This document shows positions 1 through 64,000 of a stretch of 64,000 nucleotides of DNA, piece by piece. The stretch is from a virus, in IMG/VR virus record IMGVR_UViG_3300012582_000005, positions 1-64,000 of that record; one strand, written 5' to 3'. The translations under genes and the position numbers were made by a program. The notes beneath the pieces were generated by a model, which was not told the DNA's origin, did no database searches, and was given only the letters and a program-made list of their open reading frames with translations. Positions within the stretch are counted from its first letter, which is position 1, and each line of letters opens with the position of its first letter.

Positions 1-1
1 A

Positions 2-1282
2 GTAAATGCAAATTCAAATGTTATTAATGGTGCTACAGCATATAGCTGGGGTAATCATTCAACTGCTGGTTATCAACTAGCATTAGGTTATACACCAGTA
101 AATAAAGCTGGTGATACTGGTATAGGAGCATTACAAATTAGTAACACTACCATCTCTACTTCTAGTTCTTCTGGTGCGCTAATTGTTGCTGGTGGTGTGG
201 GGATTGGGGGAAATCTGAATGTGACAGGGCAAATACTATTTGTTTCTGGATCTTTATCAAGTGGATCAAATATAAATTTAAACTCAACAACATTAAATTT
301 ACAATCTAATAATTCATCAGGAACAGGAATTGGTATATCAACTATAAATAATAGTTCATATGCTTATTTAAAAACTACTTCGTTAACACAATCTGAAACA
401 TTCGAATTTCCAAATAAAAGTGGGGCAGGTGGAACATTTGCTATGTTATCTGATTTAGCTACAAAAGCTAACAATAGAACTTGGACAACTGTAGCTTGGC
501 AAAATGCTGTTAATATTAATTTAGTAAGTGGATCAAATTTTAAAAATATTACAGGAGTAACAGGAAGTCAAATTATTACTTATGATGGTGGTAATGCTTT
601 AGTAAATGGTGCTAATACTGCTTTCCAGATAAATAAACCAAATACTGGATCCATAGCTATTACTTTACCTACAACAAGTGTTATATTTTTAGATATAGCT
701 CCAAGTGAATCATCATTATCTACAAATGTTGTTACACTTACTGGTTCAGCAGGATCTAAATATTTATTTGAAATAAGAGAAGCTAATGGTGATATGGTTA
801 CTTTAATATCTAAAATAGCTTCTGATTCGGTCATTAATTCACCAAAAGTTTTCTATTGTAGTAATACAATTATAGCCGTTGGAACAAGTACTTTAAATAG
901 CGATGTTACTTTATTTACAATTCCTTATATTGCTAATAGTTGGGGAACAAATACTACTATAAGATTTTTAGCTACTTGTATTGGGGGTGCTAGTACTAAT
1001 AGCAAAACATTTAAATTATATGATCAAGCTTTAGGTGCTACAAATGGATTAATATACTCTTTCAATAATGCTGCTGCTTCACAAGTATTAAGTAGAGAAT
1101 ATGTGATGCTTTGTCATACATCTAATAGTCAAACAATATCTAACGTAGGAAGTAGTTCAGCAGAAGTTACTAAAGCAATTGATTTAACTGTAAATAGAAC
1201 TTTAGTTGCATCATGTAACATAAATAATGTTAGTGAAGCCGCAAGTGCGTACAAAGGATTATTAATAATTCAATATAATTAA
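2..1282 (+). CDS. Tail-fibre-like structural protein, C-terminal part (5' end lies off the window)
   Basis: The frame is open from nt 2 with no stop, so the GTG at 197 in the ORF track is internal. The protein is G/S/T/N-rich and has fibre-type motifs YSWGNHSTAGY and GALIVAGGVGIGGNLNVTG. Confidence 0.5.
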   Translation, partial: VNANSNVINGATAYSWGNHSTAGYQLALGYTPVNKAGDTGIGALQISNTTISTSSSSGALIVAGGVGIGGNLNVTGQILFVSGSLSSGSNINLNSTTLNLQSNNSSGTGIGISTINNSSYAYLKTTSLTQSETFEFPNKSGAGGTFAMLSDLATKANNRTWTTVAWQNAVNINLVSGSNFKNITGVTGSQIITYDGGNALVNGANTAFQINKPNTGSIAITLPTTSVIFLDIAPSESSLSTNVVTLTGSAGSKYLFEIREANGDMVTLISKIASDSVINSPKVFYCSNTIIAVGTSTLNSDVTLFTIPYIANSWGTNTTIRFLATCIGGASTNSKTFKLYDQALGATNGLIYSFNNAAASQVLSREYVMLCHTSNSQTISNVGSSSAEVTKAIDLTVNRTLVASCNINNVSEAASAYKGLLIIQYN

Positions 1283-1284
1283 AA

Positions 1285-2448
1285 ATGAGAAATAGACATT
1301 CAAATAGAAGAAAAAGCTCTCCCTCTCGTTCAGAAGAAGCTACAATACCTCTAATTATTAATTTTAGTGCTACGCCAACTACATGTATACTATCTTTAGC
1401 TATATTAAAATATGATAAAGATTTTGCACATAGCTTTACATTAGATGATGCTTTAATTTCAGCATTAACATCTGGATTACCCGTGTTATCTGGTGGGACT
1501 GCTGGTGATGGTTTAACTTATCCTGCATTATACTATACAGATGGATGTGGAAATAATCTATTATTTAGAGCTGCTATAGCTTTTTATACTGTCAATTCAT
1601 CTGGCTCAGATCTTCATATAAATACACCTGCTAATTTAACTTACGCTCAAATAAACACATTAAAAAATTCAGGATGGAATATAATAAGTCATAGTTGGAG
1701 TCATGCTAACGGAAGTGGTAATACACCTGGTTATCCTGGTGTAGGACATCCTACTTATAATGTAGAGATTGATAATAATAGATTAGCTCTTATTAATAAT
1801 ATTGGTGAATATTGGCCACATTTTATTATTCCTGCGGGCGATTTGAATTATGATAGTGTGGCATCTACTTCAGGAATAAAATGTATTTATAATCAAGCTG
1901 GTACTCAATATTTAGGTGGTAATGGTGGTTTACAGATTGATGGAATTGGCTTTGAAAGTCCAATGAGAATATTTAGAGTTTCTCGACAAGAAACAGATAC
2001 TTATCCCACAATAAAAAGTAATATTGATACAATCGCATCAAAAGCTATTAATGGTGCTAAATTTATATTTAATGATTTTACGCATTCATTAACACCGAGT
2101 TTATTTGCTGGTGGTATGACCATAGCCGACTTTGCATCTTATATGGGATATGTTGCATCGACTTATGGTGCTTCAGGAACAGATAGAGTTTGGATGTCCC
2201 CTTTACAAGATGTGTGGGAATATATTAACCTCAGAGAAAATACAAGAATTGACATACCTTTAATATCAGGTAGTTCTGCAACATCAGCTTTATACCATAC
2301 TGTTTCTAATTCCGATAGTAAATCATTTGGATGGACTATTAAAATAACTTCTGATCAAAACATAGTTAGTGTAAACCCTATTACTGGATATAATATTACA
2401 TTTAGAGGTACAGGTAGCAATAAAATTATAAATATAGATAAGATATAA
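1285..2448 (+). CDS. Putative polysaccharide deacetylase-like (NodB/CE4-like) protein
   Basis: ATG lies 2 nt after the fibre stop. SFTLDDAL resembles the TFDD motif and ISHSWSH resembles the H-[ST]-x-x-H motif. The other NodB motifs are unclear. Confidence 0.35.
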   Translation: MRNRHSNRRKSSPSRSEEATIPLIINFSATPTTCILSLAILKYDKDFAHSFTLDDALISALTSGLPVLSGGTAGDGLTYPALYYTDGCGNNLLFRAAIAFYTVNSSGSDLHINTPANLTYAQINTLKNSGWNIISHSWSHANGSGNTPGYPGVGHPTYNVEIDNNRLALINNIGEYWPHFIIPAGDLNYDSVASTSGIKCIYNQAGTQYLGGNGGLQIDGIGFESPMRIFRVSRQETDTYPTIKSNIDTIASKAINGAKFIFNDFTHSLTPSLFAGGMTIADFASYMGYVASTYGASGTDRVWMSPLQDVWEYINLRENTRIDIPLISGSSATSALYHTVSNSDSKSFGWTIKITSDQNIVSVNPITGYNITFRGTGSNKIINIDKI

Positions 2449-2454
2449 CTTATA

Positions 2455-2640
2455 TTATTTATTGTATACATTTTTTATTTTAAAGTCAAATTTCTCTGCC
2501 AGCCAAATAATTCTTTTCATATTAAATCCTTCTGAAAAATCAATTTCAGTTTCCATAACTACAACACATTTATCATTAATTAATTTAATAAACATTGTAT
2601 ATTTTTCTTTTTCTATTATTTCTAAAGAAACATCTTCCAT
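2455..2640 (-). CDS. Hypothetical small protein
   Basis: 61-aa ORF whose ATG overlaps the upstream stop as TAATG, which suggests translational coupling. Confidence 0.4.
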   Translation of the reverse strand: MEDVSLEIIEKEKYTMFIKLINDKCVVVMETEIDFSEGFNMKRIIWLAEKFDFKIKNVYNK

Positions 2641-2972
2641 TACCCTACTTTAGAACCTATTGGTGTATGTTGACCTAAATTTATTACAAAAGGCATTCCA
2701 TCTGGAGTTTTACCATAAAATAACATACCATCAGATTTTATACCTTTAATAACAACACTAGGAAAATTTGTTATAAATATAGTATGTACGTTTACTAATT
2801 TTTCGGGGTGAAAATGTTTTCCTAAATTAGTAACTATAACTATGTCTCTATCACCACAATTAACATCTAATCTAATTAATTTATCTGAACCACCTACACG
2901 ATTAGCACGATATATTCTACCAACGGTAAATTCAGCATTTTCATAAAAGTCTTGTATATTTATATTCTTCAT
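2640..2972 (-). CDS. tRNA-binding domain protein (CsaA/Trbp111/EMAP-II-type OB fold)
   Basis: FTVGRIYRANRVGGSDKLIRLDVNCGDRDIVIVTNLG...ITNFPSVVIKGIKSDGMLF matches the tRNA_bind pattern (adkL..l.vd.G....ivsg......NL.p..i.G..S.GM). ATG at 2972 is preferred over the TTG at 2999. Confidence 0.65.
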   Translation of the reverse strand: MKNINIQDFYENAEFTVGRIYRANRVGGSDKLIRLDVNCGDRDIVIVTNLGKHFHPEKLVNVHTIFITNFPSVVIKGIKSDGMLFYGKTPDGMPFVINLGQHTPIGSKVG

Positions 2973-3045
2973 TTTAATTCGGTACGGAATCCAATACAAA
3001 AATAAACAATATATTGTAGAAATGCAAATTATTTTATTAATTAAA

Positions 3046-3267
3046 TCATATTAAATCGTTTATTATTGCTTTTCTGAAATAACTTCTAAGTAAATTAAAA
3101 AATTTAGAAGTATCTTCTCTAAAAATTACAATATTATTTATTGTAAATGTCCAACATTCAATAGAAATATTCGAATCTACAAAATAACCTTGGTAAATTA
3201 TCATATTATCTTTATACCATTGTCCCATTATTAATTCAAATCCTAATTTTTTAATAAAATTTTCCAT
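3046..3267 (-). CDS. Hypothetical protein
   Basis: 73-aa ORF with a TAATG overlap to the upstream gene. Confidence 0.4.
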   Translation of the reverse strand: MENFIKKLGFELIMGQWYKDNMIIYQGYFVDSNISIECWTFTINNIVIFREDTSKFFNLLRSYFRKAIINDLI

Positions 3268-4040
3268 TATTTTCTTATAATGCTTCTATCAATCACCCAA
3301 CCATCATGCATAAACTTAGGCTTCATATTATCTAAAAAATGTTGTCTCCATATTCTAACAAAAGCATCCAAATCATCTATTTTATCAACACATTCTTCTC
3401 CCCAACTTTTCCATTCTATATCTTCTTCATAATTCATATAAGCAATTTTTTTTAACTCTTCATTAGTTAAATATTGCTGTCCTAAATAATCAGATATTTC
3501 ATTGTGCATTTTTTCAAATACTTCACCAGGTAAGTTATCTAAATGGTTTAACAATATATTAGCATAACTCTTTATAAGAGATATTTTAACACCTGATCTT
3601 TTATTTACGTTTACACCTAAATCATCAGCAATTTTAAATTTTAATTCCTGTGCATATACTTCATATTCGTTATGACATTCTCTACACAATTTTACTACAT
3701 CATAACAATTATGATTTTTATAATCATCAGGCATATATTTTCTATAACAATATGGAACTATATGATGCTTCGTTAATTTATCTAATTCATTTGTTCCACA
3801 ACAGACACATTTATCTTCTTTAGGAGTAAAAAAATATGTGTCTTGTTCATTTGAATAACCCAAACCTTTTGGTGTAAATGTTAATTGAATTTCTTTAATG
3901 AGTTCATCATCTTCGTTTAAAATTGTAGCAAGTTTTCTATCTAAATACCATTTGACTCTACTCATATTACATAAAAACATAAGCTTTCCGTCTGGTGAAA
4001 AAACTTTACAATTGCCATATTTTTTATTTTCTGAATTCAT
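3267..4040 (-). CDS. HNH-type endonuclease-like protein
   Basis: CVCCG...LTKHHIVP...LCRECHNEY is a Cys4 plus HH/N/H arrangement. Confidence 0.5.
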   Translation of the reverse strand: MNSENKKYGNCKVFSPDGKLMFLCNMSRVKWYLDRKLATILNEDDELIKEIQLTFTPKGLGYSNEQDTYFFTPKEDKCVCCGTNELDKLTKHHIVPYCYRKYMPDDYKNHNCYDVVKLCRECHNEYEVYAQELKFKIADDLGVNVNKRSGVKISLIKSYANILLNHLDNLPGEVFEKMHNEISDYLGQQYLTNEELKKIAYMNYEEDIEWKSWGEECVDKIDDLDAFVRIWRQHFLDNMKPKFMHDGWVIDRSIIRK

Positions 4041-4061
4041 TCTTCTATATATGAAGAATTT

Positions 4062-4301
4062 TTATTTTGTTGAATTTTCTTCATTGAATAATTTTTCTAT
4101 TCTACTTTTTCTATTATTAACTAATTCTAAATGTGTGCTATGAATATTATTATCACCATCATAAAATTTAACATTCAATCTAACTATTTGGCCGCTTATA
4201 TTATGTGATTGTGTATCTATTACAGTAAAAATACCTTCTATATACCACGATGAATTTTTACGTATATCTAATATTTTTACAGTATCGCCTATTTTAAACA
4301 T
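4062..4301 (-). CDS. Hypothetical small protein
   Basis: 79-aa ORF in the minus-strand gene string. Confidence 0.4.
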   Translation of the reverse strand: MFKIGDTVKILDIRKNSSWYIEGIFTVIDTQSHNISGQIVRLNVKFYDGDNNIHSTHLELVNNRKSRIEKLFNEENSTK

Positions 4302-4303
4302 AA

Positions 4304-5146
4304 CTAATTAGAAATATTTTTATATGATACACCCCAAACCAATTCTACTTTATGTTTAGAAACTCTTCTAACATATTTATCATAAATTCCTTCTACAAAT
4401 GTTTTAGTAGAATAGAATTTCTCAGCATCTTCTATAGAATCAAACCACAATTTAACAGATACACTCTCGATTGTAATTTTTCTTATTAATTGTATATGTG
4501 GTGATTGTATTCTTCTCAATTCTTTTACGAAAACTTCTAAATATCTATCATCAACATTTTCATTATCAGGAAAATTAAAATATACAGATTCCAAACCCTC
4601 TATTTCTAAAGTTTCATCTCCATATACATTTTCGGGTATCAATTCATCAAATGTTGCAAAAATAGAATCTATTCTTGCTCTAAATTCATGAAAATTAAGT
4701 TCTTCTTTCACTAAATCTCTTTTTTCCAATTCTATTTCTTTTGGATAATGAGGATTATTGTTATTTAACTTTCTCCACTCACTGATTTTATTCTTAATAT
4801 CATCATCCTTTTTACTTAGTACTTTGCTATCTTCTTCAAATAAAGTTTTTGGATAAATTGATATTATATGATGTTTATATTCTTTTAGAATATCTTTTGA
4901 TAAATGATTAAGAAGAAATTTGACTCTAGCTGTTTGATTATTCCCACCTGTTCTATATTCAATAGTTTTTAATTCGAGTAGTATTAATCCTTCTGGATTA
5001 TTTAATAAAGATTCTGTATCTTTATTCAAAGAAACCATCTTAGATTCCATAAAAGATTTGAAATCTCCTTTCGTCTTAGTAATTGTATTAGTTGATTTCT
5101 TGAAATTACTCAACATAAAATCAAAATCATCTTCAATTTCAGCCAT
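4304..5146 (-). CDS. Hypothetical protein
   Basis: 280-aa ORF with no recognisable motif. Confidence 0.5.
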   Translation of the reverse strand: MAEIEDDFDFMLSNFKKSTNTITKTKGDFKSFMESKMVSLNKDTESLLNNPEGLILLELKTIEYRTGGNNQTARVKFLLNHLSKDILKEYKHHIISIYPKTLFEEDSKVLSKKDDDIKNKISEWRKLNNNNPHYPKEIELEKRDLVKEELNFHEFRARIDSIFATFDELIPENVYGDETLEIEGLESVYFNFPDNENVDDRYLEVFVKELRRIQSPHIQLIRKITIESVSVKLWFDSIEDAEKFYSTKTFVEGIYDKYVRRVSKHKVELVWGVSYKNISN

Positions 5147-5325
5147 ATTTATAAAATTTATACCATTATACCTTTTAAAAAGTTAAAAGTTTGAATTTTA
5201 ACAATGAATTAAAAATTAAAAAAGTTAAAAATACAAGATCATGATATATAATATATTAATAATATACTATATTAAAAGAATAATTATATATTGAATGATA
5301 TAGTAGTTATAAAAATCATTAAATG

Positions 5326-5562
5326 TTAACTTATATGATTATCTGGTATAGCAGTTTGTTTTAATCCTTTTCTTTTAGCTATATTTTCTTGATGTTTAGC
5401 TTCTATTTCAAGTTCTATGTCTAATTGTGATCCTTCATTTCCTAATGAAGTACCTTCTATGTCTATTAAGTTTTCAGTATCTACTTTGGGATTTTCTATT
5501 TCTGTTTCAGGAAGAACAGCTTCATTTTTCTTAAACTCGTTAAATTTCTTAATGTTTCTCAT
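5326..5562 (-). CDS. Hypothetical protein with CTS-like leader (MRNIKKFNEFKKNE|A)
   Basis: The internal ATG at 5562 abuts the upstream stop at 5564 and exposes the recurrent leader. Confidence 0.45.
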   Translation of the reverse strand: MRNIKKFNEFKKNEAVLPETEIENPKVDTENLIDIEGTSLGNEGSQLDIELEIEAKHQENIAKRKGLKQTAIPDNHIS

Positions 5563-5563
5563 A

Positions 5564-5890
5564 TTAAAAATAATCTTCAAATTTTACATCACCATTTTGA
5601 ACTACTATTTTTGAAATAGTTTCGCCCTCATATTTATCACCTTTTTTATATTTTTCTTTTAGTTTTTCTAATTCTTCTTTATTGTCCGCTTTAAAATGTT
5701 TTCCTATTTTATAAGTATTAGTCATTTTATTAGCTTTCATAGCTTTTTCCAAAGCTTCTTTTGTAATTATAGTTAATATATATCCATCACCTTCTTTTTT
5801 ATGTTTAGAATTTTCTTTTTCTCTATCTTCATCGGATAACTTCATAAGTTTCTTTTCTTGAAGAAATTCATTGAATTTTTTAATACTCAT
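5564..5890 (-). CDS. Hypothetical K/E-rich protein with CTS-like leader (MSIKKFNEFLQE|K)
   Basis: 108-aa ORF with the leader motif at its N-terminus. Confidence 0.5.
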   Translation of the reverse strand: MSIKKFNEFLQEKKLMKLSDEDREKENSKHKKEGDGYILTIITKEALEKAMKANKMTNTYKIGKHFKADNKEELEKLKEKYKKGDKYEGETISKIVVQNGDVKFEDYF

Positions 5891-5935
5891 TGATTTAGTT
5901 ATATTTTGATTATATATAAATATTCACTATGCTTA

Positions 5936-5951
5936 TTTTTAATATATAAAG
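5936..5951 (+). promoter_or_regulatory. Late-promoter-like T-run + ATATATA element
   Basis: TTTTTAATATATAAAG ends 2 nt before ATG 5953. It belongs to the recurrent motif family. Confidence 0.3.
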
Positions 5952-5952
5952 T

Positions 5953-6822
5953 ATGAAAAATATTAAATCATTTGAAGCTTTTGATAATGATATAGAGAAT
6001 AAAAGACTTTATTTAAATGTAGATAATGGAATTACTATTAAATCTGATGTGAATAAAACATCTAAACAAGGTTTTATTGAAAAAATGAAAGATAAATTTT
6101 ATAGTGTATCTAAAGTTAAAGAAATAGTATCTAAAGTTAAATGGGAAAATTTAATAGTTAAAGATGTGAATATGATATCTACAACAGATGGTGAAAATTC
6201 TATAATAAGAGTTTTTTTACCTGATGAAATTCAAAAACAAATTAGATTATCTAAAATAGATTTTGATTATGTTGAATTTAAAATTGATAATATAGGATTT
6301 GATAATAGAACACATACTATTGGTATAGATGATAAGTTAAAAGGTTTAGGATTAGGATATAAGTGTTATAAAGCTTTAGCGAAACATTTGGGATGGATAA
6401 CATCACATTCAAATGCTTCAAGTGATGCTAAAAATGTATGGTTAAAATTAATAAAAGATAAAGATTTTTACTCTATTTTATCTAAACTTTCTGTAATGAT
6501 TATTAATAAAAATTTATCTAAAGAAAATATTAGAACTGCTATTTTGAAATTTTTATCAATTAATTTTGTTAAAATTGAAGGTGAGTCTGATAAAGAAATA
6601 ATCAAAAAATTAGCAGGAAAGAAATTTCCTATTAAAATGGACGATGAATTAAAACAAATGTTCAAAGATGATGTTTTAATTAGAAGATTAGATATTGACT
6701 ATTTTGATAGAATAAGTAAATTTATAAAAGATGAGGATGCGGTAAATATAAAAGATGATGATATGCAAATTCATTATAGAAACAATACTAAAAGAGATAT
6801 GAATAAAAAAAGGGAGAATTAA
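5953..6822 (+). CDS. Hypothetical protein with CTS-like leader (MKNIKSFEAFDNDIE|N)
   Basis: 289-aa ORF. KLKGLGLGYKCYKAL weakly resembles GNAT motif A, but this is not enough for a call. Confidence 0.5.
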   Translation: MKNIKSFEAFDNDIENKRLYLNVDNGITIKSDVNKTSKQGFIEKMKDKFYSVSKVKEIVSKVKWENLIVKDVNMISTTDGENSIIRVFLPDEIQKQIRLSKIDFDYVEFKIDNIGFDNRTHTIGIDDKLKGLGLGYKCYKALAKHLGWITSHSNASSDAKNVWLKLIKDKDFYSILSKLSVMIINKNLSKENIRTAILKFLSINFVKIEGESDKEIIKKLAGKKFPIKMDDELKQMFKDDVLIRRLDIDYFDRISKFIKDEDAVNIKDDDMQIHYRNNTKRDMNKKREN

Positions 6823-6840
6823 TCTCCCTTTTTTCTTTTT
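6805..6840. terminator. Bidirectional intrinsic terminator
   Basis: A-run, GGGAGA (6812-6817), ATTAA loop, TCTCCC (6823-6828), then a T-run. It sits between convergent genes. Confidence 0.6.
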
Positions 6841-6977
6841 TTCTTACGAGTTTTAGTAGATATCATTTTATCAACAACTATCATGTTTAAAACTTGAAGT
6901 TGTTTCGTATAAAGTACTAGTTCAGATTTTAAATAATCTGATACTATTTCCTTGAATGTAACTATTTCTATTCCCAT
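6819..6977 (-). CDS. Possible 52-aa ORF downstream of clpP (MGIEIVTFKE...KKKRKKGD)
   Basis: Hand-translated ATG-to-TAA ORF below the ORF-track length cutoff. It has a basic tail and no other support. Confidence 0.25.
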   Translation of the reverse strand: MGIEIVTFKEIVSDYLKSELVLYTKQLQVLNMIVVDKMISTKTRKKKRKKGD

Positions 6978-6993
6978 AATATTATAATTTAGA

Positions 6994-7773
6994 TTATTTT
7001 CTTTTTTCCGCAGGTTTTTCTTCTTTAGTTATAACATTATCAATTAGTCCATAATCTTTTGCTTGTGGACTACGCATCCAGTAATCTCTTTCGCAATCTC
7101 TATAAACTTCTTCATAAGTTTTTCCTGAATGATTTGCAAGAATTTCATAAAGTTCTTTTTTAAGAATATCAATTTGTTGTGCAGTGATTTGAATATCAGT
7201 TGCTTGTCCTTGTGCGCCACCAAGAGGTTGATGAATCATAATTCTTGAATGTGGAAGAGCAAATCGTTTTCCTGCTGCACCACCCGCTAAGAGAACTGCA
7301 CCCATTGATGCTGCTAAACCTGTACAGATAGTAGATACGTCTGGTGAAATATAATTCATAGTATCATAAATACCCAAACCTGCATAAACTGAACCACCTG
7401 GACTATTTACATACATTTGTATATCTTTATCTGAATTTGCTGATTGTAAAAAGAGCATTTGTGCTACTAAAATGTTTGCTACGTGATCATCTACACCAGT
7501 ACCTAAAAAGATAATTCTATCAGCAATTAAACGAGAGAATACATCAATTTCTCTAAAATTAACATTACGTTCTTCTATAATTGAACGTGTCATATTACTA
7601 ATGTCGGGTACTATATGTCCGATATAAGGAACATTCATAGTAATATTTGGAATATTACTTAAACTTTGTATTGCGTTGGTTTTAATGTACTTATCAACGT
7701 GAATACCACCAATACCCATATGCTTTACGGCATAATTTCTAAAATCTTTTCCAATTTTTAAATGTTCTCTCAT
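6994..7773 (-). CDS. clpP: ATP-dependent Clp protease proteolytic subunit
   Basis: [22 protein letters not shown]...[18 protein letters not shown]...[11 protein letters not shown]...[18 protein letters not shown] is near-canonical ClpP with the Ser/His/Asp triad intact. Confidence 0.9.
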
Positions 7774-7812
7774 ATTCGTATTTGATAAGTGGTTAATTAT
7801 TTTGTATTATAT

Positions 7813-7843
7813 CAAATATAATTAAATTATTTATAATACCAAA
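7813..7843 (-). promoter_or_regulatory. Bacteroidota-type promoter for clpP
   Basis: The minus strand reads TTTG (7843-7840), N19, TATATTTG (7820-7813), about 40 nt upstream of the ATG. Confidence 0.45.
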
Positions 7844-7965
7844 ATATTTTAGAATTATTTTTTAAATAATTTTGTATAGTTTAAAAAAGTATGAGATTTT
7901 TATAAACTTTTAAGTATTTATTAGTAAAATAAATACAATTAATTAAAAAAATTAGATTTATATAA

Positions 7966-8202
7966 ATGATACATATTACAAATACATTAGGAATGAATTA
8001 TAGAGAAGCTTTAGTTTTAAAATATAAAGCGGAAATCGCAGAAGCGGAAGCAATATTAAATACTTATTTTAATTCATCTGTTGGTATCGGTGAACATTCA
8101 GATTTACTCATTGAATTTGATAAATGGATAGAAAAGTTAGCAAATGCTAAAGATAAATTAAATACTATTGAAAATATTAATGGTGTAGTATTAAAATCAT
8201 AA
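7966..8202 (+). CDS. Hypothetical small protein
   Basis: 78-aa ORF with TTTATATAA immediately before the ATG. Confidence 0.45.
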   Translation: MIHITNTLGMNYREALVLKYKAEIAEAEAILNTYFNSSVGIGEHSDLLIEFDKWIEKLANAKDKLNTIENINGVVLKS

Positions 8203-8206
8203 TAAT

Positions 8207-8222
8207 TTGTATTATTTGTATA
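8207..8222 (+). promoter_or_regulatory. Exact 16-mer TTGTATTATTTGTATA (copy 1)
   Basis: Identical 16-mer at 17284-17299. Both copies are intergenic and upstream of + strand genes. Confidence 0.3.
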
Positions 8223-8266
8223 TACTCCAAAGAAAAATAGCTTACTTATAGTAATTTAGTAAAATT

Positions 8267-8291
8267 AGCCCCTAAATAGGGGTTATTTTAT
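8267..8291 (+). terminator. Intrinsic terminator-like hairpin
   Basis: AGCCCCT, AAAT loop, AGGGGTT, followed by ATTTTAT. Confidence 0.5.
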
Positions 8292-8338
8292 GCTGACATT
8301 TTTTTACTAAATATATCCAATTTCTTTTAAAGCTAATA

Positions 8339-8355
8339 TTTTTTAATATATAATA
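8339..8355 (+). promoter_or_regulatory. Late-promoter-like element
   Basis: TTTTTTAATATATAATA lies 18 nt before the sheath start. Its core is near-identical to 16111-16126. Confidence 0.35.
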
Positions 8356-8373
8356 AAAACAATCTCTAAAAAG

Positions 8374-11300
8374 TTGGCAGATTTTGATATTTACAGTAAG
8401 TTAAATCCTGGTATTTATATTTCTGAAAGGGATTTATCTGTATTTAATGTAACTCAATTTTATAATCAAATAACTCTTGTATTAGGATGTTCAAAAGAAG
8501 GTCCATTCAATGTTCCTATTATTAATATTAGTCCTGATAATTTTGAAAAGAAATTTGGAATGCAAGATTATGCATTAGAAAGAAAGGGATCATATTTTCA
8601 TAGAACTGTTAAGGCTTTATTACAAGAAGGACCTGTTCTTACTGTTAATCTTAGAACTACTGATAGAGAACTTGATAAATATAATTGGATAAATCTTTCT
8701 ACGAGTTCTGATAATTATAATTCGAACACTAGGACTAATCCAATAGAAGATTTTTATAATATAGCTGATGGGTTTTGGAGAAAAAATGTAGACCAATTAA
8801 TTGGACTTGCTGATGATAATATACCTGATTCAAATAAAAATCCATTTAATATAGTAAATCAAAGTGCTAAACCAGTTTCTATTTTAGCATTTAAATCAAA
8901 AATAAAAGGCTTTGATATTACAGTTGAAGATTGGTATAATTCAAAAACAATTCCTCAATATTTACACCCTAAAGATTTAATTTCTGATTATTTGATAGAT
9001 GTATATGCTATACAAGGTAGATGGAATAATTATGAAAAATTAGCTCTTGATATTAAATGGTCAAAGTATTTTAATAAAAACGGATTCAAAAGAGAAACTT
9101 TAGATGCTTTTATTGGAGAAGCAGAAGTAGTACTTGTTAATAAATGGACGGGTTCGGTATTACCATATTTCAAGGATAAGGCTGGTAGAGATATGTATAT
9201 TCAATCAATTATTAATAATGATGTTGATGAAACTGGTATATGGACTGCTTATAATTCTGATATTATAGAAACTGATTATAGAAATGGATTGGTTGATATA
9301 TTGGGTGATAATCTATCAGCAAATAAAAAGCCTAAAATAGATTTTCTTTCTTATAAGAAAAATCTTACAGATTTATATTTAGTAGAAGAAAAACTTCTTG
9401 ACCAACCAGGTAATTCATTTGGTAATCCAGAATTTGTATTAGGCGGAAGAGAGCAGTATAATTCAGAAGGATATGTATATGGATGTAAATTAAAGAATAT
9501 TATAGTTAATACAACAAATACATTGAAAGTAAAACCATTAGATTGTTTTTATGATGATGCTTATGGTATAATTAATGGTAAGAAAATAGAATTAAATAAT
9601 GATATTAACTATGATTTAGTATTACAAGAAATATTAACACCTGGTAATAAAATAATATTTGCTGTTATATTAACAGAAAATGGTATTAGTTTTAAAATAG
9701 GTAATATGATTCCAAATTCATATACATCTATTTTACCTTTGGTAGATTATCATACAGAAATTGTTCTTGGATATTATATTATATCACAGGATTTATTAGG
9801 TTATGAAACTGAAAATTATAATGTACAATTATTTGGTAATGTTATTGACGCTGTAGGATTTGTAAATCCATTTACTAAAAATTTAAATTCTAAAATAACT
9901 TTAAGAAATACTAATTATATTTGGCAACAAGAATTAGTATTCTATAATATTAATAATTATAGTTCACAAGATTATCAACAGTTGAGAATATACCACTTAT
10001 GGTATTGGTTAAGTAAAAATTTAAAAGAAAAAGAATCATTATATATTGATATTGATGGTAAAAAACAATTAGTTGAATTTGTTGAACAGTATAATGAATC
10101 AAACAATAAAGTAATTAAAATATCAATTCAAAATAAAGATTCTAATATAAGAGATACTGATGGAACTGCTGGTACATCAGGACTTCTTAGTATTTATATG
10201 GAAGATTTAGAATTCCTTTCTCAAAAAGAAATTGAATGGATTGAAAAAATTGAACCTTTTGTTGATGGTTCAAATGGTATTATAGGTGATGATTCATTCA
10301 TATATGATTCATTTGTTAAAGGAGAAATTAATAGTGGTGATCCTTTCTTTAAAAGTATTGGTGAAGAAGATAATGTAGTATTTTATACAGACTATATTAA
10401 TAATTATATCATGTTGAAAGATGGTCCAAATGCTAATTATGTTGGAAGTAAAGTAATTGTGTATGGTAGTACAAAAAATGATGGTATATTTACAATTTTA
10501 AATTCTACTTATATAGGTGGTGAATTCGTATTATACGTCAAAGAAGATATTACACCTGAAACTGTTGACAAACTTAGAATATATGATGCAGAGAATCCTA
10601 AAATAGTTAATTTATATTTTATTGGTGGTAAAATGAAAGCTAAAGTTGAGGATTATAATGGTGATTCAGAAGAATTGTATCGTAGAGTATTTGGTAAAAT
10701 TGATAGATCTCAATGGAAAAAAACTTTAGAAATTGAGCAAGTAATTGATTCAAATAGGATACTTGTGAGTGCTCAAACATATGGGAAATTACTTAATTAT
10801 AACTATTATTTACTTGCTAATAATAAATCGCTTACTGATGATACGAATGAAGTTAAAAGAAATTGGACTCGTATTGTTGATTTAGTTAGATGGGCTGATG
10901 ATGAATCTTTAATGCTTGTAGAAACGGATGCGCCTATAGCAATGAAAACTTTTGATGGTGATTTACAAACCGAATATCTAATACCAATTGATGAATGGGT
11001 TGATACATTAGATTTTAAAGTTCTTGAACCATTTATTGTAAGAGAAGAAAGTTTACCTAATGGGACAGAAGAAAGACAGAATCAAATTTTAAATCTTATT
11101 AGTAAAGATACTAAAATGGCTAAATCTTTATGTGTTGATAGAATGGAGTGGAGATATTTGGTAGATAGCTTTGGATTAGGATTAACAAGTAATTCTAAAT
11201 ATCAATTAGCAGAATTATGTTCTAATAAACAATTGGCGATGGGATTTTTGAATATGCCAAGTATTAAACAATTTAGAATGTCAGAAAAAACTTTATTTAC

Positions 11301-12012
11301 TAAAGATGGTTCATTCGATACTAAATTACTTTTAACTGGTGGTGATAGAAGAAATAGTGCAGGTGTAAGATATAGTTTAACCGAAGTAGGTAAATCATAT
11401 GTGATGTATATTACACCTTATGTTGTAGTATCAGAAAGAGGTAGAAAATTTGAAGTTCCACCATCTCCTTCTATAGCACAACTTTATATGAAAAAGCATA
11501 ATAATACCAAAGTATTCCAACCATGGACTATTATGGCAGGTGTACCAAATAGAATAACTCAGATAGCTGGATTAGAAGAACTATTCTCACCTGAACAATT
11601 ATCGGATTTACATAGATTGAGAGTTACTCCAATAACTAATTTTCAGAATATTATATTTTATCCTTTTGCTGAAAATACTTCTGAGATAATAAATTCATCT
11701 TTAGGATATGCTCATAATAGAGAAGCATTAATAGAGTTAGAAATAGTTTTAAAACAAGAATTGAATAATTTTCAATGGGATTTTTATACTAAAGAAAATG
11801 CTAAACGTATTGTTGATATAGCTAATAGTATATGTGGTAATTTTAAAATAGTAAATGCTATTGCTGAATATAGAAATTATTTTGATTTTGATCCAGAGCT
11901 TATAGATGCTCAAATAGCAGTTCTTAATACGTATATTGAACCTGTAGCTGGTATGGGTTCAATAGTTATTAGAATTAACATCCTTAAAACTAAAGGACTT
12001 GAAGGTATTTAA
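8374..12012 (+). CDS. Tail sheath protein (T4 gp18-like, enlarged to 1212 aa)
   Basis: The N-terminus LNPGIYISERDLS and the C-terminal YITPYVVV...VPPSPSIAQLYMK...RVTPITNF follow the sheath pattern. The start must be TTG, since the nearest in-frame upstream stop is at 8344 and no ATG exists before aa 62. Confidence 0.8.
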   Translation: MADFDIYSKLNPGIYISERDLSVFNVTQFYNQITLVLGCSKEGPFNVPIINISPDNFEKKFGMQDYALERKGSYFHRTVKALLQEGPVLTVNLRTTDRELDKYNWINLSTSSDNYNSNTRTNPIEDFYNIADGFWRKNVDQLIGLADDNIPDSNKNPFNIVNQSAKPVSILAFKSKIKGFDITVEDWYNSKTIPQYLHPKDLISDYLIDVYAIQGRWNNYEKLALDIKWSKYFNKNGFKRETLDAFIGEAEVVLVNKWTGSVLPYFKDKAGRDMYIQSIINNDVDETGIWTAYNSDIIETDYRNGLVDILGDNLSANKKPKIDFLSYKKNLTDLYLVEEKLLDQPGNSFGNPEFVLGGREQYNSEGYVYGCKLKNIIVNTTNTLKVKPLDCFYDDAYGIINGKKIELNNDINYDLVLQEILTPGNKIIFAVILTENGISFKIGNMIPNSYTSILPLVDYHTEIVLGYYIISQDLLGYETENYNVQLFGNVIDAVGFVNPFTKNLNSKITLRNTNYIWQQELVFYNINNYSSQDYQQLRIYHLWYWLSKNLKEKESLYIDIDGKKQLVEFVEQYNESNNKVIKISIQNKDSNIRDTDGTAGTSGLLSIYMEDLEFLSQKEIEWIEKIEPFVDGSNGIIGDDSFIYDSFVKGEINSGDPFFKSIGEEDNVVFYTDYINNYIMLKDGPNANYVGSKVIVYGSTKNDGIFTILNSTYIGGEFVLYVKEDITPETVDKLRIYDAENPKIVNLYFIGGKMKAKVEDYNGDSEELYRRVFGKIDRSQWKKTLEIEQVIDSNRILVSAQTYGKLLNYNYYLLANNKSLTDDTNEVKRNWTRIVDLVRWADDESLMLVETDAPIAMKTFDGDLQTEYLIPIDEWVDTLDFKVLEPFIVREESLPNGTEERQNQILNLISKDTKMAKSLCVDRMEWRYLVDSFGLGLTSNSKYQLAELCSNKQLAMGFLNMPSIKQFRMSEKTLFTKDGSFDTKLLLTGGDRRNSAGVRYSLTEVGKSYVMYITPYVVVSERGRKFEVPPSPSIAQLYMKKHNNTKVFQPWTIMAGVPNRITQIAGLEELFSPEQLSDLHRLRVTPITNFQNIIFYPFAENTSEIINSSLGYAHNREALIELEIVLKQELNNFQWDFYTKENAKRIVDIANSICGNFKIVNAIAEYRNYFDFDPELIDAQIAVLNTYIEPVAGMGSIVIRINILKTKGLEGI

Positions 12013-12133
12013 AATATTTCAATTATTTTTATTTTTATTTTAAATTTTCTTCAAACTTTTATGGGTTCTTGTGTATAATCTCTGATTACAAATTAAAATA
12101 TTTAACAAATTAAAGGCAATTAAAAGAAAAATT

Positions 12134-13072
12134 ATGGCAGATTTATTTAACATGGATGACAGTATGGGTATGGGTTTCTTAGATAAGAAAGCAGGATCCA
12201 ATGATGGTATTTACAGACCAAATTTAAAAAATGCAAAAGATAAGAAAAAAGGATACAGAGCAGTCCTTCGTTTCTTACCTAACTTCACAAATGAGGGTAA
12301 ATTAGGAGAATTCCAAATTACTAAATTGGTACACTACGCAAACTTCACAGATTACACTGATTTGAATGGTTATTATGATTCAATGAAATCATTCGGTAAA
12401 GCAGAGAAATGTGATTTGTATGACACATTTTGGCAATTGAAAAATTCTAAGAGTGTAGTACAACAAGAAAGAGCGAAACAAATCGCTTATAGCACAAAGT
12501 ATTATTCCTATGTTCAAGTTATCGAAGATGAAAATCAACCTGAAATGGAAGGTAAAATTATGATTTTCCCATTTGGTAAAAAAATTAAAGAAAAAATTGC
12601 AGCTGAGTATTCAGGTGAAATTACAGGTGAAAAATGTAATGTTTATGACATTGCAAATGGTAAAGATTTTGTTCTTATCATTAGAGAAGTTGGTGGTTTT
12701 GCTAATTATGATTCTTCAACATTTAAACCAGAAGTATCAGCAATTAAAATCAGTGGGAAAGAAGTTCCTGTAGTTGAAGATTCTAATGGAAAAAGAAGCA
12801 TCAATGCTAAATTCCAAGAACATGTAAAAGGTTATCTTTTAAAGAGAGATAAAAATCTTGAAGATTTTGCTCCACAAAGATGGACAGAACAACAAAGAGG
12901 TAAAGTTCAAAGAATTGTTGAAATTCTAACTGGAAATCCAGTTTCACATGCAAATACATCAATCAATACAGCATCTAAGACTGATTTCTTCAATGAACCT
13001 GAAGTAGTATCTACTTCATCAAGTTCACATTCTGACGATGTAGATCCAGATGATTTTTTTGATAATATCTAA
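12134..13072 (+). CDS. ssDNA-binding protein (T4 gp32-like)
   Basis: GYRAVLRFLPNF, EGKIMIFPFGKKIKEKI and GKDFVLIIREVGGFANYDSSTF align to T4 gp32 blocks. The acidic tail is SSSSHSDDVDPDDFFDNI. Confidence 0.85.
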   Translation: MADLFNMDDSMGMGFLDKKAGSNDGIYRPNLKNAKDKKKGYRAVLRFLPNFTNEGKLGEFQITKLVHYANFTDYTDLNGYYDSMKSFGKAEKCDLYDTFWQLKNSKSVVQQERAKQIAYSTKYYSYVQVIEDENQPEMEGKIMIFPFGKKIKEKIAAEYSGEITGEKCNVYDIANGKDFVLIIREVGGFANYDSSTFKPEVSAIKISGKEVPVVEDSNGKRSINAKFQEHVKGYLLKRDKNLEDFAPQRWTEQQRGKVQRIVEILTGNPVSHANTSINTASKTDFFNEPEVVSTSSSSHSDDVDPDDFFDNI

Positions 13073-13078
13073 TATAAA

Positions 13079-13109
13079 GAAAGCCCTTTAAATAGGGCTT
13101 TCTTGTTTT
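13079..13109 (+). terminator. Intrinsic terminator
   Basis: GAAAGCCC, 8-nt loop, GGGCTTTC, then TTGTTTT. Confidence 0.65.
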
Positions 13110-13184
13110 AGGGGGGAATATATATTGGATATATAATTTACACAATTTTCTACTTTTAGAAATTAAAAAATAAAATACATTATT

Positions 13185-14006
13185 ATGGATAATTTAATAG
13201 GCAAACAATTGAAGTATAAATCAGGACCAAATGAAGTATATCAAGTAATAGATCAAAAAGATGGTATGATTACTTTTGGAAACAATGCTAAAGTGTCAGA
13301 AAATAAAGTATATGAACTTTTTGAAGAAGTTAGACATAATTCTGATGTTGTTAACCCTGATTCTTTCTTCAATACAAATGGTTTAAGTGGTATAGCAGAT
13401 GCTATAAGAAATGGACAAACATCAAAAACTGTTGGTATTCCAGATAACCATATACCAGAAGTTAAAACAGAAATTAGTGATGATACTCGTAGACAATATG
13501 AAGATTATCAAAGAAAAATGACAGAAGATCAACGTAGATATAATTCATCACATGGTTTGTCGGAAGAACCTATTAGAAAAGTTATGGGTGAGTCTATGCG
13601 AGAATATATGAATGAAGATGAATACGAGCAATCAAATCATCATACAGTACAGACACATCAAAAAATAGTCGTAAGTGAATCAGATAGTCTTTTTAAAAAA
13701 ATGAGAAGAACTACACCAGTTAAAATCAAATTAATACTTGATGAAATGTTACCAAAGAAGGATTCAATCAAGCATTTTAATGATATGTTTGATGAAGATG
13801 AATCTATTATTGATAAATTAGCTAAAGAAATTTCCCAAAAATATCTATCTAATCCAAAAATGATCCAGGATTTAATTGCTGATCAATTAGAAGCTATGAT
13901 TTATCCAGGTAAAAGGAAAAAAGTTAAGAAGAAACCTGTTAAAAGAGTCGCCGCTAAAAAAGCACCTATAAAAAAGGTAGTTGAAAAAACAGAAGAAAAT
14001 ATTTAA
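13185..14006 (+). CDS. Hypothetical protein with Lys-rich C-terminal tail
   Basis: 273-aa ORF whose tail reads GKRKKVKKKPVKRVAAKKAPIKKVV. Confidence 0.5.
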   Translation: MDNLIGKQLKYKSGPNEVYQVIDQKDGMITFGNNAKVSENKVYELFEEVRHNSDVVNPDSFFNTNGLSGIADAIRNGQTSKTVGIPDNHIPEVKTEISDDTRRQYEDYQRKMTEDQRRYNSSHGLSEEPIRKVMGESMREYMNEDEYEQSNHHTVQTHQKIVVSESDSLFKKMRRTTPVKIKLILDEMLPKKDSIKHFNDMFDEDESIIDKLAKEISQKYLSNPKMIQDLIADQLEAMIYPGKRKKVKKKPVKRVAAKKAPIKKVVEKTEENI

Positions 14007-14386
14007 TGATAAAAGCATTATATAGAAAACGTGCTGAATTATTAGTAAAAGAATATATTTTATTTAAAGATTATTCGGAACAAGTAAAATTGAATTTAGA
14101 TAAATTTGAGAAAGATGCTGAAATTTATAAAGAGGAGATTAAAAATATCACTTTAAATACTGATATACGTCCTTCTGAAAAATATGAATTAATAAATTCT
14201 AAATTGGAGAATATAGAAAAAATAGCACTTAAAATAAGCAGTGTATATAATACAATGAATGATAAATTTAATGGTTTAAATAAAGAACGAGATATTTTAA
14301 TAAAAACTTGTATAGAAGATAGTCCAGAATTAACGGAAGATAGCATTATTAAAGAGCTTGCTAAAATGATTCAAGAAGGTAAATAG
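14006..14386 (+). CDS. Hypothetical coiled-coil-like protein
   Basis: 126-aa ORF with a TAATG overlap to the upstream gene. Confidence 0.45.
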   Translation: MIKALYRKRAELLVKEYILFKDYSEQVKLNLDKFEKDAEIYKEEIKNITLNTDIRPSEKYELINSKLENIEKIALKISSVYNTMNDKFNGLNKERDILIKTCIEDSPELTEDSIIKELAKMIQEGK

Positions 14387-14398
14387 CCTTCTTTTTTC
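14374..14398 (+). terminator. Weak intrinsic terminator
   Basis: AGAAGG, loop, CCTTCT, then a T-run. It overlaps the TAG stop. Confidence 0.4.
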
Positions 14399-14416
14399 AT
14401 TTTAAAAAGGGGATTG

Positions 14417-14434
14417 TTTTTTAAATATATAAAT
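14417..14434 (+). promoter_or_regulatory. Late-promoter-like element
   Basis: TTTTTTAAATATATAAAT lies 18 nt before ATG 14453. Confidence 0.3.
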
Positions 14435-14452
14435 CAAATAGTTTTTAAACTA

Positions 14453-16117
14453 ATGCAAATTTCAAAATTTCAAAAACTTGATGTTGATATTCTATTAGAA
14501 TGGATATACGATGATTCCAATTATATAGCAGAAGATTATAGAATTATAGTTGACACACTAACAGAAAATAGAAGCTTTAGTCAAAACGAAAGAACTGGTA
14601 TAGTTGATTCTATAACCAATAATACGACAGTAAAACAATTATTTCTTTTAGATAGAACAAGTAATAAATGGGGTATAGTTGACCCAAATCCATTAACAAA
14701 TAGATATCATTTTTTACAATATCAGAATTATTCAGGAAACGTACCTGTTCGATATGATAAAGTAAGAATACACTTCCCTGTAAATTACACTTTTAAAGAT
14801 AAAATTGGTATGTTATTGAATATTGAATTGTTCAATAAAACACAGGATGTATTATATCCAATATCGAATTATTTTTTCGATAAAACTGATCCTAATAGAG
14901 TACTTGAATTTAATTTTGGAACACCTTTTCAATTTCAAGAAAGAATTTGGGGTAAATATTTAGAATTACAAATTCCATCACCATACGCATTAACAAAAGA
15001 TTATCAAATAGTAAATTCTAATATTATACCAAGAGAAGGAACTATTCATAAAAATTTAGTAAATGATGATTTTAATATTTTAAGTTTAGAAACTCCTATA
15101 TTTGTAACATTTCAGTTCTTAACTAAAAGAGAGGAAAAACTAAAACAAGTTTCTTATTTAACTACAGAACCATTTCAAATTACTTTACCATTAGTTCCTG
15201 AATTTGAAAATTTAGGAGTTAAGATTGAACATGCTACTGATGGAGATTATTTTGAAATATTTGGTACATTTAATAATAATATAAGTGATTTTAATGCTTT
15301 TATTAAAAATAGTGAAAAAGAAGGTAAAAGATATTACATAATATATGAAATAACTCAATTTGAAAAGAATATTAAAACAAAAACTTTAAGCTTCTTCAAA
15401 GACGATAATTTTGATATTCCAGAAGAATTTAGACCTATAATAAAGTTCTCTACAACAACGGCATCTATTGACGTTACATTGAAAGTAATTAATAGTGCAG
15501 ATGATTCTATCATATTAAGAAATGCTCAGTATACAATGCTACAAGATGAAGCTGGAAGGTATGCTAAAAAACTCACTAAAATTAATATTAAAGATACATA
15601 TAAACCAAAAGTTTATAATGCTAAAGCAAATGAAATTAAAGTTGATGGTTTTTCTGTATTACCACAGCCAGAAAAAGTACAAGTTCCATTTCCAATAATG
15701 TTTGAAAGGTTTAATATTGTTTCATCTAATAGATCTGAACAAATTAATGATACTACTTATTATGGTATGGGTTTGAATCAAATACTTTTACACCATACAG
15801 ATAATATAGTTGAGTTAAAAATTGCTAAAGGTACTAATTCTGCTGGTTTTGTTCCATTCGCTATTTTGGAGGGTACGCCAGTATTCTTACAATTCAAATC
15901 CAGTAAAAAATTAGTCGAAGTTCCTTTATTTCAGGAAAGTGGTAGAATTAATTTAGCTGAGGGTAATGTAGTATTCAGAGTACCATCAAGTCAAATGCCT
16001 ATAATATCAGAAATTAAAAAAGATGGTTTTGATCAATTCTATATTTTACTAAAACCTACAACAGGAATAGTTACTGTAGTATATTTTGGTAGATTTATTA
16101 TCTCCAGTGATTTTTAA
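14453..16117 (+). CDS. Hypothetical (probably structural) protein, 554 aa
   Basis: ATG 14453 is preferred because the TTG 14414 extension contains the promoter-like element. The gene sits between the sheath and tube genes. Confidence 0.5.
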   Translation: MQISKFQKLDVDILLEWIYDDSNYIAEDYRIIVDTLTENRSFSQNERTGIVDSITNNTTVKQLFLLDRTSNKWGIVDPNPLTNRYHFLQYQNYSGNVPVRYDKVRIHFPVNYTFKDKIGMLLNIELFNKTQDVLYPISNYFFDKTDPNRVLEFNFGTPFQFQERIWGKYLELQIPSPYALTKDYQIVNSNIIPREGTIHKNLVNDDFNILSLETPIFVTFQFLTKREEKLKQVSYLTTEPFQITLPLVPEFENLGVKIEHATDGDYFEIFGTFNNNISDFNAFIKNSEKEGKRYYIIYEITQFEKNIKTKTLSFFKDDNFDIPEEFRPIIKFSTTTASIDVTLKVINSADDSIILRNAQYTMLQDEAGRYAKKLTKINIKDTYKPKVYNAKANEIKVDGFSVLPQPEKVQVPFPIMFERFNIVSSNRSEQINDTTYYGMGLNQILLHHTDNIVELKIAKGTNSAGFVPFAILEGTPVFLQFKSSKKLVEVPLFQESGRINLAEGNVVFRVPSSQMPIISEIKKDGFDQFYILLKPTTGIVTVVYFGRFIISSDF

Positions 16118-16126
16118 TATATAATA
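16111..16126 (+). promoter_or_regulatory. Late-promoter-like element
   Basis: TTTTTAATATATAATA lies 16 nt before ATG 16143. Confidence 0.35.
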
Positions 16127-16142
16127 CAAAATAAAGTGTTAT

Positions 16143-16766
16143 ATGAGTGCCAGTTTATCAAGTAATGGTGATAATTTTATATTTAATCTACCATCAGACT
16201 TTATTCCAAAAGTATTAGAAGATAGATATAAAATTCATTTAAATAATTTTAGAAAACCTTACGCTACAGTAATTGATTATATTAATTCTTGTATTAAAGA
16301 TATTAATTTACCTGGTATGAATGCACCTACTGTAGAACAAAAAGAATTTTATGGTAAAGCTAGGAATTTTAGAGGTTCTGCATCACCATATGATATCTAT
16401 ACTAGAGATTTTAATATCACTTTTAAGTCTGTTGATTTTCATGTGAATTATTTTATAATATCTGATGCTTTTCAATATCATTATCAAAAAGCTGGTAAAC
16501 CATTCGTTGAACCATTTACAATAACAGTGTTAGATTTTGAAAGAAGAGAGCATTTTAAAATTTATGTTAAAGAAATATTAATTAAATCTCTTTCTGATAT
16601 AAGAATGGCGAATAATGATAAAGGAGTAGATGAAAAAGATTTTACACTTTCACTATCATTTAATTATATAGATATGGAATATATGCCTAGATATGGAGAA
16701 GGTACAACTGACGGAACAAAGATAGAGGATTATTCAAATCAACTAAAAAAGAATGATAATACATAA
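16143..16766 (+). CDS. Tail tube protein (T4 gp19-like)
   Basis: INLPGMNAPTVEQKEFYGKARNFRG...DFNITF and the C-terminal FTLSLSFNYIDMEY parallel T4 gp19 ATALPAG...NVAGDRTFDDWTVTV and FEVTLALDYWE. Confidence 0.5.
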   Translation: MSASLSSNGDNFIFNLPSDFIPKVLEDRYKIHLNNFRKPYATVIDYINSCIKDINLPGMNAPTVEQKEFYGKARNFRGSASPYDIYTRDFNITFKSVDFHVNYFIISDAFQYHYQKAGKPFVEPFTITVLDFERREHFKIYVKEILIKSLSDIRMANNDKGVDEKDFTLSLSFNYIDMEYMPRYGEGTTDGTKIEDYSNQLKKNDNT

Positions 16767-16809
16767 AACAAAAGAATTTATTCTTTTATAAGTACAAAAT
16801 GATAATATT

Positions 16810-17220
16810 ATGGATGATAAAGAGAGAGAAGATATTTTCAAAGCACATTTAACAGCTTTATTTTTTCAATTTAAAGATAAGCCACATTTATTAGCAAATT
16901 ATTTTTCACAACACGATGCTTTAAAAGAAACATTTAAAGATAGAATAATAAGTAATAGCAAATTAAAGAATATACATGAAAGTATGAAAAATAATGAGGA
17001 TTTGGACAAACCATATTTTCACAATTTAGAAGAAATGCAAAAATACTACAATCAATTATTCGAAAAAGATAAAGAACCTCAAAAGATTCACCCTGTTTTA
17101 GGGGCTTCTACAAAAGAAGAGGCTTTAAGAGTTCAATTACAAGAAGCTATCGATAAAGAAGATTATGAGAAGGCTGCTAAATTAAGAGATTATATGAAGC
17201 AATTAGGAATAGATTTTTAA
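16810..17220 (+). CDS. UVR-domain-containing protein
   Basis: The C-terminal LQEAIDKEDYEKAAKLRDYMKQL matches the UvrB/UvrC-type UVR motif (EdYE.AA.lRD). Confidence 0.55.
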   Translation: MDDKEREDIFKAHLTALFFQFKDKPHLLANYFSQHDALKETFKDRIISNSKLKNIHESMKNNEDLDKPYFHNLEEMQKYYNQLFEKDKEPQKIHPVLGASTKEEALRVQLQEAIDKEDYEKAAKLRDYMKQLGIDF

Positions 17221-17283
17221 TAAATAAAAAATATAATAATTTTTAAAATATCATTTAAATTTCACATAAACACTAAACTAAAA

Positions 17284-17299
17284 TTGTATTATTTGTATA
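17284..17299 (+). promoter_or_regulatory. Exact 16-mer TTGTATTATTTGTATA (copy 2)
   Basis: Identical to 8207-8222. It lies 46 nt upstream of the S1-like gene. Confidence 0.3.
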
Positions 17300-17344
17300 A
17301 TTAGGGATTAATTCAAACTGTTTAACTAATATAAAAAAAGAAAA

Positions 17345-18418
17345 ATGAAAAAAACAAAAGTAAGAACATATTCAGAAAATTATGATGAAAATCTTTTGAA
17401 AATGTACATGGAAGCAGGTTTTAACTATGGTATGAAGCTTGAAAATGGATCGGTTGTAGAAGGTGTATTGTTGGGACAAACAAATAGCCATATCTTAGTA
17501 GATATTGGTTATAAAGATTGTGTTCTTATTGATATAAAAAGAGATGAATATTTAGCGTTAGAAAAGTTAGGTAAAACTGTTGGTGATACTACAGAAGTAA
17601 TGATTATTAATGTTACGGAAGATCCATATCTTATTATGGGTAGTTTTACACAGTTAAATAGAAAAGACGCTTTTGCTGAAATTTTAGAAAATGCTGATAG
17701 AACAATTTTTGTATCTAAAGTAATGGAGTGGTCTCCAGCAGGATTTAAATTGGACATCACTTATGATGAACATAAAGTTCCAGCATTTATGCCGAATACG
17801 TTAGCGGGTATTAATAAATTATCACCAGAACAATCACAGGAATTAATAGGAAAGGAAATTCAAGTAATGATTGAGTCTTTTTCAGATGATAGAGGCACTT
17901 TTATTGCAAGTAGAAAAAAATATCTACAAACATTAATTCCTACAGCATTAGATAATTTAAAAATCAAAAATGATGATGGTACTTACGCACTTCTTACTGG
18001 TACAGTAACAGGTACAACTAAATCAAGTGTGTTTGTAGAATTTAATGAATGTTTAACAGGTATGATTCACATTTCAAATTTAGAATCTTCCGTTGCATCT
18101 AAAATAGACAATGTTAAACCAGGTGATTCAATTAACTTCTATGTAAAAGAAGTAATTAAAGGGAAACTATTCTTAACACAAGTTATTAGAGTATCTGCGT
18201 GGGATTCTGTCACCAAAGATGATATCTTTTCTAATGTTAAAATTAAAGATGTTAAGAAATTTGGAGTATTGGTTCAAATTGATCAAGAAACTGTTGGTTT
18301 GATTTCTAATAATGAATTAGAAAAATCTAAAAAAACATTCAAAGTTGGAGATTCGGTAAATGTGAAAGTTACTTATATTCAAAGAATGGAAAGAAAATTG
18401 AGCTTATCAATTGTCTAA
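17345..18418 (+). CDS. Ribosomal protein S1-like protein with four S1 (OB) domains
   Basis: There are four S1-type repeats, for example GSVVEGVLLGQTNSHILVDIG, GTVTGTTKSSVFVEFNECLTGMIHISNL and VKIKDVKKFGVLVQIDQETVGLISNNEL...VGDSVNVKV. Confidence 0.75.
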   Translation: MKKTKVRTYSENYDENLLKMYMEAGFNYGMKLENGSVVEGVLLGQTNSHILVDIGYKDCVLIDIKRDEYLALEKLGKTVGDTTEVMIINVTEDPYLIMGSFTQLNRKDAFAEILENADRTIFVSKVMEWSPAGFKLDITYDEHKVPAFMPNTLAGINKLSPEQSQELIGKEIQVMIESFSDDRGTFIASRKKYLQTLIPTALDNLKIKNDDGTYALLTGTVTGTTKSSVFVEFNECLTGMIHISNLESSVASKIDNVKPGDSINFYVKEVIKGKLFLTQVIRVSAWDSVTKDDIFSNVKIKDVKKFGVLVQIDQETVGLISNNELEKSKKTFKVGDSVNVKVTYIQRMERKLSLSIV

Positions 18419-18422
18419 AGTT

Positions 18423-18455
18423 AAAAAGTCCGATTAATAAAAAATCGGACTTTTT
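18423..18455 (+). terminator. Intrinsic terminator
   Basis: GTCCGATT, 7-nt loop, AATCGGAC, then TTTTT. Confidence 0.65.
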
Positions 18456-18486
18456 ACAAGTAATTCAAAAAAATAAATTAGTTAAG

Positions 18487-19725
18487 ATGCGTAATAAAAA
18501 TAAAAATTCAGCACATTTCAATCATCCAGACTGGAGTATTGAAGCATATGATTTAACAAGAGAATTTATTGAAACGAATGAAACTTTTCCTAATAATACA
18601 ATTTTTGTTGGAGCTAATTATAATAAAGGGTATATAAGTTTTGATAGATTAGTGAAAAAAATTATTGAACTTGGTGGTGAAGTTATTTTTAAATCATCTA
18701 CATACAATTTAGGACCAAGAAAAGTATATTATTTTGTTGATGATAGATATTATATTTTTGAAAATGTACATTATAGAAAACATGATAATTTCATAGGTGT
18801 TAATGATGACGAGAAAGGTAAATTGATGTCTATTGTTGGGTCATTAACAGTAATGCATAAAGAAGAAGTTTTGGATAAATCTGTTGTAGATATAATTGAA
18901 GGATGTTTATTAAAAACCGAAACAGTCCCAATGATTGGTATTATTTCTAGAGATCAATCAGGTTTCTTCTTAAATGAAATAAAAATGGAAGCTGATGTAT
19001 CAAATGAATTGAATTTGCATTATGGTAGCACTTTTGATAAATTTCACGAAAAACTTCTTGAAAAATTAATAAACACAAATAAAGGTTTAACTTTACTACA
19101 CGGTGATCCAGGTACAGGTAAATCATCTTATATTCGTAAATTGATTTATGATTTAAAACAAGAAACAAATAAAAAGATTATTATTGTTCCAAATAATTTG
19201 ATTGGATATTTAGTAGATCCAGAATTTAATACTTTTCTTTTAGATACAATAGAGTCATATCAATATGATGATGAAGAATATGGTGAATTTTCAGAAGATG
19301 GTGATGATGACACAGAAGATGAGAATATTTTAAATGGTATGATTCTGATTCTTGAAGATGCTGAATCGGTTCTCTTAAAAAGAGAAAGAGGTGACTCAAA
19401 TCAAGGTACTAGTAATATTCTTAATTTAACTGATGGTTTGCTAAATGATATTTTTGGAATCCAGGTGATCTGCACTTACAATACATCCGATGATAATATA
19501 GATCCAGCTGTTATGAGAAGTAAAAGATTAATTGCGAAAAGAAATTTTAAAAAATTATCAATTGAAAATAGTAAAAAACTAGCTATACATTTAGGTGTTC
19601 CTGATGTTAAATTAATAACGAAAACTATGAGTGTAGCTGATATTTATTCAATGTTAGATAAAGAAAGCGAAGATATACTTATACAAAAGGACGATAGCGA
19701 TGTGGAAATTGGATTTAAAATATGA
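18487..19725 (+). CDS. AAA+ family ATPase
   Basis: Walker A is LLHGDPGTGKSS and Walker B is ILILEDAE. An acidic insert DDEEYGEFSEDGDDDTEDE is present. Confidence 0.75.
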   Translation: MRNKNKNSAHFNHPDWSIEAYDLTREFIETNETFPNNTIFVGANYNKGYISFDRLVKKIIELGGEVIFKSSTYNLGPRKVYYFVDDRYYIFENVHYRKHDNFIGVNDDEKGKLMSIVGSLTVMHKEEVLDKSVVDIIEGCLLKTETVPMIGIISRDQSGFFLNEIKMEADVSNELNLHYGSTFDKFHEKLLEKLINTNKGLTLLHGDPGTGKSSYIRKLIYDLKQETNKKIIIVPNNLIGYLVDPEFNTFLLDTIESYQYDDEEYGEFSEDGDDDTEDENILNGMILILEDAESVLLKRERGDSNQGTSNILNLTDGLLNDIFGIQVICTYNTSDDNIDPAVMRSKRLIAKRNFKKLSIENSKKLAIHLGVPDVKLITKTMSVADIYSMLDKESEDILIQKDDSDVEIGFKI

Positions 19726-19768
19726 TAATATCAAATAAAATAGAAATTATATGTCTTAGAATTGATAA

Positions 19769-19797
19769 AAAAGGTAGCTTGTAGACTACCTTTTTTA
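19769..19797 (+). terminator. Intrinsic terminator-like hairpin
   Basis: A-run, GGTAG, loop, CTACC, then TTTTTT. Confidence 0.45.
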
Positions 19798-19834
19798 TTT
19801 AAAAGACTCTTAAATAGTAAAAAGAATGTTGTAA

Positions 19835-19847
19835 AATAATATATAAC
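19835..19847 (+). promoter_or_regulatory. Late-promoter-like element
   Basis: AATAATATATAAC lies 18 nt before the TTG start of the giant ORF. Confidence 0.3.
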
Positions 19848-19865
19848 TAAAATAAATCTTTTATT

Positions 19866-22800
19866 TTGGCCAATAGTGTTAAATTACTGAATTACTTAGA
19901 TCCGCAGGACAATTACTTAAGATTTTACACTGAATTAGATTCTGATTTCGAAGTTGGTGATAAAGTGTTCATTATTGGTGGTAATTATGACAATACATTT
20001 TATACAGATAAAACTCATAATGGATTTAATCCATTTCATCAATATGCTGCTGGATATGTAATTTTAGATGTTGATCAAACAACTGTTTCTAATGCTATCA
20101 CATTAAATATTAAGTTTAGTGATGCTACATTTAATTCAGGTGGTATACAAACATTGATTTTTGATCCTAAACCTGTGTATAAAACAGAGATTGAATTATT
20201 ATTAGAACCTAATCAGGTAAGAGAGGCTTATATATCAAAGACATATTTTAAAAGAGGTGAATTTAATGGTGGTAAATTCCAAGATGGTATTTTTGGAGAA
20301 TATAACATTAAAGGTACTCACGATTCAAATAAAGTATATCAAAGACAACATTTTGTTGATTTATTACGTGCTACATCTGTTGTAGCAAATGATATAGTTA
20401 CAGTTAATGCTATCGATGCTTATGATTATACTACATTGGAAACGCCTGTAAATAACAATAGAACTAAATTCAATAACAATTTTGATAATACACCTGCTGA
20501 ATGGACAGGTGGTATATTTTTAGGAGGTGATTTTCAATGGGGTGAATGGAAATCTAAAAATAGTGATACTAAATCAGGTAAATTACAAAAACTCAATGAT
20601 GATTTTGGTATTAAAAATATATTAGATAATTCTAAATATGATATTGAAACATTCACTGATAATAATAATGGTGTTGGATATAATCAATTTATATCTGGTA
20701 ATTTTGCTAGAATATATTCGGGAAATTTAGAAATAGATTTTGATGTAATCAATAAAGAAATAATTTTCACAACAGTTCCTTATGTAATATCAAAAGCATT
20801 TGAAAATGGTTTTGATATTCAATTAAAAATAAAATCATCCATTAAAAATAGTAGAATATTTGATGTTGTATATAATGGTTCTAATGCTTTAGTATTGAGT
20901 GAATATCAAATATTTGATAATGATTTTACATTAGAGCAAGAATTATATTCTGAAACACAAGCATTTCATGATATAGAAATTTATGCTAAAGATAAAGTAG
21001 GAAAACCAGTTAGATTCTCTACAGGTAGAGTACTTTCTGCTGATTGGTTTGGTGGAGTGTTTGAAAAAGGTAGTTTTGAAGGTGGTGATTGGTATTGGGG
21101 TGAATTTAAAACAGGTACTATATCTACATCATATCAAACATCTAATTGGTGGGATGGTGTATTTAATGGTTCTGTAGATGAATCTTATGCTGAAAATCTT
21201 AGATGGTATAATGGTAATTGGGTGAATGGTAATTGGAAAGGTGATAGTAAAATTTCAGTTGAATCTATTATATATGATAATAGTGGATATATTAAAATTG
21301 ATGTTCATACGAGATATAAACATTTATTTAAAATAGGTGAAAAGACATTTTTATCGTATTTTAAGAAAGGTATTACAAATTCATATTTAGAAAATTATAC
21401 TGATGTAATTAATGATTATGTAATTAATTTTCAAACATTTAATTTAATTGATATTATTGAAGATAGTGCTAATAAAGCATTATTTAAAGTTACTCTACTA
21501 TTACAAGGTAACTTAAATCCATCTATTCTTAAAGATATTAATTTACAGTATGCTAAAGTAAGTCAATCACATTTTAAAAAAGGTATTTGGAGAAATGGTA
21601 TTTGGGAATCTGGTTTAAGAGAAGTTCAAAATTATAAAATTACTGATTTTGATGCTGGTACTAATTTCTTGCCTAATAAACAAATGCAGTTAACTATTAA
21701 TACTATTGATAATTTAAAAGTTGGTGATAAAATTGAAATTACAAATTTTAATTTAGTAAGAGATATTGATATTGAATATTTAGAAGATGTTGTATCTACA
21801 AACGATAATAGACTTGATCAAGAATATTTTCAAAGTTTGGATTTAACTCTTACTGTTATTAATATTACATCAGGAACAGCAGGAAATAATGTTATTGTTA
21901 GATTCCCAATAAATTCTACTACAGGTGATATAGATTTACCAGAAATTAGCAAGGATAATTTAGCATGGTTTACTGATGATGGATTGAAAAGAATAGATTT
22001 AATTAATATAGAGAATGGTAAAACTGAGCTAGCAACATGTTTATGGATGAATGGTGAATTTAGAAGTGGTGCTTGGAGAGGTGGTTTATGGAAAAACGGA
22101 ATATTGTCAAATTTATTATATTTTGATAATGTTAATACACAAATACAATCTGTATGGCAATCTGGATATTGGAAAAATGGTACATTTACTAACGGTGCAT
22201 TTTTATCAGGTGTATGGCAAACAGGTGTATGGAAAAATGGTATCATGACAAATTTATTTGAAAATGATGATATAAATAGTGAAAATATTTATTCTGATGG
22301 TGATTCAGTTTGGATAGACGGTATATTTGAAAATGGTACTTGGAGAAGAGGATTATTCTTAGAAGGGAAATTCCTTAATGGTACGATTATTAATGGTGGT
22401 ATCAATTCAATTGAGTGGACAAAAGGACAATATACTAATGGGTTTGGTGAATATGTAAAAACAAATAATATAAATAAAACTGGTAGATTTATAGATAGTA
22501 AGAATGAATATGATACATTATCAGCACCATCATTAATTTATATTGATAGAGATGGTTGGACACAATTAGATCAACCCTCATTTTATCAAAAAGGATATAA
22601 TATAATTTTTCAAGATTTAGATTTACATGGTAATAATCCATTCAACAATCAAATGTTTAGTGTTCAGAATCGTGATATGTATGGTTCTAAACTTAAAATT
22701 GTTGATTCTACATCAGGTGATAACCCATTATTAAATTCACTATCATTACCAATAATAGCAACCGATAATATTGTTGATATTGTTGAAATGGGAACATCTG

Positions 22801-25800
22801 GAAATATATGGATAGCAGATAGTGGTAATAAAAGGATTCTTGAAGTAAATCAAAATACAGGCTTAGTAGATGTATTAGGAAAAGTTATAGGTGATTCAAT
22901 AAAAGATAAATTTGATTTTTCTAATATTAAATTTATGTTTAAAGGAACAGCATTTGTTTATGTTGTAGATGGAAGTACTGTTAAGTTAATTAATGAAGAT
23001 AAAGATATTATAATAACACAAACACCTGGTTTAGCATTGGGTGAAGAGATTGTTGATATGTGGGTAGCTTCTCAAAATCAAGTATTGAATGAAGTTGTAT
23101 ATCTTCTTACTAATTTAGGTAAAATATATTACTGGGTTCCTATGTGGAGCTCATTCAAGAGTTTAATAGCATTATCTTACACAGTTGATGTTCCTGTGTC
23201 ATTTGTTGGTGTTAGACCTGATCAAAGCTCAAGAACTCACTTATTATTAAATACTCTTAATAATGGCATATCAAAATTAAAATATGCAGTATTGGATTAT
23301 TCATTTAGTAATTTGACATATACAATGACATCAATCGTTGATACTGTAATTACTTTTAAAAATGATACTGTGGAAGGAACAGATATTAATAAGATTGAAA
23401 AAGTAACTGCATCATACGTAAGTGGTAAATTCAATGTATGGTTATTGTCATCTAAATATGATTCATCTGTACAAAATATTTATAGAGCACCGTATGATTT
23501 CACATTAAATTTATTCGATTTTGATGCTGAAAAATTAAATAGTAATGAATTAGATTATCCTGTTGATAGATTTAGATTGGGATTAAATAGTGAGCATTTG
23601 ACAATTATTGGTAAAAAAGATACATATAATGTATTTTTCTCTAAAGCTAAAATAGCTAAAAGTGAGTTTGGTTTGGGTAATCCATCATCTACAATTAAAT
23701 TGTTTGATATACATCAAAATCTTACCGATAATGTTAAATATTGGATTTATGACGATGAGCCAAAAAGTAAGAGGATATTATACATCACTGAAGGTAATGA
23801 TCCTGAAAATTTCTATAATAGCGAATTATCTGATACAATAGAATCTGATGTTGATGTAATTCAATTAATACCAGGTGAATCTACAAATATTGTATATGCT
23901 ATAATTAAAAGAAGTACAGTAACTTCTGAAGAATATAAAATAAGAAAAGTTGATAATAGTAAGATAGATAGTGAAAATAGTATAGAAAATGATACAACGT
24001 TCACATTCAGTTCTATTTATGATGGTGTATTTATAAAAGATACTTTGTATATAATTGCAAATGATGGTAGTGGTGTTAAAGTATTTAATGTTGATACAAA
24101 TCTCGTTGTTTCATTAACAACATTTTCAACAAGTTTTAGTGTATTTACTGGTACAGGATTTAGAATGCATGGTGTAGAAGATGGTAGTGATATTATCTTA
24201 ATGATTTATGAAAAAGGCATCAATAAAGTATGGGAAGCTAGAGTAAATTCTATTATTACTAATATATTCTTCTTATCATCAACTTTAAATGGTGTGATTG
24301 ATATAGCAGTTGCTAAATCACCATCTTATGTACATTTATATTTAGCATATGCAAATAAAGTAGTAATGTCTATTTCAGATAAAAGTGTAGCGGGACATTA
24401 TTCATGGACAGAAAACATTAAAGATATTGTTTATAATGGTAGTGGTATTGAAGAAATTGTAAAAACAGAATTTAATAAAATAGTTGTTAAATATGGTATT
24501 GATTTTGATATTTTTGATATTGACTACACAAGTACAGATAAAACTATTGAAGAGGCTGTATTAAATGGAACTAATTTTTGGGCTATTTCAAATAATACTA
24601 TTTTAAAGGTAAATAATTCATCGACTGGTGCGGATACTTATGAAGTATTACAAGGTAAATATAGACAAATTTCTAGACCACATGTATTTGCAGCATCAGT
24701 AAATAATAATGATAATGTTTTAGGAAAACCTAAATCAATAATACATGCACCTTCATTTGGTGGTGGAAGCTACATATATTTTATAGATGAATTCTCAGGA
24801 TCATCTTCATATAATATAATTAGAAGAATAAATACTTCAACTAATGCTACATCAATAGAAAACTTTGGTTCTGATAAAACTAAGTACATATTAGATTTAT
24901 CTTATGATATAGCTAATAATAGACTTTATGTTTTATATAGAAGTGGATCTGATACTAAAATTGGATATTTATCAACAGTTGATGGCAGTATAACAAATGG
25001 TAATACTTTTGTTGCAAATACAACAATAAGGAAAATTAGTGTTATGAATGATAGTGGTACTATTTATGTTGCGATGCTTTATGTGTTGTTGGATGGAACA
25101 AGCCAAATAATAATTTATAATACATTTTATTCAATATTTAACACATTAAATATACCTTCTATAGTATCTGATATTAGTTTTATTATTAATAACTCATCTA
25201 TATCAAACAAGTATCAAATATTTTTTGTTAATGCTGATAAAAATTTGAATTTATTTTCCAATAATGCACTTACTGGTACATGGACTAAAAAATCAATGGG
25301 ATTATCAGTTAATACAATTAATGAAAAATTAGATACAAACGATTTAATTTATGTTGATGGTAGTCAAACTATAAATTATATTAAAACTACAGGTGATACA
25401 TCAGAAGATAGATTATCTGTTAAAGATATGGCTTTTTATAAATTGGTATCGCCAGAATCAATATTTTTCTATAATTTACCTCAAATTGGTAGTAGCGGTA
25501 TTACTAGAGAATCTATACCATCGAACTTAAGTGATGGTATAGATTTATCATTAACAACACAAATAGATAATGATATAAGTGTTAATTCATCATCATTTAA
25601 AAAAATGGTAGCAATATCGAGTGATGTTGTATATGCTATGTTTGATAATAGTATTTATGAATATAATTTCAATGCTGTATCATTAACTAATTTAGTTGCA
25701 CCTGTACTCGAATATAGAAATTCTCTTGATCAAACACCAGTTGGTATAAATAGTATCTATCACCATAAAGCTATTGATATAGCTGTTGTTAATGGTGATT

Positions 25801-28800
25801 TAATAACTATTTTTGAAATAGTAGATACTTTAAATAATGGTACAGGTAAATATAATATTTTTAGATATATCGGAACAGATTTTGTTAATATAGATTATTT
25901 ATATTATAGTTTAACAGAATCAATTGCAGAAGATGGTGGAACTAATGGTGAAGTATTCCCTATGGGAACTGGTGGTATTAAATATTTATTTAATTCTGTC
26001 ATAGAGCCTAAAATAGCAGGGAAAACAGAGACTACTGATAGTGATACATCAGAAAGCATTTACATATACATGAAAGAATCAATTTCATCATCTGAAATAT
26101 TCTTAAAAGTTATTCAAAAAGTGGGTATTGATATAATTCAAAATTCACAATTTGCTGATTTAGTATTTTTATTAAATATACCTGGTTTTGATTCTTCTAT
26201 AGAAACTCTTACAACAGCTTATATAACACCTAATCCGTTAGGTGGTTCAACACCATTAGCATCAACATCATTTGTAAATGTTTATGATTCTGTACCTGTT
26301 TCTGATACTCAGAAAATGTATGTAATATTTGAAAAACCAATTGGTCAATTATTTCAGATAGATACTAATTATACAATAAGTGTTAAATTTGATAGTAATA
26401 TAGCTACAAATCCACCATCATATACAGACGTATATGATTTTAGAGTATATAAAAATAACTCTTCTGATGAATTATTAATTAGAGAAAATGGTACTAATTT
26501 TCCTATTAATACAGTAATAGATGTACTTAATAATGGATTTTGGGAATTAGTTAGAACACAAGAAGGTAAATGGGTAGTAGATAACATGGATGCTATAATT
26601 TCACCAACTCTTACTGATGGTGATGATTTAGAAATTCGTTCTTTAATTAAGGCGAGTAATTTTACAGTTATAGAACTTGATATTGTAATAACAAATAATA
26701 ATACTATACAACTTGATTTATTGATTTTACCAGCACTTGATAAATCATATCATTTCGATTCATTCAATGGTATTGATAGAGGTTATAAAGTAATTAATAC
26801 CCGCGGCAATCAAGTATTATCTCCTTATGTAACAGGTAGAGTATTATTTGAAACTATTGTTAATACCGATGTATCATTTAACGCTAATGGTACTGCTGAA
26901 TCTGGACACGTTGTTTCTACAAGATGGAAGAATGGTTTATTTATTGGTTCATGGGATGCACCTCGATATTTAAATTATAATATAATTACTAAATATTCAG
27001 TATTTATTAGTGGTATATTTGAAGGTAAATTCTATGATGGTTTCTTTTTAGGTGGTACATTTAGAAACCCTGTTAATTCAGAGTCTATATTACTACAAGG
27101 CCATTTCATGTCTGACGGTGCTAATATTAATTGGGAGTCTGGTAAAGTTCAATCTGATTATCGTTATGATATTCATAATATTAAGTGGGACGATGTTAAT
27201 AATGGTATATTAAAAGTTTTAGTACAAGGATTAACATATGACGGTGATGATTATATACCACAAACACCTACTCAAATAGCATCAGGTTCATTGGTTCAGA
27301 TACCAACATTATTTAAGAAAAATGAAATTGCGATTGAAAAAATCACAAGAGGTAAAATTTCTATAGTGAGTGGAAAAGATGAAATAATATTAAAAGTTTT
27401 AGCACCAGAGTATTACGATGAAAAATTATGGGTTAATAATAATATATTTATAAGCTCTTCAAATTATACGGAATATCTCTTTGGTGAATTTATAGTTAAC
27501 CATTCATATGTAAGTGATGGATTTTTATATCTTATCATAAACTCTAAATTTAATGCGTTTGATGTTAATGGTGAATACGAACCATTAATTAAGCCTAAAT
27601 TACTAATTGCGTTCTATAATAAAATTATATCTAAAACGGATTATACTGATGGTTTTACAGAATTTGAAATAGCTCTTCCTGTTCCAAGTAACATAATTAA
27701 CACACTTAATACTTATTCCGACAAATTGAGATTAGTTAAATCATATTATATAAATGATAATATAGATGTATTATTGTATGGTAATTTTGTTGGAGATTTT
27801 ATAATTCCAAATTATTTACAAATGTTTGCATTTACATTTAATAAAACATATAATGATGTTATATTAAGATTTAATTCAAAAGCTACTAATTTATATTTAA
27901 ATAATATTATAAGTGATAATAACACATCGTATGTTTCTGTTGATTTGAATACATCTTCAGCATCTTTATTTGCAATAGATGTAATGGTTAAAAATTCATA
28001 TTTAACATCATCTAATGTTAATAATTGGATAGAAGAAAGTATTTTCTTATCAGGTAAAACTGATAGAAGATGGGTATCTGGTGCATGGTTAAATATTGAT
28101 GATAAAGGTTTCTCTAATGGTAAATCGCAGTTTGGTGATTCGACTATAATGCCATTATTTGATGGTGAGCCTACAAAAGTAATTGACATTGCATTCGAAA
28201 GTAGAGAATATATTTGGATTCAATTAGAAAATTTAATACAAAATGTTGATAAACATAGATATATTACATTAAGAGGATTTACTGGTAATAAATCTAATTT
28301 AATTGGTTCTACACGATCTAAAGTATTTAGAATAGAAGAAGTGGATTCATATTGGATTAAAATTAAAAATCCATTTAAATATTATTATGGTTTAAATTCT
28401 ACAAATTCATCACCATATTTGAAAGATTTTAATGTTGATGAATTACAAATTCAAAAACAAACAATGTCTTTAAAAGCACTTACTACTTCTTCTATTGATG
28501 CTAAAATTGATACGGGTGGAACAAATTTCATATTTGAATACGGTTGGGCATCAGTTTCATCATGGAATGGTGGCGACTTCTATGGTGATTTTAATTCTAT
28601 TTGGAATGCTGGTAATTTCAGAGATGGTAATTTTAATGGTAAATGGTTTGGTAGTCCAGAATCTTCTAACTGGCAAGGTGAGATACAATTAAATAGAGAT
28701 GATTTGGGTAATAAATTCTTACTTACAATAAGAGGGTTGAACGGAATTGTTAGAGAGAAGGATTTGATATACATTAAATTTAATTCAATTTTTAATAACA

Positions 28801-31800
28801 TTGAATTAGTTGATGTTTTAGAAGGTTTTTATAGTGATGTTCAATATGATGGTACTAGTGGTAATTTAATAGCTGAGTATACAACTAATATTTATTTAGA
28901 AGAAGGTAACTATCCAGTAAATATTACAAGATATAGAGTGGATTATAAAAATTCTGATGTTTATACATTAGAAGATAATACATTAATTGTTGATTATAAT
29001 GTCAATTTAGCATCAACTAATGATGTAAATATGCATACGTTAATGGATAAAAATATCGGAGCAACATCAGGTGGTTTAGTAATTAATTTTAATGGTGATA
29101 ATAGTATTGCAACAGGTGATTTAGTTGATTTGGCATTAAATACTGGTAGTGTAGGTGAAATGACTGTTGATTTAGCATTTAAATATAATACTTTGTTGGA
29201 AGGTGATAGGAGTTCTATATTTGGTTTTCATAATACTGAAACTGTACAAAGAACAGGATTTAAATTATACATTAAAAAAGATGGTGGTATAGATAAAATA
29301 TATTTAGAATATCAAAAAGATAAAGGGGCTGTAACTATAGAGTTAGAACACGGTGGTTTAACTAGCGGAACATGGAATAATATCTCATTATTCGTAAATA
29401 ATAGCACTGCATCATCATCACTTAAATATATTGTTAATTCATATTATAATACCAAAGATATTTCAACATGGGATTCTTTTGTAGATAATGTTAATTATGA
29501 TTTAAATTTAATTGGTCAATGCGTATTTGGATTATCTAATAATATAGTAAGTAATTTCTTAATTGGTCAATTGGATGAAATTAGAATTTGGAATAAAGAT
29601 ATGTATGATTATTTCTTATCTCCACATTTATTTCAAAATAAAAGATTTATAAATGGTTATATACCTCAAATTGTAGCATACTTTAGTGGTGAAAACTATG
29701 ATATTGATAATGCTAAATATTATCCTAAAGAAGAAAATTATTTTGCTTTTGATAATGAATTTAAAAAAGTTGATACTTTGTCATTTACTAAAGTTAATAA
29801 TGCTATCTATGAATTTGATATGTTAACACAAAGTAGAAATGGTGCATTTAAAATTATAGCTATAGAAGAAGAGAGGTTTGTTGAATCGGGAGTATCAGGA
29901 TTTAAATATATTGTTGAATTATTTGGTATTGATAATGATGCGTCATCTTCTGGTAGAAAAGGAACATTTAGTTTTAAATATAAAGAAACCATAGTTTCTG
30001 GAAACAATGTAGTTGCGGGCAGAGAAAATTACTATTCAATTCCTTGTGAAATAGAATATTGGAAATGGCATAATGTAATAATAACCGAAAATGGTATTTA
30101 TATTAATGGTATTGTTATACCAGAATCGAAAATTTCATTTAGAAATAGAGATATATTTAAACAAACAGTTAAAGTTAGAGTATCTTTAGGTGATAGTTCT
30201 TACTCACCCACTTCTAAATATGATACAGTTGCAGCGCTTTATGTAAATGGCGTTCAACCAACATATTTAAGAGGTTTCATAAAGAATGTAAATATATTTG
30301 AAAACAATAATACTAAAGAAGATTATATCATCTATAGAATTATATCACCAGAGGATATAACAAATTTCTCTGTTTCGGAGTCGTTTGGAACTTCTGGTAA
30401 TAGAATTATATCTAATAATATATCAGCATCTACTTCATCATTAATTGAAATACCTTATTTTAATAATGATGGTTCTATGAGTTGGGAACATTATATTTAT
30501 ACAACTGAAAATTATTATAAAAGTTCGGTATCAGGAGATGAAATAATTTATAACAAAGATATTAGAGATAGTGGATCTATTATTTCATCTGACTTTGATG
30601 ATAGTTTAAGATTTATTGATACGGATAAAATTTCAACAGCTTTACCAAGTTCTACTTGGCTAGAAGGAACTGACTTTATAACAGTTGGAAATATGTTAGA
30701 CGATTTCTCAACTGTTTTAACAATATCTAATATGTCAAATTTTGAATTATTTGGTAAGAAATTTGCTGATACTTCGGGTAATGCTAAAATGAGAATATCA
30801 ACAAATGGTATTATGACACTCGTTGATGATCCATTGATTGCTACTCAAAACTACTTCAATGCTTATAGTATGAATGACGTACCATTCGTTGATTATAGAT
30901 ATAAATATATAAGCTCTATTGATATTATATACATGTTGTTTACTGATTTATATCCACCTGCTACTGGTTCTAAATGGGAAATAGCAGATAGAGAAGATGA
31001 AGTTATACTTAGATATTATGTTACTTTATATAATGATAGTTATAATTCAACTGTGGTTAATGGTGTTGTGAGAAACAGTGGTTCGACACCACCATATCCT
31101 ACTATACAATCAAACTTTAATTATTTTGCAATAAGACTTGATAAAATAAATTCAAATATTTTATTTTATAATAGAAGAATTAAAAATGATCCTTCACATC
31201 AAAAAATTCAAGGTATTAGAAGAAGTGATGCTACATGGAATTATGTAAATGATTTAAATAGATTTAGATATTATAAATATAAAAATACAGATAATGATTA
31301 CATAGTAGGATATGATGATAGTATTTTAAATGTTAATCATCCTTCAACTAATACAAATAGTAAAATTGTATATGAAAGTAAGAATACTGAGTATATTCTC
31401 TACGTGCCACGTATTGTAACACATGATGATAATAATTTTATTGGTAAAATAATAACTAAAGACTATGATTATTTGACTTCTAATTTAAATATAAAATTAA
31501 TTACATCATATAATAACAGTAAAGTTGGAAGTGTGATGTATGATTATGTATATGATTCAGCAAGAATAATAAATGATTATTATATAATTAATACAGTTGA
31601 AGGTAATGAAGGTACAGATTTTATTCAATATGGTAGTACAAGCTTTATACCATTGTCTTATACTTTCTCAGAACAATTTAATTTAAATCAATCTGATATT
31701 AATGTTTCAAGAAATTCATTTTTCTACGGTGGTAAATTTAATTCAAAAGTATGGTATAATGGAATTTTAGTGAGTGGAAATATAAATCTTGATGGTATAA

Positions 31801-34460
31801 CAAGTTCTATATGGAAATATGGTATTAAACATAATGGTTCTATATCTTCTGATAAATTATTACCAGTTTATACACATTTACATTGGTTAGGTGGATTCCA
31901 TATTGGTAATCCTACAAGTATTGTTAAAAATATTATTTGGTATCGTGGATACTGGAGAGGTGGTGTATGGAATGGTGGAAACTGGTTATCATTGAGTCTT
32001 AATAATCAATATACTTCTGATGATTGGTCGGTGTGGAATAAAGGTGAGTGGTATTCTAAATTTAATTTTAGAGTAGTTAGAGTTGCTACAACTATAGCAT
32101 TTGCAACAGGATTGCCTATAATTGATGGTGTTCTTGTTAAAGAAGGTGATAAAGTATTAATTAAAAATAATGGTATGTATACAGCAAGTGCTATTAAATG
32201 GATTAAAGACGCATCTATAACTGATTACACAAATACTGTGGTGTTTGTATCTGAAGGAATTATTGAAAAAAGTAATACTTATATTTTCACAAAACCTACA
32301 ATAACAACATTATATACTACACACTATAATCCTTCTATATGGCATGGGGGTACTTGGAATTCTGATTTAATTGGTGATAAAGAATTTACTTATCAAAGTA
32401 ATGAATATAAATTTTATAATTTGAATGATGGTAAACAAATAGAATTACCTGTTGTAAATTCAATTTGGTTAGGTGGTGAATGGTTAAGAGGTGTATGGAA
32501 TGGTGGTATATTTGCTAATGGTACTTGGCACTCTGCATCTGCTGCCACATCTGGTTTAATTGGATATGAAATAGATCTTGGATATAAATATCATAAATCA
32601 TTTTCTTTATGGAATAGTGGTATGATGATAAATTCTATATGGGAGGGTGGTGTAGTAAATTCAAATACTTCTAATTTGGAAACTGTATTTGGTGATATTA
32701 CAAATTTTGATATTATCACACCAGGTAGTGATTTCGTTTGGGATTCAACTAAATTTAAATTTAAATTATCTAATAATTCAACAACGATTTTAGGTAAAAA
32801 AGTATTTGATTTTAATAAAGATACACTAACAGTATCCAATTCTAAAAATAGAGTGTTGAGTCAATTTAATAATGACGGTATATTGTCTGTTTATTGGAAA
32901 AGAGGTGAATGGAGTAATGGTATATTCCAATTCTCATATTGGGATAATAAAAGTATTAATAATGTAGATTTGGGAATTATTTCTGAATCAGGAAATGAAT
33001 CTATGTTTGATAACGGTTGTTTCTATTCATCTTATTGGAAAGGGGGATTATGGAACAATAGATCATCAAATAATACCACAAATTCATCTACGATAATTCC
33101 TAATAGTTTATTCTATCGTTCACAGTGGGAAAAAGGTTATTGGAAGGCTGATGGTTTAACAGGTACTACAGATAACATCGAAATTACTGACGGTATATTT
33201 TCACGTTCTGTTTGGAATGCTGGTGTGTGGGAAGGTGGATTATTTGACTTGTCTGTTTGGAGAAGTGGTGTATCATCAAATACAAATTTAACATACAAAG
33301 GAACAACTTTAGCTCTTACTACAACAATAACTGGTAAAAATTATACATTTGCTGTAAATCATGCTAATATTCCTACAACTATGATAGGTGATCCAACAAC
33401 ATTAACATATAATAATGATAGTACATTTATTACAAATATTGATAATATAATAAGTACTAAGAGTTTGAGATATTTGGGTGGTGTAGACAATCTTGCATCT
33501 GTTTGGGTTAATGGTTGGATGCGTGGCTCTGTGTGGCATGGTGGTGTATGGCAAAGAGGTATGTTTTCACATAAAGAAATAACAAGCATAGATTCATTTG
33601 ATTTCTTTGATGATGGTGAAAATAATAAAATTTCACTTGGTGTGTGGGTTAGAGGATTGTGGCTATCTGGATATTTCTCATACTATAATGATAAGAATGT
33701 TATTGGACAATCACCATCATATGGGACAACATACGAATATTTAAATGAAACGAATGGTCATAGATGTTTATTTATGGGTATTAAAGCAAATGCTTATACT
33801 AGCGAAGGTGATTGGGATTTAGATAATATGTTTGGTATATCTAAAGCTAAATTGGATTTTGAATTAAGTAGTGTAAATTTGGCAATAAATAATATAGCGT
33901 CATTATTTGGTAAAGCAATGATAAAAAGTGGTTCTACTAGATATTTCTCTATTTTCAATGGTACATTCGTTAATGGTGCATTGTTTGATGATAATACCAA
34001 TGTTAATGATTCTAATAGACCAGTATTATCAATATTTGCATCAATTGGTAAATACTTTTATAAAAATAATACAACTGGTGAGATTTCAATCGATGGTGTT
34101 AGTGATAAATTTGTTAATGAAATTAAGGTAACTAAAACAGATAAATTGATGTCGTTGTTTATACCATATGATTTATCATATCCTATTTATAATGATGGTG
34201 GAGTTTGGAAAAATATTACAAGTACCAACGCATCAGTTTTAACATATTTAAATAGTTTCTATAATGGTCATTATGCAGTATCTTCGGTTGACTGGGTTAA
34301 GAGTATATGGAGACATAACCACTCTATAATAGGTGATGGTGGAACTATTCCATCTATATTACAAGGAGTTGGATATAAATGGAATCCTACTCAAACCAAT
34401 GTTGGTGAACCAAATTATTCGGATTTTACATCATTGGAATTAACAATTTACCGACCATAA
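19866..34460 (+). CDS. Giant 4864-aa putative virion (fibre/baseplate-associated?) protein
   Basis: Uninterrupted 14.6-kb ORF. The start must be TTG (in-frame stop at 19848, first Met about aa 605). It contains G-x-[WF]-x-x repeat blocks, an NHL-like motif and a LamG-like domain. Confidence 0.85.
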   Translation: MANSVKLLNYLDPQDNYLRFYTELDSDFEVGDKVFIIGGNYDNTFYTDKTHNGFNPFHQYAAGYVILDVDQTTVSNAITLNIKFSDATFNSGGIQTLIFDPKPVYKTEIELLLEPNQVREAYISKTYFKRGEFNGGKFQDGIFGEYNIKGTHDSNKVYQRQHFVDLLRATSVVANDIVTVNAIDAYDYTTLETPVNNNRTKFNNNFDNTPAEWTGGIFLGGDFQWGEWKSKNSDTKSGKLQKLNDDFGIKNILDNSKYDIETFTDNNNGVGYNQFISGNFARIYSGNLEIDFDVINKEIIFTTVPYVISKAFENGFDIQLKIKSSIKNSRIFDVVYNGSNALVLSEYQIFDNDFTLEQELYSETQAFHDIEIYAKDKVGKPVRFSTGRVLSADWFGGVFEKGSFEGGDWYWGEFKTGTISTSYQTSNWWDGVFNGSVDESYAENLRWYNGNWVNGNWKGDSKISVESIIYDNSGYIKIDVHTRYKHLFKIGEKTFLSYFKKGITNSYLENYTDVINDYVINFQTFNLIDIIEDSANKALFKVTLLLQGNLNPSILKDINLQYAKVSQSHFKKGIWRNGIWESGLREVQNYKITDFDAGTNFLPNKQMQLTINTIDNLKVGDKIEITNFNLVRDIDIEYLEDVVSTNDNRLDQEYFQSLDLTLTVINITSGTAGNNVIVRFPINSTTGDIDLPEISKDNLAWFTDDGLKRIDLINIENGKTELATCLWMNGEFRSGAWRGGLWKNGILSNLLYFDNVNTQIQSVWQSGYWKNGTFTNGAFLSGVWQTGVWKNGIMTNLFENDDINSENIYSDGDSVWIDGIFENGTWRRGLFLEGKFLNGTIINGGINSIEWTKGQYTNGFGEYVKTNNINKTGRFIDSKNEYDTLSAPSLIYIDRDGWTQLDQPSFYQKGYNIIFQDLDLHGNNPFNNQMFSVQNRDMYGSKLKIVDSTSGDNPLLNSLSLPIIATDNIVDIVEMGTSGNIWIADSGNKRILEVNQNTGLVDVLGKVIGDSIKDKFDFSNIKFMFKGTAFVYVVDGSTVKLINEDKDIIITQTPGLALGEEIVDMWVASQNQVLNEVVYLLTNLGKIYYWVPMWSSFKSLIALSYTVDVPVSFVGVRPDQSSRTHLLLNTLNNGISKLKYAVLDYSFSNLTYTMTSIVDTVITFKNDTVEGTDINKIEKVTASYVSGKFNVWLLSSKYDSSVQNIYRAPYDFTLNLFDFDAEKLNSNELDYPVDRFRLGLNSEHLTIIGKKDTYNVFFSKAKIAKSEFGLGNPSSTIKLFDIHQNLTDNVKYWIYDDEPKSKRILYITEGNDPENFYNSELSDTIESDVDVIQLIPGESTNIVYAIIKRSTVTSEEYKIRKVDNSKIDSENSIENDTTFTFSSIYDGVFIKDTLYIIANDGSGVKVFNVDTNLVVSLTTFSTSFSVFTGTGFRMHGVEDGSDIILMIYEKGINKVWEARVNSIITNIFFLSSTLNGVIDIAVAKSPSYVHLYLAYANKVVMSISDKSVAGHYSWTENIKDIVYNGSGIEEIVKTEFNKIVVKYGIDFDIFDIDYTSTDKTIEEAVLNGTNFWAISNNTILKVNNSSTGADTYEVLQGKYRQISRPHVFAASVNNNDNVLGKPKSIIHAPSFGGGSYIYFIDEFSGSSSYNIIRRINTSTNATSIENFGSDKTKYILDLSYDIANNRLYVLYRSGSDTKIGYLSTVDGSITNGNTFVANTTIRKISVMNDSGTIYVAMLYVLLDGTSQIIIYNTFYSIFNTLNIPSIVSDISFIINNSSISNKYQIFFVNADKNLNLFSNNALTGTWTKKSMGLSVNTINEKLDTNDLIYVDGSQTINYIKTTGDTSEDRLSVKDMAFYKLVSPESIFFYNLPQIGSSGITRESIPSNLSDGIDLSLTTQIDNDISVNSSSFKKMVAISSDVVYAMFDNSIYEYNFNAVSLTNLVAPVLEYRNSLDQTPVGINSIYHHKAIDIAVVNGDLITIFEIVDTLNNGTGKYNIFRYIGTDFVNIDYLYYSLTESIAEDGGTNGEVFPMGTGGIKYLFNSVIEPKIAGKTETTDSDTSESIYIYMKESISSSEIFLKVIQKVGIDIIQNSQFADLVFLLNIPGFDSSIETLTTAYITPNPLGGSTPLASTSFVNVYDSVPVSDTQKMYVIFEKPIGQLFQIDTNYTISVKFDSNIATNPPSYTDVYDFRVYKNNSSDELLIRENGTNFPINTVIDVLNNGFWELVRTQEGKWVVDNMDAIISPTLTDGDDLEIRSLIKASNFTVIELDIVITNNNTIQLDLLILPALDKSYHFDSFNGIDRGYKVINTRGNQVLSPYVTGRVLFETIVNTDVSFNANGTAESGHVVSTRWKNGLFIGSWDAPRYLNYNIITKYSVFISGIFEGKFYDGFFLGGTFRNPVNSESILLQGHFMSDGANINWESGKVQSDYRYDIHNIKWDDVNNGILKVLVQGLTYDGDDYIPQTPTQIASGSLVQIPTLFKKNEIAIEKITRGKISIVSGKDEIILKVLAPEYYDEKLWVNNNIFISSSNYTEYLFGEFIVNHSYVSDGFLYLIINSKFNAFDVNGEYEPLIKPKLLIAFYNKIISKTDYTDGFTEFEIALPVPSNIINTLNTYSDKLRLVKSYYINDNIDVLLYGNFVGDFIIPNYLQMFAFTFNKTYNDVILRFNSKATNLYLNNIISDNNTSYVSVDLNTSSASLFAIDVMVKNSYLTSSNVNNWIEESIFLSGKTDRRWVSGAWLNIDDKGFSNGKSQFGDSTIMPLFDGEPTKVIDIAFESREYIWIQLENLIQNVDKHRYITLRGFTGNKSNLIGSTRSKVFRIEEVDSYWIKIKNPFKYYYGLNSTNSSPYLKDFNVDELQIQKQTMSLKALTTSSIDAKIDTGGTNFIFEYGWASVSSWNGGDFYGDFNSIWNAGNFRDGNFNGKWFGSPESSNWQGEIQLNRDDLGNKFLLTIRGLNGIVREKDLIYIKFNSIFNNIELVDVLEGFYSDVQYDGTSGNLIAEYTTNIYLEEGNYPVNITRYRVDYKNSDVYTLEDNTLIVDYNVNLASTNDVNMHTLMDKNIGATSGGLVINFNGDNSIATGDLVDLALNTGSVGEMTVDLAFKYNTLLEGDRSSIFGFHNTETVQRTGFKLYIKKDGGIDKIYLEYQKDKGAVTIELEHGGLTSGTWNNISLFVNNSTASSSLKYIVNSYYNTKDISTWDSFVDNVNYDLNLIGQCVFGLSNNIVSNFLIGQLDEIRIWNKDMYDYFLSPHLFQNKRFINGYIPQIVAYFSGENYDIDNAKYYPKEENYFAFDNEFKKVDTLSFTKVNNAIYEFDMLTQSRNGAFKIIAIEEERFVESGVSGFKYIVELFGIDNDASSSGRKGTFSFKYKETIVSGNNVVAGRENYYSIPCEIEYWKWHNVIITENGIYINGIVIPESKISFRNRDIFKQTVKVRVSLGDSSYSPTSKYDTVAALYVNGVQPTYLRGFIKNVNIFENNNTKEDYIIYRIISPEDITNFSVSESFGTSGNRIISNNISASTSSLIEIPYFNNDGSMSWEHYIYTTENYYKSSVSGDEIIYNKDIRDSGSIISSDFDDSLRFIDTDKISTALPSSTWLEGTDFITVGNMLDDFSTVLTISNMSNFELFGKKFADTSGNAKMRISTNGIMTLVDDPLIATQNYFNAYSMNDVPFVDYRYKYISSIDIIYMLFTDLYPPATGSKWEIADREDEVILRYYVTLYNDSYNSTVVNGVVRNSGSTPPYPTIQSNFNYFAIRLDKINSNILFYNRRIKNDPSHQKIQGIRRSDATWNYVNDLNRFRYYKYKNTDNDYIVGYDDSILNVNHPSTNTNSKIVYESKNTEYILYVPRIVTHDDNNFIGKIITKDYDYLTSNLNIKLITSYNNSKVGSVMYDYVYDSARIINDYYIINTVEGNEGTDFIQYGSTSFIPLSYTFSEQFNLNQSDINVSRNSFFYGGKFNSKVWYNGILVSGNINLDGITSSIWKYGIKHNGSISSDKLLPVYTHLHWLGGFHIGNPTSIVKNIIWYRGYWRGGVWNGGNWLSLSLNNQYTSDDWSVWNKGEWYSKFNFRVVRVATTIAFATGLPIIDGVLVKEGDKVLIKNNGMYTASAIKWIKDASITDYTNTVVFVSEGIIEKSNTYIFTKPTITTLYTTHYNPSIWHGGTWNSDLIGDKEFTYQSNEYKFYNLNDGKQIELPVVNSIWLGGEWLRGVWNGGIFANGTWHSASAATSGLIGYEIDLGYKYHKSFSLWNSGMMINSIWEGGVVNSNTSNLETVFGDITNFDIITPGSDFVWDSTKFKFKLSNNSTTILGKKVFDFNKDTLTVSNSKNRVLSQFNNDGILSVYWKRGEWSNGIFQFSYWDNKSINNVDLGIISESGNESMFDNGCFYSSYWKGGLWNNRSSNNTTNSSTIIPNSLFYRSQWEKGYWKADGLTGTTDNIEITDGIFSRSVWNAGVWEGGLFDLSVWRSGVSSNTNLTYKGTTLALTTTITGKNYTFAVNHANIPTTMIGDPTTLTYNNDSTFITNIDNIISTKSLRYLGGVDNLASVWVNGWMRGSVWHGGVWQRGMFSHKEITSIDSFDFFDDGENNKISLGVWVRGLWLSGYFSYYNDKNVIGQSPSYGTTYEYLNETNGHRCLFMGIKANAYTSEGDWDLDNMFGISKAKLDFELSSVNLAINNIASLFGKAMIKSGSTRYFSIFNGTFVNGALFDDNTNVNDSNRPVLSIFASIGKYFYKNNTTGEISIDGVSDKFVNEIKVTKTDKLMSLFIPYDLSYPIYNDGGVWKNITSTNASVLTYLNSFYNGHYAVSSVDWVKSIWRHNHSIIGDGGTIPSILQGVGYKWNPTQTNVGEPNYSDFTSLELTIYRP
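21040..22450 (+). repeat. N-terminal cluster of Trp/Phe-centred five-residue peptide repeats (coding)
   Basis: Examples are WFGGVFEKGSFEGGDWYWGEFKTG, WYNGNWVNGNWKG and GYWKN GTFTN GAFLS GVWQT GVWKN GIMTN. Confidence 0.6.
22800..22847 (+). other. NHL-repeat-like motif inside the giant ORF
   Basis: GNIWIADSGNKRILEV matches the NHL core (iyVaDsgNhRI). Confidence 0.45.
29115..29600 (+). other. LamG/concanavalin-A-like lectin domain inside the giant ORF
   Basis: The segment ...TWNNISLFVN...LIGQLDEIRIWNKD has the typical Laminin_G_3 ending (dEvRiwn). Confidence 0.5.
31720..33690 (+). repeat. C-terminal cluster of Trp/Phe-centred five-residue peptide repeats (coding)
   Basis: Examples are IIWYRGYWRGGVWNGGNW, SIWLGGEWLRGVWNGGIFANGTW, SVWNAGVWEGGLF and SVWVNGWMRGSVWHGGVWQRGMF. 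Confidence 0.6.
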
Positions 34461-34471
34461 AATATATAAAT
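34459..34471 (+). promoter_or_regulatory. Late-promoter-like element
   Basis: AAAATATATAAAT lies 5 nt before ATG 34477. Confidence 0.3.
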
Positions 34472-34476
34472 AGGAT

Positions 34477-36258
34477 ATGAATAAAGGGATAATTAGAAGT
34501 TCAGAAAATATTAATGAAATTGCAGATTTCATTCTATCGAAATGGGATGTTAGATATAATAGTAAAACTTATCTTGATGTGGAATTAATTTTTAATTCTA
34601 ATTTAGATAGTATTTTTGCTGATTATAATTATATTAATTCTACATCTGGTTATAATGCTTTAAATGTTTATATAAGAGAAGCTACTAATATTAGTGCAAC
34701 AGAAATTCAATTAATTAAAAATGGAAATACATATTCTACATCTAATGTAAATGGTGATGTTGCAAATACATATACTATTAGCTCTGCTAAAAATAGTTTG
34801 AGATTTAATTATAGCCCGTCAACTTTTTTAACAGAAATTGCATATACTATTATAATTAGATTAAATGAAGGTATTATTGATTTTGAAAGAGATTTTACAT
34901 TCAACATTTCAAATTCATATTATGCTGATGCTAATGGTAAAAAAACTTTTACTATATCACCAATAACAATACCAACACCATCTAATAGTACATTAGATAT
35001 TAGTTTAGCATCATCATCAATACCCGTAAAATTACATGCTTATGCTATACAATCAGATGATACCATTAAATTTACTATACAAAATAAAACTGATGGTATT
35101 ATAAGTAGTGGTTCACCAACAACAATAAATAATTCGAGTGGAAGCCCTATTTATACAACTACACCAACACATTATGGATATACTTATGATTCAACTGCTA
35201 ATTTTCCATTTACTATTTCACCATTAGCACAAAAACCAATTTTTACTATAGACTCAAGTAAAAAACTTAAAGTGTATGTTATAAAAACATCAGAATCATT
35301 TAATATTAATTATACATATTTAACATGTCATTCTAATATTAATATAGATTCAACAAATTTAGCAGAGTATCAATCTACATCAGGATCGTATACTGTATAC
35401 ATACCTGTTATGAATGATGTTAATGATACAATGAGTGTAATATTTAAAGATAGCGGAAATGTGTCGAATAAACTTTCAAGCAATAGCGGAAGTTTTAATG
35501 CTACAGTTATTACATCCCCAATTACAATGACAAGTGGTACATTCACATTTACTGTTAATTATGATTTAGTTCCATTAGCAACTAATGGTTCTGCGTGGGG
35601 TGTTATTGAAATAAAAAATTCAACTAATGATATTATACTTACAAAACCATTGAATTATACTGTAGCACAAAACACTACACCCATAGTTAATACATTCACT
35701 GTTTCATCACCTGTTTATAATAGTACATATTTTAGTGGAGATTTAGTAACTTTTACATCAACTGCAACAGATGTTGATGGTACAATTTCATCAATAAAGT
35801 TATATAAGGGTGGTATTTATACTGGTGATTCTGATAATACTTCACCATATCAAATAGTTCACACTTTACCATCAGCAGGAACATATTCATATACAGCAAG
35901 AGCGGTTGATAATTTGGGTGAAGAAGGAATTAATTATTCACCACCAATATCAATAACTACAGTAACTAATTTACCACCTAATTCGGCAGTAATGTCAGAT
36001 CCATCAGGTGCAGGAACATGGGGTTCTGCTGGACAATCACTTACGTTTTCAGCTACGGCTACGGATATTGATGATGGTATTAATTATGTCGAATTCTTTG
36101 TAGATAGTATTTCTATAGGAAATGGTGTTTATTTATCTGGTAGTACTTATACAAAAGGTTGGATAGGTATTATAGGAGTACATACTGTAAAAATAACTGT
36201 GTATGATAATCACGGGTTATTTTTAATGAGTTCAACTGTTAGTTTTACTATAACATAA
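34477..36258 (+). CDS. Putative fibre/adhesin protein with two C-terminal Ig-like domains
   Basis: The tandem blocks ...GDLVTFTSTATDVDGTISSIKLY...YSYTARAVDNLG and ...GQSLTFSATATDIDDGINYVEFF...HTVKITVYDNHG are bacterial Ig-like repeats. Confidence 0.6.
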   Translation: MNKGIIRSSENINEIADFILSKWDVRYNSKTYLDVELIFNSNLDSIFADYNYINSTSGYNALNVYIREATNISATEIQLIKNGNTYSTSNVNGDVANTYTISSAKNSLRFNYSPSTFLTEIAYTIIIRLNEGIIDFERDFTFNISNSYYADANGKKTFTISPITIPTPSNSTLDISLASSSIPVKLHAYAIQSDDTIKFTIQNKTDGIISSGSPTTINNSSGSPIYTTTPTHYGYTYDSTANFPFTISPLAQKPIFTIDSSKKLKVYVIKTSESFNINYTYLTCHSNINIDSTNLAEYQSTSGSYTVYIPVMNDVNDTMSVIFKDSGNVSNKLSSNSGSFNATVITSPITMTSGTFTFTVNYDLVPLATNGSAWGVIEIKNSTNDIILTKPLNYTVAQNTTPIVNTFTVSSPVYNSTYFSGDLVTFTSTATDVDGTISSIKLYKGGIYTGDSDNTSPYQIVHTLPSAGTYSYTARAVDNLGEEGINYSPPISITTVTNLPPNSAVMSDPSGAGTWGSAGQSLTFSATATDIDDGINYVEFFVDSISIGNGVYLSGSTYTKGWIGIIGVHTVKITVYDNHGLFLMSSTVSFTIT

Positions 36259-36260
36259 TA

Positions 36261-36722
36261 TTATTCATCTTCAGACTTTGATGGAAGTTCGGTGGGTTTC
36301 TTTTTATTATTTTTAAGAAATGTGAATACTTTCTTATCTTTTAAATCGTCAATAACTATATTGAATTTATCAGGAAGTATATTTATTTGTCCGCCACTGA
36401 GTTTGTGTAATAAAAATGAAATTAATGTATAACTAGTTAATACACCTGGTATAGGCATAAGCAATAGTGCAACAAATGGCATTATTTTAGGTACATTCTT
36501 CAATTGTTTTAAAGCTTCTTTAACTTCTTCCGTTGTTGGAATATCTTGTCTATGATTTATATTTAATTTTTCCATTAATAAAATAGAAAAGATATTCATC
36601 ATATCCTTAAAGTCTTTTCCTTCTAAGTAGAATGCTTTCACCAATGGAAAATTCATAAACCATTCAGTAGCATCTTTGAATGTCCATTTTTTTATTCGAT
36701 TCTTATTTTCTTTTAATTTCAC
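36261..36722 (-). CDS. Hypothetical membrane protein
   Basis: 153-aa ORF with a GTG start and the hydrophobic segment MPFVALLLMPIPGVLTSYTLISFLL. TTAATATATAAAAA lies just upstream. Confidence 0.45.
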   Translation of the reverse strand: MKLKENKNRIKKWTFKDATEWFMNFPLVKAFYLEGKDFKDMMNIFSILLMEKLNINHRQDIPTTEEVKEALKQLKNVPKIMPFVALLLMPIPGVLTSYTLISFLLHKLSGGQINILPDKFNIVIDDLKDKKVFTFLKNNKKKPTELPSKSEDE

Positions 36723-36732
36723 TTTTTATATA

Positions 36733-37872
36733 TTAATGGTTTAAATCTTTTATCCAAAATAAATCCATTTCATCAACAGAAAAGTGTTTTTCCAATTCTA
36801 ATGATTTATATGGGTTATTGATTAGCCTCCCTATATCATTTAAATCTACTATATGTGATTTTAATTTATATAGAGCCGATGTTGGATTTTTGCTTGTTGA
36901 TGCCCACTCTTCGAAAAATCTTTCCCATAAGAATACGCTTTGTCCATCATTAATCATTTCTTTTTGTTTTTTTAAACCTGCTTTATCATAATCATAAAAG
37001 AATCTAATTTTTATATCTTGATTAAGAAGGAATGTAAGATCGGTGTTAGTTCCTACGCAACCTATAGCATTTGGAAAGAACTTTGTATCCAAAAATCCTT
37101 CAAAAACTGTTATCGGTTGTTCCCAATTAACTTTTAATATGTTGTATAAATAGCTTAATTTATCATATCCTAATTTTTCAATATCATCAATATCTGTTTT
37201 ATAAACTCTTTTATAAAGCTCTGAAAATGCGTAAATTTTATAAAAACGAGTATCTCTACCTTTAATATTTCTTACTTGAATACCAAGCACTTTACCTTTA
37301 GATTGATTTATATTGATTAATATTGGCTCACACCATTTTCTTGTATGCCAATATGTACCTTCGTAAATATCATCGTGATTAAATATTTTTCTATCATTTA
37401 GATAATTAAATATTTTTCCTCCTTTTTGAACTGGTCTAAAATCAGTTATTGGTGAATTTTCATTAGTTTCGAAATATTTTGTTAAATCTTCTATAGGTAT
37501 TAGCTTATTTAGATTATTTACAACAAAATCATCTTCTGTCCATCTGATTTTATCCATATTTTCGTTGATATAATCAACCATTTGGATTTTTTTATCTAAA
37601 TCTATCTCTTGGTCAAATCTTTTAGCAAAAGAAAAGAAGGTTTCGGTTTCACCGCAGTTAAAACATTTGAATCTTAGACTTTTAATGTATAAATTACCTC
37701 TTTTTTTAGAAGTGTTTCTCTCCGAATCTCCACAAATAGGACATGCAAAATTTAATCTGTCTGGATTAGATGATGTTGGAGATAGCCTTACTTCCTTCTT
37801 ACTCTTGATATTATGATTCGTTTCTAAGATATTTTTTATTACGTTTTTTATGTAGTCTATGTCTAAATTCAT
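36733..37872 (-). CDS. DNA primase (T4 gp61-like: zinc ribbon + TOPRIM)
   Basis: The zinc ribbon is CPICGDSERNTSKKRGNLYIKSLRFKCFNCG. TOPRIM-like elements are VFEGFLD and FFYDYDKAG. Confidence 0.75.
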   Translation of the reverse strand: MNLDIDYIKNVIKNILETNHNIKSKKEVRLSPTSSNPDRLNFACPICGDSERNTSKKRGNLYIKSLRFKCFNCGETETFFSFAKRFDQEIDLDKKIQMVDYINENMDKIRWTEDDFVVNNLNKLIPIEDLTKYFETNENSPITDFRPVQKGGKIFNYLNDRKIFNHDDIYEGTYWHTRKWCEPILININQSKGKVLGIQVRNIKGRDTRFYKIYAFSELYKRVYKTDIDDIEKLGYDKLSYLYNILKVNWEQPITVFEGFLDTKFFPNAIGCVGTNTDLTFLLNQDIKIRFFYDYDKAGLKKQKEMINDGQSVFLWERFFEEWASTSKNPTSALYKLKSHIVDLNDIGRLINNPYKSLELEKHFSVDEMDLFWIKDLNH

Positions 37873-38012
37873 GTACTTTATATCAAAATAATGTAAAAGT
37901 GTTTTATTATATGTACAAAATTATTAAAATTTTTTAATGTGGTGTAAGAAAAATATAAAAATATTCAAAAATAGTGATAACCTCATGCTATTTTGTAGAA
38001 TATATGTAAAAT

Positions 38013-38041
38013 TAAATCCACACTAAAATCCACATATGTGG
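38013..38041. promoter_or_regulatory. Operator-like direct repeats plus palindrome upstream of the sigma gene
   Basis: (T/A)AAATCCACA occurs at 38013-38022 and 38025-38034. The second copy runs into the perfect 12-bp palindrome CCACATATGTGG (38030-38041). Confidence 0.35.
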
Positions 38042-38117
38042 TAAAATTGACACCATTATTACGCTCAAACACAAACAATAAAATAAGTAAAATTAACGGA
38101 ACAGAGGGACAGCAATT

Positions 38118-38711
38118 ATGATTGAGCAATTATTCTACGAGAAAACTGGAATAAATTTTGATGATTTTTATAAAAAATATAGACCAAAATTGATTTGGTA
38201 TTTAATGCGAATGTCTAATGATTTAGCCGAAGCAGAAGAAGTAGCTGATGATGGTTTTGAAAAAGCATTAAACGAAATCAGGAAATATGATTTTGAAAAA
38301 TCACAGTTTTCAACTTGGTTATTCACTATTACTAAGAGACTTATGATTCAAAGAATGAAGGTGAAAAAGAAATTTGAGTCTATAGAAGAAGATCATGACG
38401 GTGCTAATATAGGAGATTTTCTTATGTCGGATAATAGAAATATGAATATGGTAGATACCATGATACTTAAAAAAGCTGAAATTATAAAAAGAAAAATACC
38501 AGATTTACCAAAAAAGTATGCGACAGTATTAACAATGAGAGAAATAGATGGATTTACATATAAAGAAATCTCAGATGTTTTAAAATTGAATGAAAATACT
38601 ATTAAATCGAGAATTCGTCAAGGTAGATTATTACTACAGAAATATATAAAACCTGAGTTAGAAAGATTGGATAAAGGCTCATTTTGGGAAATTGATCATA
38701 CAGGTGTATAA
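38118..38711 (+). CDS. RNA polymerase sigma factor, sigma-70 family (ECF-like, regions 2 and 4)
   Basis: Region 2 reads AEEVADDGFEKAL...FSTWLFTITKRLMIQ. Region 4 reads LPKKYATVLTMREIDGFTYKEISDVLKLNENTIKSRIRQGRLLL. Confidence 0.8.
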   Translation: MIEQLFYEKTGINFDDFYKKYRPKLIWYLMRMSNDLAEAEEVADDGFEKALNEIRKYDFEKSQFSTWLFTITKRLMIQRMKVKKKFESIEEDHDGANIGDFLMSDNRNMNMVDTMILKKAEIIKRKIPDLPKKYATVLTMREIDGFTYKEISDVLKLNENTIKSRIRQGRLLLQKYIKPELERLDKGSFWEIDHTGV

Positions 38712-38737
38712 TTATTAACATTAAAAACATAATTTTA

Positions 38738-38790
38738 CAAGGAAATAAGAGTATTATTTTAATATTCTCTTATTTCCTTGTCTTTTTTTT
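38738..38790 (+). terminator. Strong intrinsic terminator
   Basis: A perfect 14-bp stem CAAGGAAATAAGAG / CTCTTATTTCCTTG is followed by TCTTTTTTTT. Confidence 0.75.
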
Positions 38791-38810
38791 AAAAAAATAA
38801 TATGAAGTTT

Positions 38811-38842
38811 TTTGCTTTTCTGTAATATTGTTTGTAAATTTG
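38811..38842 (+). promoter_or_regulatory. Bacteroidota-type promoter
   Basis: TTTG (38811-38814), N20, TAAATTTG (38835-38842), 37 nt before ATG 38879. Confidence 0.45.
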
Positions 38843-38878
38843 TATTGTTATTCAAATTCAATTAAATTAAAGCAAAAT

Positions 38879-40369
38879 ATGAAAACTCTATTCACGCTAA
38901 TTTTAATGTTTGTTTCTATGATTATTACTTATGGTCAAGTTCTTAATCAAAAAACAACAACAAATTCTAAAATTCCATCAAACAGTGTATATAGCATTGA
39001 TTTTGATGATAACGGAAATGTATATGCTGGTACAACAGAGGGCGTATATAGATATAATAAAAATAACCCAAATGATGAAGCTACATACAATCTAGCAACA
39101 AGTACTTCAACAGCCCGCACTGTTAGTTATATAAAATGTGTAAATGGTAATGTTATTGCGGGTAGACTTAATGGTGTTTCTATTTTTAATGGAACTACTT
39201 GGACTAATCATAATGTAAATATGGGTTCATCAAGCGGGTATGTTACAAGTTATGCGCCAACAAATAGTGTAACTGGTGTTGATTTTTGTGGCGGTGTAAT
39301 GGGACTATCTTCAAATGATGGTAGTGGAAACTATGCAGTTGGTACTATAACTGCACCAATTTCTTATAATTCAATTTTACTTGATACTACACGAAGACAT
39401 ATTTATAAAGAATGGGTAGCAGGTACTACTACATCAACAGATTGGGGAGACCACGTATGGTACGCATCAGGTGATGGTGTACTAATATCACCAGTTATAG
39501 TGGATTGGGATATTAAAAATGATACTAAAACTACATATTATACTTCGGGTGTTGTATCCAATTTATCAGTAAATAGTGATTTTACTAAGTTTGTATTTAC
39601 ATCTGGTGGTTATGTTAGAATCTTTGATATTGCAACTAAAACTAAATCATTTATTACAAAAGATGGTATGCCAATCACTAAAGCTACCTATGCTACCTAT
39701 GATAAAGATGGTAATATTTGGTATACTTACAAGTATGGTACTACAACTATGAAAGTTGAAAAATATGATGGTACTAATTTCTCACACGGTATTGTTTTAT
39801 CAACAGGGATTAGAGATATTGAAATTAGTGATGAAGGCGATTTGTATTTAGCTACTACTACAGGTATTTATGTATATGACTTTGATGCAAATCCAATCAT
39901 AACTGTAGATAATAATACATCATTGTCCACGATTGTAGTTGATAATGCTTCGTATAAATGGTATTATTCTGAATCTGCTCCTGGACTTAGAACATCTTCA
40001 ACATTTACAGAAGTTTTAGGTGCTACATCATATTCTTATACACCAACACAATCAGGTTATTATAAAGTGGGTATTACACAAATATCAGGAATTGCTGAGT
40101 CCGATTCAGTATTATTTGGTAATGTAACGACTGGTGTTGAAAATAAAATTTCCGAATCAGATTTAATATTATACCCAAATCCAAACAGTGGTACATTTAA
40201 TATCGCAACTTCCTTTGATGTGGTTGAAGTAATGTTAACTAATCAATTGGGACAAACAGAAAAAGCAATTTTCAATGGCACTGATATAACAACTGCTATG
40301 AAAGGATTAATAATTGTATCAATAAAAACAAACAAAGGTGTAACTACTAAGAGGATGATTATACAATAA
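38879..40369 (+). CDS. Secreted beta-propeller-like protein with T9SS C-terminal sorting domain
   Basis: The signal peptide is MKTLFTLILMFVSMIITYGQ. IYSIDFDDNGNVYAGTTEGVYRYN is a propeller-type repeat. The C-terminus LILYPNPNSGTFNI...GLIIVSIKTNKGVTTKRMIIQ is a type-A T9SS CTD. Confidence 0.75.
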   Translation: MKTLFTLILMFVSMIITYGQVLNQKTTTNSKIPSNSVYSIDFDDNGNVYAGTTEGVYRYNKNNPNDEATYNLATSTSTARTVSYIKCVNGNVIAGRLNGVSIFNGTTWTNHNVNMGSSSGYVTSYAPTNSVTGVDFCGGVMGLSSNDGSGNYAVGTITAPISYNSILLDTTRRHIYKEWVAGTTTSTDWGDHVWYASGDGVLISPVIVDWDIKNDTKTTYYTSGVVSNLSVNSDFTKFVFTSGGYVRIFDIATKTKSFITKDGMPITKATYATYDKDGNIWYTYKYGTTTMKVEKYDGTNFSHGIVLSTGIRDIEISDEGDLYLATTTGIYVYDFDANPIITVDNNTSLSTIVVDNASYKWYYSESAPGLRTSSTFTEVLGATSYSYTPTQSGYYKVGITQISGIAESDSVLFGNVTTGVENKISESDLILYPNPNSGTFNIATSFDVVEVMLTNQLGQTEKAIFNGTDITTAMKGLIIVSIKTNKGVTTKRMIIQ

Positions 40370-40395
40370 TAAAATATTTATATAAATATAGAAAA

Positions 40396-40431
40396 GGGTT
40401 GTAAAATAGAAGTAAAATTACAATCCTTTTT
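40396..40431 (+). terminator. Intrinsic terminator-like hairpin
   Basis: GGGTTGTAA / TTACAATCC (one G-T pair), then TTTTT. Confidence 0.5.
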
Positions 40432-40467
40432 ATTTTAAAAGAATATTCACACTTTTATATATATGAA

Positions 40468-40668
40468 ATGAAGCAAATATTTATCATTATCGTTCTAATT
40501 CTGTTGAGTTTCAGTGTAAAAGCGCAAGACACAACAAAAGTGTATCCTGTTTTAAAGGAACAAAAACTATCATTTTTTAAAGATAAAACATTTGAAAGTG
40601 GATACATTGAATTTTATGATATTCATATTAAAGGTGGGCTACCATTAAGAGCGACAATTACAATATAG
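40468..40668 (+). CDS. Small secreted protein (signal peptide), ends at TAG
   Basis: The signal peptide is MKQIFIIIVLILLSFSVKAQ. The ORF is in the same frame as the next ORF. Confidence 0.45.
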   Translation: MKQIFIIIVLILLSFSVKAQDTTKVYPVLKEQKLSFFKDKTFESGYIEFYDIHIKGGLPLRATITI

Positions 40669-40701
40669 CATTCATATAAGTCTCAATATACAATAGAAGA
40701 A

Positions 40702-40917
40702 ATGTTATTTAATGGAAGTAATTTAAACTACTATACATGTAAGAAAATTAATAATGGCTCAGTTGAATCGGAAATTATAATATCATTTGCTAGTGGAGAT
40801 GTTTCTATGGTATATAATGGTAATATGATTGTTGATAAAGATGAAAGACTTGCAATAATAGATAAAGTGAGTCGTAGCCTTAATACTGTTAATAGCTTAT
40901 TAAAAAGTAAGGAATAA
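40702..40917 (+). CDS. Hypothetical small protein (same frame as 40468..40668)
   Basis: 71-aa ORF starting 11 codons after the in-frame TAG. Confidence 0.35.
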   Translation: MLFNGSNLNYYTCKKINNGSVESEIIISFASGDVSMVYNGNMIVDKDERLAIIDKVSRSLNTVNSLLKSKE

Positions 40918-40927
40918 TATCCTGTTA

Positions 40928-40941
40928 TTTTTTATATATAG
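40928..40941 (+). promoter_or_regulatory. Late-promoter-like element
   Basis: TTTTTTATATATAG is followed by TTCATG. ATATATAGTTCATG recurs exactly at 47892-47905. Confidence 0.3.
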
Positions 40942-40944
40942 TTC

Positions 40945-41589
40945 ATGTCTATTAAATCATTCGAATTATTCCAAGAGAAATATAATGCTACGGGTGCTAA
41001 ACTTGATTATTATTATATTTTAGATGATTTGTCTACTACTAGATTAAGAGATATTTATAAAGTTGTTAAATTAAACAATTTTAGAGCAATTGCTACATTT
41101 TCTGAAAATATAGAGCATTTTGAAGAAATACCATGTAAGAAAATAGCATTAGTAAATTATCCTAAATTATTCTCGTCATCAAGAGTTTTTAGAGAAATTG
41201 AAAGTGTTAAAGCTGATGAAATTGAATTTCCGTGGGATAAGAAATATATTTTAGAAAAAGAACAGTGGAGAAGCGTGGTACTTAAAGCCTTATCACAAGG
41301 TAAAATAATTAGACCAATGTTAGAATTTGGTATAGATTCAGCAGATTATATTAAAGATACAATAGAATTTTTTAAAGAAGTTGGAATTAAAGATGTAGTA
41401 ACTTCTTCTGGATTAATAGATAAAACTACCACATTGGAAAAATTCACCGAATTTAAAATGTTAATTCCTAATATTTTTAAAGTTAAAGTTATAGCCGAAA
41501 TTAAAGATATAGATAAAGCAAAAATATTTTTTAAAGAGGGTGCTAATTTAGCAGGAACTACATTCACAAAACTTAATATTTCTTTGTAA
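40945..41589 (+). CDS. DeoC/aldolase-like TIM-barrel protein (degenerate) with CTS-like leader
   Basis: A hand alignment to E. coli DeoC gives KKIALVNYP~IRIATVTNFP, KADEIEFPW~GADEVDVVFP, GIKDVVTSSG~GADFIKTSTG and ANLAGTT~RFGAS. The Schiff-base Lys position is Val. Confidence 0.35.
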   Translation: MSIKSFELFQEKYNATGAKLDYYYILDDLSTTRLRDIYKVVKLNNFRAIATFSENIEHFEEIPCKKIALVNYPKLFSSSRVFREIESVKADEIEFPWDKKYILEKEQWRSVVLKALSQGKIIRPMLEFGIDSADYIKDTIEFFKEVGIKDVVTSSGLIDKTTTLEKFTEFKMLIPNIFKVKVIAEIKDIDKAKIFFKEGANLAGTTFTKLNISL

Positions 41590-41648
41590 ATAATATATAA
41601 AATAATTTGTATACATTAAATTTATTTGCTAACTTTGTAGAGTAATAA

Positions 41649-41819
41649 ATGTATATGGTAAATAACAATAATATATTAAATTCCGTTAATATTTTGAATG
41701 AGGTTGATACTAAACCTTTAAATCAATCAGAGATGGATGCTATGGATGAAATTCTTATTGAACATGCCGAAATTTCAAACTTTGTATTCAAACACTTTAC
41801 AGGAATTACACAATTTTAA
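41649..41819 (+). CDS. Possible 56-aa ORF just upstream of the tRNA
   Basis: Hand-translated MYMVNNNNILNS...FTGITQF, below the ORF-track cutoff, with no other support. Confidence 0.25.
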   Translation: MYMVNNNNILNSVNILNEVDTKPLNQSEMDAMDEILIEHAEISNFVFKHFTGITQF

Positions 41820-41826
41820 TAAAAAA

Positions 41827-41903
41827 GGGCCCTTAGCACAATTGGTGGTGCAACTGTCTCATACACAGGTGGTTGGTTTTGGGTTCGAATCCCCCAGGGC
41901 CCA
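41827..41903 (+). tRNA. tRNA with CAT anticodon (elongator Met or Ile2-type), 77 nt
   Basis: Hand fold: perfect 7-bp acceptor stem GGGCCCT/AGGGCCC, D arm GCAC-AATTGGTG-GTGC, anticodon loop CTCATAC and T loop TTCGAAT. The 9-nt variable region and two T:C mismatches in the T stem are atypical. No CCA is encoded. Confidence 0.7.
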
Positions 41904-41972
41904 CAATAGCCTTAAAAGTTATATGTATTAAACATAGCTAACAATTTTTATATATACTAAAAAAAGTATATA

Positions 41973-42527
41973 ATGAAAAATTGTAATAAGTGTAATTCTG
42001 AATTTCCGAATACCATGTTAATAGATGGTAAAAAAAGAAATTTTAATAATAGGAAGTATTGTTTAGATTGTTCACCTTTTAATTGTCATAATACTACGGT
42101 ATTATACAATAATCTTAAATGTAAAATTTGTAATAGTAATTTACAAGGAAATAGAACAAAATTTTGTTCTAATAAATGTAAACAAAAAGATTTTTATAAT
42201 AATGGTGGAAAAATAAGTGGAATACATTATAAAGAATTAAAAGGATTTCAAAGAAAAATAAATCTTATTGAATTAAAGGGTGGTGGGTGTGAAGAATGTG
42301 GGTACAATAAAAATATAACAGCATTAGAATTTCATCATAAAGATTCTAATATGAAAGAATTTTCTTTAAATACAAGAATATTATCTAATAGTAAATGGTC
42401 AAATATATTAAAAGAAGTAGATAAATGTGATTTATTGTGTTCTAATTGTCATAGAGAAAAACATTATTTTGAAAATACGATAGAAAACATAAAAAAGATA
42501 TTAGAAGATAATAATTTAAAAATATAA
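41973..42527 (+). CDS. HNH homing-type endonuclease
   Basis: Multiple CxxC pairs are present, along with CEECGYN...LEFHHKD...LLCSNCHREKH. Confidence 0.65.
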   Translation: MKNCNKCNSEFPNTMLIDGKKRNFNNRKYCLDCSPFNCHNTTVLYNNLKCKICNSNLQGNRTKFCSNKCKQKDFYNNGGKISGIHYKELKGFQRKINLIELKGGGCEECGYNKNITALEFHHKDSNMKEFSLNTRILSNSKWSNILKEVDKCDLLCSNCHREKHYFENTIENIKKILEDNNLKI

Positions 42528-42618
42528 ATAGTGGTATAAATATGTTTAATTGCTACATCTATATATATGATATAAAATTATAAGATAAGTAATATGAAGC
42601 TACCTATCATAGTTTATT

Positions 42619-43917
42619 TTACTTCTTCTTTGTAATAGTTTTATTTTTATTTCCAACTTCTACTTCCGAGCTTAAATCTTTATATAAGTCGGGGTATACA
42701 GAGCCGCTGGCATCAGCAGGATATTTTATTTCATAAAAATCATTAAATCCCATCAGCTTATCTTTATCAATCTTTAATTCTCTTTCAATTTTTAATTTCT
42801 TATCAATTGTTGAAGTTATTCTATCAACTGCATCATTAAAAATTTTCAAAGTTGTATCATTAAATACGCCAATAGCTTTTTTCTTTTTATGTCTAAAAGA
42901 ACTTAAAATAATTTTAAAGAAATATTCAAATTTAGGATTTTTTGATACCCAATAACGTGTTTGGGTATTCTGTACTAAATCGATATTAATTTTATATTTA
43001 TCTGCTTGAAAAAATATGGGAATATTAAAATCGAAATTTGTAATTTTTATTTCTCTATTTTTACAATAAGAATTAAATAAAGCCGACATTAATTCTAAAT
43101 ATAATTCATCACCTGTATTAGATTTTAGTGGTAATTTATCAAAACTTACTAATTGAAGAAATTCTAAGAACTCAGCTAAAAGTATAGTATATACATCAAC
43201 ATGTTCGCTTTTTTCTGCCTGTGCTTGTTTGTAAAGAGGATTTAACACCGAAAATGCTATCTCTTCGTCACTATCAATTCTTATAATTAATTTTTCTAAA
43301 TTTGTTTGAAAGTTTCCATCATCCATCAAAATGGAATTTGATATTTGGGGATTTAAAATTTTGTAGAAAAAATATGCAAAGTTATTTTCTCCGAAAATAT
43401 ATTCTAAATCATCTGGTGATGTATTTAAGAAATATGTTATTAACTCTAATTGTTTATCTGTCATTTTGCCTTTAAAAATAACAGGTTGAAAATCTATATC
43501 AAATAAATTTGAATATTCACACACTTCATTATAATCAAATATAAATTTATTGTCTTTAACTATTGATGTTAAAATTAAATTATTCTTTGGTAGTTTATCA
43601 TATCTAACATGTGATGGTTGTTCATCAAAGAAAAAATTACAACAAAACCACCAATTTTTAGGTATTAATTTTTTAACTCTTTCGTCTAATCCTTCAAGAT
43701 AATTCCACACAGGATTGTAATACTTTTGAAGTGCTAAATCAATTCTATTGATTGGATCGGAGTTAAGATTCCTAGCTTTAATAATGATGTTATTTCCATC
43801 ATATTTAAAAAATATCTTAGAACCTTGTATATTTTCATATACTAATATTTCAGAATCTTTTAATAATTCTATAAAGTTTTCGATGTTTAATTGAGTAAGC
43901 GGTATTAATTTAGACAT
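42619..43917 (-). CDS. Putative nucleotidyltransferase/ligase-like protein (RNA ligase-like?)
   Basis: ATG 43917 is preferred. LVYENIQGSKIFFKYDGNN contains a KxDG motif and resembles the Rnl2 EKIHGTN region. The downstream ligase motifs are not convincing. Confidence 0.35.
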   Translation of the reverse strand: MSKLIPLTQLNIENFIELLKDSEILVYENIQGSKIFFKYDGNNIIIKARNLNSDPINRIDLALQKYYNPVWNYLEGLDERVKKLIPKNWWFCCNFFFDEQPSHVRYDKLPKNNLILTSIVKDNKFIFDYNEVCEYSNLFDIDFQPVIFKGKMTDKQLELITYFLNTSPDDLEYIFGENNFAYFFYKILNPQISNSILMDDGNFQTNLEKLIIRIDSDEEIAFSVLNPLYKQAQAEKSEHVDVYTILLAEFLEFLQLVSFDKLPLKSNTGDELYLELMSALFNSYCKNREIKITNFDFNIPIFFQADKYKINIDLVQNTQTRYWVSKNPKFEYFFKIILSSFRHKKKKAIGVFNDTTLKIFNDAVDRITSTIDKKLKIERELKIDKDKLMGFNDFYEIKYPADASGSVYPDLYKDLSSEVEVGNKNKTITKKK

Positions 43918-43965
43918 TTTTTTCTCTTGTCTTATTTTTGTTATATATATAATATATATACCTAT

Positions 43966-44352
43966 ATGAAACATATAAAATCGTTTAACCAATATACTAT
44001 CAATGAATCTACTGAAGGATTTGGTGATGTATTAAAATTAATCAATAATATCGATTTGTTAAAGAAGATATTTGAATTTGCTAATGAAATTGATATTGAC
44101 AAATTGATTAAAAAATTTGGCACTATGGATGAAATGATACAAGTATTTAAAGATGCTAACGAAAGTGTTGATAGTATGAAACGTGTAATATTAGCATTAT
44201 TTTCTAAAAATCCCAAACCAATTTATAAAGATAAATTAGATATTATGTGTAATTATCTTAAAGTTAAGTATAAAGCAACAGAGGATAATATAAAATTCCT
44301 AAAACAAGCTATAATTGATTTTGCTAAAAATTTTAATGTTCCTGTAAAATAG
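43966..44352 (+). CDS. Hypothetical protein with CTS-like leader (MKHIKSFNQYTINE|S)
   Basis: ATG 43966 is preferred over TTG 43927. Confidence 0.45.
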   Translation: MKHIKSFNQYTINESTEGFGDVLKLINNIDLLKKIFEFANEIDIDKLIKKFGTMDEMIQVFKDANESVDSMKRVILALFSKNPKPIYKDKLDIMCNYLKVKYKATEDNIKFLKQAIIDFAKNFNVPVK

Positions 44353-44378
44353 AGTTTATCATAGATTTTTAATAAAAC

Positions 44379-44409
44379 TTGACAAATACAATTTTTTTAT
44401 GTATATTTG
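44379..44409 (+). promoter_or_regulatory. Bacteroidota-type promoter for the DNA ligase gene
   Basis: TTG (44379-44381), N20, TATATTTG (44402-44409), 21 nt before ATG 44430. Confidence 0.5.
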
Positions 44410-44429
44410 TTAAAATATTAATTATTTCT

Positions 44430-45749
44430 ATGAAGAAAGAACTTTCTGTACTTATTGAAGTTGAAAAAACCACTGGAACAGGCTCACAAGCTATAAAACA
44501 GCAACTTATAAGAGAGAATTATAGTAATATATTGGAATATTTTTTACAAATAGCTTTAGATCCTTTTATTAAAACAAATATTAACAAAATTGATGTTCAA
44601 CGTGAATCTATAACAGATATATCAACTACTATAGATTCTACAAAATTAGTATTGACAAAACTAATTAACTCCAAAGCTGCTAATAATGATTTACGTACTG
44701 AATTACATTTAGTATTAAATGGTGCGGGACTTTCTTATGGAGAAAGAGAAATGCTTGGTAAAATAGTATCTAAATCGCTCAATATAGGTATTGGTGCTAA
44801 ATCTGTTAATAAAGCAGTTGGTAAAACGCTTATACCTGATGTCGATGTGATGTTAGCAGAATCTAACGAAGAAGAAATAAATAGATGGCTTGATACTTAT
44901 GGACATGTGTGGGTAGAAGAGAAATATGATGGTGTTCGTGTAATAGCAATTAAAAAGAATGGTATCATTACATTTTTGACAAGAAATTTCAATCAGCTTA
45001 TAGGGATGTCTAAAGTGGAAAGTGCTGTTGAAAAATTACTTGAAAAATATAATAATGTGTTTGTTGATGGTGAGTTGACAGATTTGGACAGAAAAAGTGT
45101 AAGCGGTAAAGTTAATAGAATTCTTAAAGGTACTGCTCCTGTAAATATAGACGATGATTTTTTATTTCATCTTTTTGATTTTGAAGATGTTAGTATTTTT
45201 GATAAATTGACTAAAACTCCTTATGAAAGAAGGAGAGATATGTTGAATGATGTTCTTAATGAATATCATGTTGATAACAAAGATGTTCTTAGACTTTCTA
45301 CACGTTGGAAAGCTACAACACCCGATGAAATAATGGATATTTATAGAGATTTAATAAAAATTGGCGGCGAGGGTGTAATTGTTAAAAAACCTGAACACAT
45401 TTATGAATTAAAGCGTTCTAAAAATTGGAATAAAATAAAAGAAATTCAAGACTGCGATTTAAAAATTACAGGTTGGTACGAAGGTAAAGGAAAAAGAAAG
45501 GGTAAAGTCGGAGGATTTTGTTGTGAATCTTCTTGTGGTGAATTAAAAGTTGATGTTGGATCTGGTTTTTCTGATGAATTCATTAATGAAATTAGTGAAA
45601 ATCCTGAATATTATATTGGTAAAATTGTAAAAATTATATACAATGTTAGAATAGTTGATAAACATGGAAATCATTCATTATTCTTACCGAGATTAGAAGA
45701 AATTAGAAATGATAAAACAGAAGCAGATAATATAACTAAAATTAAATAA
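44430..45749 (+). CDS. ATP-dependent DNA ligase
   Basis: Motif I is EEKYDGVRV, motif III is FVDGEL, motif IV is GEGVIVKK and motif V is WNKIK. The TTG 44379 extension is rejected because it is the -33 element. Confidence 0.85.
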   Translation: MKKELSVLIEVEKTTGTGSQAIKQQLIRENYSNILEYFLQIALDPFIKTNINKIDVQRESITDISTTIDSTKLVLTKLINSKAANNDLRTELHLVLNGAGLSYGEREMLGKIVSKSLNIGIGAKSVNKAVGKTLIPDVDVMLAESNEEEINRWLDTYGHVWVEEKYDGVRVIAIKKNGIITFLTRNFNQLIGMSKVESAVEKLLEKYNNVFVDGELTDLDRKSVSGKVNRILKGTAPVNIDDDFLFHLFDFEDVSIFDKLTKTPYERRRDMLNDVLNEYHVDNKDVLRLSTRWKATTPDEIMDIYRDLIKIGGEGVIVKKPEHIYELKRSKNWNKIKEIQDCDLKITGWYEGKGKRKGKVGGFCCESSCGELKVDVGSGFSDEFINEISENPEYYIGKIVKIIYNVRIVDKHGNHSLFLPRLEEIRNDKTEADNITKIK

Positions 45750-45750
45750 T

Positions 45751-46281
45751 ATGGATAATAGATATAAAAGATATGAGAGTCCAATTAGATATGAAAAACC
45801 TATTTGGAAAAAATCACTATTATTTATAGTGGTAATATGTGTTATAGGGTTTTTATGTAGAGAACAATTTTCTCAAATTTTTAAAAAACCATTTCATAAA
45901 AATATTGATAATGCATACACTATTACTATTATTGATGACTTTGGTGATACCACCATTGTTTCGGTAAGTCATATTCCAGAATCTACTATTTTAATCCCTG
46001 TAGTTGAATCTAAACCATTAAAAGATACACTTAAAATTAAAAAAGAAAAAATTGTAGCAAAGGTAAAGGTTGATACATCAAAAGTTTCTAAAAATGTAAT
46101 TAATAATGATTATATACAAACTGTCCCTAATATTTCGGAAGAAACTATTCAGAATACTGATATAAAAGATGATATTATACCAGTAGAACCCATTAAAAAA
46201 ATTGATTCAAATATAACTGATAAAATAGAAGAAAAAGTAGTTAAGAAGAGAAGATTTAGATTATTTAAAAGACGAAATTAA
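45751..46281 (+). CDS. Membrane-anchored hypothetical protein
   Basis: An N-terminal TM segment LLFIVVICVIGFL is followed by a K/E-rich tail. Confidence 0.45.
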   Translation: MDNRYKRYESPIRYEKPIWKKSLLFIVVICVIGFLCREQFSQIFKKPFHKNIDNAYTITIIDDFGDTTIVSVSHIPESTILIPVVESKPLKDTLKIKKEKIVAKVKVDTSKVSKNVINNDYIQTVPNISEETIQNTDIKDDIIPVEPIKKIDSNITDKIEEKVVKKRRFRLFKRRN

Positions 46282-46290
46282 TAAATATTT

Positions 46291-46578
46291 ATGAAAAAAT
46301 TTCTTATTATATTGGCTTTATTACCAATATTAACCTTAGCTACAACACTAACATTATCATATTATGAATGTTCTAAATGTAGAACTTTGATTCAATCTAA
46401 TGCATTTCCTTCTGCATTTAATTGTCCGAGTGGTTCTACACACAATTGGTGTAATTTAGGTGAAGTTGGTGATAGAAATTATCAATGTAGAAAGTGTGGT
46501 ATTTTAGTAAAGACAAAAAATTATCCAAATTCATTTAATTGTCCGATGGGTTCTATGCACTATTGGTATAGTTTATAA
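46291..46578 (+). CDS. Small secreted Cys-rich protein with an internal duplication
   Basis: After a signal peptide, the unit C-x-K-C...FNCP-x-GS-x-H-x-W occurs twice. Confidence 0.5.
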   Translation: MKKFLIILALLPILTLATTLTLSYYECSKCRTLIQSNAFPSAFNCPSGSTHNWCNLGEVGDRNYQCRKCGILVKTKNYPNSFNCPMGSMHYWYSL

Positions 46579-46580
46579 AA

Positions 46581-47837
46581 TTAAGTAGTTCCTTCTTTAG
46601 AATTATCTGATTTTTCAGTTCTTTCTTTATAGTGTTTTCCCATTTGATTTATCTTATTAGTCATTTCTTCAAATTTGGTTGGTTTATTGGGTTTAACTTC
46701 TTGACTTGGTTCAGCTTTTATTTTAGAAGGAAGTTCTTCAGCTGCTACAGCAACTTCTTCTTTGGGTTCTTCTTTTTTAGGCTCTACTTTTATTTGTTCG
46801 GATGGGCGGTTAGGTGCGAATGCTAATCTTTTAATGAATACCAATAAATCAAATTCAGTTTGACCATCAATATTTCTCATATGAGGCTTACCCAAAGCAT
46901 CACCCATAATCCATTTTAAGACTTTATATTGACCCAAATACTTATCACGTGAATATACTCTGACAATTTTGTTCTTCTCACCCAAAGCCCCCAAAATAGC
47001 TATATAATGATTTGATGTAATAGACTTTAAGAAAGTCATTCTAATGAGTTTTTTATCATCTTCATTAATATTTGGATTTACGAAAGGTTCTCCTAAATTT
47101 AGCTTAGTATCTGTTTTATCAACTTCTATAGAATCATTGAGACTTATTTGTTCTTTATTTTGAATAATGTTTTTTTGAATTAATGTCTTTTGATTATTTC
47201 TAATTTTATTGAAGTCAGCGGCAGCAATAATACCGCCTCTCATACCCTTATCGTTCATATTATATCCCGCAGGAGGTAGTCTAAAGAAATGTCCTGTAAA
47301 AGACATTGAAAGTATTCTGTCTGTTCTAAACATTCTCCATGTCTTATCAACTTTACCATTTTGTGACAATGACCATCCTTTCAAGTGATATGCTCTTAAA
47401 AGTGGTTTACCTTTACTGCTTGTACCAACAACCATTGGATAAATAACTCTCTGTCTTCCTTGAACGAAATCATCTTTATCACCTCTATATTGAATCTGTA
47501 GAATCATACCATAATTAATAGCTATAGACATTAATTCTTTGCTATATTTAAGCTCTTTATTTGGTGGAAATTTAGTAAATAATGGATTTGTATATTTTTT
47601 AATATTAAATCTCGGAACATATGTATTATCTTCATTAAGTTTAATTTCTGGATAATAATCATGTCGTAATACAAATTCTACTACTTTTTTATTATTATTT
47701 TCATAATATTTTATATCATTAACCTTTCTTTCTAAATGTAGAGTTGTGTGCGCGGTTTGAACTTCTACAATTTTATCCCAATTTCTCAATCTTGCTAAAT
47801 TTGCTCTTCTAGCTGAATCCGAATATAAATAACCCAT
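46581..47837 (-). CDS. WYL-domain-like protein with K/E/P-rich C-terminal tail
   Basis: RQRVIYPMVV...KPLLRAYHLKGWS...TWRMFRTDRILSMSFTGHFF follows the WYL-domain pattern (r.v.P..l...wyl.a...rtFrldRI). Confidence 0.45.
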   Translation of the reverse strand: MGYLYSDSARRANLARLRNWDKIVEVQTAHTTLHLERKVNDIKYYENNNKKVVEFVLRHDYYPEIKLNEDNTYVPRFNIKKYTNPLFTKFPPNKELKYSKELMSIAINYGMILQIQYRGDKDDFVQGRQRVIYPMVVGTSSKGKPLLRAYHLKGWSLSQNGKVDKTWRMFRTDRILSMSFTGHFFRLPPAGYNMNDKGMRGGIIAAADFNKIRNNQKTLIQKNIIQNKEQISLNDSIEVDKTDTKLNLGEPFVNPNINEDDKKLIRMTFLKSITSNHYIAILGALGEKNKIVRVYSRDKYLGQYKVLKWIMGDALGKPHMRNIDGQTEFDLLVFIKRLAFAPNRPSEQIKVEPKKEEPKEEVAVAAEELPSKIKAEPSQEVKPNKPTKFEEMTNKINQMGKHYKERTEKSDNSKEGTT

Positions 47838-47855
47838 TAAATTGATTTGGTTAAT

Positions 47856-47876
47856 TTTTATTATATATTAAATTTT
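47856..47876 (-). promoter_or_regulatory. Late-promoter-like element
   Basis: The minus strand reads AAATTTAATATATAATAAAAA, 18 nt before ATG 47837. Confidence 0.3.
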
Positions 47877-47887
47877 AACTGTCCAAG

Positions 47888-47899
47888 AATAATATATAG
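47888..47899 (+). promoter_or_regulatory. Late-promoter-like element
   Basis: AATAATATATAG lies 3 nt before ATG 47903. Confidence 0.3.
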
Positions 47900-47902
47900 T
47901 TC

Positions 47903-48313
47903 ATGAAGTACTTAAAATTATACGAAAATTTCTCAGAAGAATGGGATGATGAAGATGAAGAGGAGGAAGATGATACGCTCGATTCAGTATTTGAAATTAT
48001 TAATGGGTATGGTGGTTATGATACATATATTAAAGTAAACTATAATGAATTAAGAAGATATTTTGAAGTTAACGGTATATTAATTGAAGGTATAATGGTT
48101 GAAAATAATAAAGATTGGGGTGATGAACAATTTAGTGAATATGAATTATATTCTCATATTTATCCCCGATATGATAAAGTTGATGAAGAAGTAATTTTAA
48201 AAATAGATAATGATTTTAAGAGTTTATCTTTTATAGAAACTATTGTAAACAATATAAAATACAATACATTTATTTTAAATTTTAAACGTGGAATTGGTGT
48301 AGAATTATGTTAA
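47903..48313 (+). CDS. Acidic hypothetical protein with CTS-like leader (MKYLKLYENFSEE)
   Basis: The run EEWDDEDEEEEDDTLD follows the leader. Confidence 0.45.
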   Translation: MKYLKLYENFSEEWDDEDEEEEDDTLDSVFEIINGYGGYDTYIKVNYNELRRYFEVNGILIEGIMVENNKDWGDEQFSEYELYSHIYPRYDKVDEEVILKIDNDFKSLSFIETIVNNIKYNTFILNFKRGIGVELC

Positions 48314-48329
48314 AAAATAAATATTAAAA

Positions 48330-48740
48330 ATGAAATCATTTAAAAAGTTTGTTGCTGATGCAAGTAGAAGAAAAGAGAAAGAGGTAGAAAAGCCTTTCGA
48401 AATGCCAAAAAAAGGAAATACTTTGGAACCTCTTACTAATGATTTAGAGCCCATTCAAGATGAAATTGAAAAACAACAAAAACCTATCAAGTTAAAAGAT
48501 AATGATTGGGAAATTGTGAGCATAATTGATTTTACAAAAGAAGAGCCGCAAATAAAAGAAGCTGTTATTGTTAATGCTGATTTGGGAAATACAGAAGTTT
48601 CGCGCGGTGATATTATATACATAACAGCAATGCTTAGAAAAAAGGATGCTAAATATTATTCACAAAATGTTATTGGTGTTCTAAAGACTAGAGTAGTGGA
48701 CATATATAATTCGTTATCAATATTGAACAATCTAAAATAA
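48330..48740 (+). CDS. Hypothetical protein (weak leader MKSFKKFVAD)
   Basis: 136-aa ORF. Confidence 0.45.
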   Translation: MKSFKKFVADASRRKEKEVEKPFEMPKKGNTLEPLTNDLEPIQDEIEKQQKPIKLKDNDWEIVSIIDFTKEEPQIKEAVIVNADLGNTEVSRGDIIYITAMLRKKDAKYYSQNVIGVLKTRVVDIYNSLSILNNLK

Positions 48741-48947
48741 TTATTTTTTATCATTTAAGTAAATGAATTTAATTACCAATAAGTAAATGAATGCTAATAC
48801 CATATTCCAAAAAGGAAATAGAAAAAACATTTTATACGAAAACGAAAGATTAATTCTTTTCTTGGTGTCAATATGTCTTGCCCATTTACAAAGTAGAAAT
48901 GTAACAGGGTAAGAAGCCATCATTATATCAATATAAACCTCTCGCAT
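48741..48947 (-). CDS. Small membrane protein
   Basis: 68 aa with two hydrophobic segments. Confidence 0.35.
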   Translation of the reverse strand: MREVYIDIMMASYPVTFLLCKWARHIDTKKRINLSFSYKMFFLFPFWNMVLAFIYLLVIKFIYLNDKK

Positions 48948-48966
48948 TAAATTATTATATCTTTAA

Positions 48967-49632
48967 TTATTTTATAAATAGTTTTGAATCTATTATTTTT
49001 ACTGATGGTGATGCTGTAATAGTATACTTTTTTAATTTTTCAATAAATGTATCAAATTCGGTAGATTGTGCATGTATTATGCCGTTTAGAGTTCTGATGT
49101 GTCCCTTTTCAAGCTTTGATTTATATTTTTCAAAACTTTCATCAAGTGTAATCAAATATGATTTAGAACCTTTATGTACGTCTTTTAACATCAATGATTC
49201 AAAATCAGATTGTTTATATCGTTCTCTCAAAGTTGTTTTTGCACTTATACATAAAGGACCAACTTCTTTGCTGTACATCATAATATCAAAATTTATGTCT
49301 GCAACAAAAGATACTTTAGCACCCATGTAAAATGGAATTATGTTTTCTCTATATAAAAGTGTTGCTAAAATGTATTCAAAAATTTTACCATTTTGGCTAT
49401 TATTTTTATTTTTAATTTTAGTTGTATAGCTATCCCAATATTTTTTAATGTATTCGGATGGAGTATTGTATTCTAAATTTCTGAAATCTCCTTCTAAACT
49501 TTCAAATATCACTGCTACTTTTGTAGATTTAGATTTTCCAGTTACTATACCTATATCTTGTAATAAGCACATCGTGTAATATAATATTTTAGTATTATAC
49601 ACAGAAAAAGAAATCAGTTTGATTAAAAACAT
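48967..49632 (-). CDS. PD-(D/E)xK nuclease-like protein
   Basis: GKIFEYILATLL...VADINFDIMMY...LCISAKTTLRERYKQ forms a D...(S)xK core. The alternative start ATG 49572 is equally plausible. Confidence 0.4.
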   Translation of the reverse strand: MFLIKLISFSVYNTKILYYTMCLLQDIGIVTGKSKSTKVAVIFESLEGDFRNLEYNTPSEYIKKYWDSYTTKIKNKNNSQNGKIFEYILATLLYRENIIPFYMGAKVSFVADINFDIMMYSKEVGPLCISAKTTLRERYKQSDFESLMLKDVHKGSKSYLITLDESFEKYKSKLEKGHIRTLNGIIHAQSTEFDTFIEKLKKYTITASPSVKIIDSKLFIK

Positions 49633-49661
49633 AAAAAAGACTTGTAAATTTACAAGTCTTT
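49631..49661 (-). terminator. Intrinsic terminator (minus strand)
   Basis: A perfect 26-nt palindrome AAAGACTTGTAAATTTACAAGTCTTT is followed by TTTTTT on the minus strand. Confidence 0.6.
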
Positions 49662-49673
49662 AAATATTTACAT

Positions 49674-51401
49674 TCAGCCATCGTCTTCATTACCGTCTTC
49701 GTCATCATAATCATAGTCATATTCATCACCAGGTAATTGCCTATCTTGTATTCTATATGCGAATAAATTATCTGTTAAAGGTATTTGAATATCGTCAACA
49801 GCAAGTTTATTACGTTTATTTGCAATTTGTTCAGGTGTAGTTCTTTCAGCAAAGAATATAGGATCAATAAATGGTTTCATTGCACGATAGAGATTGTGTT
49901 TAGTAATTCTATTTTTCTTATCAGGTACAGGAACTCTTTCCACAGTACCATCTTTCTTCTTAACTTTTTTGAATGGCTGTTCATCTGCCCATTTAGCAAT
50001 TTCATCAAAATTAACAGACCCGTTATACCATTTCAAAAGTTTTTCTGTAGACTTTCTATTTCTTGTTTTTGTGTCAGGTTTTAATTCTGATGTTTCTATA
50101 TTAGCATCATAAAATGCTTGAACATTTACATAATTTTTATAAATATCTTGTCTATAAACCATTTCATCGGTTAAATAACTATAAGTAGCTTTGTTAGCTT
50201 CTTCCTCAGTCATTACTTTGAATGTTCCTTTATCAGTGACATATATGTTTTTTTCAATTTCGAAAATATCTTCTGGTGTATGGTTTAGATAAGTAGCGAG
50301 TGCCATTAATCTACTATCTTTAGTAGCATTTGGATTAGTTTTAATACTTCTCGCAGCTAAAGTATCCATATACGGTGCGCCCAAACCAATATTAGTAAAG
50401 AAATAATTTCCACCTTTATATTCATTCTTCATTCCCGTATATTTCGTAACAATTTTATGGAAGAATTGTTTTAAAACACCAGGATATACCATATCAAAGA
50501 ATATTTGACCTTTAACATTTCTAATTAAACATCTTGAAAATATAGTAAAAGGTACAATGTTTTTCTTTTTATCTGTGAACGGTGTATTGAATTTTAGATA
50601 AGCAATTTTAACGTTTGAATCAAATAAATTTGCTGGTAAATGCTTATTATGTGATCCACTATAAAGATTTTGACACGAATCATAAAATTTTGATATGGAC
50701 ATATTTAACATATCTTCTGACTTAGAAGATATGTAAAGCTGTAAGTCGTATTTAGAAAATAAATCAATGTCAAAATTTCTATCAACAGCCATTGAAAGAA
50801 TATTAGTAAAGGCTGGATTAATAAATGGGTTTTTCATATCATTCTCTCCAGGGAAAGCTAACATATAACTTTCATAAAAACCATTGAAGTTGGATATGTT
50901 ATTTGATAGAATAATTTCACCAGGTTCTTTATTTCTATATGTTGGTAGATTGTCTTCACCTAATAATGGTTTTCCATTATCTCCTTTTATCATTATTCTA
51001 TTACCTCTTGTTTCTCCAATGCTAATTAATTTATAAATATTAGAAGTCATTAATTTTAAATCAAGCAAAGATGGTTTTTCGATATCAATAACACCATCTA
51101 TGGTTTTAGCTTCTTTTATAGTGTTGATAAATTTAGTTGATGGTTTCCATCCTTCGAGAAGCAATTCAATTTTTTTAACGTTCACCATAAACATCGATTG
51201 TATTGCTTCATCTTTCTCTTCTTTGGTCAATATCCATTCACCCTCGGTTAAGTTTTCGGCTTTATCAGGAACTTCCATATCAAGATATTTTTTACCAATC
51301 CTCTTGGTTAAAATCTTTTTATGGTGATCAGGAATTTGATCTTTTAGTGCTTCTTTTACTTGAAATTCTTCAAGAGATTTAATATTTTTACTATTCTTCA
51401 T
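49674..51401 (-). CDS. Paralogue family member 1 (575 aa), with CTS-like leader
   Basis: It shares the core DLQLYISSKSEDMLNMSISKFYDSCQNLYSG...FSRCLIRNVKG with the next two genes. The C-terminus is acidic. Confidence 0.7.
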   Translation of the reverse strand: MKNSKNIKSLEEFQVKEALKDQIPDHHKKILTKRIGKKYLDMEVPDKAENLTEGEWILTKEEKDEAIQSMFMVNVKKIELLLEGWKPSTKFINTIKEAKTIDGVIDIEKPSLLDLKLMTSNIYKLISIGETRGNRIMIKGDNGKPLLGEDNLPTYRNKEPGEIILSNNISNFNGFYESYMLAFPGENDMKNPFINPAFTNILSMAVDRNFDIDLFSKYDLQLYISSKSEDMLNMSISKFYDSCQNLYSGSHNKHLPANLFDSNVKIAYLKFNTPFTDKKKNIVPFTIFSRCLIRNVKGQIFFDMVYPGVLKQFFHKIVTKYTGMKNEYKGGNYFFTNIGLGAPYMDTLAARSIKTNPNATKDSRLMALATYLNHTPEDIFEIEKNIYVTDKGTFKVMTEEEANKATYSYLTDEMVYRQDIYKNYVNVQAFYDANIETSELKPDTKTRNRKSTEKLLKWYNGSVNFDEIAKWADEQPFKKVKKKDGTVERVPVPDKKNRITKHNLYRAMKPFIDPIFFAERTTPEQIANKRNKLAVDDIQIPLTDNLFAYRIQDRQLPGDEYDYDYDDEDGNEDDG

Positions 51402-51450
51402 TGAAAATAAGTTTTTATGATATATAAATAATATATTGAATAAATATAAA

Positions 51451-53085
51451 TTAATTTCTCTTCTTTATTTCTTGTTTGTATGCGAAATAGTCACCCATGT
51501 TAATTTCATTTTCATCAACTGAAAGTTTATTTCTTTTACTTGAAATACTTTCATCGGTTAATCTTTCTTCCCAGAATTTTGAATCCAAATACGGTTTCAT
51601 AAAACGATAAAGATTGTGTTTGGTGATATTATGTTTATTATTTCCACCAAATTTTTTAGGATCAAATCCTAAATCTGAACCACGCCTTTCATCATCATCT
51701 TCATTTAAATCTCTTTTTTTCTTTTTTTCTTTTTTAGGTGTTGGTGGTTCTTCTGCCCATTTAGTAATTTCATCAAAGTCACATGATCCACTATAGTTAA
51801 CCAAACATTTACTTTTATTTTCTTCGAAGAATTTTTCGATATCAACATATTTTTTGTAAATATCTTGCTTATAAATCATTTCTTCTGTAATATAATGTTT
51901 AGTTGCATTTAAAGCTTCTTCGATAGATAACACAAGAAAGTCTCCTTGGTCAGTTCCATAAACATTCTTATCAGCTTCGAGTATATAATCAGCTTCAGTT
52001 TTTAAGAATTTAGCTAATGCTTGAAGTTTTATGTCTTTGTAAGCATCAGGATTGAATTTAATAGGAACACCGATTACACTATCAAAATAAGGACGACCTA
52101 ATCCAACTTCGGTATAATAATAAGTCTTTGATTCTTTATCAGCAAAAGAATTCTTCATTCCTGTATATTTTTCAATGATTGAGTGTACAAATAATCTCAA
52201 ATCATTTGAAAATTTAGGGTATACCATATCAAAATAAATTCTACCTTTAATGTTTCTAACTATGCATCTTGTAAAAGATGTAAAGGGCATAACATTTCCA
52301 TTTCTATCGGTATATGGTGTATTAAATTTTAAATAAGCAATTTTACAGTTCTTATCGAACAAATTTGGCGCAAGACAATTATTTTGAGCACCACTATAAA
52401 GATTTTGACATGAATCATAAAATTTGGAAATTGACATATTCAACATATCTTCTGGCTTAGATGATATGTAAAGCTGTAAGTCGAATTTGGTAAATAGCTC
52501 AAAGTCGAAATTACCCTGTTTTACATAAGAAAGAACTTCTGTAAACTCTCTACTCATGAAAGGATTTTCTATTTTAGCGTCACATGCAGAATTATAAGAC
52601 TCTAAGAAAGCATTGAAGTTAGATTTATTGTTTGAAAATACAATTTCACCTTTCTTTTTATCTACTTTTTTAGGCATTTTCAATAATCCTTCCGTAATAG
52701 GATGACCGTTATCATTTCTAAGAATCATTTTATCACCTTTTGTTTCACCAACATTAATAAGCTTAAAACTGTTAGAATTAAGCATTTTAATATCAATAAT
52801 TGATGGTTTTAAAAGATTAATTGCGTCTTTAGTAGTTCTTGAAAGCTCAAAAATTTCTAAAAAATGCTCAGTTGGTTTAAATTTAGCCAATACTTTATCA
52901 ATACCCTTAACGTCAACACCAAAAAGAAGTTGGATAACACCATCCTTTTCCTCTTTAGTTAATGTCCATTCACCCTCAATAATGTTTTCAGCCTTTGTGG
53001 GTAATTCAAGATTTAGGTATTTTTTACCTATTTTTTTATCCATCAATTCTAATTGATGTTTTGGTAAGAGGTCTTTTAACGACAT
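51451..53085 (-). CDS. Paralogue family member 2 (544 aa), no leader
   Basis: It has the same conserved core. Its N-terminus MSLKDLLPKHQ aligns with the post-leader ALKDQIPDHH of member 1. Confidence 0.7.
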   Translation of the reverse strand: MSLKDLLPKHQLELMDKKIGKKYLNLELPTKAENIIEGEWTLTKEEKDGVIQLLFGVDVKGIDKVLAKFKPTEHFLEIFELSRTTKDAINLLKPSIIDIKMLNSNSFKLINVGETKGDKMILRNDNGHPITEGLLKMPKKVDKKKGEIVFSNNKSNFNAFLESYNSACDAKIENPFMSREFTEVLSYVKQGNFDFELFTKFDLQLYISSKPEDMLNMSISKFYDSCQNLYSGAQNNCLAPNLFDKNCKIAYLKFNTPYTDRNGNVMPFTSFTRCIVRNIKGRIYFDMVYPKFSNDLRLFVHSIIEKYTGMKNSFADKESKTYYYTEVGLGRPYFDSVIGVPIKFNPDAYKDIKLQALAKFLKTEADYILEADKNVYGTDQGDFLVLSIEEALNATKHYITEEMIYKQDIYKKYVDIEKFFEENKSKCLVNYSGSCDFDEITKWAEEPPTPKKEKKKKRDLNEDDDERRGSDLGFDPKKFGGNNKHNITKHNLYRFMKPYLDSKFWEERLTDESISSKRNKLSVDENEINMGDYFAYKQEIKKRN

Positions 53086-53114
53086 ATGTTATTGCTTTTT
53101 CAAATACATTTATA

Positions 53115-53144
53115 CAAATATACCATAAAAGTTTTAAAAACCAA
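53115..53144 (-). promoter_or_regulatory. Bacteroidota-type promoter for paralogue 2
   Basis: The minus strand reads TTG (53144-53142), N19, TATATTTG (53122-53115), 30 nt before the ATG. Confidence 0.45.
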
Positions 53145-53162
53145 CATTTTTTTAAAAAAAGT

Positions 53163-54776
53163 TTAAGATTTCTGAATAATTAAGTAATCACCTACTCGAA
53201 TTTCTTTGTTTTTCCCACCCAAAACCCTGACTATTTGATTTTTCCAATCTAAAAGTATTTTATCATAAAATTTTCTATCAATAAAATCATAAAAATAACC
53301 TATAAGATTACTTCTACCCAATATTGACCTGAGATATTTATAAACGTCTTCTGCTTCAACATCTTTTCTATCCATATTATACTTTTTAGCTGTTTCATTA
53401 ACAGTTGTAGAAAATTCACCTCTAAATCTATCCATATCAATATAATGTGCCCAATCATCTACAGGATAAATTTCAGTGAAATTATTCTTCAACGAAGAAA
53501 ACATTTTATCAATAATTACAGTTTCATCTTTTGTAATATCAAAAATATAGAATGTTTTAGACTCTTCATCAACATAGGTATATTCACATGACTTATCTTT
53601 AACAATATATTCTATATCTAAATTAAGCTCTTTTGATAATAAAATTGCTTTAGTATCATTGAATGCTGATTTTATTTCTTCTATACCTAATGTGTCCATA
53701 TAAGGTGTAGCTAATCCTTTTGTATTTTTGTAAAAATATCTATCACCTTTATAAGTATTTTTCATAGAAGTATATTTTTCTATCATTCCATGATGAAACT
53801 CATTCATATCATACATTTTAGGATAAGCTGATTCAAAATATAATTTTCCTTTAATATTTCTTATAAGACATCTTGAAAATGGTGTGAATGGTATTATATT
53901 ATTCCCTATATCTATAAATGGTGTATTAAATCTTAAAAAACAAATTTTACAATTTTTATCAAACACATTTGAAGGTAATTGATGTCTATATCCACCATTA
54001 TACATATTTTGACAAGAATCGTAAAATGCTGATAAAGACATATTTAACATATCTTCTGCTTTTGATGAAATGTATAATTCTAAATCAAATTTACCTAAAA
54101 TATCAATATCGAAATTATTTCTAGTAATATCATTAATCCTTGAATAGATATTTTTGAAAGCTTCTAAAATATATGGATTTGAAATATCACCACCATAACA
54201 ATTGTGATAACCCATAAATAAGCTATTAATGTTAGATTTATTATCTGTAAATACTGGTTCACCTGGTAATTTATCTTCATATGATAACTCACCATCTTTT
54301 CTTAGAGGTATACCACTTTTATCACGTATTACTTTTCTATCACCTTTGGTTTCACTTATACTCAGCATCCTAAAATTATTACCATATAACATTTTTATAT
54401 CTTTAATGGTAGGTTTAATTATATTAATTTCATTATCGTGTATATAGGATTGCTTAACTATATCTAAAAATCTTTCAGATGGTTTAAATTCTTTTAAAGA
54501 GTTTTCTACAGATGATATGTTTATGTTAAACATTAGTTGAATTGCCTTATCTTTATCTTCCTCTGAAAGTTTCCATAAGCCATCGGTGATATTATCTGTT
54601 TTCTTTGGAACATCAGTATCTAATATATCATATGCATCTATATTATAAACTGAATAGTCATCATCGTCTGGATCATACTGTAAAATGTTATTCTTTAATA
54701 TGTCTTGTTGATGTTTTGGAATCTCATCCTTTAATGCTTCCTTTATAAATTGTGTGAAATTGAATATACGTTTCAT
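53163..54776 (-). CDS. Paralogue family member 3 (537 aa), with CTS-like leader
   Basis: The leader is MKRIFNFTQFIKE|ALKDEIP. The core reads DLELYISSKAEDMLNMSLSAFYDSCQNMYNG...FSRCLIRNIKG. Confidence 0.7.
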   Translation of the reverse strand: MKRIFNFTQFIKEALKDEIPKHQQDILKNNILQYDPDDDDYSVYNIDAYDILDTDVPKKTDNITDGLWKLSEEDKDKAIQLMFNINISSVENSLKEFKPSERFLDIVKQSYIHDNEINIIKPTIKDIKMLYGNNFRMLSISETKGDRKVIRDKSGIPLRKDGELSYEDKLPGEPVFTDNKSNINSLFMGYHNCYGGDISNPYILEAFKNIYSRINDITRNNFDIDILGKFDLELYISSKAEDMLNMSLSAFYDSCQNMYNGGYRHQLPSNVFDKNCKICFLRFNTPFIDIGNNIIPFTPFSRCLIRNIKGKLYFESAYPKMYDMNEFHHGMIEKYTSMKNTYKGDRYFYKNTKGLATPYMDTLGIEEIKSAFNDTKAILLSKELNLDIEYIVKDKSCEYTYVDEESKTFYIFDITKDETVIIDKMFSSLKNNFTEIYPVDDWAHYIDMDRFRGEFSTTVNETAKKYNMDRKDVEAEDVYKYLRSILGRSNLIGYFYDFIDRKFYDKILLDWKNQIVRVLGGKNKEIRVGDYLIIQKS

Positions 54777-54792
54777 AATAAATTGTAATATT

Positions 54793-54810
54793 GACTATAT
54801 ATTATTTTTT
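54793..54810 (-). promoter_or_regulatory. Late-promoter-like element
   Basis: The minus strand reads AAAAAATAATATATAGTC, 16 nt before ATG 54776. Confidence 0.3.
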
Positions 54811-55516
54811 ATTTTATAATATCCACAATATTTGATTCTAAAAATAGTAATAAGAAAAAAGCATCATTTATATCATCTAATGGTTTTATAATAGAAGACA
54901 TTTTATAAATTTCTTTAAAATTTTCTCTAATAAATTTTGTTAAATCATTATTAATATTCGAATCATTTAAAGCTTTAAAGATTTGATGTTTTTTCATAGA
55001 GCCCCCACTTATACCATCTGATGTTTTTGTGATTATTTTAATAATATTACCACTTTTATTTTTTTTAATTTCACCACCATATACTAAATAACAAGCTTGC
55101 ATTTTTAAAGTTGATGGTGATATAACATTCATTTTTGCGTTTAATATATTTTTCATTTTACTTCTAAATAAAGTCGTATATGTTACTATGTCAATAATTG
55201 AAGATGTTTTACCACCGCTGCTATAGGAAAACCCTTCTATATTATAAATTATATTATCATCACCTGTTATTTTTTTAATATCAAAAATTATTTGATCAGT
55301 TATTCTATCATAATCAATTAATTTATTGTTTTCGTTTGTAGAATAATTATCACTAATTTTAAACTCTGTACTCGTAATATTAACAAAATTCATTAACTTA
55401 GTCCATTTCCCATATTTGAAATTTTTAACATATGAAAGATAGTGATATACACCATTAGTTTTGATAACTAATGCAGCAGATGTTAACGATAAATCAACTC
55501 CAATATAACTATACAT
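54809..55516 (-). CDS. RuvC-like Holliday junction resolvase
   Basis: YIGVDLSLTSAALVI supplies the first Asp, NIEGFSYS the Glu, and the C-terminal DDINDAFFLLLF the final acidic residues. Confidence 0.55.
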   Translation of the reverse strand: MYSYIGVDLSLTSAALVIKTNGVYHYLSYVKNFKYGKWTKLMNFVNITSTEFKISDNYSTNENNKLIDYDRITDQIIFDIKKITGDDNIIYNIEGFSYSSGGKTSSIIDIVTYTTLFRSKMKNILNAKMNVISPSTLKMQACYLVYGGEIKKNKSGNIIKIITKTSDGISGGSMKKHQIFKALNDSNINNDLTKFIRENFKEIYKMSSIIKPLDDINDAFFLLLFLESNIVDIIK

Positions 55517-55529
55517 AAAGTCTATACTT

Positions 55530-55547
55530 TTTTAATATATATTAAAA
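55530..55547. promoter_or_regulatory. Palindromic late-promoter-like element in a divergent intergenic region
   Basis: TTTTAATATATATTAAAA is a perfect 18-bp palindrome between divergent genes 55516(-) and 55613(+). Confidence 0.3.
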
Positions 55548-55612
55548 TATTACTATCTATGGATAATGAGATGTAATATCAAAAACTAAATGAAAAAAAT
55601 AATTAAAAATAT

Positions 55613-56230
55613 ATGATAACTAAACAATTTACTTACAAAGGACAAAACATAACGTTTAATGAAACAGATGTTATTTTGGTACACAAAAATAAAATATCAT
55701 CTATAAGTGATATACCTTCACCAGTTATTAGAATGTTGACTAAATGTTATTATAATCATGCTGCTTTAGTTGTTAACTATTTAGATACTTTATACATAGC
55801 TGAAGCTGTAGCTAATGGTTTTGTTGTCACTAAACGATTGGATAAATATATGACAGAATTAGGTGATGTTAGAGAAATAGCAGTTTTAAGAGCTAAACCA
55901 GAATTTGGATATACTGTTGAAACGGTGTATAATAATATTACTGATATAGTTAATAAACCATATGCTTATGGTACACTATTATTCACACAAGTAATATATC
56001 TATTAACTAAAAAAGTATTTGGTAAAGGTTGGTGGACAGGTAAAAATAACGAAGACGGAAAAAGAACAATTGAATGTTCAGAAGTTATTGCTAATGCTTA
56101 CAATACATTTTTCACAGGTACTATAGCTAGAACAACCCCTGCTGATATATGGTGTTGCTCTAAATTTGATGTTATTTTTGAAAGTGATTTAACAGATAGG
56201 TCAGCTTTTGATAAAAAATACAAAAAATAA
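55613..56230 (+). CDS. Permuted papain-fold amidase (YiiX/YaeF, C92-like)
   Basis: The order YNHAALVV...AEAV...PYAYG...ECSEVIANAY follows the His-before-Cys arrangement of that family. Confidence 0.5.
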   Translation: MITKQFTYKGQNITFNETDVILVHKNKISSISDIPSPVIRMLTKCYYNHAALVVNYLDTLYIAEAVANGFVVTKRLDKYMTELGDVREIAVLRAKPEFGYTVETVYNNITDIVNKPYAYGTLLFTQVIYLLTKKVFGKGWWTGKNNEDGKRTIECSEVIANAYNTFFTGTIARTTPADIWCCSKFDVIFESDLTDRSAFDKKYKK

Positions 56231-56250
56231 CTATTTATAATAAAATATTC

Positions 56251-56514
56251 ATGAAAAAAGAGATTCTATTAAAATTTCAAAAAATTATATTAGGAGTAAT
56301 AATATTGGTTATAGTATTAATATTGTCAATATTTGCTATACCAATATTATATCTGTCTAAAAAATTTAAAAAATGTCAATACTGTAAAAAGAGAGGTAAA
56401 ATATCATACGAAGAGAAATATTATAATACTTTTATACCTGTTTGTCAAAATTGCTTAAATTTTAAAAATAAAAATGTTAGAAGGAAAGTTATTATAGATG
56501 ATATTGTTAACTAG
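56251..56514 (+). CDS. Small membrane protein with a CxxC...CxxC ribbon
   Basis: The TM segment is IILGVIILVIVLILSIFAIPILYL, followed by CQYC...CQNC. Confidence 0.4.
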   Translation: MKKEILLKFQKIILGVIILVIVLILSIFAIPILYLSKKFKKCQYCKKRGKISYEEKYYNTFIPVCQNCLNFKNKNVRRKVIIDDIVN

Positions 56515-56756
56515 TCTAATTCCTCATTTGAATCTAATCTTTTAAAGCCTATACCATTACACTCTGAACAACCATTTCCACCACAAGTACAAATTTCACC
56601 TTTTTTAAAAATTTCTTCATCTTCTTCTATTACACCATTCATAAAACAATCTTGGTCATTATCAAAATATGATATTCCCATCGGTGGATAATTTGGAAAA
56701 GAAGGCTTCAAGAATTGATTGAATGACTTCAAGTGTTTTCTTTTTTTATTTTTCAT
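56511..56756 (-). CDS. Small protein with DnaJ-type CxxCxGxG zinc motif and a leader-like N-terminus
   Basis: ATG 56756 is preferred because GTTTAATATATACAAC lies directly upstream. The motifs are HLKSFNQFLK and CTCGGNGCSECNGIG. Confidence 0.4.
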   Translation of the reverse strand: MKNKKRKHLKSFNQFLKPSFPNYPPMGISYFDNDQDCFMNGVIEEDEEIFKKGEICTCGGNGCSECNGIGFKRLDSNEELD

Positions 56757-56772
56757 GTTGTATATATTAAAC
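56757..56772 (-). promoter_or_regulatory. Late-promoter-like element
   Basis: The minus strand reads GTTTAATATATACAAC and abuts ATG 56756. Confidence 0.3.
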
Positions 56773-56858
56773 ATATTCTCAATATATTTTATCGACACTT
56801 AAATTTTTTTCTCATTATTTATATAACATTTATATTAAAAAAAACGTTATTATGAGCA

Positions 56859-57806
56859 ATGAGAAAAAAGACAATATCAACATTTTATGATGAAAGAATG
56901 GTTTTAATGGACGAAAATGTGCCAAATATTTCCAAATCACCATTAAAACCAAAAAAAATTATAGAATACATCCATAAAAACGGATTATTGGAATATTTCG
57001 ACATCAAGGAGTTTGAACCTTTCGAAAAAGAAGTTTTTTATACAGCACACTTCGAAAAATATGTTGACAATTTTTTTAATGGTATAGAACCACAAGCATC
57101 ATCAAATGGTTTGAAGTGGAATGCTCAATTTGCAGATTCGGTAAGATATACTAATGCGAGTTTATATAATGCTATTTTAAATTCTATAAAAAATCCAGAT
57201 GAAGTATCATTTAGTAATACTGCTGGTTTCCATCATGCTACACCTGATGAAGGAATGGGATTTTGTACATTTTCAGGACAAGTAATAGCATCACTAAAAA
57301 TTTATAGAGAACTTGGATTATCTGGTGCATATCTCGATTTAGATGGGCATTTTGGAAATAGTTTAGAAGACAGTAGGTATTTTGCACCTGATTTAAATGA
57401 AGCTGTTCCTACAGAATGTAATATTAATCCTCAATATCATAGTAAATATTACATTATTGATTTACAGGAAAGATTAGAAAAATTAAGAGAACGAATAATT
57501 CAAGGAAAAACACATTATTTAGTATTCTGTCATGGTGCTGACTCCCATTTTTGGGACGACTATGGTACACAATTAAATACTGAACAATGGATAGAATGTT
57601 CTAAAATAGTATACAACTTTGTTAAAAGTATTGAAGAAGAATTAAAAAAGCCATTTCCTTTAGCTCTTTCACTATTCGGTGGTTATAGAAAAGATGATTA
57701 TAATAGTGTACTATCTCTACATTTAGCAGATTTAGTAGAATGTTTGAATATATTATGTGATAATGACATTAAATATAAACCAAGCGTAATAGAACCGAGA
57801 TATTAA
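56859..57806 (+). CDS. Histone deacetylase/acetoin-utilisation family (arginase-fold) deacetylase
   Basis: The catalytic HH is in GFHHATPDEGMGFCTF. YLDLDGHFGN provides the D-x-H zinc ligands, GADSH the third ligand, and FGGY the catalytic Tyr. Confidence 0.75.
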   Translation: MRKKTISTFYDERMVLMDENVPNISKSPLKPKKIIEYIHKNGLLEYFDIKEFEPFEKEVFYTAHFEKYVDNFFNGIEPQASSNGLKWNAQFADSVRYTNASLYNAILNSIKNPDEVSFSNTAGFHHATPDEGMGFCTFSGQVIASLKIYRELGLSGAYLDLDGHFGNSLEDSRYFAPDLNEAVPTECNINPQYHSKYYIIDLQERLEKLRERIIQGKTHYLVFCHGADSHFWDDYGTQLNTEQWIECSKIVYNFVKSIEEELKKPFPLALSLFGGYRKDDYNSVLSLHLADLVECLNILCDNDIKYKPSVIEPRY

Positions 57807-57815
57807 AACTTACAA

Positions 57816-58316
57816 ATGATATTAAAAGGTAAAAAAATTCCTAAAGAAATTTTAGAAGTTTTGGTTATTACAACTGTTAAATATTATGGATTTGATGATA
57901 CAATTCATCAAGGACAGATAATTGTGCATAAAAAATTAGAGGATGATGTAAAAAGAATATTTCAAGATTTATTTTCTATTAAATTTCCTATACATTCAAT
58001 TATTCCTATTTCTGAATTTGAATGGTCTGATTATCAGTCTTGTAAAGCAAACAATACTTCGTGCTTTAATTATAGAGTCGTAGTAGGTACAACCGAATTA
58101 TCTGAACATGCTAAAGGATGTGCCATAGATATAAATCCTTTTCAAAATCCATGGATACATATAAATGCACATAAAATTGAAGGTAGAGTGTATAAAATAG
58201 GAAATAAAGGCACTATAAATGATGATGTAATCCAAATTTTTAAGAAATATGGGTGGAATTGGGGCGGTGTATGGAAAAATCCAGATTATCAACATTTTTT
58301 TAAATCTATAGAATAA
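57816..58316 (+). CDS. Peptidase M15 family (VanY/D-Ala-D-Ala or L-Ala-D-Glu peptidase-like), probable endolysin
   Basis: LSEHAKGCAIDINP matches S-x-H-x-x-G-x-A-x-D. WGGVWKNPDYQHF is also present. Confidence 0.75.
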   Translation: MILKGKKIPKEILEVLVITTVKYYGFDDTIHQGQIIVHKKLEDDVKRIFQDLFSIKFPIHSIIPISEFEWSDYQSCKANNTSCFNYRVVVGTTELSEHAKGCAIDINPFQNPWIHINAHKIEGRVYKIGNKGTINDDVIQIFKKYGWNWGGVWKNPDYQHFFKSIE

Positions 58317-58328
58317 ATTTCTCAAAAT

Positions 58329-58371
58329 AAGTTATAAAATATTTGTATTAGTCTACAATATTTTATAACTT
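58329..58371. repeat. Perfect 15-bp AT-rich inverted repeat with a 13-nt spacer
   Basis: AAGTTATAAAATATT, TGTATTAGTCTAC, AATATTTTATAACTT. No T-run follows. The spacer region contains TTGTATTA. Confidence 0.5.
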
Positions 58372-58391
58372 TGTTCTCTAATTATAGAAAT

Positions 58392-59573
58392 ATGAAGAGA
58401 TTGTTTATATTGTTAATTCTATTTTCAATATCCATTACAGGTTTTTCAAAAACTTTAAATTTGGATACCTATCTAAAAACTTATTACGATAACGCCGAAT
58501 ATAAAAAGTGTTATGATTTAACACGTGTGATAGCTAAAGGTAGCTATAGTGGGTATAGTTTAACACCATTTGGTATAAAATTTAATGATAATATTACTTA
58601 TATTTCATCTGAAATGAAGTATTATGAGCTTCATAGTTTATATAATATAAATTCTGATGCTTTCTATTATAATTATATCGTACAAAATGATGCCATATTA
58701 AAATATTTTTCCAAAGAAGATGTGTATCCTAAGTTTTTAAATTGGATAGATAGTCTATATAACACTCCCATTATTGATGAGTTTAAAATACTTGTTGATA
58801 ATGCATTATCAAGTCATCCTATAGAAATTGATGATATTAAAGAAATAAAAAGTGATATTCGACAAACACTTAAACTCAGTGAATTGTATAATTTCCTTTC
58901 GAAAAAGGATACTATAGCAAGAGATAAAATATTTAAAGTTAATAATTCGAATTTAGTAAAATTCATGAGTAAATATAAGAATGTAGATTTATTAAATTTA
59001 TATTCCGAAGATTTTGATTTAATGAACTCTACTAAATCTCCTTCTGGTAAAGTAATGTCAATTCAAAATGATGCATATGTTTTCTTTAAAAATGTAATTA
59101 GAACTAAACGGTTTATAAACGAAAAACAAATATGTGATTATTTATACACAAATACGAATTTTAGTGATAGTGAAAAGATATTCGTAACATATTATTTCTT
59201 TAGAGCATTTTTATCATACGCACAAAAAAATACTACTACATATACAAATTACACTAATATAGAAAAAATAATTCTATATCGAACTACTATATGTAATGGG
59301 TATGCTATCATTTTAAAGCATTTTCTAAATAAAAATAATATAGAGTGTTATCATATAACGTTGAGTACTAATAATGGGCTACACGCTAATAATATTTTGG
59401 TATTTAAAAATAAAGTATATTATGTAGACTTGACATGGGATATTTATTTTAAAAATATTAATACATTTTCTAATAGTAAAATAAAGTCGTTGGGTTATAT
59501 AATAATGATTGATGAATCTACTGATTGTAATCGAATTAATTATTTAAAAAATGTAATAAAAAAAGGGAGTTAA
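58392..59573 (+). CDS. Secreted transglutaminase-like (Cys-His-Asp) superfamily protein
   Basis: The signal peptide is MKRLFILLILFSISITGFS. The triad is in TICNGYAIILKHFL...GLHANNILV...YYVDLTWD. ATG 58392 is preferred over TTG 58371. Confidence 0.6.
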   Translation: MKRLFILLILFSISITGFSKTLNLDTYLKTYYDNAEYKKCYDLTRVIAKGSYSGYSLTPFGIKFNDNITYISSEMKYYELHSLYNINSDAFYYNYIVQNDAILKYFSKEDVYPKFLNWIDSLYNTPIIDEFKILVDNALSSHPIEIDDIKEIKSDIRQTLKLSELYNFLSKKDTIARDKIFKVNNSNLVKFMSKYKNVDLLNLYSEDFDLMNSTKSPSGKVMSIQNDAYVFFKNVIRTKRFINEKQICDYLYTNTNFSDSEKIFVTYYFFRAFLSYAQKNTTTYTNYTNIEKIILYRTTICNGYAIILKHFLNKNNIECYHITLSTNNGLHANNILVFKNKVYYVDLTWDIYFKNINTFSNSKIKSLGYIIMIDESTDCNRINYLKNVIKKGS

Positions 59574-59587
59574 AAACTCCCTTTTTT
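59565..59587. terminator. Bidirectional intrinsic terminator
   Basis: A-run, GGGAGT, TAAAA loop, ACTCCC, then TTTTTT, between convergent genes. Confidence 0.7.
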
Positions 59588-60446
59588 ATTTAACTTTTAA
59601 GCTAAGTTTAACAAATTGTTCAGCTAAGAATTTAGGATCTTGTGGATTGTCTGTACCTTTCACGTATGGTGTTTTCCCCATTACTGTAGTTACTGTCGCA
59701 ACTTGTGATATAAATCTCGATAAATCTGGATTGGATGTTTTATATAAAGTAATGACATAATTTTTCAAATTGTTAGCTCTTGCTTGTGCTAAAGCTTGGT
59801 TTCCACCTTGATATGTAGTGGCAACTTGTGATGCACCACCAACAAAAGTAAATGTATACTTATCGGTAGCACCTGGCGCTCTTAAAGCACCTTTATTTTC
59901 AGTAAAATATGTTTCAAATGGTTTTAACATATCATTTAATTCAGTCTTCTTAGTTTCGTCTATAACATCAACATTGGGTGCAAAGAAATTTCCTAAATCT
60001 AATTCAATTGGTTTTATTGTTACTGGATTAGCACCACCTGGTACTATAATACCCTGAGCCATCCAAGCAGTACCATTTTTATTAAGATTTAAAACCCATG
60101 TGTTTTGTTCTGTACCATAATTTCCAATTACAGCTTTACCATCAGCACCGATATTCTTTTTTAAGATACCCATTTTAAATGGTCCATGAATAGAAGAACC
60201 TGTTGCAATATTAAAAGACTCATTAGTAGAGTAAATGAATCTATCTTCGCTATCAAGGAAAGTAAAATTCATTGGGGCTGTGTTTAAAGGCTTTCCATCA
60301 TAGAGGAATGTGCATGCACCTGTAATACCTTTTTTGTATTTTTCACCAACAGCATACCCAATAAGTTGAATTGATATTTGTAATTTAGCTGCATCAACCG
60401 CTTCATTTATTTTACCATAATCTTGATACTTCTTTAAATACTTCAT
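59586..60446 (-). CDS. Hypothetical protein with CTS-like leader; C-terminus weakly OmpA/MotB-like
   Basis: The leader is MKYLKKYQDYGKINE|A. FVGGASQVATTYQGGNQALAQARANNLKNYVI resembles GhtD..G....N..LS..RA..V..yl. Confidence 0.4.
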   Translation of the reverse strand: MKYLKKYQDYGKINEAVDAAKLQISIQLIGYAVGEKYKKGITGACTFLYDGKPLNTAPMNFTFLDSEDRFIYSTNESFNIATGSSIHGPFKMGILKKNIGADGKAVIGNYGTEQNTWVLNLNKNGTAWMAQGIIVPGGANPVTIKPIELDLGNFFAPNVDVIDETKKTELNDMLKPFETYFTENKGALRAPGATDKYTFTFVGGASQVATTYQGGNQALAQARANNLKNYVITLYKTSNPDLSRFISQVATVTTVMGKTPYVKGTDNPQDPKFLAEQFVKLSLKVK

Positions 60447-60460
60447 TATTAAAATGATAA

Positions 60461-60481
60461 TTTTTATTATATATAAAAATG
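60461..60481 (-). promoter_or_regulatory. Late-promoter-like element
   Basis: The minus strand reads CATTTTTATATATAATAAAAA, 14 nt before ATG 60446. Confidence 0.3.
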
Positions 60482-60509
60482 TAAAGGTTAAATTCTAAAC
60501 ATTTTATCA

Positions 60510-60527
60510 TTTTCATATATAATTTTT
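60510..60527 (+). promoter_or_regulatory. Late-promoter-like element
   Basis: TTTTCATATATAATTTTT abuts ATG 60528. Confidence 0.3.
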
Positions 60528-61109
60528 ATGAACAATAGAAGGAATATTTGCTTCCAAGATGGTAAAACGACTGAACTATTATTTGAAGAATTATTAGCTA
60601 AAAAAGGTGTATCATTTGAAAAAAGTAATTCGAATGATGATATGGTAAATAAGATTGATTATTATATGGGTAAAACTAATGTATCAATTCAAATAAAATC
60701 AAGCCCTAAGACAGACGATAATACAAGATGTGTGGAATTCATAGATGTTAGAGGAAATAGTGGCTGGATGGCTTCTAAAGCTGAAATAATAGCATTTGAA
60801 ACATCTGATAGTTTCTTGCTTGTGAAAATAGAAGATATTTGGAATTTATTGAAAGATAAATTACAGTTTTATACTACCGATAAAACAAATTTCCAATATG
60901 ATGATAATTTAACACTAAAAGAAAATATTTCGAATCATTATAACTTAATGAAAGTGTCTAATTCTTTAAATAAAACTTATTATAAAAATGTGGAAATTTA
61001 CACCCTTTATACGAGGGCTGATTGGGATGGTCAAAAAAGATGGGATTTTTGTACTAAAGTACCCATCTTCGATTTAGATGAAATATCCATAGCAAAACTC
61101 AGAAAATAG
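60528..61109 (+). CDS. Hypothetical protein (possible PD-(D/E)xK-like core)
   Basis: TELLFEELL...KIDYYMG...VSIQIKSS is only weakly suggestive. Confidence 0.35.
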   Translation: MNNRRNICFQDGKTTELLFEELLAKKGVSFEKSNSNDDMVNKIDYYMGKTNVSIQIKSSPKTDDNTRCVEFIDVRGNSGWMASKAEIIAFETSDSFLLVKIEDIWNLLKDKLQFYTTDKTNFQYDDNLTLKENISNHYNLMKVSNSLNKTYYKNVEIYTLYTRADWDGQKRWDFCTKVPIFDLDEISIAKLRK

Positions 61110-61197
61110 AAAATTTTAAAGGTTTTGTAAATAAATATTGAAAAAATATAGACTTTATAGAAAAAATTTAGTATATTTAAGTATAAATCAAATAATT

Positions 61198-61440
61198 ATG
61201 AAGAAGCTATTGGTATTTATAATAATTTTTATATTAAGTATTAATATAACATTTGCTGTTTCTAATGATAAGGAAAAGAAGCATAAATGTAAAAACTTGG
61301 GTATGTCCAAACTTAATCCTAAGAAAGCCATTCGTAGAAATGTAAAAAGTTTACACAGGGATATGAAAATGGCTAAAAAAATTAAGAAATATGAAACTAC
61401 CCATAAAAAGGAAAATATCATTATGCCAAAATTTAGATAA
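61198..61440 (+). CDS. Small basic secreted protein
   Basis: ATG 61198 exposes the signal peptide MKKLLVFIIIFILSINITFA. The TTG 61138 extension is rejected. Confidence 0.4.
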   Translation: MKKLLVFIIIFILSINITFAVSNDKEKKHKCKNLGMSKLNPKKAIRRNVKSLHRDMKMAKKIKKYETTHKKENIIMPKFR

Positions 61441-61489
61441 AGTGGATATGGAAGCAATAGTTTTTTGAATTATTGCTTCCATATCCACT
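61441..61489. terminator. Bidirectional terminator: perfect 19-bp inverted repeat
   Basis: AGTGGATATGGAAGCAATA, 11-nt loop, TATTGCTTCCATATCCACT. The right arm encodes the last codons (KWIWKQ*) of the minus-strand gene. Confidence 0.65.
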
Positions 61490-63263
61490 TTTCATTACCA
61501 CTATTATAAATTCTGTATTTTTTATTTTCTAACATAATATCTTTTTCTGTTTTATTTTTATCATAACCCAATTTAACTAGTTTACTCTTATTCCATTTTG
61601 ATCGATGTTCTCTAATACCCGATATTACATAATGATAACCTTGTATTGTAAGTGAGTCAAATTTAAAACCAATTGTGTTATATACGATAGAGTATCCCCA
61701 AGATCTATCGAAATATGTTGTTATCTCAATTGGCTTATATTTATCAATAAAATATTTAAACATTTTTGATGCACCTCCTACAACATTAATATTTAGCTTA
61801 TTACAAAAACGATATAATTCAAAATAATTATCTATATTTTTTACACTTCTTAATACACCAAAAGTCATAATAGAAACTATTACATCATCATAATATAGTG
61901 CTATGTAGTATTTAGAATTTATAAAACCTTGTAAATGATTTTCATCTAAAAAATCTCTACATTGATTCGCACAAATTTCTCTAATATCGCATTTTCTAGC
62001 AAATATTTTTTCACTGTTAAGTTTGAATAAATTTTTAATTCTAGATTTTACAATATCTTTTTTATAATTCCAATCATCTTCCCATATGTGAATAAGCCTT
62101 ATATCATTAGCTAAACATTTATCCGATTTTTCTTTATGGTAGTCATCACTTTTAAATAATTCGTTATGCCAATATAAACCGTTAAATTCTAATGCCATTT
62201 TCAATTTTGGAATATAAATATCTAAATGTCGTGGAGCTATCTGTTTATTGTCATTTATTACTATTTCATCATTATAGATACTTTTTATAAAGTCTAATAA
62301 TTCTTTTTCTCCTGTTGATGTAGAAGTTTTATCTACACATTTAGTACATATATGTACATTAGCTTTTAATCTACTATATAATAATGTAGGATGAATTGTA
62401 AAGTTTTTGTCACATATATTACAGTGTAAGTGTAATCCACCCTTTTTATTATTAACATGATTGATATATTCAACATTTTCAACTTTAGTTAAAAGATTTT
62501 CGATATATCCTTTTTTATAAGATTCAATTCTTTTTTCTTGAATTTCATCATTTCTCATTGGATGATCCACACCATATCTTTCTAAATGGGTTTGTTTTAT
62601 TTTTTCTTTAATATAAGGAACATGAAAAGTATGTTCTACTCCATAATTTTCTTTAAGATTATTTTTCCTTTTATTTAAAATAGACTCCTTCTCTTCATCA
62701 CTTTTATTTAAAAAAGTATTACTTAATTTATCTTTAATTAATTGTAATTCTTCATCAGTTTTATTGTTCCATGTATTTCTAACATTTTTTAAAATTTCTT
62801 TGCTTTGTGTCGGGTGTTCTACACCATATCTTTCAAATGTTGTTTGTTTCACTTTATTTTGAATATCGATTCTTTTCATTTGGTGTTCTACACCATATTT
62901 ATTTTTATAATTAACTTTTTTCAATTTTTGTATACTTTCTAATTGTGCTGGATTTTCAACGCCATATTTTTCTAAATTATTCTTTTTAACCATAGGTATA
63001 TAACATATTTTATTACCACATGATATTTTCCATCCATTTTTAAAACCAATCCAATTACACAACTTACCACAAGTACATAATTGTAAATTCCAATTTTTAT
63101 TTATTATATGCCATAATTTTTGTGATATAGTTAAATTATTTTCTCCTATATTAGTTTGAATTAAGTCTTCTATCTCATTTAATAATTCTGGTCTTTTATT
63201 TATGAATAAAATTAATGATCCTATATTATTTTCTTTTTCTTTTATTATTTCTAAAATTTTCAT
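61470..63263 (-). CDS. Homing-endonuclease-like protein (Vsr/DUF559-type PD-(D/E)xK core plus repeated YGVEHP modules)
   Basis: LDIYIPKLKMALEFNGLYWHNE is the Vsr-like core. There are five ~29-aa repeats of the form [KR]YGV[ED][HN]P, and it is free-standing next to a conserved neck gene. Confidence 0.5.
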   Translation of the reverse strand: MKILEIIKEKENNIGSLILFINKRPELLNEIEDLIQTNIGENNLTISQKLWHIINKNWNLQLCTCGKLCNWIGFKNGWKISCGNKICYIPMVKKNNLEKYGVENPAQLESIQKLKKVNYKNKYGVEHQMKRIDIQNKVKQTTFERYGVEHPTQSKEILKNVRNTWNNKTDEELQLIKDKLSNTFLNKSDEEKESILNKRKNNLKENYGVEHTFHVPYIKEKIKQTHLERYGVDHPMRNDEIQEKRIESYKKGYIENLLTKVENVEYINHVNNKKGGLHLHCNICDKNFTIHPTLLYSRLKANVHICTKCVDKTSTSTGEKELLDFIKSIYNDEIVINDNKQIAPRHLDIYIPKLKMALEFNGLYWHNELFKSDDYHKEKSDKCLANDIRLIHIWEDDWNYKKDIVKSRIKNLFKLNSEKIFARKCDIREICANQCRDFLDENHLQGFINSKYYIALYYDDVIVSIMTFGVLRSVKNIDNYFELYRFCNKLNINVVGGASKMFKYFIDKYKPIEITTYFDRSWGYSIVYNTIGFKFDSLTIQGYHYVISGIREHRSKWNKSKLVKLGYDKNKTEKDIMLENKKYRIYNSGNEKWIWKQ

Positions 63264-63313
63264 GTTTTAACAATTACTATTTTGTTATATACTATTTTTG
63301 TTAAATGTTTTAA

Positions 63314-63334
63314 TTTTTTTTTAATATATACATA
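63314..63334 (+). promoter_or_regulatory. Late-promoter-like element
   Basis: TTTTTTTTTAATATATACATA lies 15 nt before ATG 63350. Confidence 0.3.
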
Positions 63335-63349
63335 AAATGATATTAAATT

Positions 63350-64000
63350 ATGACAGATTTAGAAATTTTTGACCTGATTAATATGGATCTAACGATGTCT
63401 TGTAGTTTGCCTCAAATTCTTCCAACAATTGAAATTAAAAGATTGGTTGAAAAAATAGCATTACCTTGGTTCTATGAACACCATCCATTTTCTGTAATAA
63501 GAGCTTATTATTATTTACCACTTGATACTTTATGTACTGAGCAGTTTACTCAATATAAATATATTACTCTACCAGACGAAATTCAAAATGTTATATGGAC
63601 TTATCAAATTACAGATAGAAGTTTATTCTCACTCGGTTTTGGTACAGGAAATGGTCAAGGAAATGTTAGTGTTAATAATGGATTAACTAATCAACCCTAT
63701 TTAAATTCAATGGTCACCACGATAGGAGAATTAGGCGTTTATAAAGTTATTATTGATAGTTTCTCTGATATGTTAAATCAATTATCTAAACATACATTAA
63801 AGTTTGATTATCACTTTCAATCAAAAAAGTTTCACTTATTAACATCAGCAACTACTGATATTATTTTAGAAACTTATTCAAGAATTCCAGCAGAAGATAT
63901 TTTCGAAATGGATCATTTTAAAAGATATGCTTTAGCTTTATCTAAACAACAATTGGGTAGACTACTTACTCGATATAATATGCCATTACCAGGTAATGTT
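63350..64000 (+). CDS. Neck/head-completion protein (T4 gp13-like), 3' end off the window
   Basis: Hand-translated and not in the ORF track because it is truncated. HFKRYALALSKQQLGRLLTRYNMPLPGNV aligns with T4 gp13 [30 protein letters not shown], and the N-terminus is similar in style. Confidence 0.7.
   Translation, partial: MTDLEIFDLINMDLTMSCSLPQILPTIEIKRLVEKIALPWFYEHHPFSVIRAYYYLPLDTLCTEQFTQYKYITLPDEIQNVIWTYQITDRSLFSLGFGTGNGQGNVSVNNGLTNQPYLNSMVTTIGELGVYKVIIDSFSDMLNQLSKHTLKFDYHFQSKKFHLLTSATTDIILETYSRIPAEDIFEMDHFKRYALALSKQQLGRLLTRYNMPLPGNV

Follow-up and report, generated by a model that had tools for sequence, protein, structure and literature searches.

A short N-terminal leader that probably marks a large set of head-packed proteins in a Mahaphage-clade megaphage

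The window analysed here, a stretch of 64 kb, is part of a ~636-kb megaphage of the Mahaphage clade with a G+C content of 26% and, probably, a Bacteroidetes host. About 10-11 otherwise unrelated ORFs in it open with one common peptide of 10-17 residues, which takes the form M-[KR]-x-[IL]-K-x-[FY]-x-x-[FY]…E and is found at N-termini only. The starts and N-terminal peptides of the nine main ORFs, re-read from the window sequence, were the same as those given in the first-pass annotation, and its two weaker cases, 56756(-) and 48330(+), both proved genuine. The genes and features are as follows (↓, predicted cut; box, the promoter-like element [AT]ATATATA).

5326..5562, minus strand: 78-aa ORFan, N-terminus MRNIKKFNEFKKNEA; leader MRNIKKFNEFKKNE↓A, codons 5562-5521.
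5564..5890, minus strand: 108-aa ORFan, N-terminus MSIKKFNEFLQEK; leader MSIKKFNEFLQE↓K, 5890-5855; box 5918-5911.
5953..6822, plus strand: 289-aa ORFan, N-terminus MKNIKSFEAFDNDIEN; leader MKNIKSFEAFDNDIE↓N, 5953-5997; promoter-like box 5941-5948, 5 nt upstream of the ATG.
8374..12012, plus strand: tail sheath (PHROG tail sheath, 2e-52); same upstream box, 8345-8352.
40945..41589, plus strand: 214-aa ORFan, N-terminus MSIKSFELFQEK; leader MSIKSFELFQE↓K, 40945-40977; promoter-like box 40933-40940.
43966..44352, plus strand: 128-aa ORFan, N-terminus MKHIKSFNQYTINES; leader MKHIKSFNQYTINE↓S, 43966-44007; promoter-like boxes 43942-43960.
47903..48313, plus strand: 136-aa very acidic ORFan; divergent leader MKYLKLYENFSEE, 47903-47941; promoter-like box 47891-47898.
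48330..48740, plus strand: 136-aa protein starting MKSFKKFVAD, a T4-like form (cf. MKTYQEFIAE).
49674..51401, minus strand: 575-aa paralogue, N-terminus MKNSKNIKSLEEFQVKEA; leader MKNSKNIKSLEEFQVKE↓ALKDQIP, 51401-51351.
51451..53085, minus strand: 544-aa leaderless paralogue, starting MSLKDLLPKHQ.
53163..54776, minus strand: 537-aa paralogue, N-terminus MKRIFNFTQFIKEA; leader MKRIFNFTQFIKE↓ALKDEIP, 54776-54738; promoter-like box 54803-54796.
56511..56774, minus strand: 81- or 87-aa protein, likely start 56756, MKNKKRKHLKSFNQFLKP; leader MKNKKRKHLKSFNQFLKPSFPNYP, no Glu.
59586..60446, minus strand: 286-aa ORFan, N-terminus MKYLKKYQDYGKINEA; leader MKYLKKYQDYGKINE↓A, 60446-60402; promoter-like box 60475-60468.
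63350..64000, plus strand: gp13-like neck protein, truncated at the end of the window; same upstream box, 63323-63330.

The consensus of the leader is M-[KR]-x-[IL]-K-x-[FY]-x-[EQN]-[FY]-(1-4 residues)-E. The regular expression [IL]K[KSLN][FYL][NEQ].[FY], which was derived from the leader cases themselves, has 14 matches in the six frames of the window, nine of which fall within residues 3-8 of genuine ORFs (P about 7e-17 by a binomial test on the N-terminal matches). When leave-one-out matrices were used, 7/10 leaders scored above all other 66,768 stop-free six-frame 9-mers (rank 0, as for 5562(-) and 51401(-)), and those of 47903, 54776 and 60446 ranked in the top 0.01-0.1%, with rank 7 for 47903(+) and rank 53 for 60446(-). 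The best matrix score belonged to the 56756(-) leader, though it had been excluded from training. In an independent test, the eight best six-frame matches of the window-trained matrix on the related contig L001 were all ORF N-termini. Each in-silico prediction of the first-pass annotation turned out in its favour, in part through relatives, and the leader was strongly concentrated at N-termini in the window, in L001 and in the 634-kb genome of a relative. The codons of the leader vary synonymously between copies (ATT/ATA/TTA/TTG, AAA/AAG, TTT/TTC/TAT/TAC) and, because the DNA of the copies differs in this way, the conserved unit is the peptide and not a DNA repeat, as had been noted earlier.

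The box lies 5-25 nt upstream of the ATG at leader genes. It precedes 7/9 leader genes in the window (against 9/49 other genes, P = 0.001) and 24/43 in the 634-kb genome (against 195/846, P = 1e-5), where it is also found upstream of the capsid, portal, protease, sheath and gp15-like genes. The window sheath, which is 30.5% identical to the 634-kb sheath across its full length, is a late structural protein, and the box was dated as late because this gene carries it. The box also precedes a T4-type virion gene, that of the gp13-like protein; its L001 orthologue matches PF26809 Phage_T4_gp13, and a Pfam search with the window's fragment gave no match. No box was found before the 5562(-) gene, which immediately follows the 5890 gene, nor one belonging to 48330(+) itself. 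The −7 promoter consensus of Bacteroidetes is TAnnTTTG, and the leaderless paralogue has upstream, in place of ATATATA, the matching TAtaTTTG, which we take to be a host-type box.

A leader coupled to a promoter might be a relic promoter-plus-first-codons cassette without any peptide function, or may reflect high genomic A+T content together with selection for efficient initiation of translation in the first codons. The G+C content of 26%, the AT-rich codons of the leader residues K, N, I, F, Y and E and the promoter-like box directly upstream of most copies would fit such an origin. We nevertheless regard it as highly improbable, since the fixed positions go beyond composition (seven leaders have rank 0 among 66,768), the third base of the codons is free to vary and the upstream DNA differs outside the 8-nt box. 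Moreover, the leader occurs on only about 5-15% of genes, is absent from the capsid, sheath and portal genes and is retained across genomes with only about 30% protein identity.

The statement that the tagged proteins share nothing else was borne out by BLASTP: after removal of the first 22 residues, 48 of the 52 leader proteins from the window and the 634-kb relative were singletons. A Pfam match was obtained for 1/48 leader proteins versus about 11/43 length-matched controls, and the leader was found on no replication or metabolic enzyme. The cargo is thus ORFan-like, as are the T4 internal proteins. The 5562(-) product gave no match in Pfam or PHROG and the 5953(+) product none in Pfam, PHROG or PDB, the latter having a partial relative in a 735-kb genome; the MKYLK.[FY] form of the 47903(+) leader is common in the 634-kb relative. 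Two labels of the first-pass annotation were not confirmed. The 'OmpA-like' protein (60446(-)) has a single sub-threshold Pfam match (E 0.0038, 18 bits vs cut-off 27.2) and no PDB sequence match, its single-sequence model being unusable (pLDDT 33), and for the 'degenerate aldolase-fold protein' Pfam, PHROG and PDB searches found no support.

The leaderless paralogue starts one residue past the point at which E↓A cleavage is predicted in the two paralogues next to it, and its L001 orthologue (MPLKDHLPKHQ) is without a leader too. The orthologue P0007 of the 575-aa protein has MEQEKKNMDSLEEFLMKEE↓ALK, and in the 537-aa family F-[ILV]-x-E↓A is retained in relatives down to 30% identity. In the AlphaFold2 model of the 537-aa paralogue (pLDDT 86.8), for which no structural relative was found in the PDB, residues 1-11 are below 50 and lie outside the fold. 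In a 130-aa gene directly after the capsid gene, leader length varies (10, 11 and 13 residues) and E↓[SG]KKDKFP is retained. The boundary between leader and cargo modules at the predicted E↓A is consistent across genomes and families.

The leaders had been described earlier as mostly ending in [ILVF]-x-E. Several window leaders lack the aliphatic residue three positions before Glu (KNE, DIE, FQE), and the hydrophobic-x-E enrichment among matrix-defined leaders is in part built in by the matrix, which itself includes F-N-E. Glu is absent from the 56756(-) leader. Its start at 56756 is favoured over 56774 because a promoter-like box (56768-56761) lies 5 nt upstream; the gene has an orthologue in L001, and a similar N-terminus, MKHLKKFNEE↓LVPRFPSY, occurs in the 634-kb genome. 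The 48330(+) protein, with an L001 orthologue (MKSFKKFVSD, 79% identical) and a relative in the 634-kb genome, has Asp at the place of T4's cleaved Glu. According to a review, a T4 tag with Asp as its tenth residue is no longer processed but still targets.

The capsid-targeting sequence (CTS) of T4, which the gp21 prohead protease cuts off, is likewise a short N-terminal peptide on unrelated, fast-evolving small proteins (IPI, IPII, IPIII and the Alt propeptide), and its tagged genes are likewise dispersed over variable regions. The resemblance suggested earlier was upheld when IPII and IPIII were read from NC_000866, both starting MKTYQEFIAE↓A. This peptide shares with MKRIFNFTQFIKE↓A and MSIKKFNEFLQE↓K of the window and MIKKYLQFIKE↓A of the 634-kb relative the M-K start, aromatic or hydrophobic residues spaced by three, and an aliphatic-x-Glu followed by a small residue. 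In T4 IPIII, targeting is reported to depend on residues 4 and 7 and processing on residues 8 and 10 (PMC9026906); the conserved leader positions are the equivalents of these aromatic, aromatic, aliphatic and Glu sites. The T4 CTS scores −7.5 with the narrow window matrix, and the match is one of pattern, homology being beyond proof for so short a motif. The megaphage leader is usually at least three residues longer than the T4 CTS, with an extra [IL]-K-x turn and variable Glu spacing.

In the 634-kb relative, whose genome is readable in full, the head module is of T4 type and its genes are arranged as in T4, comprising a portal (Portal_T4, 2.7e-57), a 707-aa protease-scaffold fusion with a gp21-type (Peptidase S77) N-domain and a capsid protein (Gp23, 1.8e-26). 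The GExxHP and VSSRxxG motifs of the protease domain are aligned in its match to T4 gp21 (hhalign 98.9% probability, E 2e-17). Head gene order is the same in the 642-kb and 735-kb genomes, the capsid protein of the former being 76% identical, and in these relatives leader ORFs lie within the head module, adjoining the portal and after the capsid gene. The gp21-like protease that the first-pass annotation had called for was thus found in relatives of the window's phage; the proteins common to the window and these relatives are only about 30% identical, with no shared gene order. The wording 'otherwise T4-like' holds for a remote morphogenetic and replication core but not for the rest, which is that of a Mahaphage-clade megaphage.

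The scaffold of the 634-kb relative, which unlike that of T4 is fused to the protease and made of tandem motif copies, consists of about 10-14 tandem 12-residue repeats, NIxYSEY[LI]AENLDK. The pattern [FY].[EQ][FY][LIV].E, written from the repeat unit YSEY[LI]AE, also fits T4's YQEFIAE. It has 28 matches in the 634-kb proteome (10 in the scaffold, 13 N-terminal and 5 elsewhere), so that 13/18 non-scaffold matches begin at residues 4-9 of proteins (P = 2.8e-13), for example in MIKKYLQFIKE↓A and MKLKKYKQFIKE↓S. In 36 kb of T4 only IPII and IPIII match, and in the window only two leaders, FNEFLQE of 5890(-) and FTQFIKE of 54776(-).

These data bear on two other functions. The leader could be an amphipathic interaction helix that serves oligomerisation or binds another phage structure (tail, baseplate, membrane or replication compartment) and is not removed by proteolysis; its hydrophobic residues recur at every third position (4, 7, 10), some leaders (56756, 48330) are without a usable Glu, and cleavage is itself something that we infer. 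Such a helix is unlikely, as the pattern match is specific to the head scaffold repeat and a proven capsid-targeting peptide, and a conserved Glu with a small residue after it, at variable leader length within orthologue families, suits a cut site more than a helix end. For a membrane role, the hydrophobicity is too low for a signal peptide or anchor. The leader might also be recognized by a non-capsid partner, either a chaperone or a phage Clp system for timed removal. ClpX is known to recognize short Met-basic-hydrophobic signals at N-termini, the leader lies outside the folded domain, and a full-length ClpP (PF00574, 9.8e-78) at 6994-7773(-) adjoins the three leader genes at 5326-6822. The ClpP relative in the 634-kb genome (about 123.6-124.2 kb), however, has no flanking leader genes, and a degradation or chaperone tag, which we consider quite improbable, leaves unexplained the match to the scaffold repeat and the T4 CTS, the virion-gene promoter box, the leader ORFs in head modules and the conserved E↓A boundary.

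We therefore favour, with a probability of about 0.65, a prohead-targeting propeptide of the T4 CTS type. According to this model, the leader genes would be transcribed together with the virion genes from the late-type box. Resembling one unit of the scaffold repeat, the leader would probably allow the protein that carries it to assemble together with the scaffolding core in the growing prohead, and the S77 protease would cut after the leader-ending Glu, as is also expected in the scaffold and in the N-terminal segment of the capsid protein. Mature cargo would remain in the head with the DNA and, by analogy to the T4 internal proteins, may enter the host at infection. Scaffold binding, cleavage, presence in the virion, injection and any effector function are what we infer for the leader proteins; an anti-restriction role may be among the latter.

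Many head-internal proteins with N-terminal propeptides are also present in the phiKZ-like giant phages phiKZ, 201phi2-1 and SPN3US, which are large-genome myoviruses as well. A prohead protease related to that of T4 (gp21) cuts their propeptides after Glu (motif A/S/G-x-E), and a role of these in incorporation has been suggested, but most are about 80-130 residues long and protein-specific (PMC5694885). The megaphage tag is instead short and common to unrelated proteins, with a hydrophobic residue three before Glu, and belongs to a separate clade (Mahaphage, Bacteroidetes hosts). Encapsulin cargo-loading peptides are short terminal tags that steer unrelated cargo into a shell of HK97-fold protein, so that cargo can be predicted by its tag. 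In contrast to the leader, they are usually C-terminal, bind the shell and stay uncleaved, with no scaffold or protease, and do not belong to phage virions.

In related megaphages, namely a 115-kb contig and two genomes of 634 kb and 642 kb, the leader recurs on dozens of ORFan proteins that are unrelated to one another, and it stands at ORF N-termini in L001 and in the 642-kb genome. It was not found in 40-kb samples of Lak, PTm1 and MaF61, phages with the same protease type. Of about 889 crude genes in the 634-kb genome, 43 are leader ORFs detected by the matrix, and the scaffold pattern adds 11; at about 6% of all genes, this would be a very long cargo list. Since the leader resembles the head-loading tag of T4, the proteins that carry it, a large set, are probably packed into the virus particle. 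With 10-11 leaders in the 64-kb window and at least 54 in the 634-kb genome, compared with a handful in T4, this is probably a new, much enlarged form of the T4 targeting-propeptide system.

A leader of about 10-17 residues, with the consensus M-[KR]-x-[IL]-K-x-[FY]-x-[EQN]-[FY]-(1-4)-E, opens 10-11 ORFs of the window, and the N-termini quoted in the first-pass annotation were all correct on re-reading. A regular expression built from these N-termini produced 14 six-frame matches, nine of which were located at residues 3-8 of real ORFs (P ~7e-17). When leave-one-out matrices were used, seven of the ten leaders outranked all 66,768 other stop-free 9-mers, and the three divergent ones fell within the top 0.1%. 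The window-trained matrix was also applied to L001, which covers 21.6 kb of a 115-kb contig and encodes proteins ~52-79% identical to those of the window; the best eight six-frame hits were all ORF starts. The leave-one-out ranks, together with the N-terminal clustering of a pattern derived from a scaffold repeat (described below), led us to reject compositional chance. Codons vary synonymously between the leader copies and the upstream DNA is unrelated except for a short box, which agrees with the reported divergence of the underlying DNA and argues for selection on the peptide. A DNA repeat or mobile cassette was rejected on account of the same synonymous variation, and a signal peptide because the leader has no hydrophobic core. 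The tagged proteins are indeed otherwise unrelated, 48 of 52 having no BLASTP relative among the rest after removal of 22 residues. Judged from sequence, the leader is probably a tag of the T4 capsid targeting sequence (CTS) type, serving both targeting and processing as a new variant of the T4 system; we put the probability of this reading at roughly 0.65.

The window has a G+C content of 26%. Megablast of 22 kb of it gave no match among GenBank phages, and an IMG/VR scan with the 537-aa leader protein (53163-54776(-)) found no relatives. The nearest database phage by tblastn is LR745206.1 (634.8 kb; here the 634-kb genome), followed by LR756501/LR756500, Flavobacterium phage MaF61, Lak phages and Tenacibaculum jumbo phages. 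By the same method, the full-length window sheath aligns with LR745206.1 at 30.5% identity. The 642-kb genome, LR756502.1, was reached via the 537-aa family. The complete genomes of 634, 636, 642 and 735 kb listed by Al-Shayeb et al. 2020 (PMC7162821) are all placed in the 'Mahaphage' clade, for which Bacteroidetes hosts are predicted. The 634-kb genome, which was used for the head module, is distant from the window (~30% identity), and no gene order common to the two was found. The sheath gene and a gp13-like gene are the only T4-type virion genes within the 64-kb window, whose main features besides the leader genes are as follows:

6994-7773 (-), full-length ClpP (PF00574, E 9.8e-78)
8374-12012, tail sheath
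12134-13072, gp32-like ssDNA-binding protein
17345-18418, S1-domain protein
18487-19725, AAA ATPase
19866-34460 (+), 4,864-aa ORF without a Pfam match, whose similarity to the 634-kb genome is weak and local, with a strong positive GC skew
36733-37872 (-), primase
38118-38711 (+), ECF-like sigma factor (Sigma70_r2 1e-15, Sigma70_r4_2 1e-13; 45% identity in the 634-kb genome)
38879-40369 (+), 496-aa protein with a signal-peptide-like N-terminal segment and a weak, sub-cut-off match to the type IX secretion sorting domain PF18962 (E 9.5e-5)
44379-45749, DNA ligase
55613-56230 (+), C92 amidase-like protein (weak match), amid leader genes
56859-57806 (+), histone-deacetylase-family protein (6.4e-17), amid leader genes
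57816-58316 (+), M15 D-Ala-D-Ala peptidase (7.3e-19), a likely cell-wall hydrolase, amid leader genes
61470-63263 (-), 597-aa HNH/homing-endonuclease (PHROG 3339, 2.4e-124), directly upstream of the neck gene
from 63350, gp13-like neck gene at the 3' edge of the window

The features of the 496-aa protein would be compatible with a secreted phage product and with a host among the Bacteroidetes. The HNH/homing-endonuclease gene has no counterpart at the same place in L001 and is therefore probably a mobile insertion.

In the complete 634-kb genome, the matrix detected the leader in 43 of ~889 crude genes at a score >=12 and in ~65 at a score >=10. The 642-kb genome carries the leader too, and a weak signal for it was obtained in the 735-kb genome. 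None was found with the window matrix in 40-kb samples of Lak-B2, PTm1 and MaF61.

T4 proteins match the terminase, sheath, portal and capsid protein of the 634-kb genome inside one 35-kb region (Pfam: Portal_T4 2.7e-57; Gp23 1.8e-26). A 707-aa protein sits between the portal and capsid genes. Its first ~200 residues alone gave a weak Peptidase_S77 match (E 0.005), its 52-84% identical relatives carry PF03420, and a nine-sequence profile of its protease was aligned by hhalign with gp21, the T4 prohead protease, at 98.9% probability (E 2e-17) over a span including the motifs GE(L/F)xHP and VSSR(A/G)xG. According to ORF listing and capsid-protein similarity, the 642-kb and 735-kb genomes share this arrangement of portal, protease-scaffold and capsid genes. 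When the protease alignment was used for a profile search, 6,428 S77 relatives were collected; S77 proteins were also found in contigs of 525-557 kb, which would be compatible in size with Lak phages. A T4-type prohead protease, the absence of which was to have spoken against a CTS, is thus present in the relatives examined. A metagenome scan by capsid-protein alignment listed 80 loci with capsid proteins 64-79% identical to those of the 634- and 642-kb genomes. Such proteins occur in at least 291 metagenome stretches, on contigs whose names indicate marine, activated-sludge and other samples and which, among freshwater ones, reach 492 kb. This points to a wide distribution of the megaphage group.

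In its C-terminal part, the protease protein contains 10-14 tandem 12-residue units, NIxYSEY[LI]AENLDK; metagenomic relatives as well as the 642- and 735-kb genomes have kept these units. The protease-scaffold fusion was located at 198546-200669 of LR745206.1 (loci L009/L010) and in two further retrieved loci, L023 (6821-8920) and L024 (6487-8910); in these three megaphage genomes the scaffold-like region is followed by a very acidic tail. We know of no T4-like phage in which the protease is fused to a tandem-repeat scaffold. The scaffolds of the 642- and 735-kb genomes contain 6-8 hydrophobic-x-Glu sites per 100 residues versus 2.5 genome-wide in the 634-kb genome, a density that would be expected of a scaffold chopped by a Glu-specific protease. 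The enrichment of such sites in matrix-defined leaders is partly circular, being built into the matrix, and was left out as independent evidence.

The pattern [FY].[EQ][FY][LIV].E was derived from the scaffold repeat and not from the leaders. The T4 CTS, read from the T4 genome as MKT-YQEFIAE/A (here and below the slash follows the Glu), fits it exactly. The 28 matches in the 634-kb proteome comprise 10 in the scaffold, 13 starting from residues 4-9 of other proteins and five elsewhere; outside the scaffold, the N-terminal share is 13 of 18 (P (>=13) = 2.8e-13). Examples are MIKKYLQFIKE/A, MKLKKYKQFIKE/S, MISKYNQFINE/E and MKKFTEYIKE/S. As 11 of the 13 N-terminal matches were missed by the matrix, the tagged set of this genome amounts to at least 54. 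Within 36 kb of T4, only IPII and IPIII matched the pattern, and within the window only the leaders of 5890(-) and 54776(-); there were no matches in the PTm1, MaF61 and Lak samples. Two of the five internal matches in the 634-kb proteome are notable. One, at 604746 (-) of LR745206.1, lies at residue 474 of 491, 17 residues from the C-terminus (…AYTEYLAE/LSRIR), and could be a C-terminal propeptide like the one reported for T4 Alt. The other, in an 83-aa ORF at 460686 (-), resembles a stray scaffold repeat (NISYSEYISEN).

According to a review of T4 head assembly (PMC9026906), targeting by the CTS of IPIII is determined by residues 4 and 7 and processing by residues 8 and 10, and an Asp as tenth residue prevents processing while leaving targeting intact. 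It is the four positions corresponding to these that are conserved in the full-length leader. Apart from the leaders of 5890(-) and 54776(-), those of the window retain both aromatics and a Glu, but their spacing is variable or the residue before the Glu is non-aliphatic. The protein of 48330(+) carries the Asp variant (MKSFKKFVAD), and another leader has no acidic residue. An [ILVF]-x-E ending was previously ascribed to most leaders; in the window, several have KNE, DIE or FQE as their last three residues, not [LIV]-x-E. Since the narrow window matrix does not score the T4 CTS as a leader, homology to the latter is not claimed. The proposed likeness to the T4 CTS/gp21 system is consistent in part with the sequence-level criteria and, through the relatives, with genomic context.

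Three tandem paralogues of the window, a 575-aa protein (51401-), a 544-aa protein (51451-53085-) and the 537-aa protein, differ in their N-termini. The outer two have leaders, ending in FIKE/ALKD in the 537-aa protein and in QVKE/ALKD in the 575-aa protein; the middle one is leaderless and starts with MSLKD. This arrangement is kept in L001, and relatives of the 537-aa family down to 30% identity retain F-[ILV]-x-E/A. Similarly, in a 130-aa gene directly after the capsid gene, E/[SG]KKDKFP is retained behind leaders of 10, 11 or 13 residues. The AlphaFold2 model of the 537-aa family had a pLDDT of 86.8, with residues 1-11 below 50. The leader is a separable module, as the leaderless paralogue indicates, and is disordered in the model; both give an indirect hint that it might by itself suffice to package a foreign protein. 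In T4, Alt is packaged and ModA/ModB are unpackaged; purely by analogy, the tagged and leaderless paralogues echo this pair.

The short box shared upstream, [AT]ATATATA, precedes the capsid, portal, protease, sheath and gp15-like genes of the 634-kb genome as well as the sheath (8345-8352) and gp13-like (63323-63330) genes of the window. It occurs 38 times in the window and 407 times in the 634-kb genome, often follows a T-run and, before virion and leader genes of the window, mostly sits 5-25 nt from the ATG. Among the matrix-defined leader genes of the window, 7 of 9 are preceded by the box (for example at 40933-40940 and 47891-47898) compared with 9 of 49 other genes (P = 0.001), and with the two weaker leader cases included the count is 8 of 11. 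The corresponding numbers in the 634-kb genome are 24 of 43 and 195 of 846 (P = 1e-5). We infer that the box is a late promoter and that leader and head genes are co-expressed. It lies so close to the ATG as to suggest mRNAs with little or no leader. The sigma factor encoded at 38118-38711 may read one class of phage promoters, possibly this box. Instead of the box, the leaderless paralogue has TAnnTTTG in both genomes. The early-type genes (ligase and leaderless paralogue) show this motif, which matches the Bacteroidetes -7 promoter consensus.

Leader ORFs are also found in head modules: in the 642-kb genome two immediately precede the portal gene, and others come after the capsid gene. This location, the association with the promoter box and the match to both the scaffold repeat and the T4 CTS would all be left unexplained if the leader were a degradation tag, an unlikely reading suggested by the ClpP gene (6994-7773), which adjoins three leader genes at 5326-6822. 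A 46% identical ClpP copy is encoded at ~123.6-124.2 kb of the 634-kb genome. ClpX N-motif 2 consists of Met and a basic residue followed by three consecutive hydrophobic residues. The leader, with single hydrophobics at positions 4, 7 and 10 and polar or basic residues between them, does not match this motif.

A Pfam match (NUDIX domain) was obtained for 1 of 48 tagged proteins versus ~11 of 43 length-matched untagged genes, including DNA polymerase B, 5'-3' exonuclease, poly(A) polymerase and ribosomal protein S21; the leader is therefore not equally common on clear enzymes. Pfam and PHROG scans of the window leader proteins were empty, and the AlphaFold2 model of the 537-aa family had no structural neighbour in the PDB (best E 0.014, TM ~0.1). 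The labels 'OmpA-like' and 'aldolase-fold' given to two of the proteins were not confirmed: the PDB sequence search was empty for both, and the single-sequence model of the former reached a pLDDT of 33. Injection and effector roles of the tagged proteins, suggested by analogy with T4, are less probable than targeting and processing.

Among the known systems, T4 CTS/gp21 is the closest to the leader in its probable working. The differences are leader length, scale (10-11 leaders per 64 kb here and at least 54 per genome in the 634-kb relative) and the protease-scaffold fusion made of tandem motif copies in the relatives. The propeptides of phiKZ-type giant phages are long, protein-specific and cut at A/S/G-x-E (PMC5694885). 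Such a motif was likewise rejected, since the leaders are 10-17 residues long, are common to many proteins and have I/L/V/F/Y/K three residues before the Glu. A literature search turned up no description of such a leader in megaphages and no proteomic data for this uncultivated phage.

To our knowledge, megaphages in the range of 540-735 kb have been seen only in metagenomic data, hardly any of their hundreds of genes has an assigned function, and no virion has been analysed. Our broader proposal, put forward tentatively and at somewhat less than even odds, is that in the largest known phages a peptide copied from one repeat of their own scaffold loads at least ~50 different ORFans (~6% of genes) into heads, with one enzyme-sized family existing in packaged and unpackaged versions. 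The proteins that an uncultivated megaphage packages, and probably injects, could then be recognised straight from its genome sequence. Should the leader prove to be a capsid address label, dozens of ORFans in each genome could be classed by sequence as carried in the particle, and such proteins would be the likeliest first-minute host-takeover or anti-defence effectors, of which T4 IPI is an example. It would also suggest that targeting peptides arise as single copies of the scaffold repeat, make the paralogues with and without the tag natural controls, and supply a candidate tag with which foreign proteins might be loaded into very large capsids.

Follow-up and report, generated by a model that had tools for sequence, protein, structure and literature searches.

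Classical phage fibres are intertwined trimers. To our knowledge, the huge phages of Bacteroidota are uncultured, and we know of no account of how they find their hosts. Among the described systems, lectin domains of the concanavalin fold have been described in jumbo phages, on tail fibres as well as on other parts of the virion (Iyer et al. 2021, PMC7824862), and the Tenacibaculum phages PTm1 and PTm5 bear fibres on the capsid (PMC13282480). T4 gp34 has 1289 aa (PMC5537660); the product of the giant ORF described here is about four times longer. We analysed this ORF within a 64,000-nt stretch of viral DNA (the window). On balance, we lean towards the view that the giant protein serves a huge phage of myovirus type as an adhesion fibre that is attached to the virion and binds sugars. 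Such a fibre, a single chain of about 550 kDa, would most likely sit on the tail or baseplate and recognize glycans of the host or the environment.

Judged by its sequence, the window derives from a huge phage of the Bacteroidota type. Its genes include those for a tail sheath, SSB, primase, sigma factor and ligase. The tail sheath was closest to those of 460-735 kb uncultured huge phages and of Lak phages, and the "T4-like" framing of the preliminary description was therefore wrong. Tenacibaculum phage records were also among the sheath relatives. With 25 kb as query, megablast matched no phage record, and an exact-sequence look-up found neither the giant protein nor its downstream neighbour on record. 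A T9SS sorting domain is present in another protein of the window (38828-40369), which indicates that the phage does export proteins to the host surface.

The giant ORF starts with TTG, a choice of start that is supported by the ATG at this position in orthologues beginning MANSVKLLNY, MSNSCRLLNY and MANATKLLNN, and contains zero in-frame stops (Table 1). Given a stop frequency of ~0.085 per codon in DNA of 27% GC, the probability of 4864 open codons is ~1e-187. The GC content of the gene (0.26-0.30) equals that of its flanks, and the composition is uniform along the gene. With the colinear orthologues considered below, these results uphold the earlier observation of an uninterrupted 14.6-kb ORF filling about 23% of the window. 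The giant ORF is a genuine, evolutionarily conserved gene under selection. Its product (pI 4.9) has a beta-type composition (A 3.1%, L 6.9%, E 4.2%; N 9.9%, S 9.4%, G 7.4%, W 2.1%). A signal peptide, a membrane segment and a T9SS C-terminal domain were each sought in the protein and none was found; secretion was rejected, as signal peptide and T9SS domain are both lacking. Stop-codon recoding in the style of the Lak phages was dropped as unnecessary, since the standard code already gives an uninterrupted ORF. A DGR was dropped as a source of variability because the repeat scan showed no near-identical direct-repeat pair (template/variable repeats).

Table 1. Features in and around the giant gene (positions in the window; residues of the giant protein)
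Feature	Residues (aa)	Positions	Strand	Remarks
Terminator-like hairpin (A-tract, stem, T-tract)		19764..19799	+	between AAA ATPase gene and giant gene
Promoter-like box AATATATAA		19838-19846	+	19 nt before the start codon of the giant gene
Giant ORF	1-4864	19866..34460	+	4864 codons; 14,595/64,000 bases = 22.8% of window
N-terminal family-defining domain	1-108	19866..20189	+	KLLNY..FYTELD..VGDKVFIIGGNYDN..GY.IL.V
N-terminal pentad-rich region	109-865	20190..22460	+	five-residue runs alternating with small inserts
Highly conserved linker	866-950	22461..22715	+	SAPSLIYIDGDGWVQLDQPSFYQKGYNIIFQDL..NPFNNQM; mean pairwise identity 58%
Fast-evolving beta-rich central region	951-2330	22716..26855	+	propeller-like by pattern alone
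Single NHL-like propeller blade	966-1008	22761..22889	+	..GNIWIADSGNKRILEVNQNTGLVDVLGK..
Internal pentad segment	2331-2420	26856..27125	+	mean identity 53%
Fold-unassigned region	2421-2889	27126..28532	+	mean identity 42%; orthologue length 465-624 aa
Internal pentad segment	2890-2935	28533..28670	+	FEYGWASVSSWNGGDFYGDFNSIWNAGNFRDGNFNGKWFGS; length invariant, 46 aa
Small beta domain	2936-3040	28671..28985	+	sole part of AF2 model with pLDDT 60-79; matches no named fold
LamG/concanavalin A-like lectin domain	3041-3300	28986..29765	+	ends ..GQLDEIRIWNKD
Second LamG-like beta-sandwich candidate	3301-3560	29766..30545	+	W.WHNVIITENGIYINGIVI ... RGFIKNVNIFENN
Fold-unassigned region	3561-3943	30546..31694	+	common to P0004, L006, L007
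C-terminal pentad-rich region	3944-4576	31695..33593	+	mean identity 47%
phrog_17264 match	4071-4142	32076-32291	+	inside C-terminal pentad-rich region
C-terminal domain	4577-4864	33594..34457	+	least conserved, 29% mean pairwise identity
Second AATATATAA box		34461..34469	+	directly 3' of the giant's stop, 7 nt before next gene
Downstream gene, Ig-like repeats		34477..36258	+	593 aa; starts 16 nt after the giant's stop

Independent metagenome assemblies contain five more orthologues, all full-length and colinear, with lengths of 4791-5230 aa and 31-58% identity (P0005, 4791 aa; P0006, 5169 aa; P0007, 5104 aa; P0008, 5230 aa; L009, at least 4844 aa). At locus L043, gene order is identical to that of the window on both sides of the giant gene. 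A comparison with giant ORFs of other large Bacteroidota phages had been proposed as a check, and colinearity in five independent assemblies indicates that the ORF is not a chimera. The protein had also been called exceptionally large; this is true against known phage fibres, but its length is normal within the orthologue group. Mean pairwise identity was 59% in the N-terminal domain, 45-63% in the pentad segments and 29-36% in the globular parts. Thus, the repeat scaffold is conserved across the family, and the globular inserts diverge and swap.

The N-terminal domain is common to P0001, P0003 and a 1591-aa ORF of LR745206. It was found at 33 IMG/VR loci on contigs of 45-508 kb, in proteins of 849 to more than 3470 aa, and in none of 185,579 cellular genomes. 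The IMG/VR search used an alignment of this domain; a single-sequence scan with aa 1-1200 gave nothing, nor did IMG/VR scans with the C-terminal module. We define the family here by the N-terminal domain KLLNY..YTELD..GDKVFIIGGNYDN together with a [WFY]xxG density of 2-5 per 100 aa. The giant, P0001, P0003, P0005-P0008, the LR745206 ORF and the ORFs at the 33 IMG/VR loci show both. By these searches, the family is phage-only, previously undescribed and without assigned function. Matches in tblastn of both giant halves against 50,697 phage records were at repeat level at most. PHROGs gave no tail-fibre family for the giant, and its matches, phrog_17264 and phrog_12955, are both families of unknown function.

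The scaffold repeats were examined by comparison with shuffled sequences. The protein contains 118 [WFY]xxG units against 48 +/- 6.6 in shuffles (2.5 times enriched). Successive units are most often exactly 5 residues apart (33 cases), and 2-6 pentads follow one another in each of 17 chains. Eleven pentad segments exceeded the 99.9th percentile of shuffles; they total 763 aa (15.7% of the protein) and fall in aa 109-865, 2365-2418 and 3944-4576. Both ends had been described as dominated by such repeats. The location is right, but the word is too strong, since the runs alternate with non-repeat inserts and amount to ~16% of the chain. In the N-terminal region, the runs occupy aa 109-157, 199-242, 375-461, 551-604 and 708-865; orthologue identity is 45% over the region and 50-71% over aa 690-930. 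The internal segment of invariant length is 52-80% identical among orthologues (mean 63%). The C-terminal region measures 579-980 aa in the orthologues; the difference comes from BNR/Asp-box and other domains that are inserted there in P0007 and P0008.

In the central region, an NHL-like motif and propellers in the plural had been proposed. The motif was confirmed at aa 977-991, but it scored just 13.6-14.2 bits against Pfam NHL (PF01436) in the giant and 16.8 bits in P0005, where 20 are required. Support for the blade is indirect: ~65 NHL-repeat proteins found by phmmer across the whole library matched the giant at the blade alone, and 10 of 10 tested among them were Pfam NHL. The Pizza6 NHL-type propellers in PDB matched the blade with E 0.003-0.009, and the blade is conserved in all six orthologues (the giant and the five). 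The plural did not survive: an iterated HMM built from the blade found exactly one copy per orthologue and no further blades. The surrounding region (mean pairwise identity 31%) is unalignable by BLAST to L010-L012 despite colinear flanks, the central region being replaced there. Neither families nor PDB gave a match to aa 2421-2889, and a protein homologue search with aa 2401-3950 gave none.

The preliminary description also proposed a LamG-like domain ending LDEIRIWNKD. This segment is present, its hallmark columns are conserved across orthologues, and the orthologous segments of L009 (40.1 bits) and L044 (37.1 bits) pass the Laminin_G_3 cut-off (PF13385, 27.6 bits); those of L045 (25.5 bits) and L046 (19.1 bits) fall below it. 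The giant itself had no Laminin_G_3 match at E<=5, as a whole protein or in 541-aa pieces, and neither did P0005. Membership of the giant is thus assigned because orthologous, colinear segments score, not the giant directly. Neither the giant's segment nor a 3-sequence LamG profile returned anything useful from PDB. The 37-40 bits reached in two orthologues nevertheless sustain the proposal of a modular, beta-rich protein with carbohydrate-binding-type modules. The second LamG-like candidate is based on motif pattern and orthologue conservation (pLDDT 50-65), and no orthologue had a Pfam match there. Family searches gave no match to aa 3561-3943; the C-terminal domain, a candidate distal tip by its position and divergence, matched neither families nor PDB. 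PDB sequence searches with the whole protein returned nothing useful, and a profile of the C-terminal half (aa 2401-4864) nothing significant. AlphaFold2 gave a mean pLDDT of 43.8 for aa 2890-3560 with four orthologues, and AlphaFold an unusable 26.5 for the C-terminal 915 aa with P0004. Since both runs were of low confidence, they permit no secure structural claim and the fold searches are merely suggestive: with the aa 2890-3560 model, Foldseek returned legume lectins and neurexin LNS (E 0.15-0.4) and a phage LamG-domain protein (E 1.5e-6, TM about 0.1).

We next consider the surroundings of the gene. The hairpin upstream folds as RNA at -15 kcal/mol (z -5.5; 0/200 shuffles as stable); a simple terminator scan misses it because the T-run forms part of the stem. 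A late-promoter-like element had been noted before the ORF. The box is there, and with similar spacing it also precedes the tail sheath gene (8345) and ORF 16143 (16116), but its total of 13 copies in the window is no more than chance. Seven of the 13 sit 3-23 nt upstream of a same-strand ORF start, that of the sheath gene included. An ATATATA[AC] box 18-28 nt upstream is kept in most orthologous loci (L043, L044, L045, L010 and L011), and the remaining spacer is not conserved. An equivalent of the second box precedes the downstream gene in L043, L044, L045, L046 and L005. The Ig-domain protein reported 16 nt downstream does start at 34477; the Ig call is weak here (PKD, E 0.006, below threshold), and the syntenic 594-aa orthologue in L043 has Pfam Big_7. 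This protein, whose N-terminus is weakly similar to a 380-aa ORF 3' of the collar gene in L009, is probably a partner of the giant.

Directly upstream of the giant lie non-structural genes (UVR-motif, S1 RNA-binding, AAA ATPase), a short way downstream come primase and sigma factor, and 8 kb separate the giant from the tail sheath gene upstream. The giant gene is thus outside a classical tail module. In L005, the gene directly 3' of the orthologue encodes a Collar protein (Pfam, E 3e-16; 258-319 aa) that also matches Gp10_C weakly, and homologues directly follow the giant's relative in L006, L009 and L044 (4 relatives in total). The collar gene was absent from the 64-kb window and from L043.

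We propose the following mechanism. The N-terminal ~108 aa would anchor the protein to the particle, a role assigned because this is the sole part common to the whole family. The [W/F/Y]-x-x-G-x runs, whose periodicity and conservation are described above, may stack into a rigid scaffold of beta-solenoid type that bears an aromatic ladder, and globular binding modules would break into this scaffold at set positions. These modules would be the beta-rich region with its NHL-type blade, the LamG/ConA-like lectin, the second LamG-like candidate and a variable C-terminal tip. Other members of the family insert or swap modules: P0007 and P0008 carry BNR/Asp-box and Reg_prop, and IMG/VR family members carry P-domain. 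The strong constraint on scaffold and anchor, beside binding modules that diverge or are exchanged, is the pattern expected of a host-range determinant, and we read it in this way. Transcription would start from the box common to the tail sheath gene, a motif that may also set its timing. The giant's partners would be the Ig-like protein encoded downstream and, among the relatives, the gp12/gp10-like collar fibre protein. A fibre role fits four observations: collar genes in four relatives, an Ig-like neighbour, a promoter-like box in common with the sheath gene, and no signal peptide. Against it stand the non-structural neighbours, the lack of a PHROG tail-fibre family and the missing collar gene in the window and L043. 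No trimerization motif was found in the giant, and its recognizable modules are single-chain fold types. A more specific version is a single-polypeptide super-fibre built like beads on a string. Its shaft would be a W-ladder five-residue beta-solenoid, and fixed insertion points would take interchangeable glycan-binding domains (NHL-type, LamG, BNR, P-domain); two consecutive genes of related huge phages would have been fused into a chain of 4.8-5.2k aa. We put this version forward tentatively, as a possibility that we rather doubt.

The strongest of the other explanations, though an unlikely one, is a fibre decorating the capsid or tail sheath (Hoc-like, or like the head fibres of PTm1/PTm5) instead of a baseplate receptor-binding fibre. 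Such a fibre would hold loosely to mucus, particles or capsules; it would make encounters more frequent without triggering infection. Decoration fibres are likewise built of lectin and Ig-type modules, the probable partner encoded downstream is Ig-like, and the giant gene lies outside a baseplate module. Flavobacteriia jumbo phages with the same sheath type have fibre-decorated capsids (PMC13282480); given these sheath relatives, the attachment site could be the head. However, a Collar/gp10_C-type gene, of a kind associated with baseplate fibres, stands directly 3' in the four relatives, and tblastn found no giant homologue in the PTm phages.

We consider it improbable that the giant is a non-virion protein acting in or on the infected cell, as a scaffold, in superinfection exclusion or as a surface-remodelling adhesin. 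The replication, transcription and RNA-binding genes around it and the T9SS-sorting-domain protein of the window would suit such a role, but the giant lacks a signal peptide, a membrane segment and a T9SS C-terminal domain. Moreover, its lectin-type modules and the adjacency of collar genes are typical of virion fibres, and its promoter-like box is common to the tail sheath gene. That the giant is housed inside the virion or ejected from it, as a tape-measure-like, inner-body or cargo protein, has very little in its favour except size; this reading was rejected on the beta-type amino-acid composition, and the lectin and propeller-type modules and the lack of any enzymatic or coiled-coil family match also speak against it. 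There is hardly any chance that the ORF is an artefact, produced by chimeric assembly or by reading several genes as one: homologous sequence is possibly split in L012 (a complete 3379-aa ORF covering just the N-terminal two thirds of the giant), L007 (a 1716-aa ORF equal to giant aa 3392-4851, with stop codons upstream) and L005 (an in-frame TGA within the homologous region), but five assemblies from other samples carry the ORF uninterrupted and colinear, and the gene has no long DNA repeats able to cause mis-assembly and a composition uniform with its flanks.

The giant gene costs 14.6 kb of coding capacity and is intact across phages whose proteins share just a third of their residues. A gene kept at such a cost must matter to the virus. 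Should the protein be an adhesion fibre, its variable lectin-type cassettes would be an obvious place to read host range from metagenomes, and recombinant cassette domains would be a starting point for host fishing. The N-terminal domain, present at 33 huge-phage loci in IMG/VR and in no cellular genome searched, would then be a practical family marker. For protein engineers, the W-x-x-G-x scaffold with its fixed insertion points may be a natural display scaffold.

Parts of the giant resemble several known repeat proteins. The pentapeptide-repeat proteins (Qnr/MfpA, SV2C luminal domain), which form a right-handed quadrilateral beta-helix, have a likewise strict five-residue period and a small residue two positions before the large hydrophobic one (in the giant, G..W/F). 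In contrast, the giant consensus is [W/F/Y]-x-x-G-x, not A(D/N)LXX, its runs reach just 2-6 pentads and are interrupted, and Pfam Pentapeptide models are not listed for it at E<=5. In a PDB profile search with aa 690-930, the best matches were all of the pentapeptide-repeat fold (6fls, weak, E 0.0034; 2w7z; SV2C); neither a longer profile nor the C-terminal repeat region gave this result again, and for the latter the toxin B CROP beta-solenoid was a weak second match (E 3.4). A MORN-like repeat protein of Pseudomonas phage PspYZU05, gp54 ("PIP5K-like"), has G/W-rich short repeats as in the giant and matches its aa 726-859 in tblastn (E 9e-9). Unlike the giant, gp54 is short (just 203 aa), and its gene is among the early, non-structural ones; the MORN unit is 23 residues, not 5, and Pfam MORN models did not match the giant. 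The blade fits the consensus of the six-bladed NHL beta-propellers, with one blade recognizable and no complete propeller.

The nearest parallels to the proposed role are phage fibres. A domain similar to the ConA-like/Laminin G3 modules of jumbo phages (PMC7824862) lies at aa ~3041-3300 of the giant, within a putative fibre; unlike those modules, it is too diverged for direct detection and makes up ~5% of the chain. The giant differs from the T4 gp34/gp37 and gp12/gp10 proteins and the branched fibres of jumbo phage phiKp24 in matching no tail-fibre family in Pfam, PHROGs or PDB. It also departs from myovirus fibres in having single-chain fold types instead of intertwined trimeric repeats and in lying outside the tail gene cluster. 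Like the T4 and phiKp24 proteins, however, it would be a large, beta-rich, modular virion protein, conserved at the end near the particle and variable in the distal parts that bind. As in myovirus fibres, a collar-domain gene is adjacent (in relatives of the giant), and the gene appears prone to fusion, fission and module exchange.

The giant gene in the window is a single open reading frame of 4864 codons with a TTG start (19866..34460, + strand), exactly as the preliminary description had it in coordinates and length. Stops make up about 8.5% of random codons at the composition of the window, and the chance of an equally long open run is near 1e-187. The GC content within the gene (0.26-0.30) is the same as that of its flanks. 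A repeat scan found no long DNA repeats in the gene, and its DNA has only a weak 15-nt periodic similarity because the protein has a five-residue repeat. Between the AAA ATPase gene and the giant gene stands a stable hairpin, so the giant gene seems to have transcription signals of its own. Two antisense ORFs within the gene are BLAST-similar to antisense ORFs of the related loci L004 and L010-L012; most simply, they would be shadows of the conserved plus-strand pentad-coding region and not genes.

With aa 930-2129 of the giant as query, an exhaustive HMMER search returned four proteins, aligned at the same position, of 4791 aa (54% identity), 5169 aa (35%), 5104 aa (30%) and 5230 aa (28%). 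A metagenome scan added a fifth orthologue of at least 4844 aa on JACCDZ010041414.1. The giant and these five proteins are colinear end to end (pairwise identity 31-58%), and the orthologue contigs come from different samples. In addition, the gene order of locus L043 is exactly that of the window: UVR-motif, S1, AAA ATPase, giant, 594-aa Ig-like, small reverse gene, primase and sigma factor. The colinear orthologues and the L043 synteny therefore rule out an assembly chimera. The colinear conservation also indicates that the whole architecture of 4.8-5.2k aa is under selection.

Some relatives look divided. Locus L012 carries a 3379-aa homologue of the N-terminal part of the giant, and L007 a 1716-aa homologue of the C-terminal part. 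On L005 (JACCDR010730903.1), an in-frame TGA at nt 10-12 lies inside giant-homologous sequence ('*SQIWEHYIY' vs 'GSMSWEHYIY' in the giant), 85 nt 5' of the TTG start called for the protein P0004. These cases suggest that the giant is two or more genes in some relatives. Their split look may be due to low coverage or contig-end errors, and the TGA itself may reflect a recent split of the gene, read-through, recoding or an error at the contig end.

The most conserved part of the giant is aa 1-108 (59% mean identity among orthologues), with the motif KLLNY..FYTELD..VGDKVFIIGGNYDN..GY.IL.V. The same domain starts much shorter proteins, namely P0001 (1874 aa, adjoining a primase orthologue in syntenic position), P0003 (999 aa) and a 1591-aa ORF of LR745206 preceded by the same UVR and S1 genes. 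Scanning IMG/VR with the N-domain alignment gave 33 loci, whose contigs measure 45-508 kb and have 25-35% GC. The encoded proteins, all of them rich in [WFY]xxG, range from 849 to >3470 aa, with 1700-2300 aa the commonest size; at many loci the next ORF is again a W-repeat one, of 1100-1500 aa. Since no relatives were found in 185,579 bacterial and archaeal species (one genome each), the family appears to be phage-only. On many huge-phage contigs the family gene is preceded by the UVR-motif and S1 RNA-binding-domain genes as a conserved pair, namely in L004, L011, L012, L014, L020, L023-L025, L036, L038, L043 and L044.

The giant contains 118 [WFY]xxG units, vs 48 +/- 6.6 in shuffles. They are most often spaced by exactly five residues (33 cases) and form 17 chains of 2-6 pentads. 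With a five-periodicity window score calibrated on shuffles, 11 segments are significantly periodic (763 aa, 15.7% of the giant), at aa 109-865, 2365-2418 and 3944-4576; a further short, highly conserved pentad run occupies aa 2890-2935. After the N-terminal domain the pentad segments evolve slowest (45-63% identity), and of the giant's 102 tryptophans, 69 match an aromatic residue in all aligned orthologues. The five best PDB matches of a profile of aa 690-930 were pentapeptide-repeat proteins, including 6fls (E 0.0034), 2w7z and the SV2C luminal domain. In this comparison W/F aligns with the central hydrophobic residue, and G with the small residue that stands two places before it. The match was not seen again with the long profile or with a C-terminal repeat segment, and the Pfam Pentapeptide and MORN models did not match the giant. 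Given this weak, unreproduced match and the Pfam result, we assign only a kind of structure, likely an aromatic-ladder beta-solenoid, and no exact fold.

Between the repeats lie globular modules. The NHL-like motif noted earlier is retained as one blade, although its Pfam score is below threshold. About 65 proteins of a 1.84-billion-protein library match only aa ~974-1004, through many repeats of their own; all ten that were scanned are NHL-repeat proteins (E 1e-27 to 1e-114), and the orthologue profile matches Pizza6 designer propellers (E 0.003-0.009). Iterated HMM searches found no further NHL-like blades, so the proposed 'propellers' are not upheld; the remainder of aa 951-2330 is beta-like by eye only. 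Beyond the blade, this region is fast-evolving (31% identity) and unalignable in L010-L012, where both flanks are colinear. It behaves as an exchangeable cassette would, judging from these alignments. The LamG-like domain was undetectable in the giant itself or in a three-sequence profile, but Pfam Laminin_G_3 exceeds its 27.6-bit cut-off in the aligned segments of L009 (40.1 bits) and L044 (37.1 bits), with L045 (25.5 bits) and L046 (19.1 bits) below it. The hallmark columns, including G..DEIRIWN, are kept across orthologues. A second LamG-like unit at aa 3301-3560 is suggested by pattern alone. The orthologues P0007 and P0008 (L045/L046) carry BNR/Asp-box and Reg_prop modules inserted in the C-terminal repeat region. 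The insertions are whole domains, among them a BNR/Asp-box propeller (~300 aa) and a unit of ~160 aa; absent from the giant, they lie opposite its aa ~3990-4010 and ~4222, in the middle of pentad runs, indicating that the scaffold tolerates domain insertion at defined points. P-domains occur in IMG/VR family members. Structure models were poor (pLDDT 26.5 and 43.8); Foldseek results with them fit lectin-type sandwiches and fibre proteins of viruses, without being proof.

Directly 3' of the orthologue, L005, L006, L009 and L044 encode mutually homologous proteins of 258-319 aa with HxH-rich C-termini. The L005 protein has a Pfam Collar match (E 3e-16) and a weak one to Gp10_C. In L009 the ORF after the collar-type gene is similar to the N-terminus of the 593-aa Ig-like protein in the window; the collar gene is in neither the window nor L043. 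The AATATATAA box has 13 copies in the window and is not over-represented in total. Seven of them lie just 5' of same-strand starts, among them the starts of the tail sheath gene and of the gene that follows the giant, and looser forms precede many other window genes. The box is kept at orthologous loci of diverged phages, as ATATATA[AC] before the giant's orthologues and their downstream genes. It is a candidate phage-specific promoter and recalls the T4 late TATAAATA.

Features of the window and their positions
Feature	Position	Strand	Remarks
AATATATAA / ATATATA[AT] box	5941, 8345, 16116, 19838, 34461	+	3-28 nt upstream of start codons
AATATATAA / ATATATA[AT] box	36726, 47861	-	3-28 nt upstream of start codons
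Tail sheath gene	8374-12012	+	1212 aa, unusually long; PHROG sheath profile matches first ~300 residues only
UVR-motif protein gene	16810-17220	+	
S1 RNA-binding-domain protein gene	17345-18418	+	
Stable hairpin	19764-19799		Between AAA ATPase gene (upstream) and giant gene; -15 kcal/mol, z -5.5
Antisense ORFs	21830-22246, 22292-22537	-	Within giant gene
Sigma-70-family factor gene	38118-38711		
513-aa protein gene	38828-40369	+	Reg_prop propeller repeats and Por_Secre_tail (T9SS C-terminal sorting) domain
tRNA-Met (CAT)	41827-41904	+	HNH endonuclease gene directly after
HNH endonuclease gene	41973-42527	+	Directly 3' of tRNA-Met (CAT)
Tandem paralogous genes	49674-54776	-	Three; 575, 544, 537 aa

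Besides the sheath, sigma factor and HNH endonuclease, the window has genes for a gp32-type SSB, a primase and an ATP-dependent ligase. The sheath is closest to those of LR745206 (634 kb; 31% identity along the whole protein), LR756500 (462 kb) and LR756501/3 (735 kb), all uncultured huge phages, and to those of Prevotella Lak phages. The earlier label 'T4-like' is therefore too narrow; the phage belongs to a huge-phage assemblage related to Lak phages. The sorting domain of the 513-aa protein indicates a Bacteroidota host and suggests that the phage may export this protein via the host type IX secretion system. The giant has no signal peptide, membrane segment or T9SS domain. Elsewhere in the window, the three tandem paralogues lack annotation, and their DNA is 70-78% identical in blocks of 50-300 nt.

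The best-supported reading is that the giant is a virion-attached adhesion fibre; its presence in the virion, the site of attachment (tail or head), its oligomeric state and its ligands are inferred. Such a fibre would combine a conserved anchor, a conserved repeat scaffold and variable glycan-binding modules. Two things chiefly speak against a classical trimeric tail fibre: the genes around the giant are non-structural, and its fold types are single-chain ones. Neither Pfam, PHROGs and PDB nor the annotated phage records have a named family that covers the giant, and we found no published description of it in the literature. The fibre reading agrees with the lectin domains known on jumbo-phage fibres (PMC7824862) and with the fibres of some jumbo phages, which are elaborate or borne on the capsid (PMC13282480). 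As a kind, modular phage appendages that bear lectin domains are known; what is new here is that the size is conserved, that the W-pentad scaffold has fixed insertion points, and that the N-terminal domain defines a phage-only family.

Follow-up and report, generated by a model that had tools for sequence, protein, structure and literature searches.

Phage T4 and some giant phages supply the closest described systems. In T4, ModA and ModB are early-expressed, non-packaged paralogues of Alt that are encoded by adjacent genes, and the late-type, AT-only element reads TATAAATA. The RNA polymerases of phiKZ-type phages form paralogous sets, one packaged and injected and the other made after infection, and the cleavage motif in phiKZ and SPN3US is S/A/G-x-E. 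T4 Alt is packaged into the virion and processed (PMC9026906). Within the capsid-targeting sequence of T4 IPIII, MKTYQEFIAE↓A (the arrow marks the cleavage site), residues 4 and 7 serve targeting and residues 8 and 10 serve processing, and gp21 cleaves with the specificity L/I-x-E (PMC8442874, PMC9026906). Group 2 jumbo phages, among them the Bacteroidetes megaphages, rely on a prohead protease of the S77 gp21 type, and injected polymerases are mentioned in the same source (PMC7824862).

This work describes three tandem genes in a stretch of 64,000 nt (hereafter the window) from a giant phage of Bacteroidota with a genome of 636 kb that carries gp32, gp13 and T4-type sheath genes. We propose that the family to which these genes belong probably supplies one effector in two forms, namely late, capsid-packaged and injected versions and early, newly made versions. 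The features of the locus are listed below by window position.

49636..49661, minus strand: terminator-like hairpin (11-bp stem, then a T run), directly after copy 1
49674..51401, minus strand: copy 1, 575 aa, whose leader is atypical and whose C-terminal tail DEYDYDYDDEDGNEDDG is acidic (from ORF and alignment)
50728..50748 and 52463..52483, plus strand: identical 21-nt stretch, encoding DLQLYIS in the conserved core
51351..51401, minus strand: copy-1 leader MKNSKNIKSLEEFQVKE, ending V-K-E↓A, with the aromatic residue shifted one position relative to copy 3
51419..51425, minus strand: ATATATC, 17 nt upstream of copy 1, one mismatch from ATATATA
51451..53085, minus strand: copy 2, 544 aa, leaderless, starting M-S-LKD; predicted early, non-packaged form
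53115..53144, minus strand: TTG-N19-TATATTTG, putative promoter of the Bacteroidota sigma-A type (-33/-7 boxes), 30 nt before the copy-2 ATG
53163..54776, minus strand: copy 3, 537 aa, with a canonical leader; predicted late, capsid-packaged form
54738..54776, minus strand: copy-3 leader MKRIFNFTQFIKE, with a predicted cleavage site between E13 and A14 (E↓A)
54796..54802, minus strand: ATATATA, 19 nt upstream of copy 3, phage-specific, late-type element and candidate promoter

A preliminary description of this DNA had recognized the three successive minus-strand genes as paralogues with a common core. Full-length alignment agrees, with all quoted core motifs found and pairwise protein identities of 39-51 % (51 % between copies 1 and 2, 41 % between copies 1 and 3). 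Copy 3 starts with MKRIFNFTQFIKE↓ALKDEIP and copy 1 with MKNSKNIKSLEEFQVKE↓ALKDQIP. In the copy-3 leader, P7 and P4 are both F, P3 is I, P1 is E and P1' is A, and the leader agrees with the capsid-targeting sequence of T4 IPIII at each of its four mapped positions. Both copies had been credited with leaders of this kind; that of copy 3 is indeed canonical, whereas that of copy 1 is one residue off register. The leader of copy 3 is disordered in the AlphaFold model (pLDDT <50 for residues 1-10, with the remainder averaging >90). We read the leader as a putative T4-type capsid-targeting sequence and propeptide. We found no earlier description in the literature of capsid-targeting-like leaders in Bacteroidota phages.

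Among 105 representatives of the family, 98 (~93 %) carry an N-terminal extension and in 76 the junction reads E-[A/S]; within these 76, P3 is L, I, F or V in 67 and P1' is A in 72, so that leaders across the family end in [L/I/F/V]-x-E↓A. The ancestral form of the family bears a leader of 10-18 aa. The leader is present in all copy-3 orthologues (P0009, P0010 and P0011). The copy-1 clade varies at its N-terminus, which is leader-like in the window and in P0006, extended by 71 aa in P0007, and absent from copy 1 of contig L004 and from P0005. Copy 1 of L001 has a 71-aa extension without an E↓A site, and copy 1 of L003 has a leader-like N-terminus, but follows copy 2 after a spacer of just 6 nt. 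The conserved E-A-L-K-D junction itself could be kept simply because the folded domain begins there. Outside the family, the pattern M-K-x-I-K-x-F-x-x-F heads ~8 unrelated proteins of the window and also, in four further phages, the unrelated partner gene, and across the window proteome K-x-[FY]-x-x-[FYW] is enriched ~15-fold at N-termini (11 of 30 occurrences).

Copy 2 starts MSLKDLLPKHQ, and its S2 aligns with the A that follows the putative cleavage site, as had been noted. The in-frame stop reported before it exists, although it lies two codons upstream (KKQ-stop-HM) and not five; with a stop this close, no leader can be encoded there. A canonical leader occurs in none of the copy-2 orthologues: P0003 and the middle gene of L003 begin right at the junction, and the extension of P0002, 16 aa long, is non-canonical. 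The leaderless set comprises the copy-2 clade, two members of the copy-1 clade and a further tandem pair at another place in the genome (P0058/P0008). The suggestion of one sole intracellular version is therefore not upheld, as this pair adds two leaderless paralogues in the same genome. In the window's lineage, leaderless proteins begin with M-[A/S/P/Q]-L-[K/R]-[D/E] or M-L-K-E, all in register with the predicted mature N-terminus, and a neighbor-joining tree places at least three independent losses of the leader. An ancestral leader that was repeatedly lost, is disordered in the model and leaves starts in register behaves as the separable module that had been proposed.

The presence of the leader pairs with the class of upstream motif across lineages. 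The Bacteroidota sigma-A consensus consists of a -33 TTTG and a -7 TAnnTTTG, separated by ~19 nt (PMC9723704). Copy 2 fits this consensus through the (G)TTG-N19-TATATTTG just upstream, found where the preliminary description had placed a host-type promoter and predicted to act as one. The motif (T)TTG-N18-20-TATATTTG precedes 6/6 leaderless genes with an upstream region of their own (copy 2 of the window, L001, L003 and L004, the leaderless copy 1 of L004 and the leaderless P0058 of L006), and ATATATA precedes 8/8 canonical-leader genes (copy 3 in four genomes, and members in L007, L008, LR745206 and LR756502), the four copy-2 and the four copy-3 orthologues being non-independent observations. 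An ATATATA-type element had been ascribed to copies 1 and 3; it is exact for copy 3 and has one mismatch for copy 1.

Both motif classes extend beyond the family. In the window, 19 of 29 ATATATA occurrences are intergenic (9 % of the DNA), compared with 6.5 +/- 2.8 in simulations, and the element lies directly upstream of 8/10 leader-like genes versus 11/38 other genes. It also precedes the tail sheath gene and, in relatives, neck (gp13), terminase-operon and lysozyme genes. TATATTTG or TATCTTTG is found before the genes for DNA ligase, UvdE and ClpP and an HDAC-like gene. Sites of the form TTG-N17-21-TAnnTTTG are not enriched overall in number (14 found, 12 +/- 3 expected), and their placement alone is telling, with 8 of the 14 just upstream of genes. 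A scan for E. coli-type sigma-70 promoters returned 51 sites against 50.5 expected. Alternatively, ATATATA could mark a class of genes without acting as a promoter. A search for terminator-like sites between the copies found none, so late transcription from the putative promoter of copy 3 may reach copy 2 as well.

In the proposed mechanism, the leader would carry the protein into the prohead core, where a gp21-type (S77) prohead protease would cut after the Glu of [L/I/F/V]-x-E↓A and remove it. The mature protein (ALKDEIP...) would then remain in the head and enter the next host along with the DNA. The leader-bearing copies would be made late, because they stand behind the ATATATA element of structural genes; this is the expectation for copy 3 and, with less confidence, for copy 1, whose packaged status is less certain since its leader and its promoter motif are both degenerate. 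The leaderless copy 2 and P0058/P0008 would be early products of the host polymerase that remain intracellular, and the phage would thus deploy one activity twice, pre-loaded and newly made. An S77 gp21-type protease is expected in the genome by analogy with the lineage. No gp21 homologue or other prohead protease was found in the window or the fetched flanks; the search of the flanks for protease and capsid genes turned up gp13 but no other new gene. T9SS sorting domains occur on secreted proteins that the phage encodes, and the genuine signal peptides of the window (38828 and 58371) lie behind host-type promoters and are unlike the leader.

The family counts 182 representatives among 1.84 billion proteins, all bearing the source name 'hypothetical protein', and every context examined is a large phage contig, of Bacteroidota type, or a huge-phage genome. 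A member of ~540 aa consists of a conserved N-terminal half of ~345 aa and a variable, swappable C-terminal domain, which is LRR-like in one clade. A Cys, an Arg and a Tyr are invariant in the conserved half, a Ser precedes the Arg, and near-invariant polar residues cluster within one 130-aa stretch; the family has no invariant Glu or His. Searches of Pfam, PHROGs, NCBIfam and PADLOC gave no significant match for the three copies, distant members or members of ~660-1,080 aa, and a sequence-profile search of the PDB gave 0 matches even at E <= 10. In the phage collection, blastn found no match and tblastn matched only LR745206 and LR756502. Structure prediction of the shared core, which had been suggested together with a survey of other phages, yielded confident models (pLDDT 91.5 and pTM 0.83 for copy 3, pLDDT 85.8 for copy 2), and Foldseek with the two models returned nothing from the PDB at E <= 0.001. 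The core thus lies outside any known family in profile libraries, PDB sequences and Foldseek, as first supposed. The survey found the triplet in three other contigs and the extension in the 98 representatives given above.

Two enzyme classes were considered and rejected. EndoG and other beta-beta-alpha-Me nucleases are His-Me finger enzymes that bear a catalytic His, in DRGH, together with a metal-binding Asn; their Foldseek matches, the best obtained from the PDB, were weak (E = 0.17-0.24, probability 0.15, TM <=0.18) and the family lacks an invariant His. The ADP-ribosyltransferase fold carries an R-S-E or H-Y-E triad; it appeared neither in Pfam or NCBIfam nor among the Foldseek PDB matches, and the conserved Cys/Arg/Tyr come without an invariant Glu. 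The EndoG matches and scattered GNAT/p300 matches in Foldseek were treated as noise.

The lack of a recognized catalytic fold would also suit a structural role, in which the leader-bearing copies are packaged as scaffold-like or inner-body parts of the head instead of injected effectors, and the leaderless ones are assembly factors or have a diverged role. phiKZ and SPN3US do possess paralogous large head-internal proteins that the prohead protease cleaves after Glu, and the sole structural neighbours, found with Foldseek in BFVD at low TM-scores, are uncharacterized jumbo-phage proteins, two of them from Dickeya phage JA29. We nevertheless consider a head component unlikely: leaderless copies that share host-type promoters with ligase, UvdE and ClpP would appear before there are any heads, and the invariant Cys/Arg/Tyr, the polar cluster of 130 aa and the exchangeable C-terminal domains are more suggestive of an enzyme or effector equipped with targeting modules. 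We infer that the core is an enzyme or effector.

The extension might alternatively be a dispensable first segment without targeting function, all paralogues being intracellular and differing only in timing by ordinary subfunctionalization. Its shortness and K/I/F/N-rich composition are what AT-rich genomes would give, and the E-A-L-K-D junction precedes the highly conserved start of a domain, so its conservation could be structural. Such a segment would not be expected to share M-K-x-I-K-x-F-x-x-F with the unrelated window proteins and the partner gene of four phages, to match T4 at four functionally mapped positions while disordered in the model, or to go with the structural-gene motif in 8/8 cases, and we hold this explanation to be quite improbable. 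It is very improbable that the leader targets the membrane, secretion or a phage compartment: although the phage encodes the T9SS-bearing secreted proteins, MKRIFNFTQFIKE is amphipathic and charged without the hydrophobic core of a Sec or lipoprotein signal, ends in a gp21-type and not a signal-peptidase site, and differs from the window's real signal peptides with their host-type promoters.

The age of the array bears on its interpretation as well. The 21-nt identity between copies 1 and 2 is exact, with no such match expected by chance, and had been taken to indicate recent duplication or gene conversion. It lies within the most conserved motif while overall nucleotide identity between copies is 56-63 %, and is therefore not a sign of either; a 22-nt run in the same region is common to copies 1 and 3. 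Identical residues use identical codons at a frequency of 0.6 throughout the copies, with a small rise only in the core. Each copy has its own orthologues, and the order c3-c2-c1 is kept in three other contigs (L001, L003 and L004). A recent tandem duplication still being homogenized by gene conversion, for which the single exact match speaks, is hardly credible against this divergence and is refuted by tree and synteny. On this evidence the triplet is old, not recent, and the triplication ancient.

The preferred reading, a packaged and a newly made form of one effector, is of interest since the start of infection and the capsid contents of the largest phages (>600 kb, uncultured) are almost unknown. 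Should the leader prove to be a genuine capsid-targeting sequence, the combination of leader and ATATATA would predict the packaged, injected proteome of megaphages from metagenomes, and ~10 of ~48 window genes already fit this rule. The motifs also serve to define, provisionally, an early (host-type) and a late class of promoter in this phage group. The family is a natural matched comparison of the same protein with and without a leader, which shows the tag to be modular, and a candidate injected effector with a confident prediction, an unrecognized fold and ~180 sequence clusters is a good structural and functional target. More speculatively, and with somewhat less than even confidence, we suggest that in megaphages of Bacteroidota a portable T4-like leader labels dozens of cargos and genes switch modes through leader gain or loss and an exchange of ATATATA and sigma-A promoters; the 540-aa family would be an injected host-takeover or anti-defence enzyme of unrecognized fold, with a Cys/Arg/Tyr center and exchangeable C-terminal targeting domains, used in both modes.

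Compared with the virion and non-virion polymerases of phiKZ-type phages, the present proteins belong to another family and function, and no N-terminal leader switch has been described for those polymerases. They resemble the ejection and inner-body families of phiKZ and SPN3US, where large internal paralogues have propeptides cut after Glu by a gp21-related protease. Here, however, the motif is L/I-x-E, there is no detectable sequence relationship, and the weak Foldseek matches are uncharacterized proteins of other phages (including JA29) and not of phiKZ or SPN3US; we found no report of leaderless, early-promoter paralogues in those two phages. As with T4 Alt versus ModA and ModB, one family is proposed to have packaged, injected and early, non-packaged forms, but without the ADP-ribosyltransferase fold or R-S-E motif, and with both forms in one tandem array, a cleanly removable leader and a change of promoter class. 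The likeness to T4 capsid-targeting cargo lies in the leader (aromatic P7 and P4, I/L at P3, E at P1, then Ala), in its occurrence on otherwise unrelated proteins and in the AT-only upstream element, here ATATATA and putatively late-type. Unlike the small, basic T4 cargo, this is a conserved 60-kDa protein of unrecognized fold, with packaging and cleavage predicted from sequence and leaderless versions behind an early promoter, in a 636-kb phage of Bacteroidota. T4 already exemplifies the underlying principles of cargo targeted to the capsid and of paralogues that are either packaged or early, and the present locus is an extension of them and not a new paradigm.

The interval 49674-54776 contains exactly three ORFs, all on the minus strand, which lie among the following features:

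48967-49632, minus strand, gene just past the array terminator with a weak match to a BsaWI type II restriction endonuclease domain (E = 8e-6, at the Pfam cut-off)
49636-49661, 3' of copy 1, terminator-like site, the sole one found for the array
49674-51401, minus strand, copy 1, ORF of 575 aa
51451-53085, minus strand, copy 2, ORF of 544 aa
53163-54776, minus strand, copy 3, ORF of 537 aa
54809-55516, minus strand, 235-aa gene adjoining copy 3, without a family match
56859-57806, plus strand, histone-deacetylase-family gene near the array (counterpart at L003:2919-3821)

As the preliminary description proposed, these ORFs form a triplicated family: they are alignable end to end (identity to copy 1 is 51 % for copy 2 and 41 % for copy 3) and every core motif quoted for them was found. 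With P0058 and P0008, encoded at a second locus, the genome has five paralogues. G+C is 23-32 % across the window, which encodes T4-type gp32, DNA ligase, tail sheath, a 4,864-aa ORF, an ECF-like sigma factor and proteins with a Bacteroidota T9SS sorting domain; the database record of copy 2 sits on a 636,443-bp contig. Three metagenomic contigs with orthologous arrays (L001, L003 and L004) carry a homologue of the 235-aa gene beside copy 3, 34-44 % identical. Its orientation is that of the array in the window and divergent in all three contigs, so a local inversion has occurred. Because the only terminator-like site lies 3' of copy 1, late transcription is likely to read through into copies 2 and 1; the spacer between these two is merely 6-11 nt in L001 and L003.

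The copies matched no Pfam, PHROG, NCBIfam or PADLOC model and no PDB sequence, and all source-given names of family members are 'hypothetical protein'. Among 1.84 billion representative proteins, 182 relatives were retrieved with a profile search. Conservation is concentrated in the N-terminal half (~345 aa), where C226, R273 and Y333 (copy-2 numbering) are invariant and S218, S220, S225, G232, N241, D244, N246, R277, D286, Y289 and D335 nearly so. The C-terminal domains vary by clade, with LRR-like repeats in one large clade and an acidic tail ending the copy-1 types; no recognisable additional domain was detected in the longer members. AlphaFold models of copy 2 (pLDDT 85.8) and copy 3 (pLDDT 91.5, pTM 0.83) retrieved no PDB structure with Foldseek at E ≤ 0.001, and matches in BFVD were limited to uncharacterised phage proteins. 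The placement of the core outside any known family stands. A match to a well-known enzyme family, which would have counted against the proposed split into packaged and intracellular versions, was found neither in the sequence libraries nor by Foldseek against the PDB. The invariant Cys, Arg and Tyr, the dense block of polar motifs and the interchangeable C-terminal domains point to an enzyme or effector equipped with targeting modules, a possible but rather doubtful assignment.

Copies 1 (50728-50748) and 2 (52463-52483) share an exact 21-nt identity, which had been taken to indicate recent duplication or gene conversion. This explanation is ruled out. The stretch codes for DLQLYIS within the most conserved motif of the family (a 22-nt run near it is common to copies 1 and 3), the copies are 56-63 % identical in nucleotide sequence overall, and where residues agree, the fraction of codons that agree as well is 0.6 throughout. 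The gene order c3-c2-c1 beside a homologous 230-248-aa gene is repeated in L001, L003 and L004, and a neighbour-joining tree clusters the genes by copy, each with its orthologues. The conserved order and this copy-wise grouping argue that the triplication is old, and nothing in the sequences suggests gene conversion.

Leader statistics were based on 105 full-length representatives, anchored at the conserved L-K/R-D-E-I-P. An N-terminal extension precedes the anchor in 98/105, and the junction reads E-[A/S] in 76 of the 105; among these 76, P3 is L/I/F/V in 67 and P1' is Ala in 72. T4 gp21 cleaves after L/I-x-E, with Glu-Ala as the first bond mapped, and the capsid-targeting sequence of T4 IPIII, MKTYQEFIAE, uses residues 4 and 7 for targeting and residues 8 and 10 for processing (PMC9026906 and PMC8442874). 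When copy 3 (MKRIFNFTQFIKE|A) is aligned with IPIII at the cut, both agree at all four functional positions and at P1'. In the copy-3 AlphaFold model, residues 1-10 have a pLDDT <50 and the remainder lies above 85-90, which places the leader outside the predicted fold. The 19,330 residues scanned contain 30 instances of the motif K-x-[FY]-x-x-[FYW], 11 of them within ~10 residues of the N-terminal Met, and about eight unrelated window ORFs, none with a significant Pfam match, start with M-K-x-[IL]-K-x-[FY]-x-x-[FY]:

5564-5890, minus strand, ORF with leader
5953-6822, plus strand, ORF with leader
40945-41589, plus strand, ORF with leader
43966-44352, plus strand, ORF with leader
47903-48313, plus strand, ORF with leader
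48330-48740, plus strand, ORF with leader
56511-56756, minus strand, ORF with leader; the small ORF 56511-56798 here combines the leader with a CSECNGIG motif
59586-60446, minus strand, ORF with leader

The leader genes look like members of a set of capsid-targeted cargo proteins that extends across the genome.

Leaderless members are found in several clades. Copy 2 has no leader, nor do its orthologues P0003 and the middle gene of L003; its third orthologue, P0002, carries a 16-aa non-canonical extension without an E|A site. The in-frame stop 5' of copy 2 lies two codons upstream, rather than the five given before. The N-terminus varies within the copy-1 clade, in which L004 copy 1 and P0005 are leaderless. 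The remaining two paralogues of this genome form a leaderless tandem pair flanked by Dam/RNase HII and NUDIX/terminase genes:

L006 (Logan ERR3663021_7) 4292-5956, P0058, 554 aa
L006 (Logan ERR3663021_7) 6001-7629, P0008, 542 aa

On the neighbour-joining tree, this distribution indicates that a leader-bearing ancestor was followed by three or more independent losses. All of these leaderless members begin M-[A/S/P/Q]-L-[K/R]-[D/E] or M-L-K-E. Aminopeptidase removes Met when the second residue is Ala, Ser or Pro, so that starts of this kind would yield A/S/P-L-K-D, in the same register as the predicted mature A-L-K-D. Of the indirect arguments for cleavage at E|A, this register is the strongest.

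The leaderless and leader-bearing genes also differ in their upstream signals:

53115-53144, 5' of copy 2, TTG-N19-TATATTTG, host-type promoter architecture
54796-54802, 5' of copy 3, ATATATA, found in all four genomes
7813-7842, minus strand, perfect TTTG-N19-TATATTTG before ClpP, host-type promoter architecture
6994-7773, minus strand, full-length ClpP homologue (Pfam E = 1e-77)
38118-38711, plus strand, ECF-like sigma-70 family factor with regions 2 and 4 (syntenic homologue in L003)

The Bacteroidota sigma-A -7 box is TAnnTTTG (PMC9723704). The host-type promoter described for copy 2 is present, and (T)TTG-N18-20-TATATTTG recurs 5' of copy 2 in L001, L003 and L004, of the leaderless L004 copy 1 and of P0058. 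The composite pattern is not over-represented in the window (14 sites against 12 ± 3 expected), with 8/14 sites directly 5' of genes (copy 2, ClpP, DNA ligase, tRNA-Met, a small ORF and two genes for signal-peptide proteins). Among relatives it stands ahead of ligase, UvdE and an HDAC-like gene; in L003, a TATATTTG element lies 5' of the histone-deacetylase-family gene.

ATATATA is intergenic in 19 of 29 occurrences (intergenic DNA is 9 % of the sequence; 6.5 ± 2.8 simulated), 4-34 nt upstream of starts, including those of tail sheath and the 4,864-aa ORF; in relatives it precedes gp13, the terminase operon and lysozyme. It lies directly upstream of 8/10 window leader-type genes (the eight ORFs and copies 1 and 3) versus 11/38 others. 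Of the elements ascribed to copies 1 and 3, that of copy 3 is exact and that of copy 1 is ATATATC, with one mismatch. Overall, canonical-leader genes fall in the ATATATA class in 8/8 cases and leaderless genes that have an upstream region to themselves in the host-promoter class in 6/6, counts that include orthologues of shared ancestry and so represent fewer independent events. ATATATA might have a regulatory function that is not that of a promoter. The sigma factor at 38118-38711 is a candidate reader of a phage-specific class of promoters. The distance of ATATATA to the start is bimodal, 4-8 nt or 16-25 nt:

5942-5948, 40934-40940 and 47892-47898, ATATATA with short spacing (4 nt before ATG)
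8346-8352 and 19839-19845, ATATATA with long spacing (~20 nt before the start)

Were it a -10-like element, the short-spacing class would give leaderless mRNAs beginning at AUG.

The separable leader with packaged and intracellular forms, as previously proposed, has good comparative support, and the findings go further than that proposal: the genome has five paralogues, the leader was lost more than once, and the switch of promoter is conserved. The predicted intracellular form is not single, since P0058 and P0008 are leaderless too. In the proposed mechanism, copy 3 and probably copy 1 would be made late, carried into the prohead by the leader, relieved of it by a Glu-specific prohead protease and injected together with the DNA. 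Host RNA polymerase would transcribe copy 2, P0058 and P0008 early, and their products would act within the same cell. A prohead protease is expected from the phage lineage (PMC7824862) and was not located in the window or the fetched flanks; the window ClpP looks like an early, cell-type ClpP instead.

In four other huge phages (L007, L008, LR745206 and LR756502), ATATATA precedes a single leader-bearing family member, followed by an overlapping, translationally coupled partner gene of 543-591 aa:

L007:11713-13488, partner gene
L008:11671-13308, partner gene
L011 (LR745206):4123-5754, partner gene
L012 (LR756502):4183-5817, partner gene

In L007 and L008, the two for which it was read, the partner combines a leader of its own (MK.LK.IKLFEAF...) with a zinc-finger motif, CxxCxGxG, of the DnaJ-like kind; neither the window nor its close relatives contain a homologue of the partner.

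Capsid-targeted cargo of the T4 type and dual deployment, as in Alt and ModA/ModB, are already known. New here is a family that has no known relatives and no recognised fold and belongs to the largest known phages. The closest functional analogue of its dual deployment is T4 Alt, which is packaged, processed and injected, together with the early ModA and ModB.
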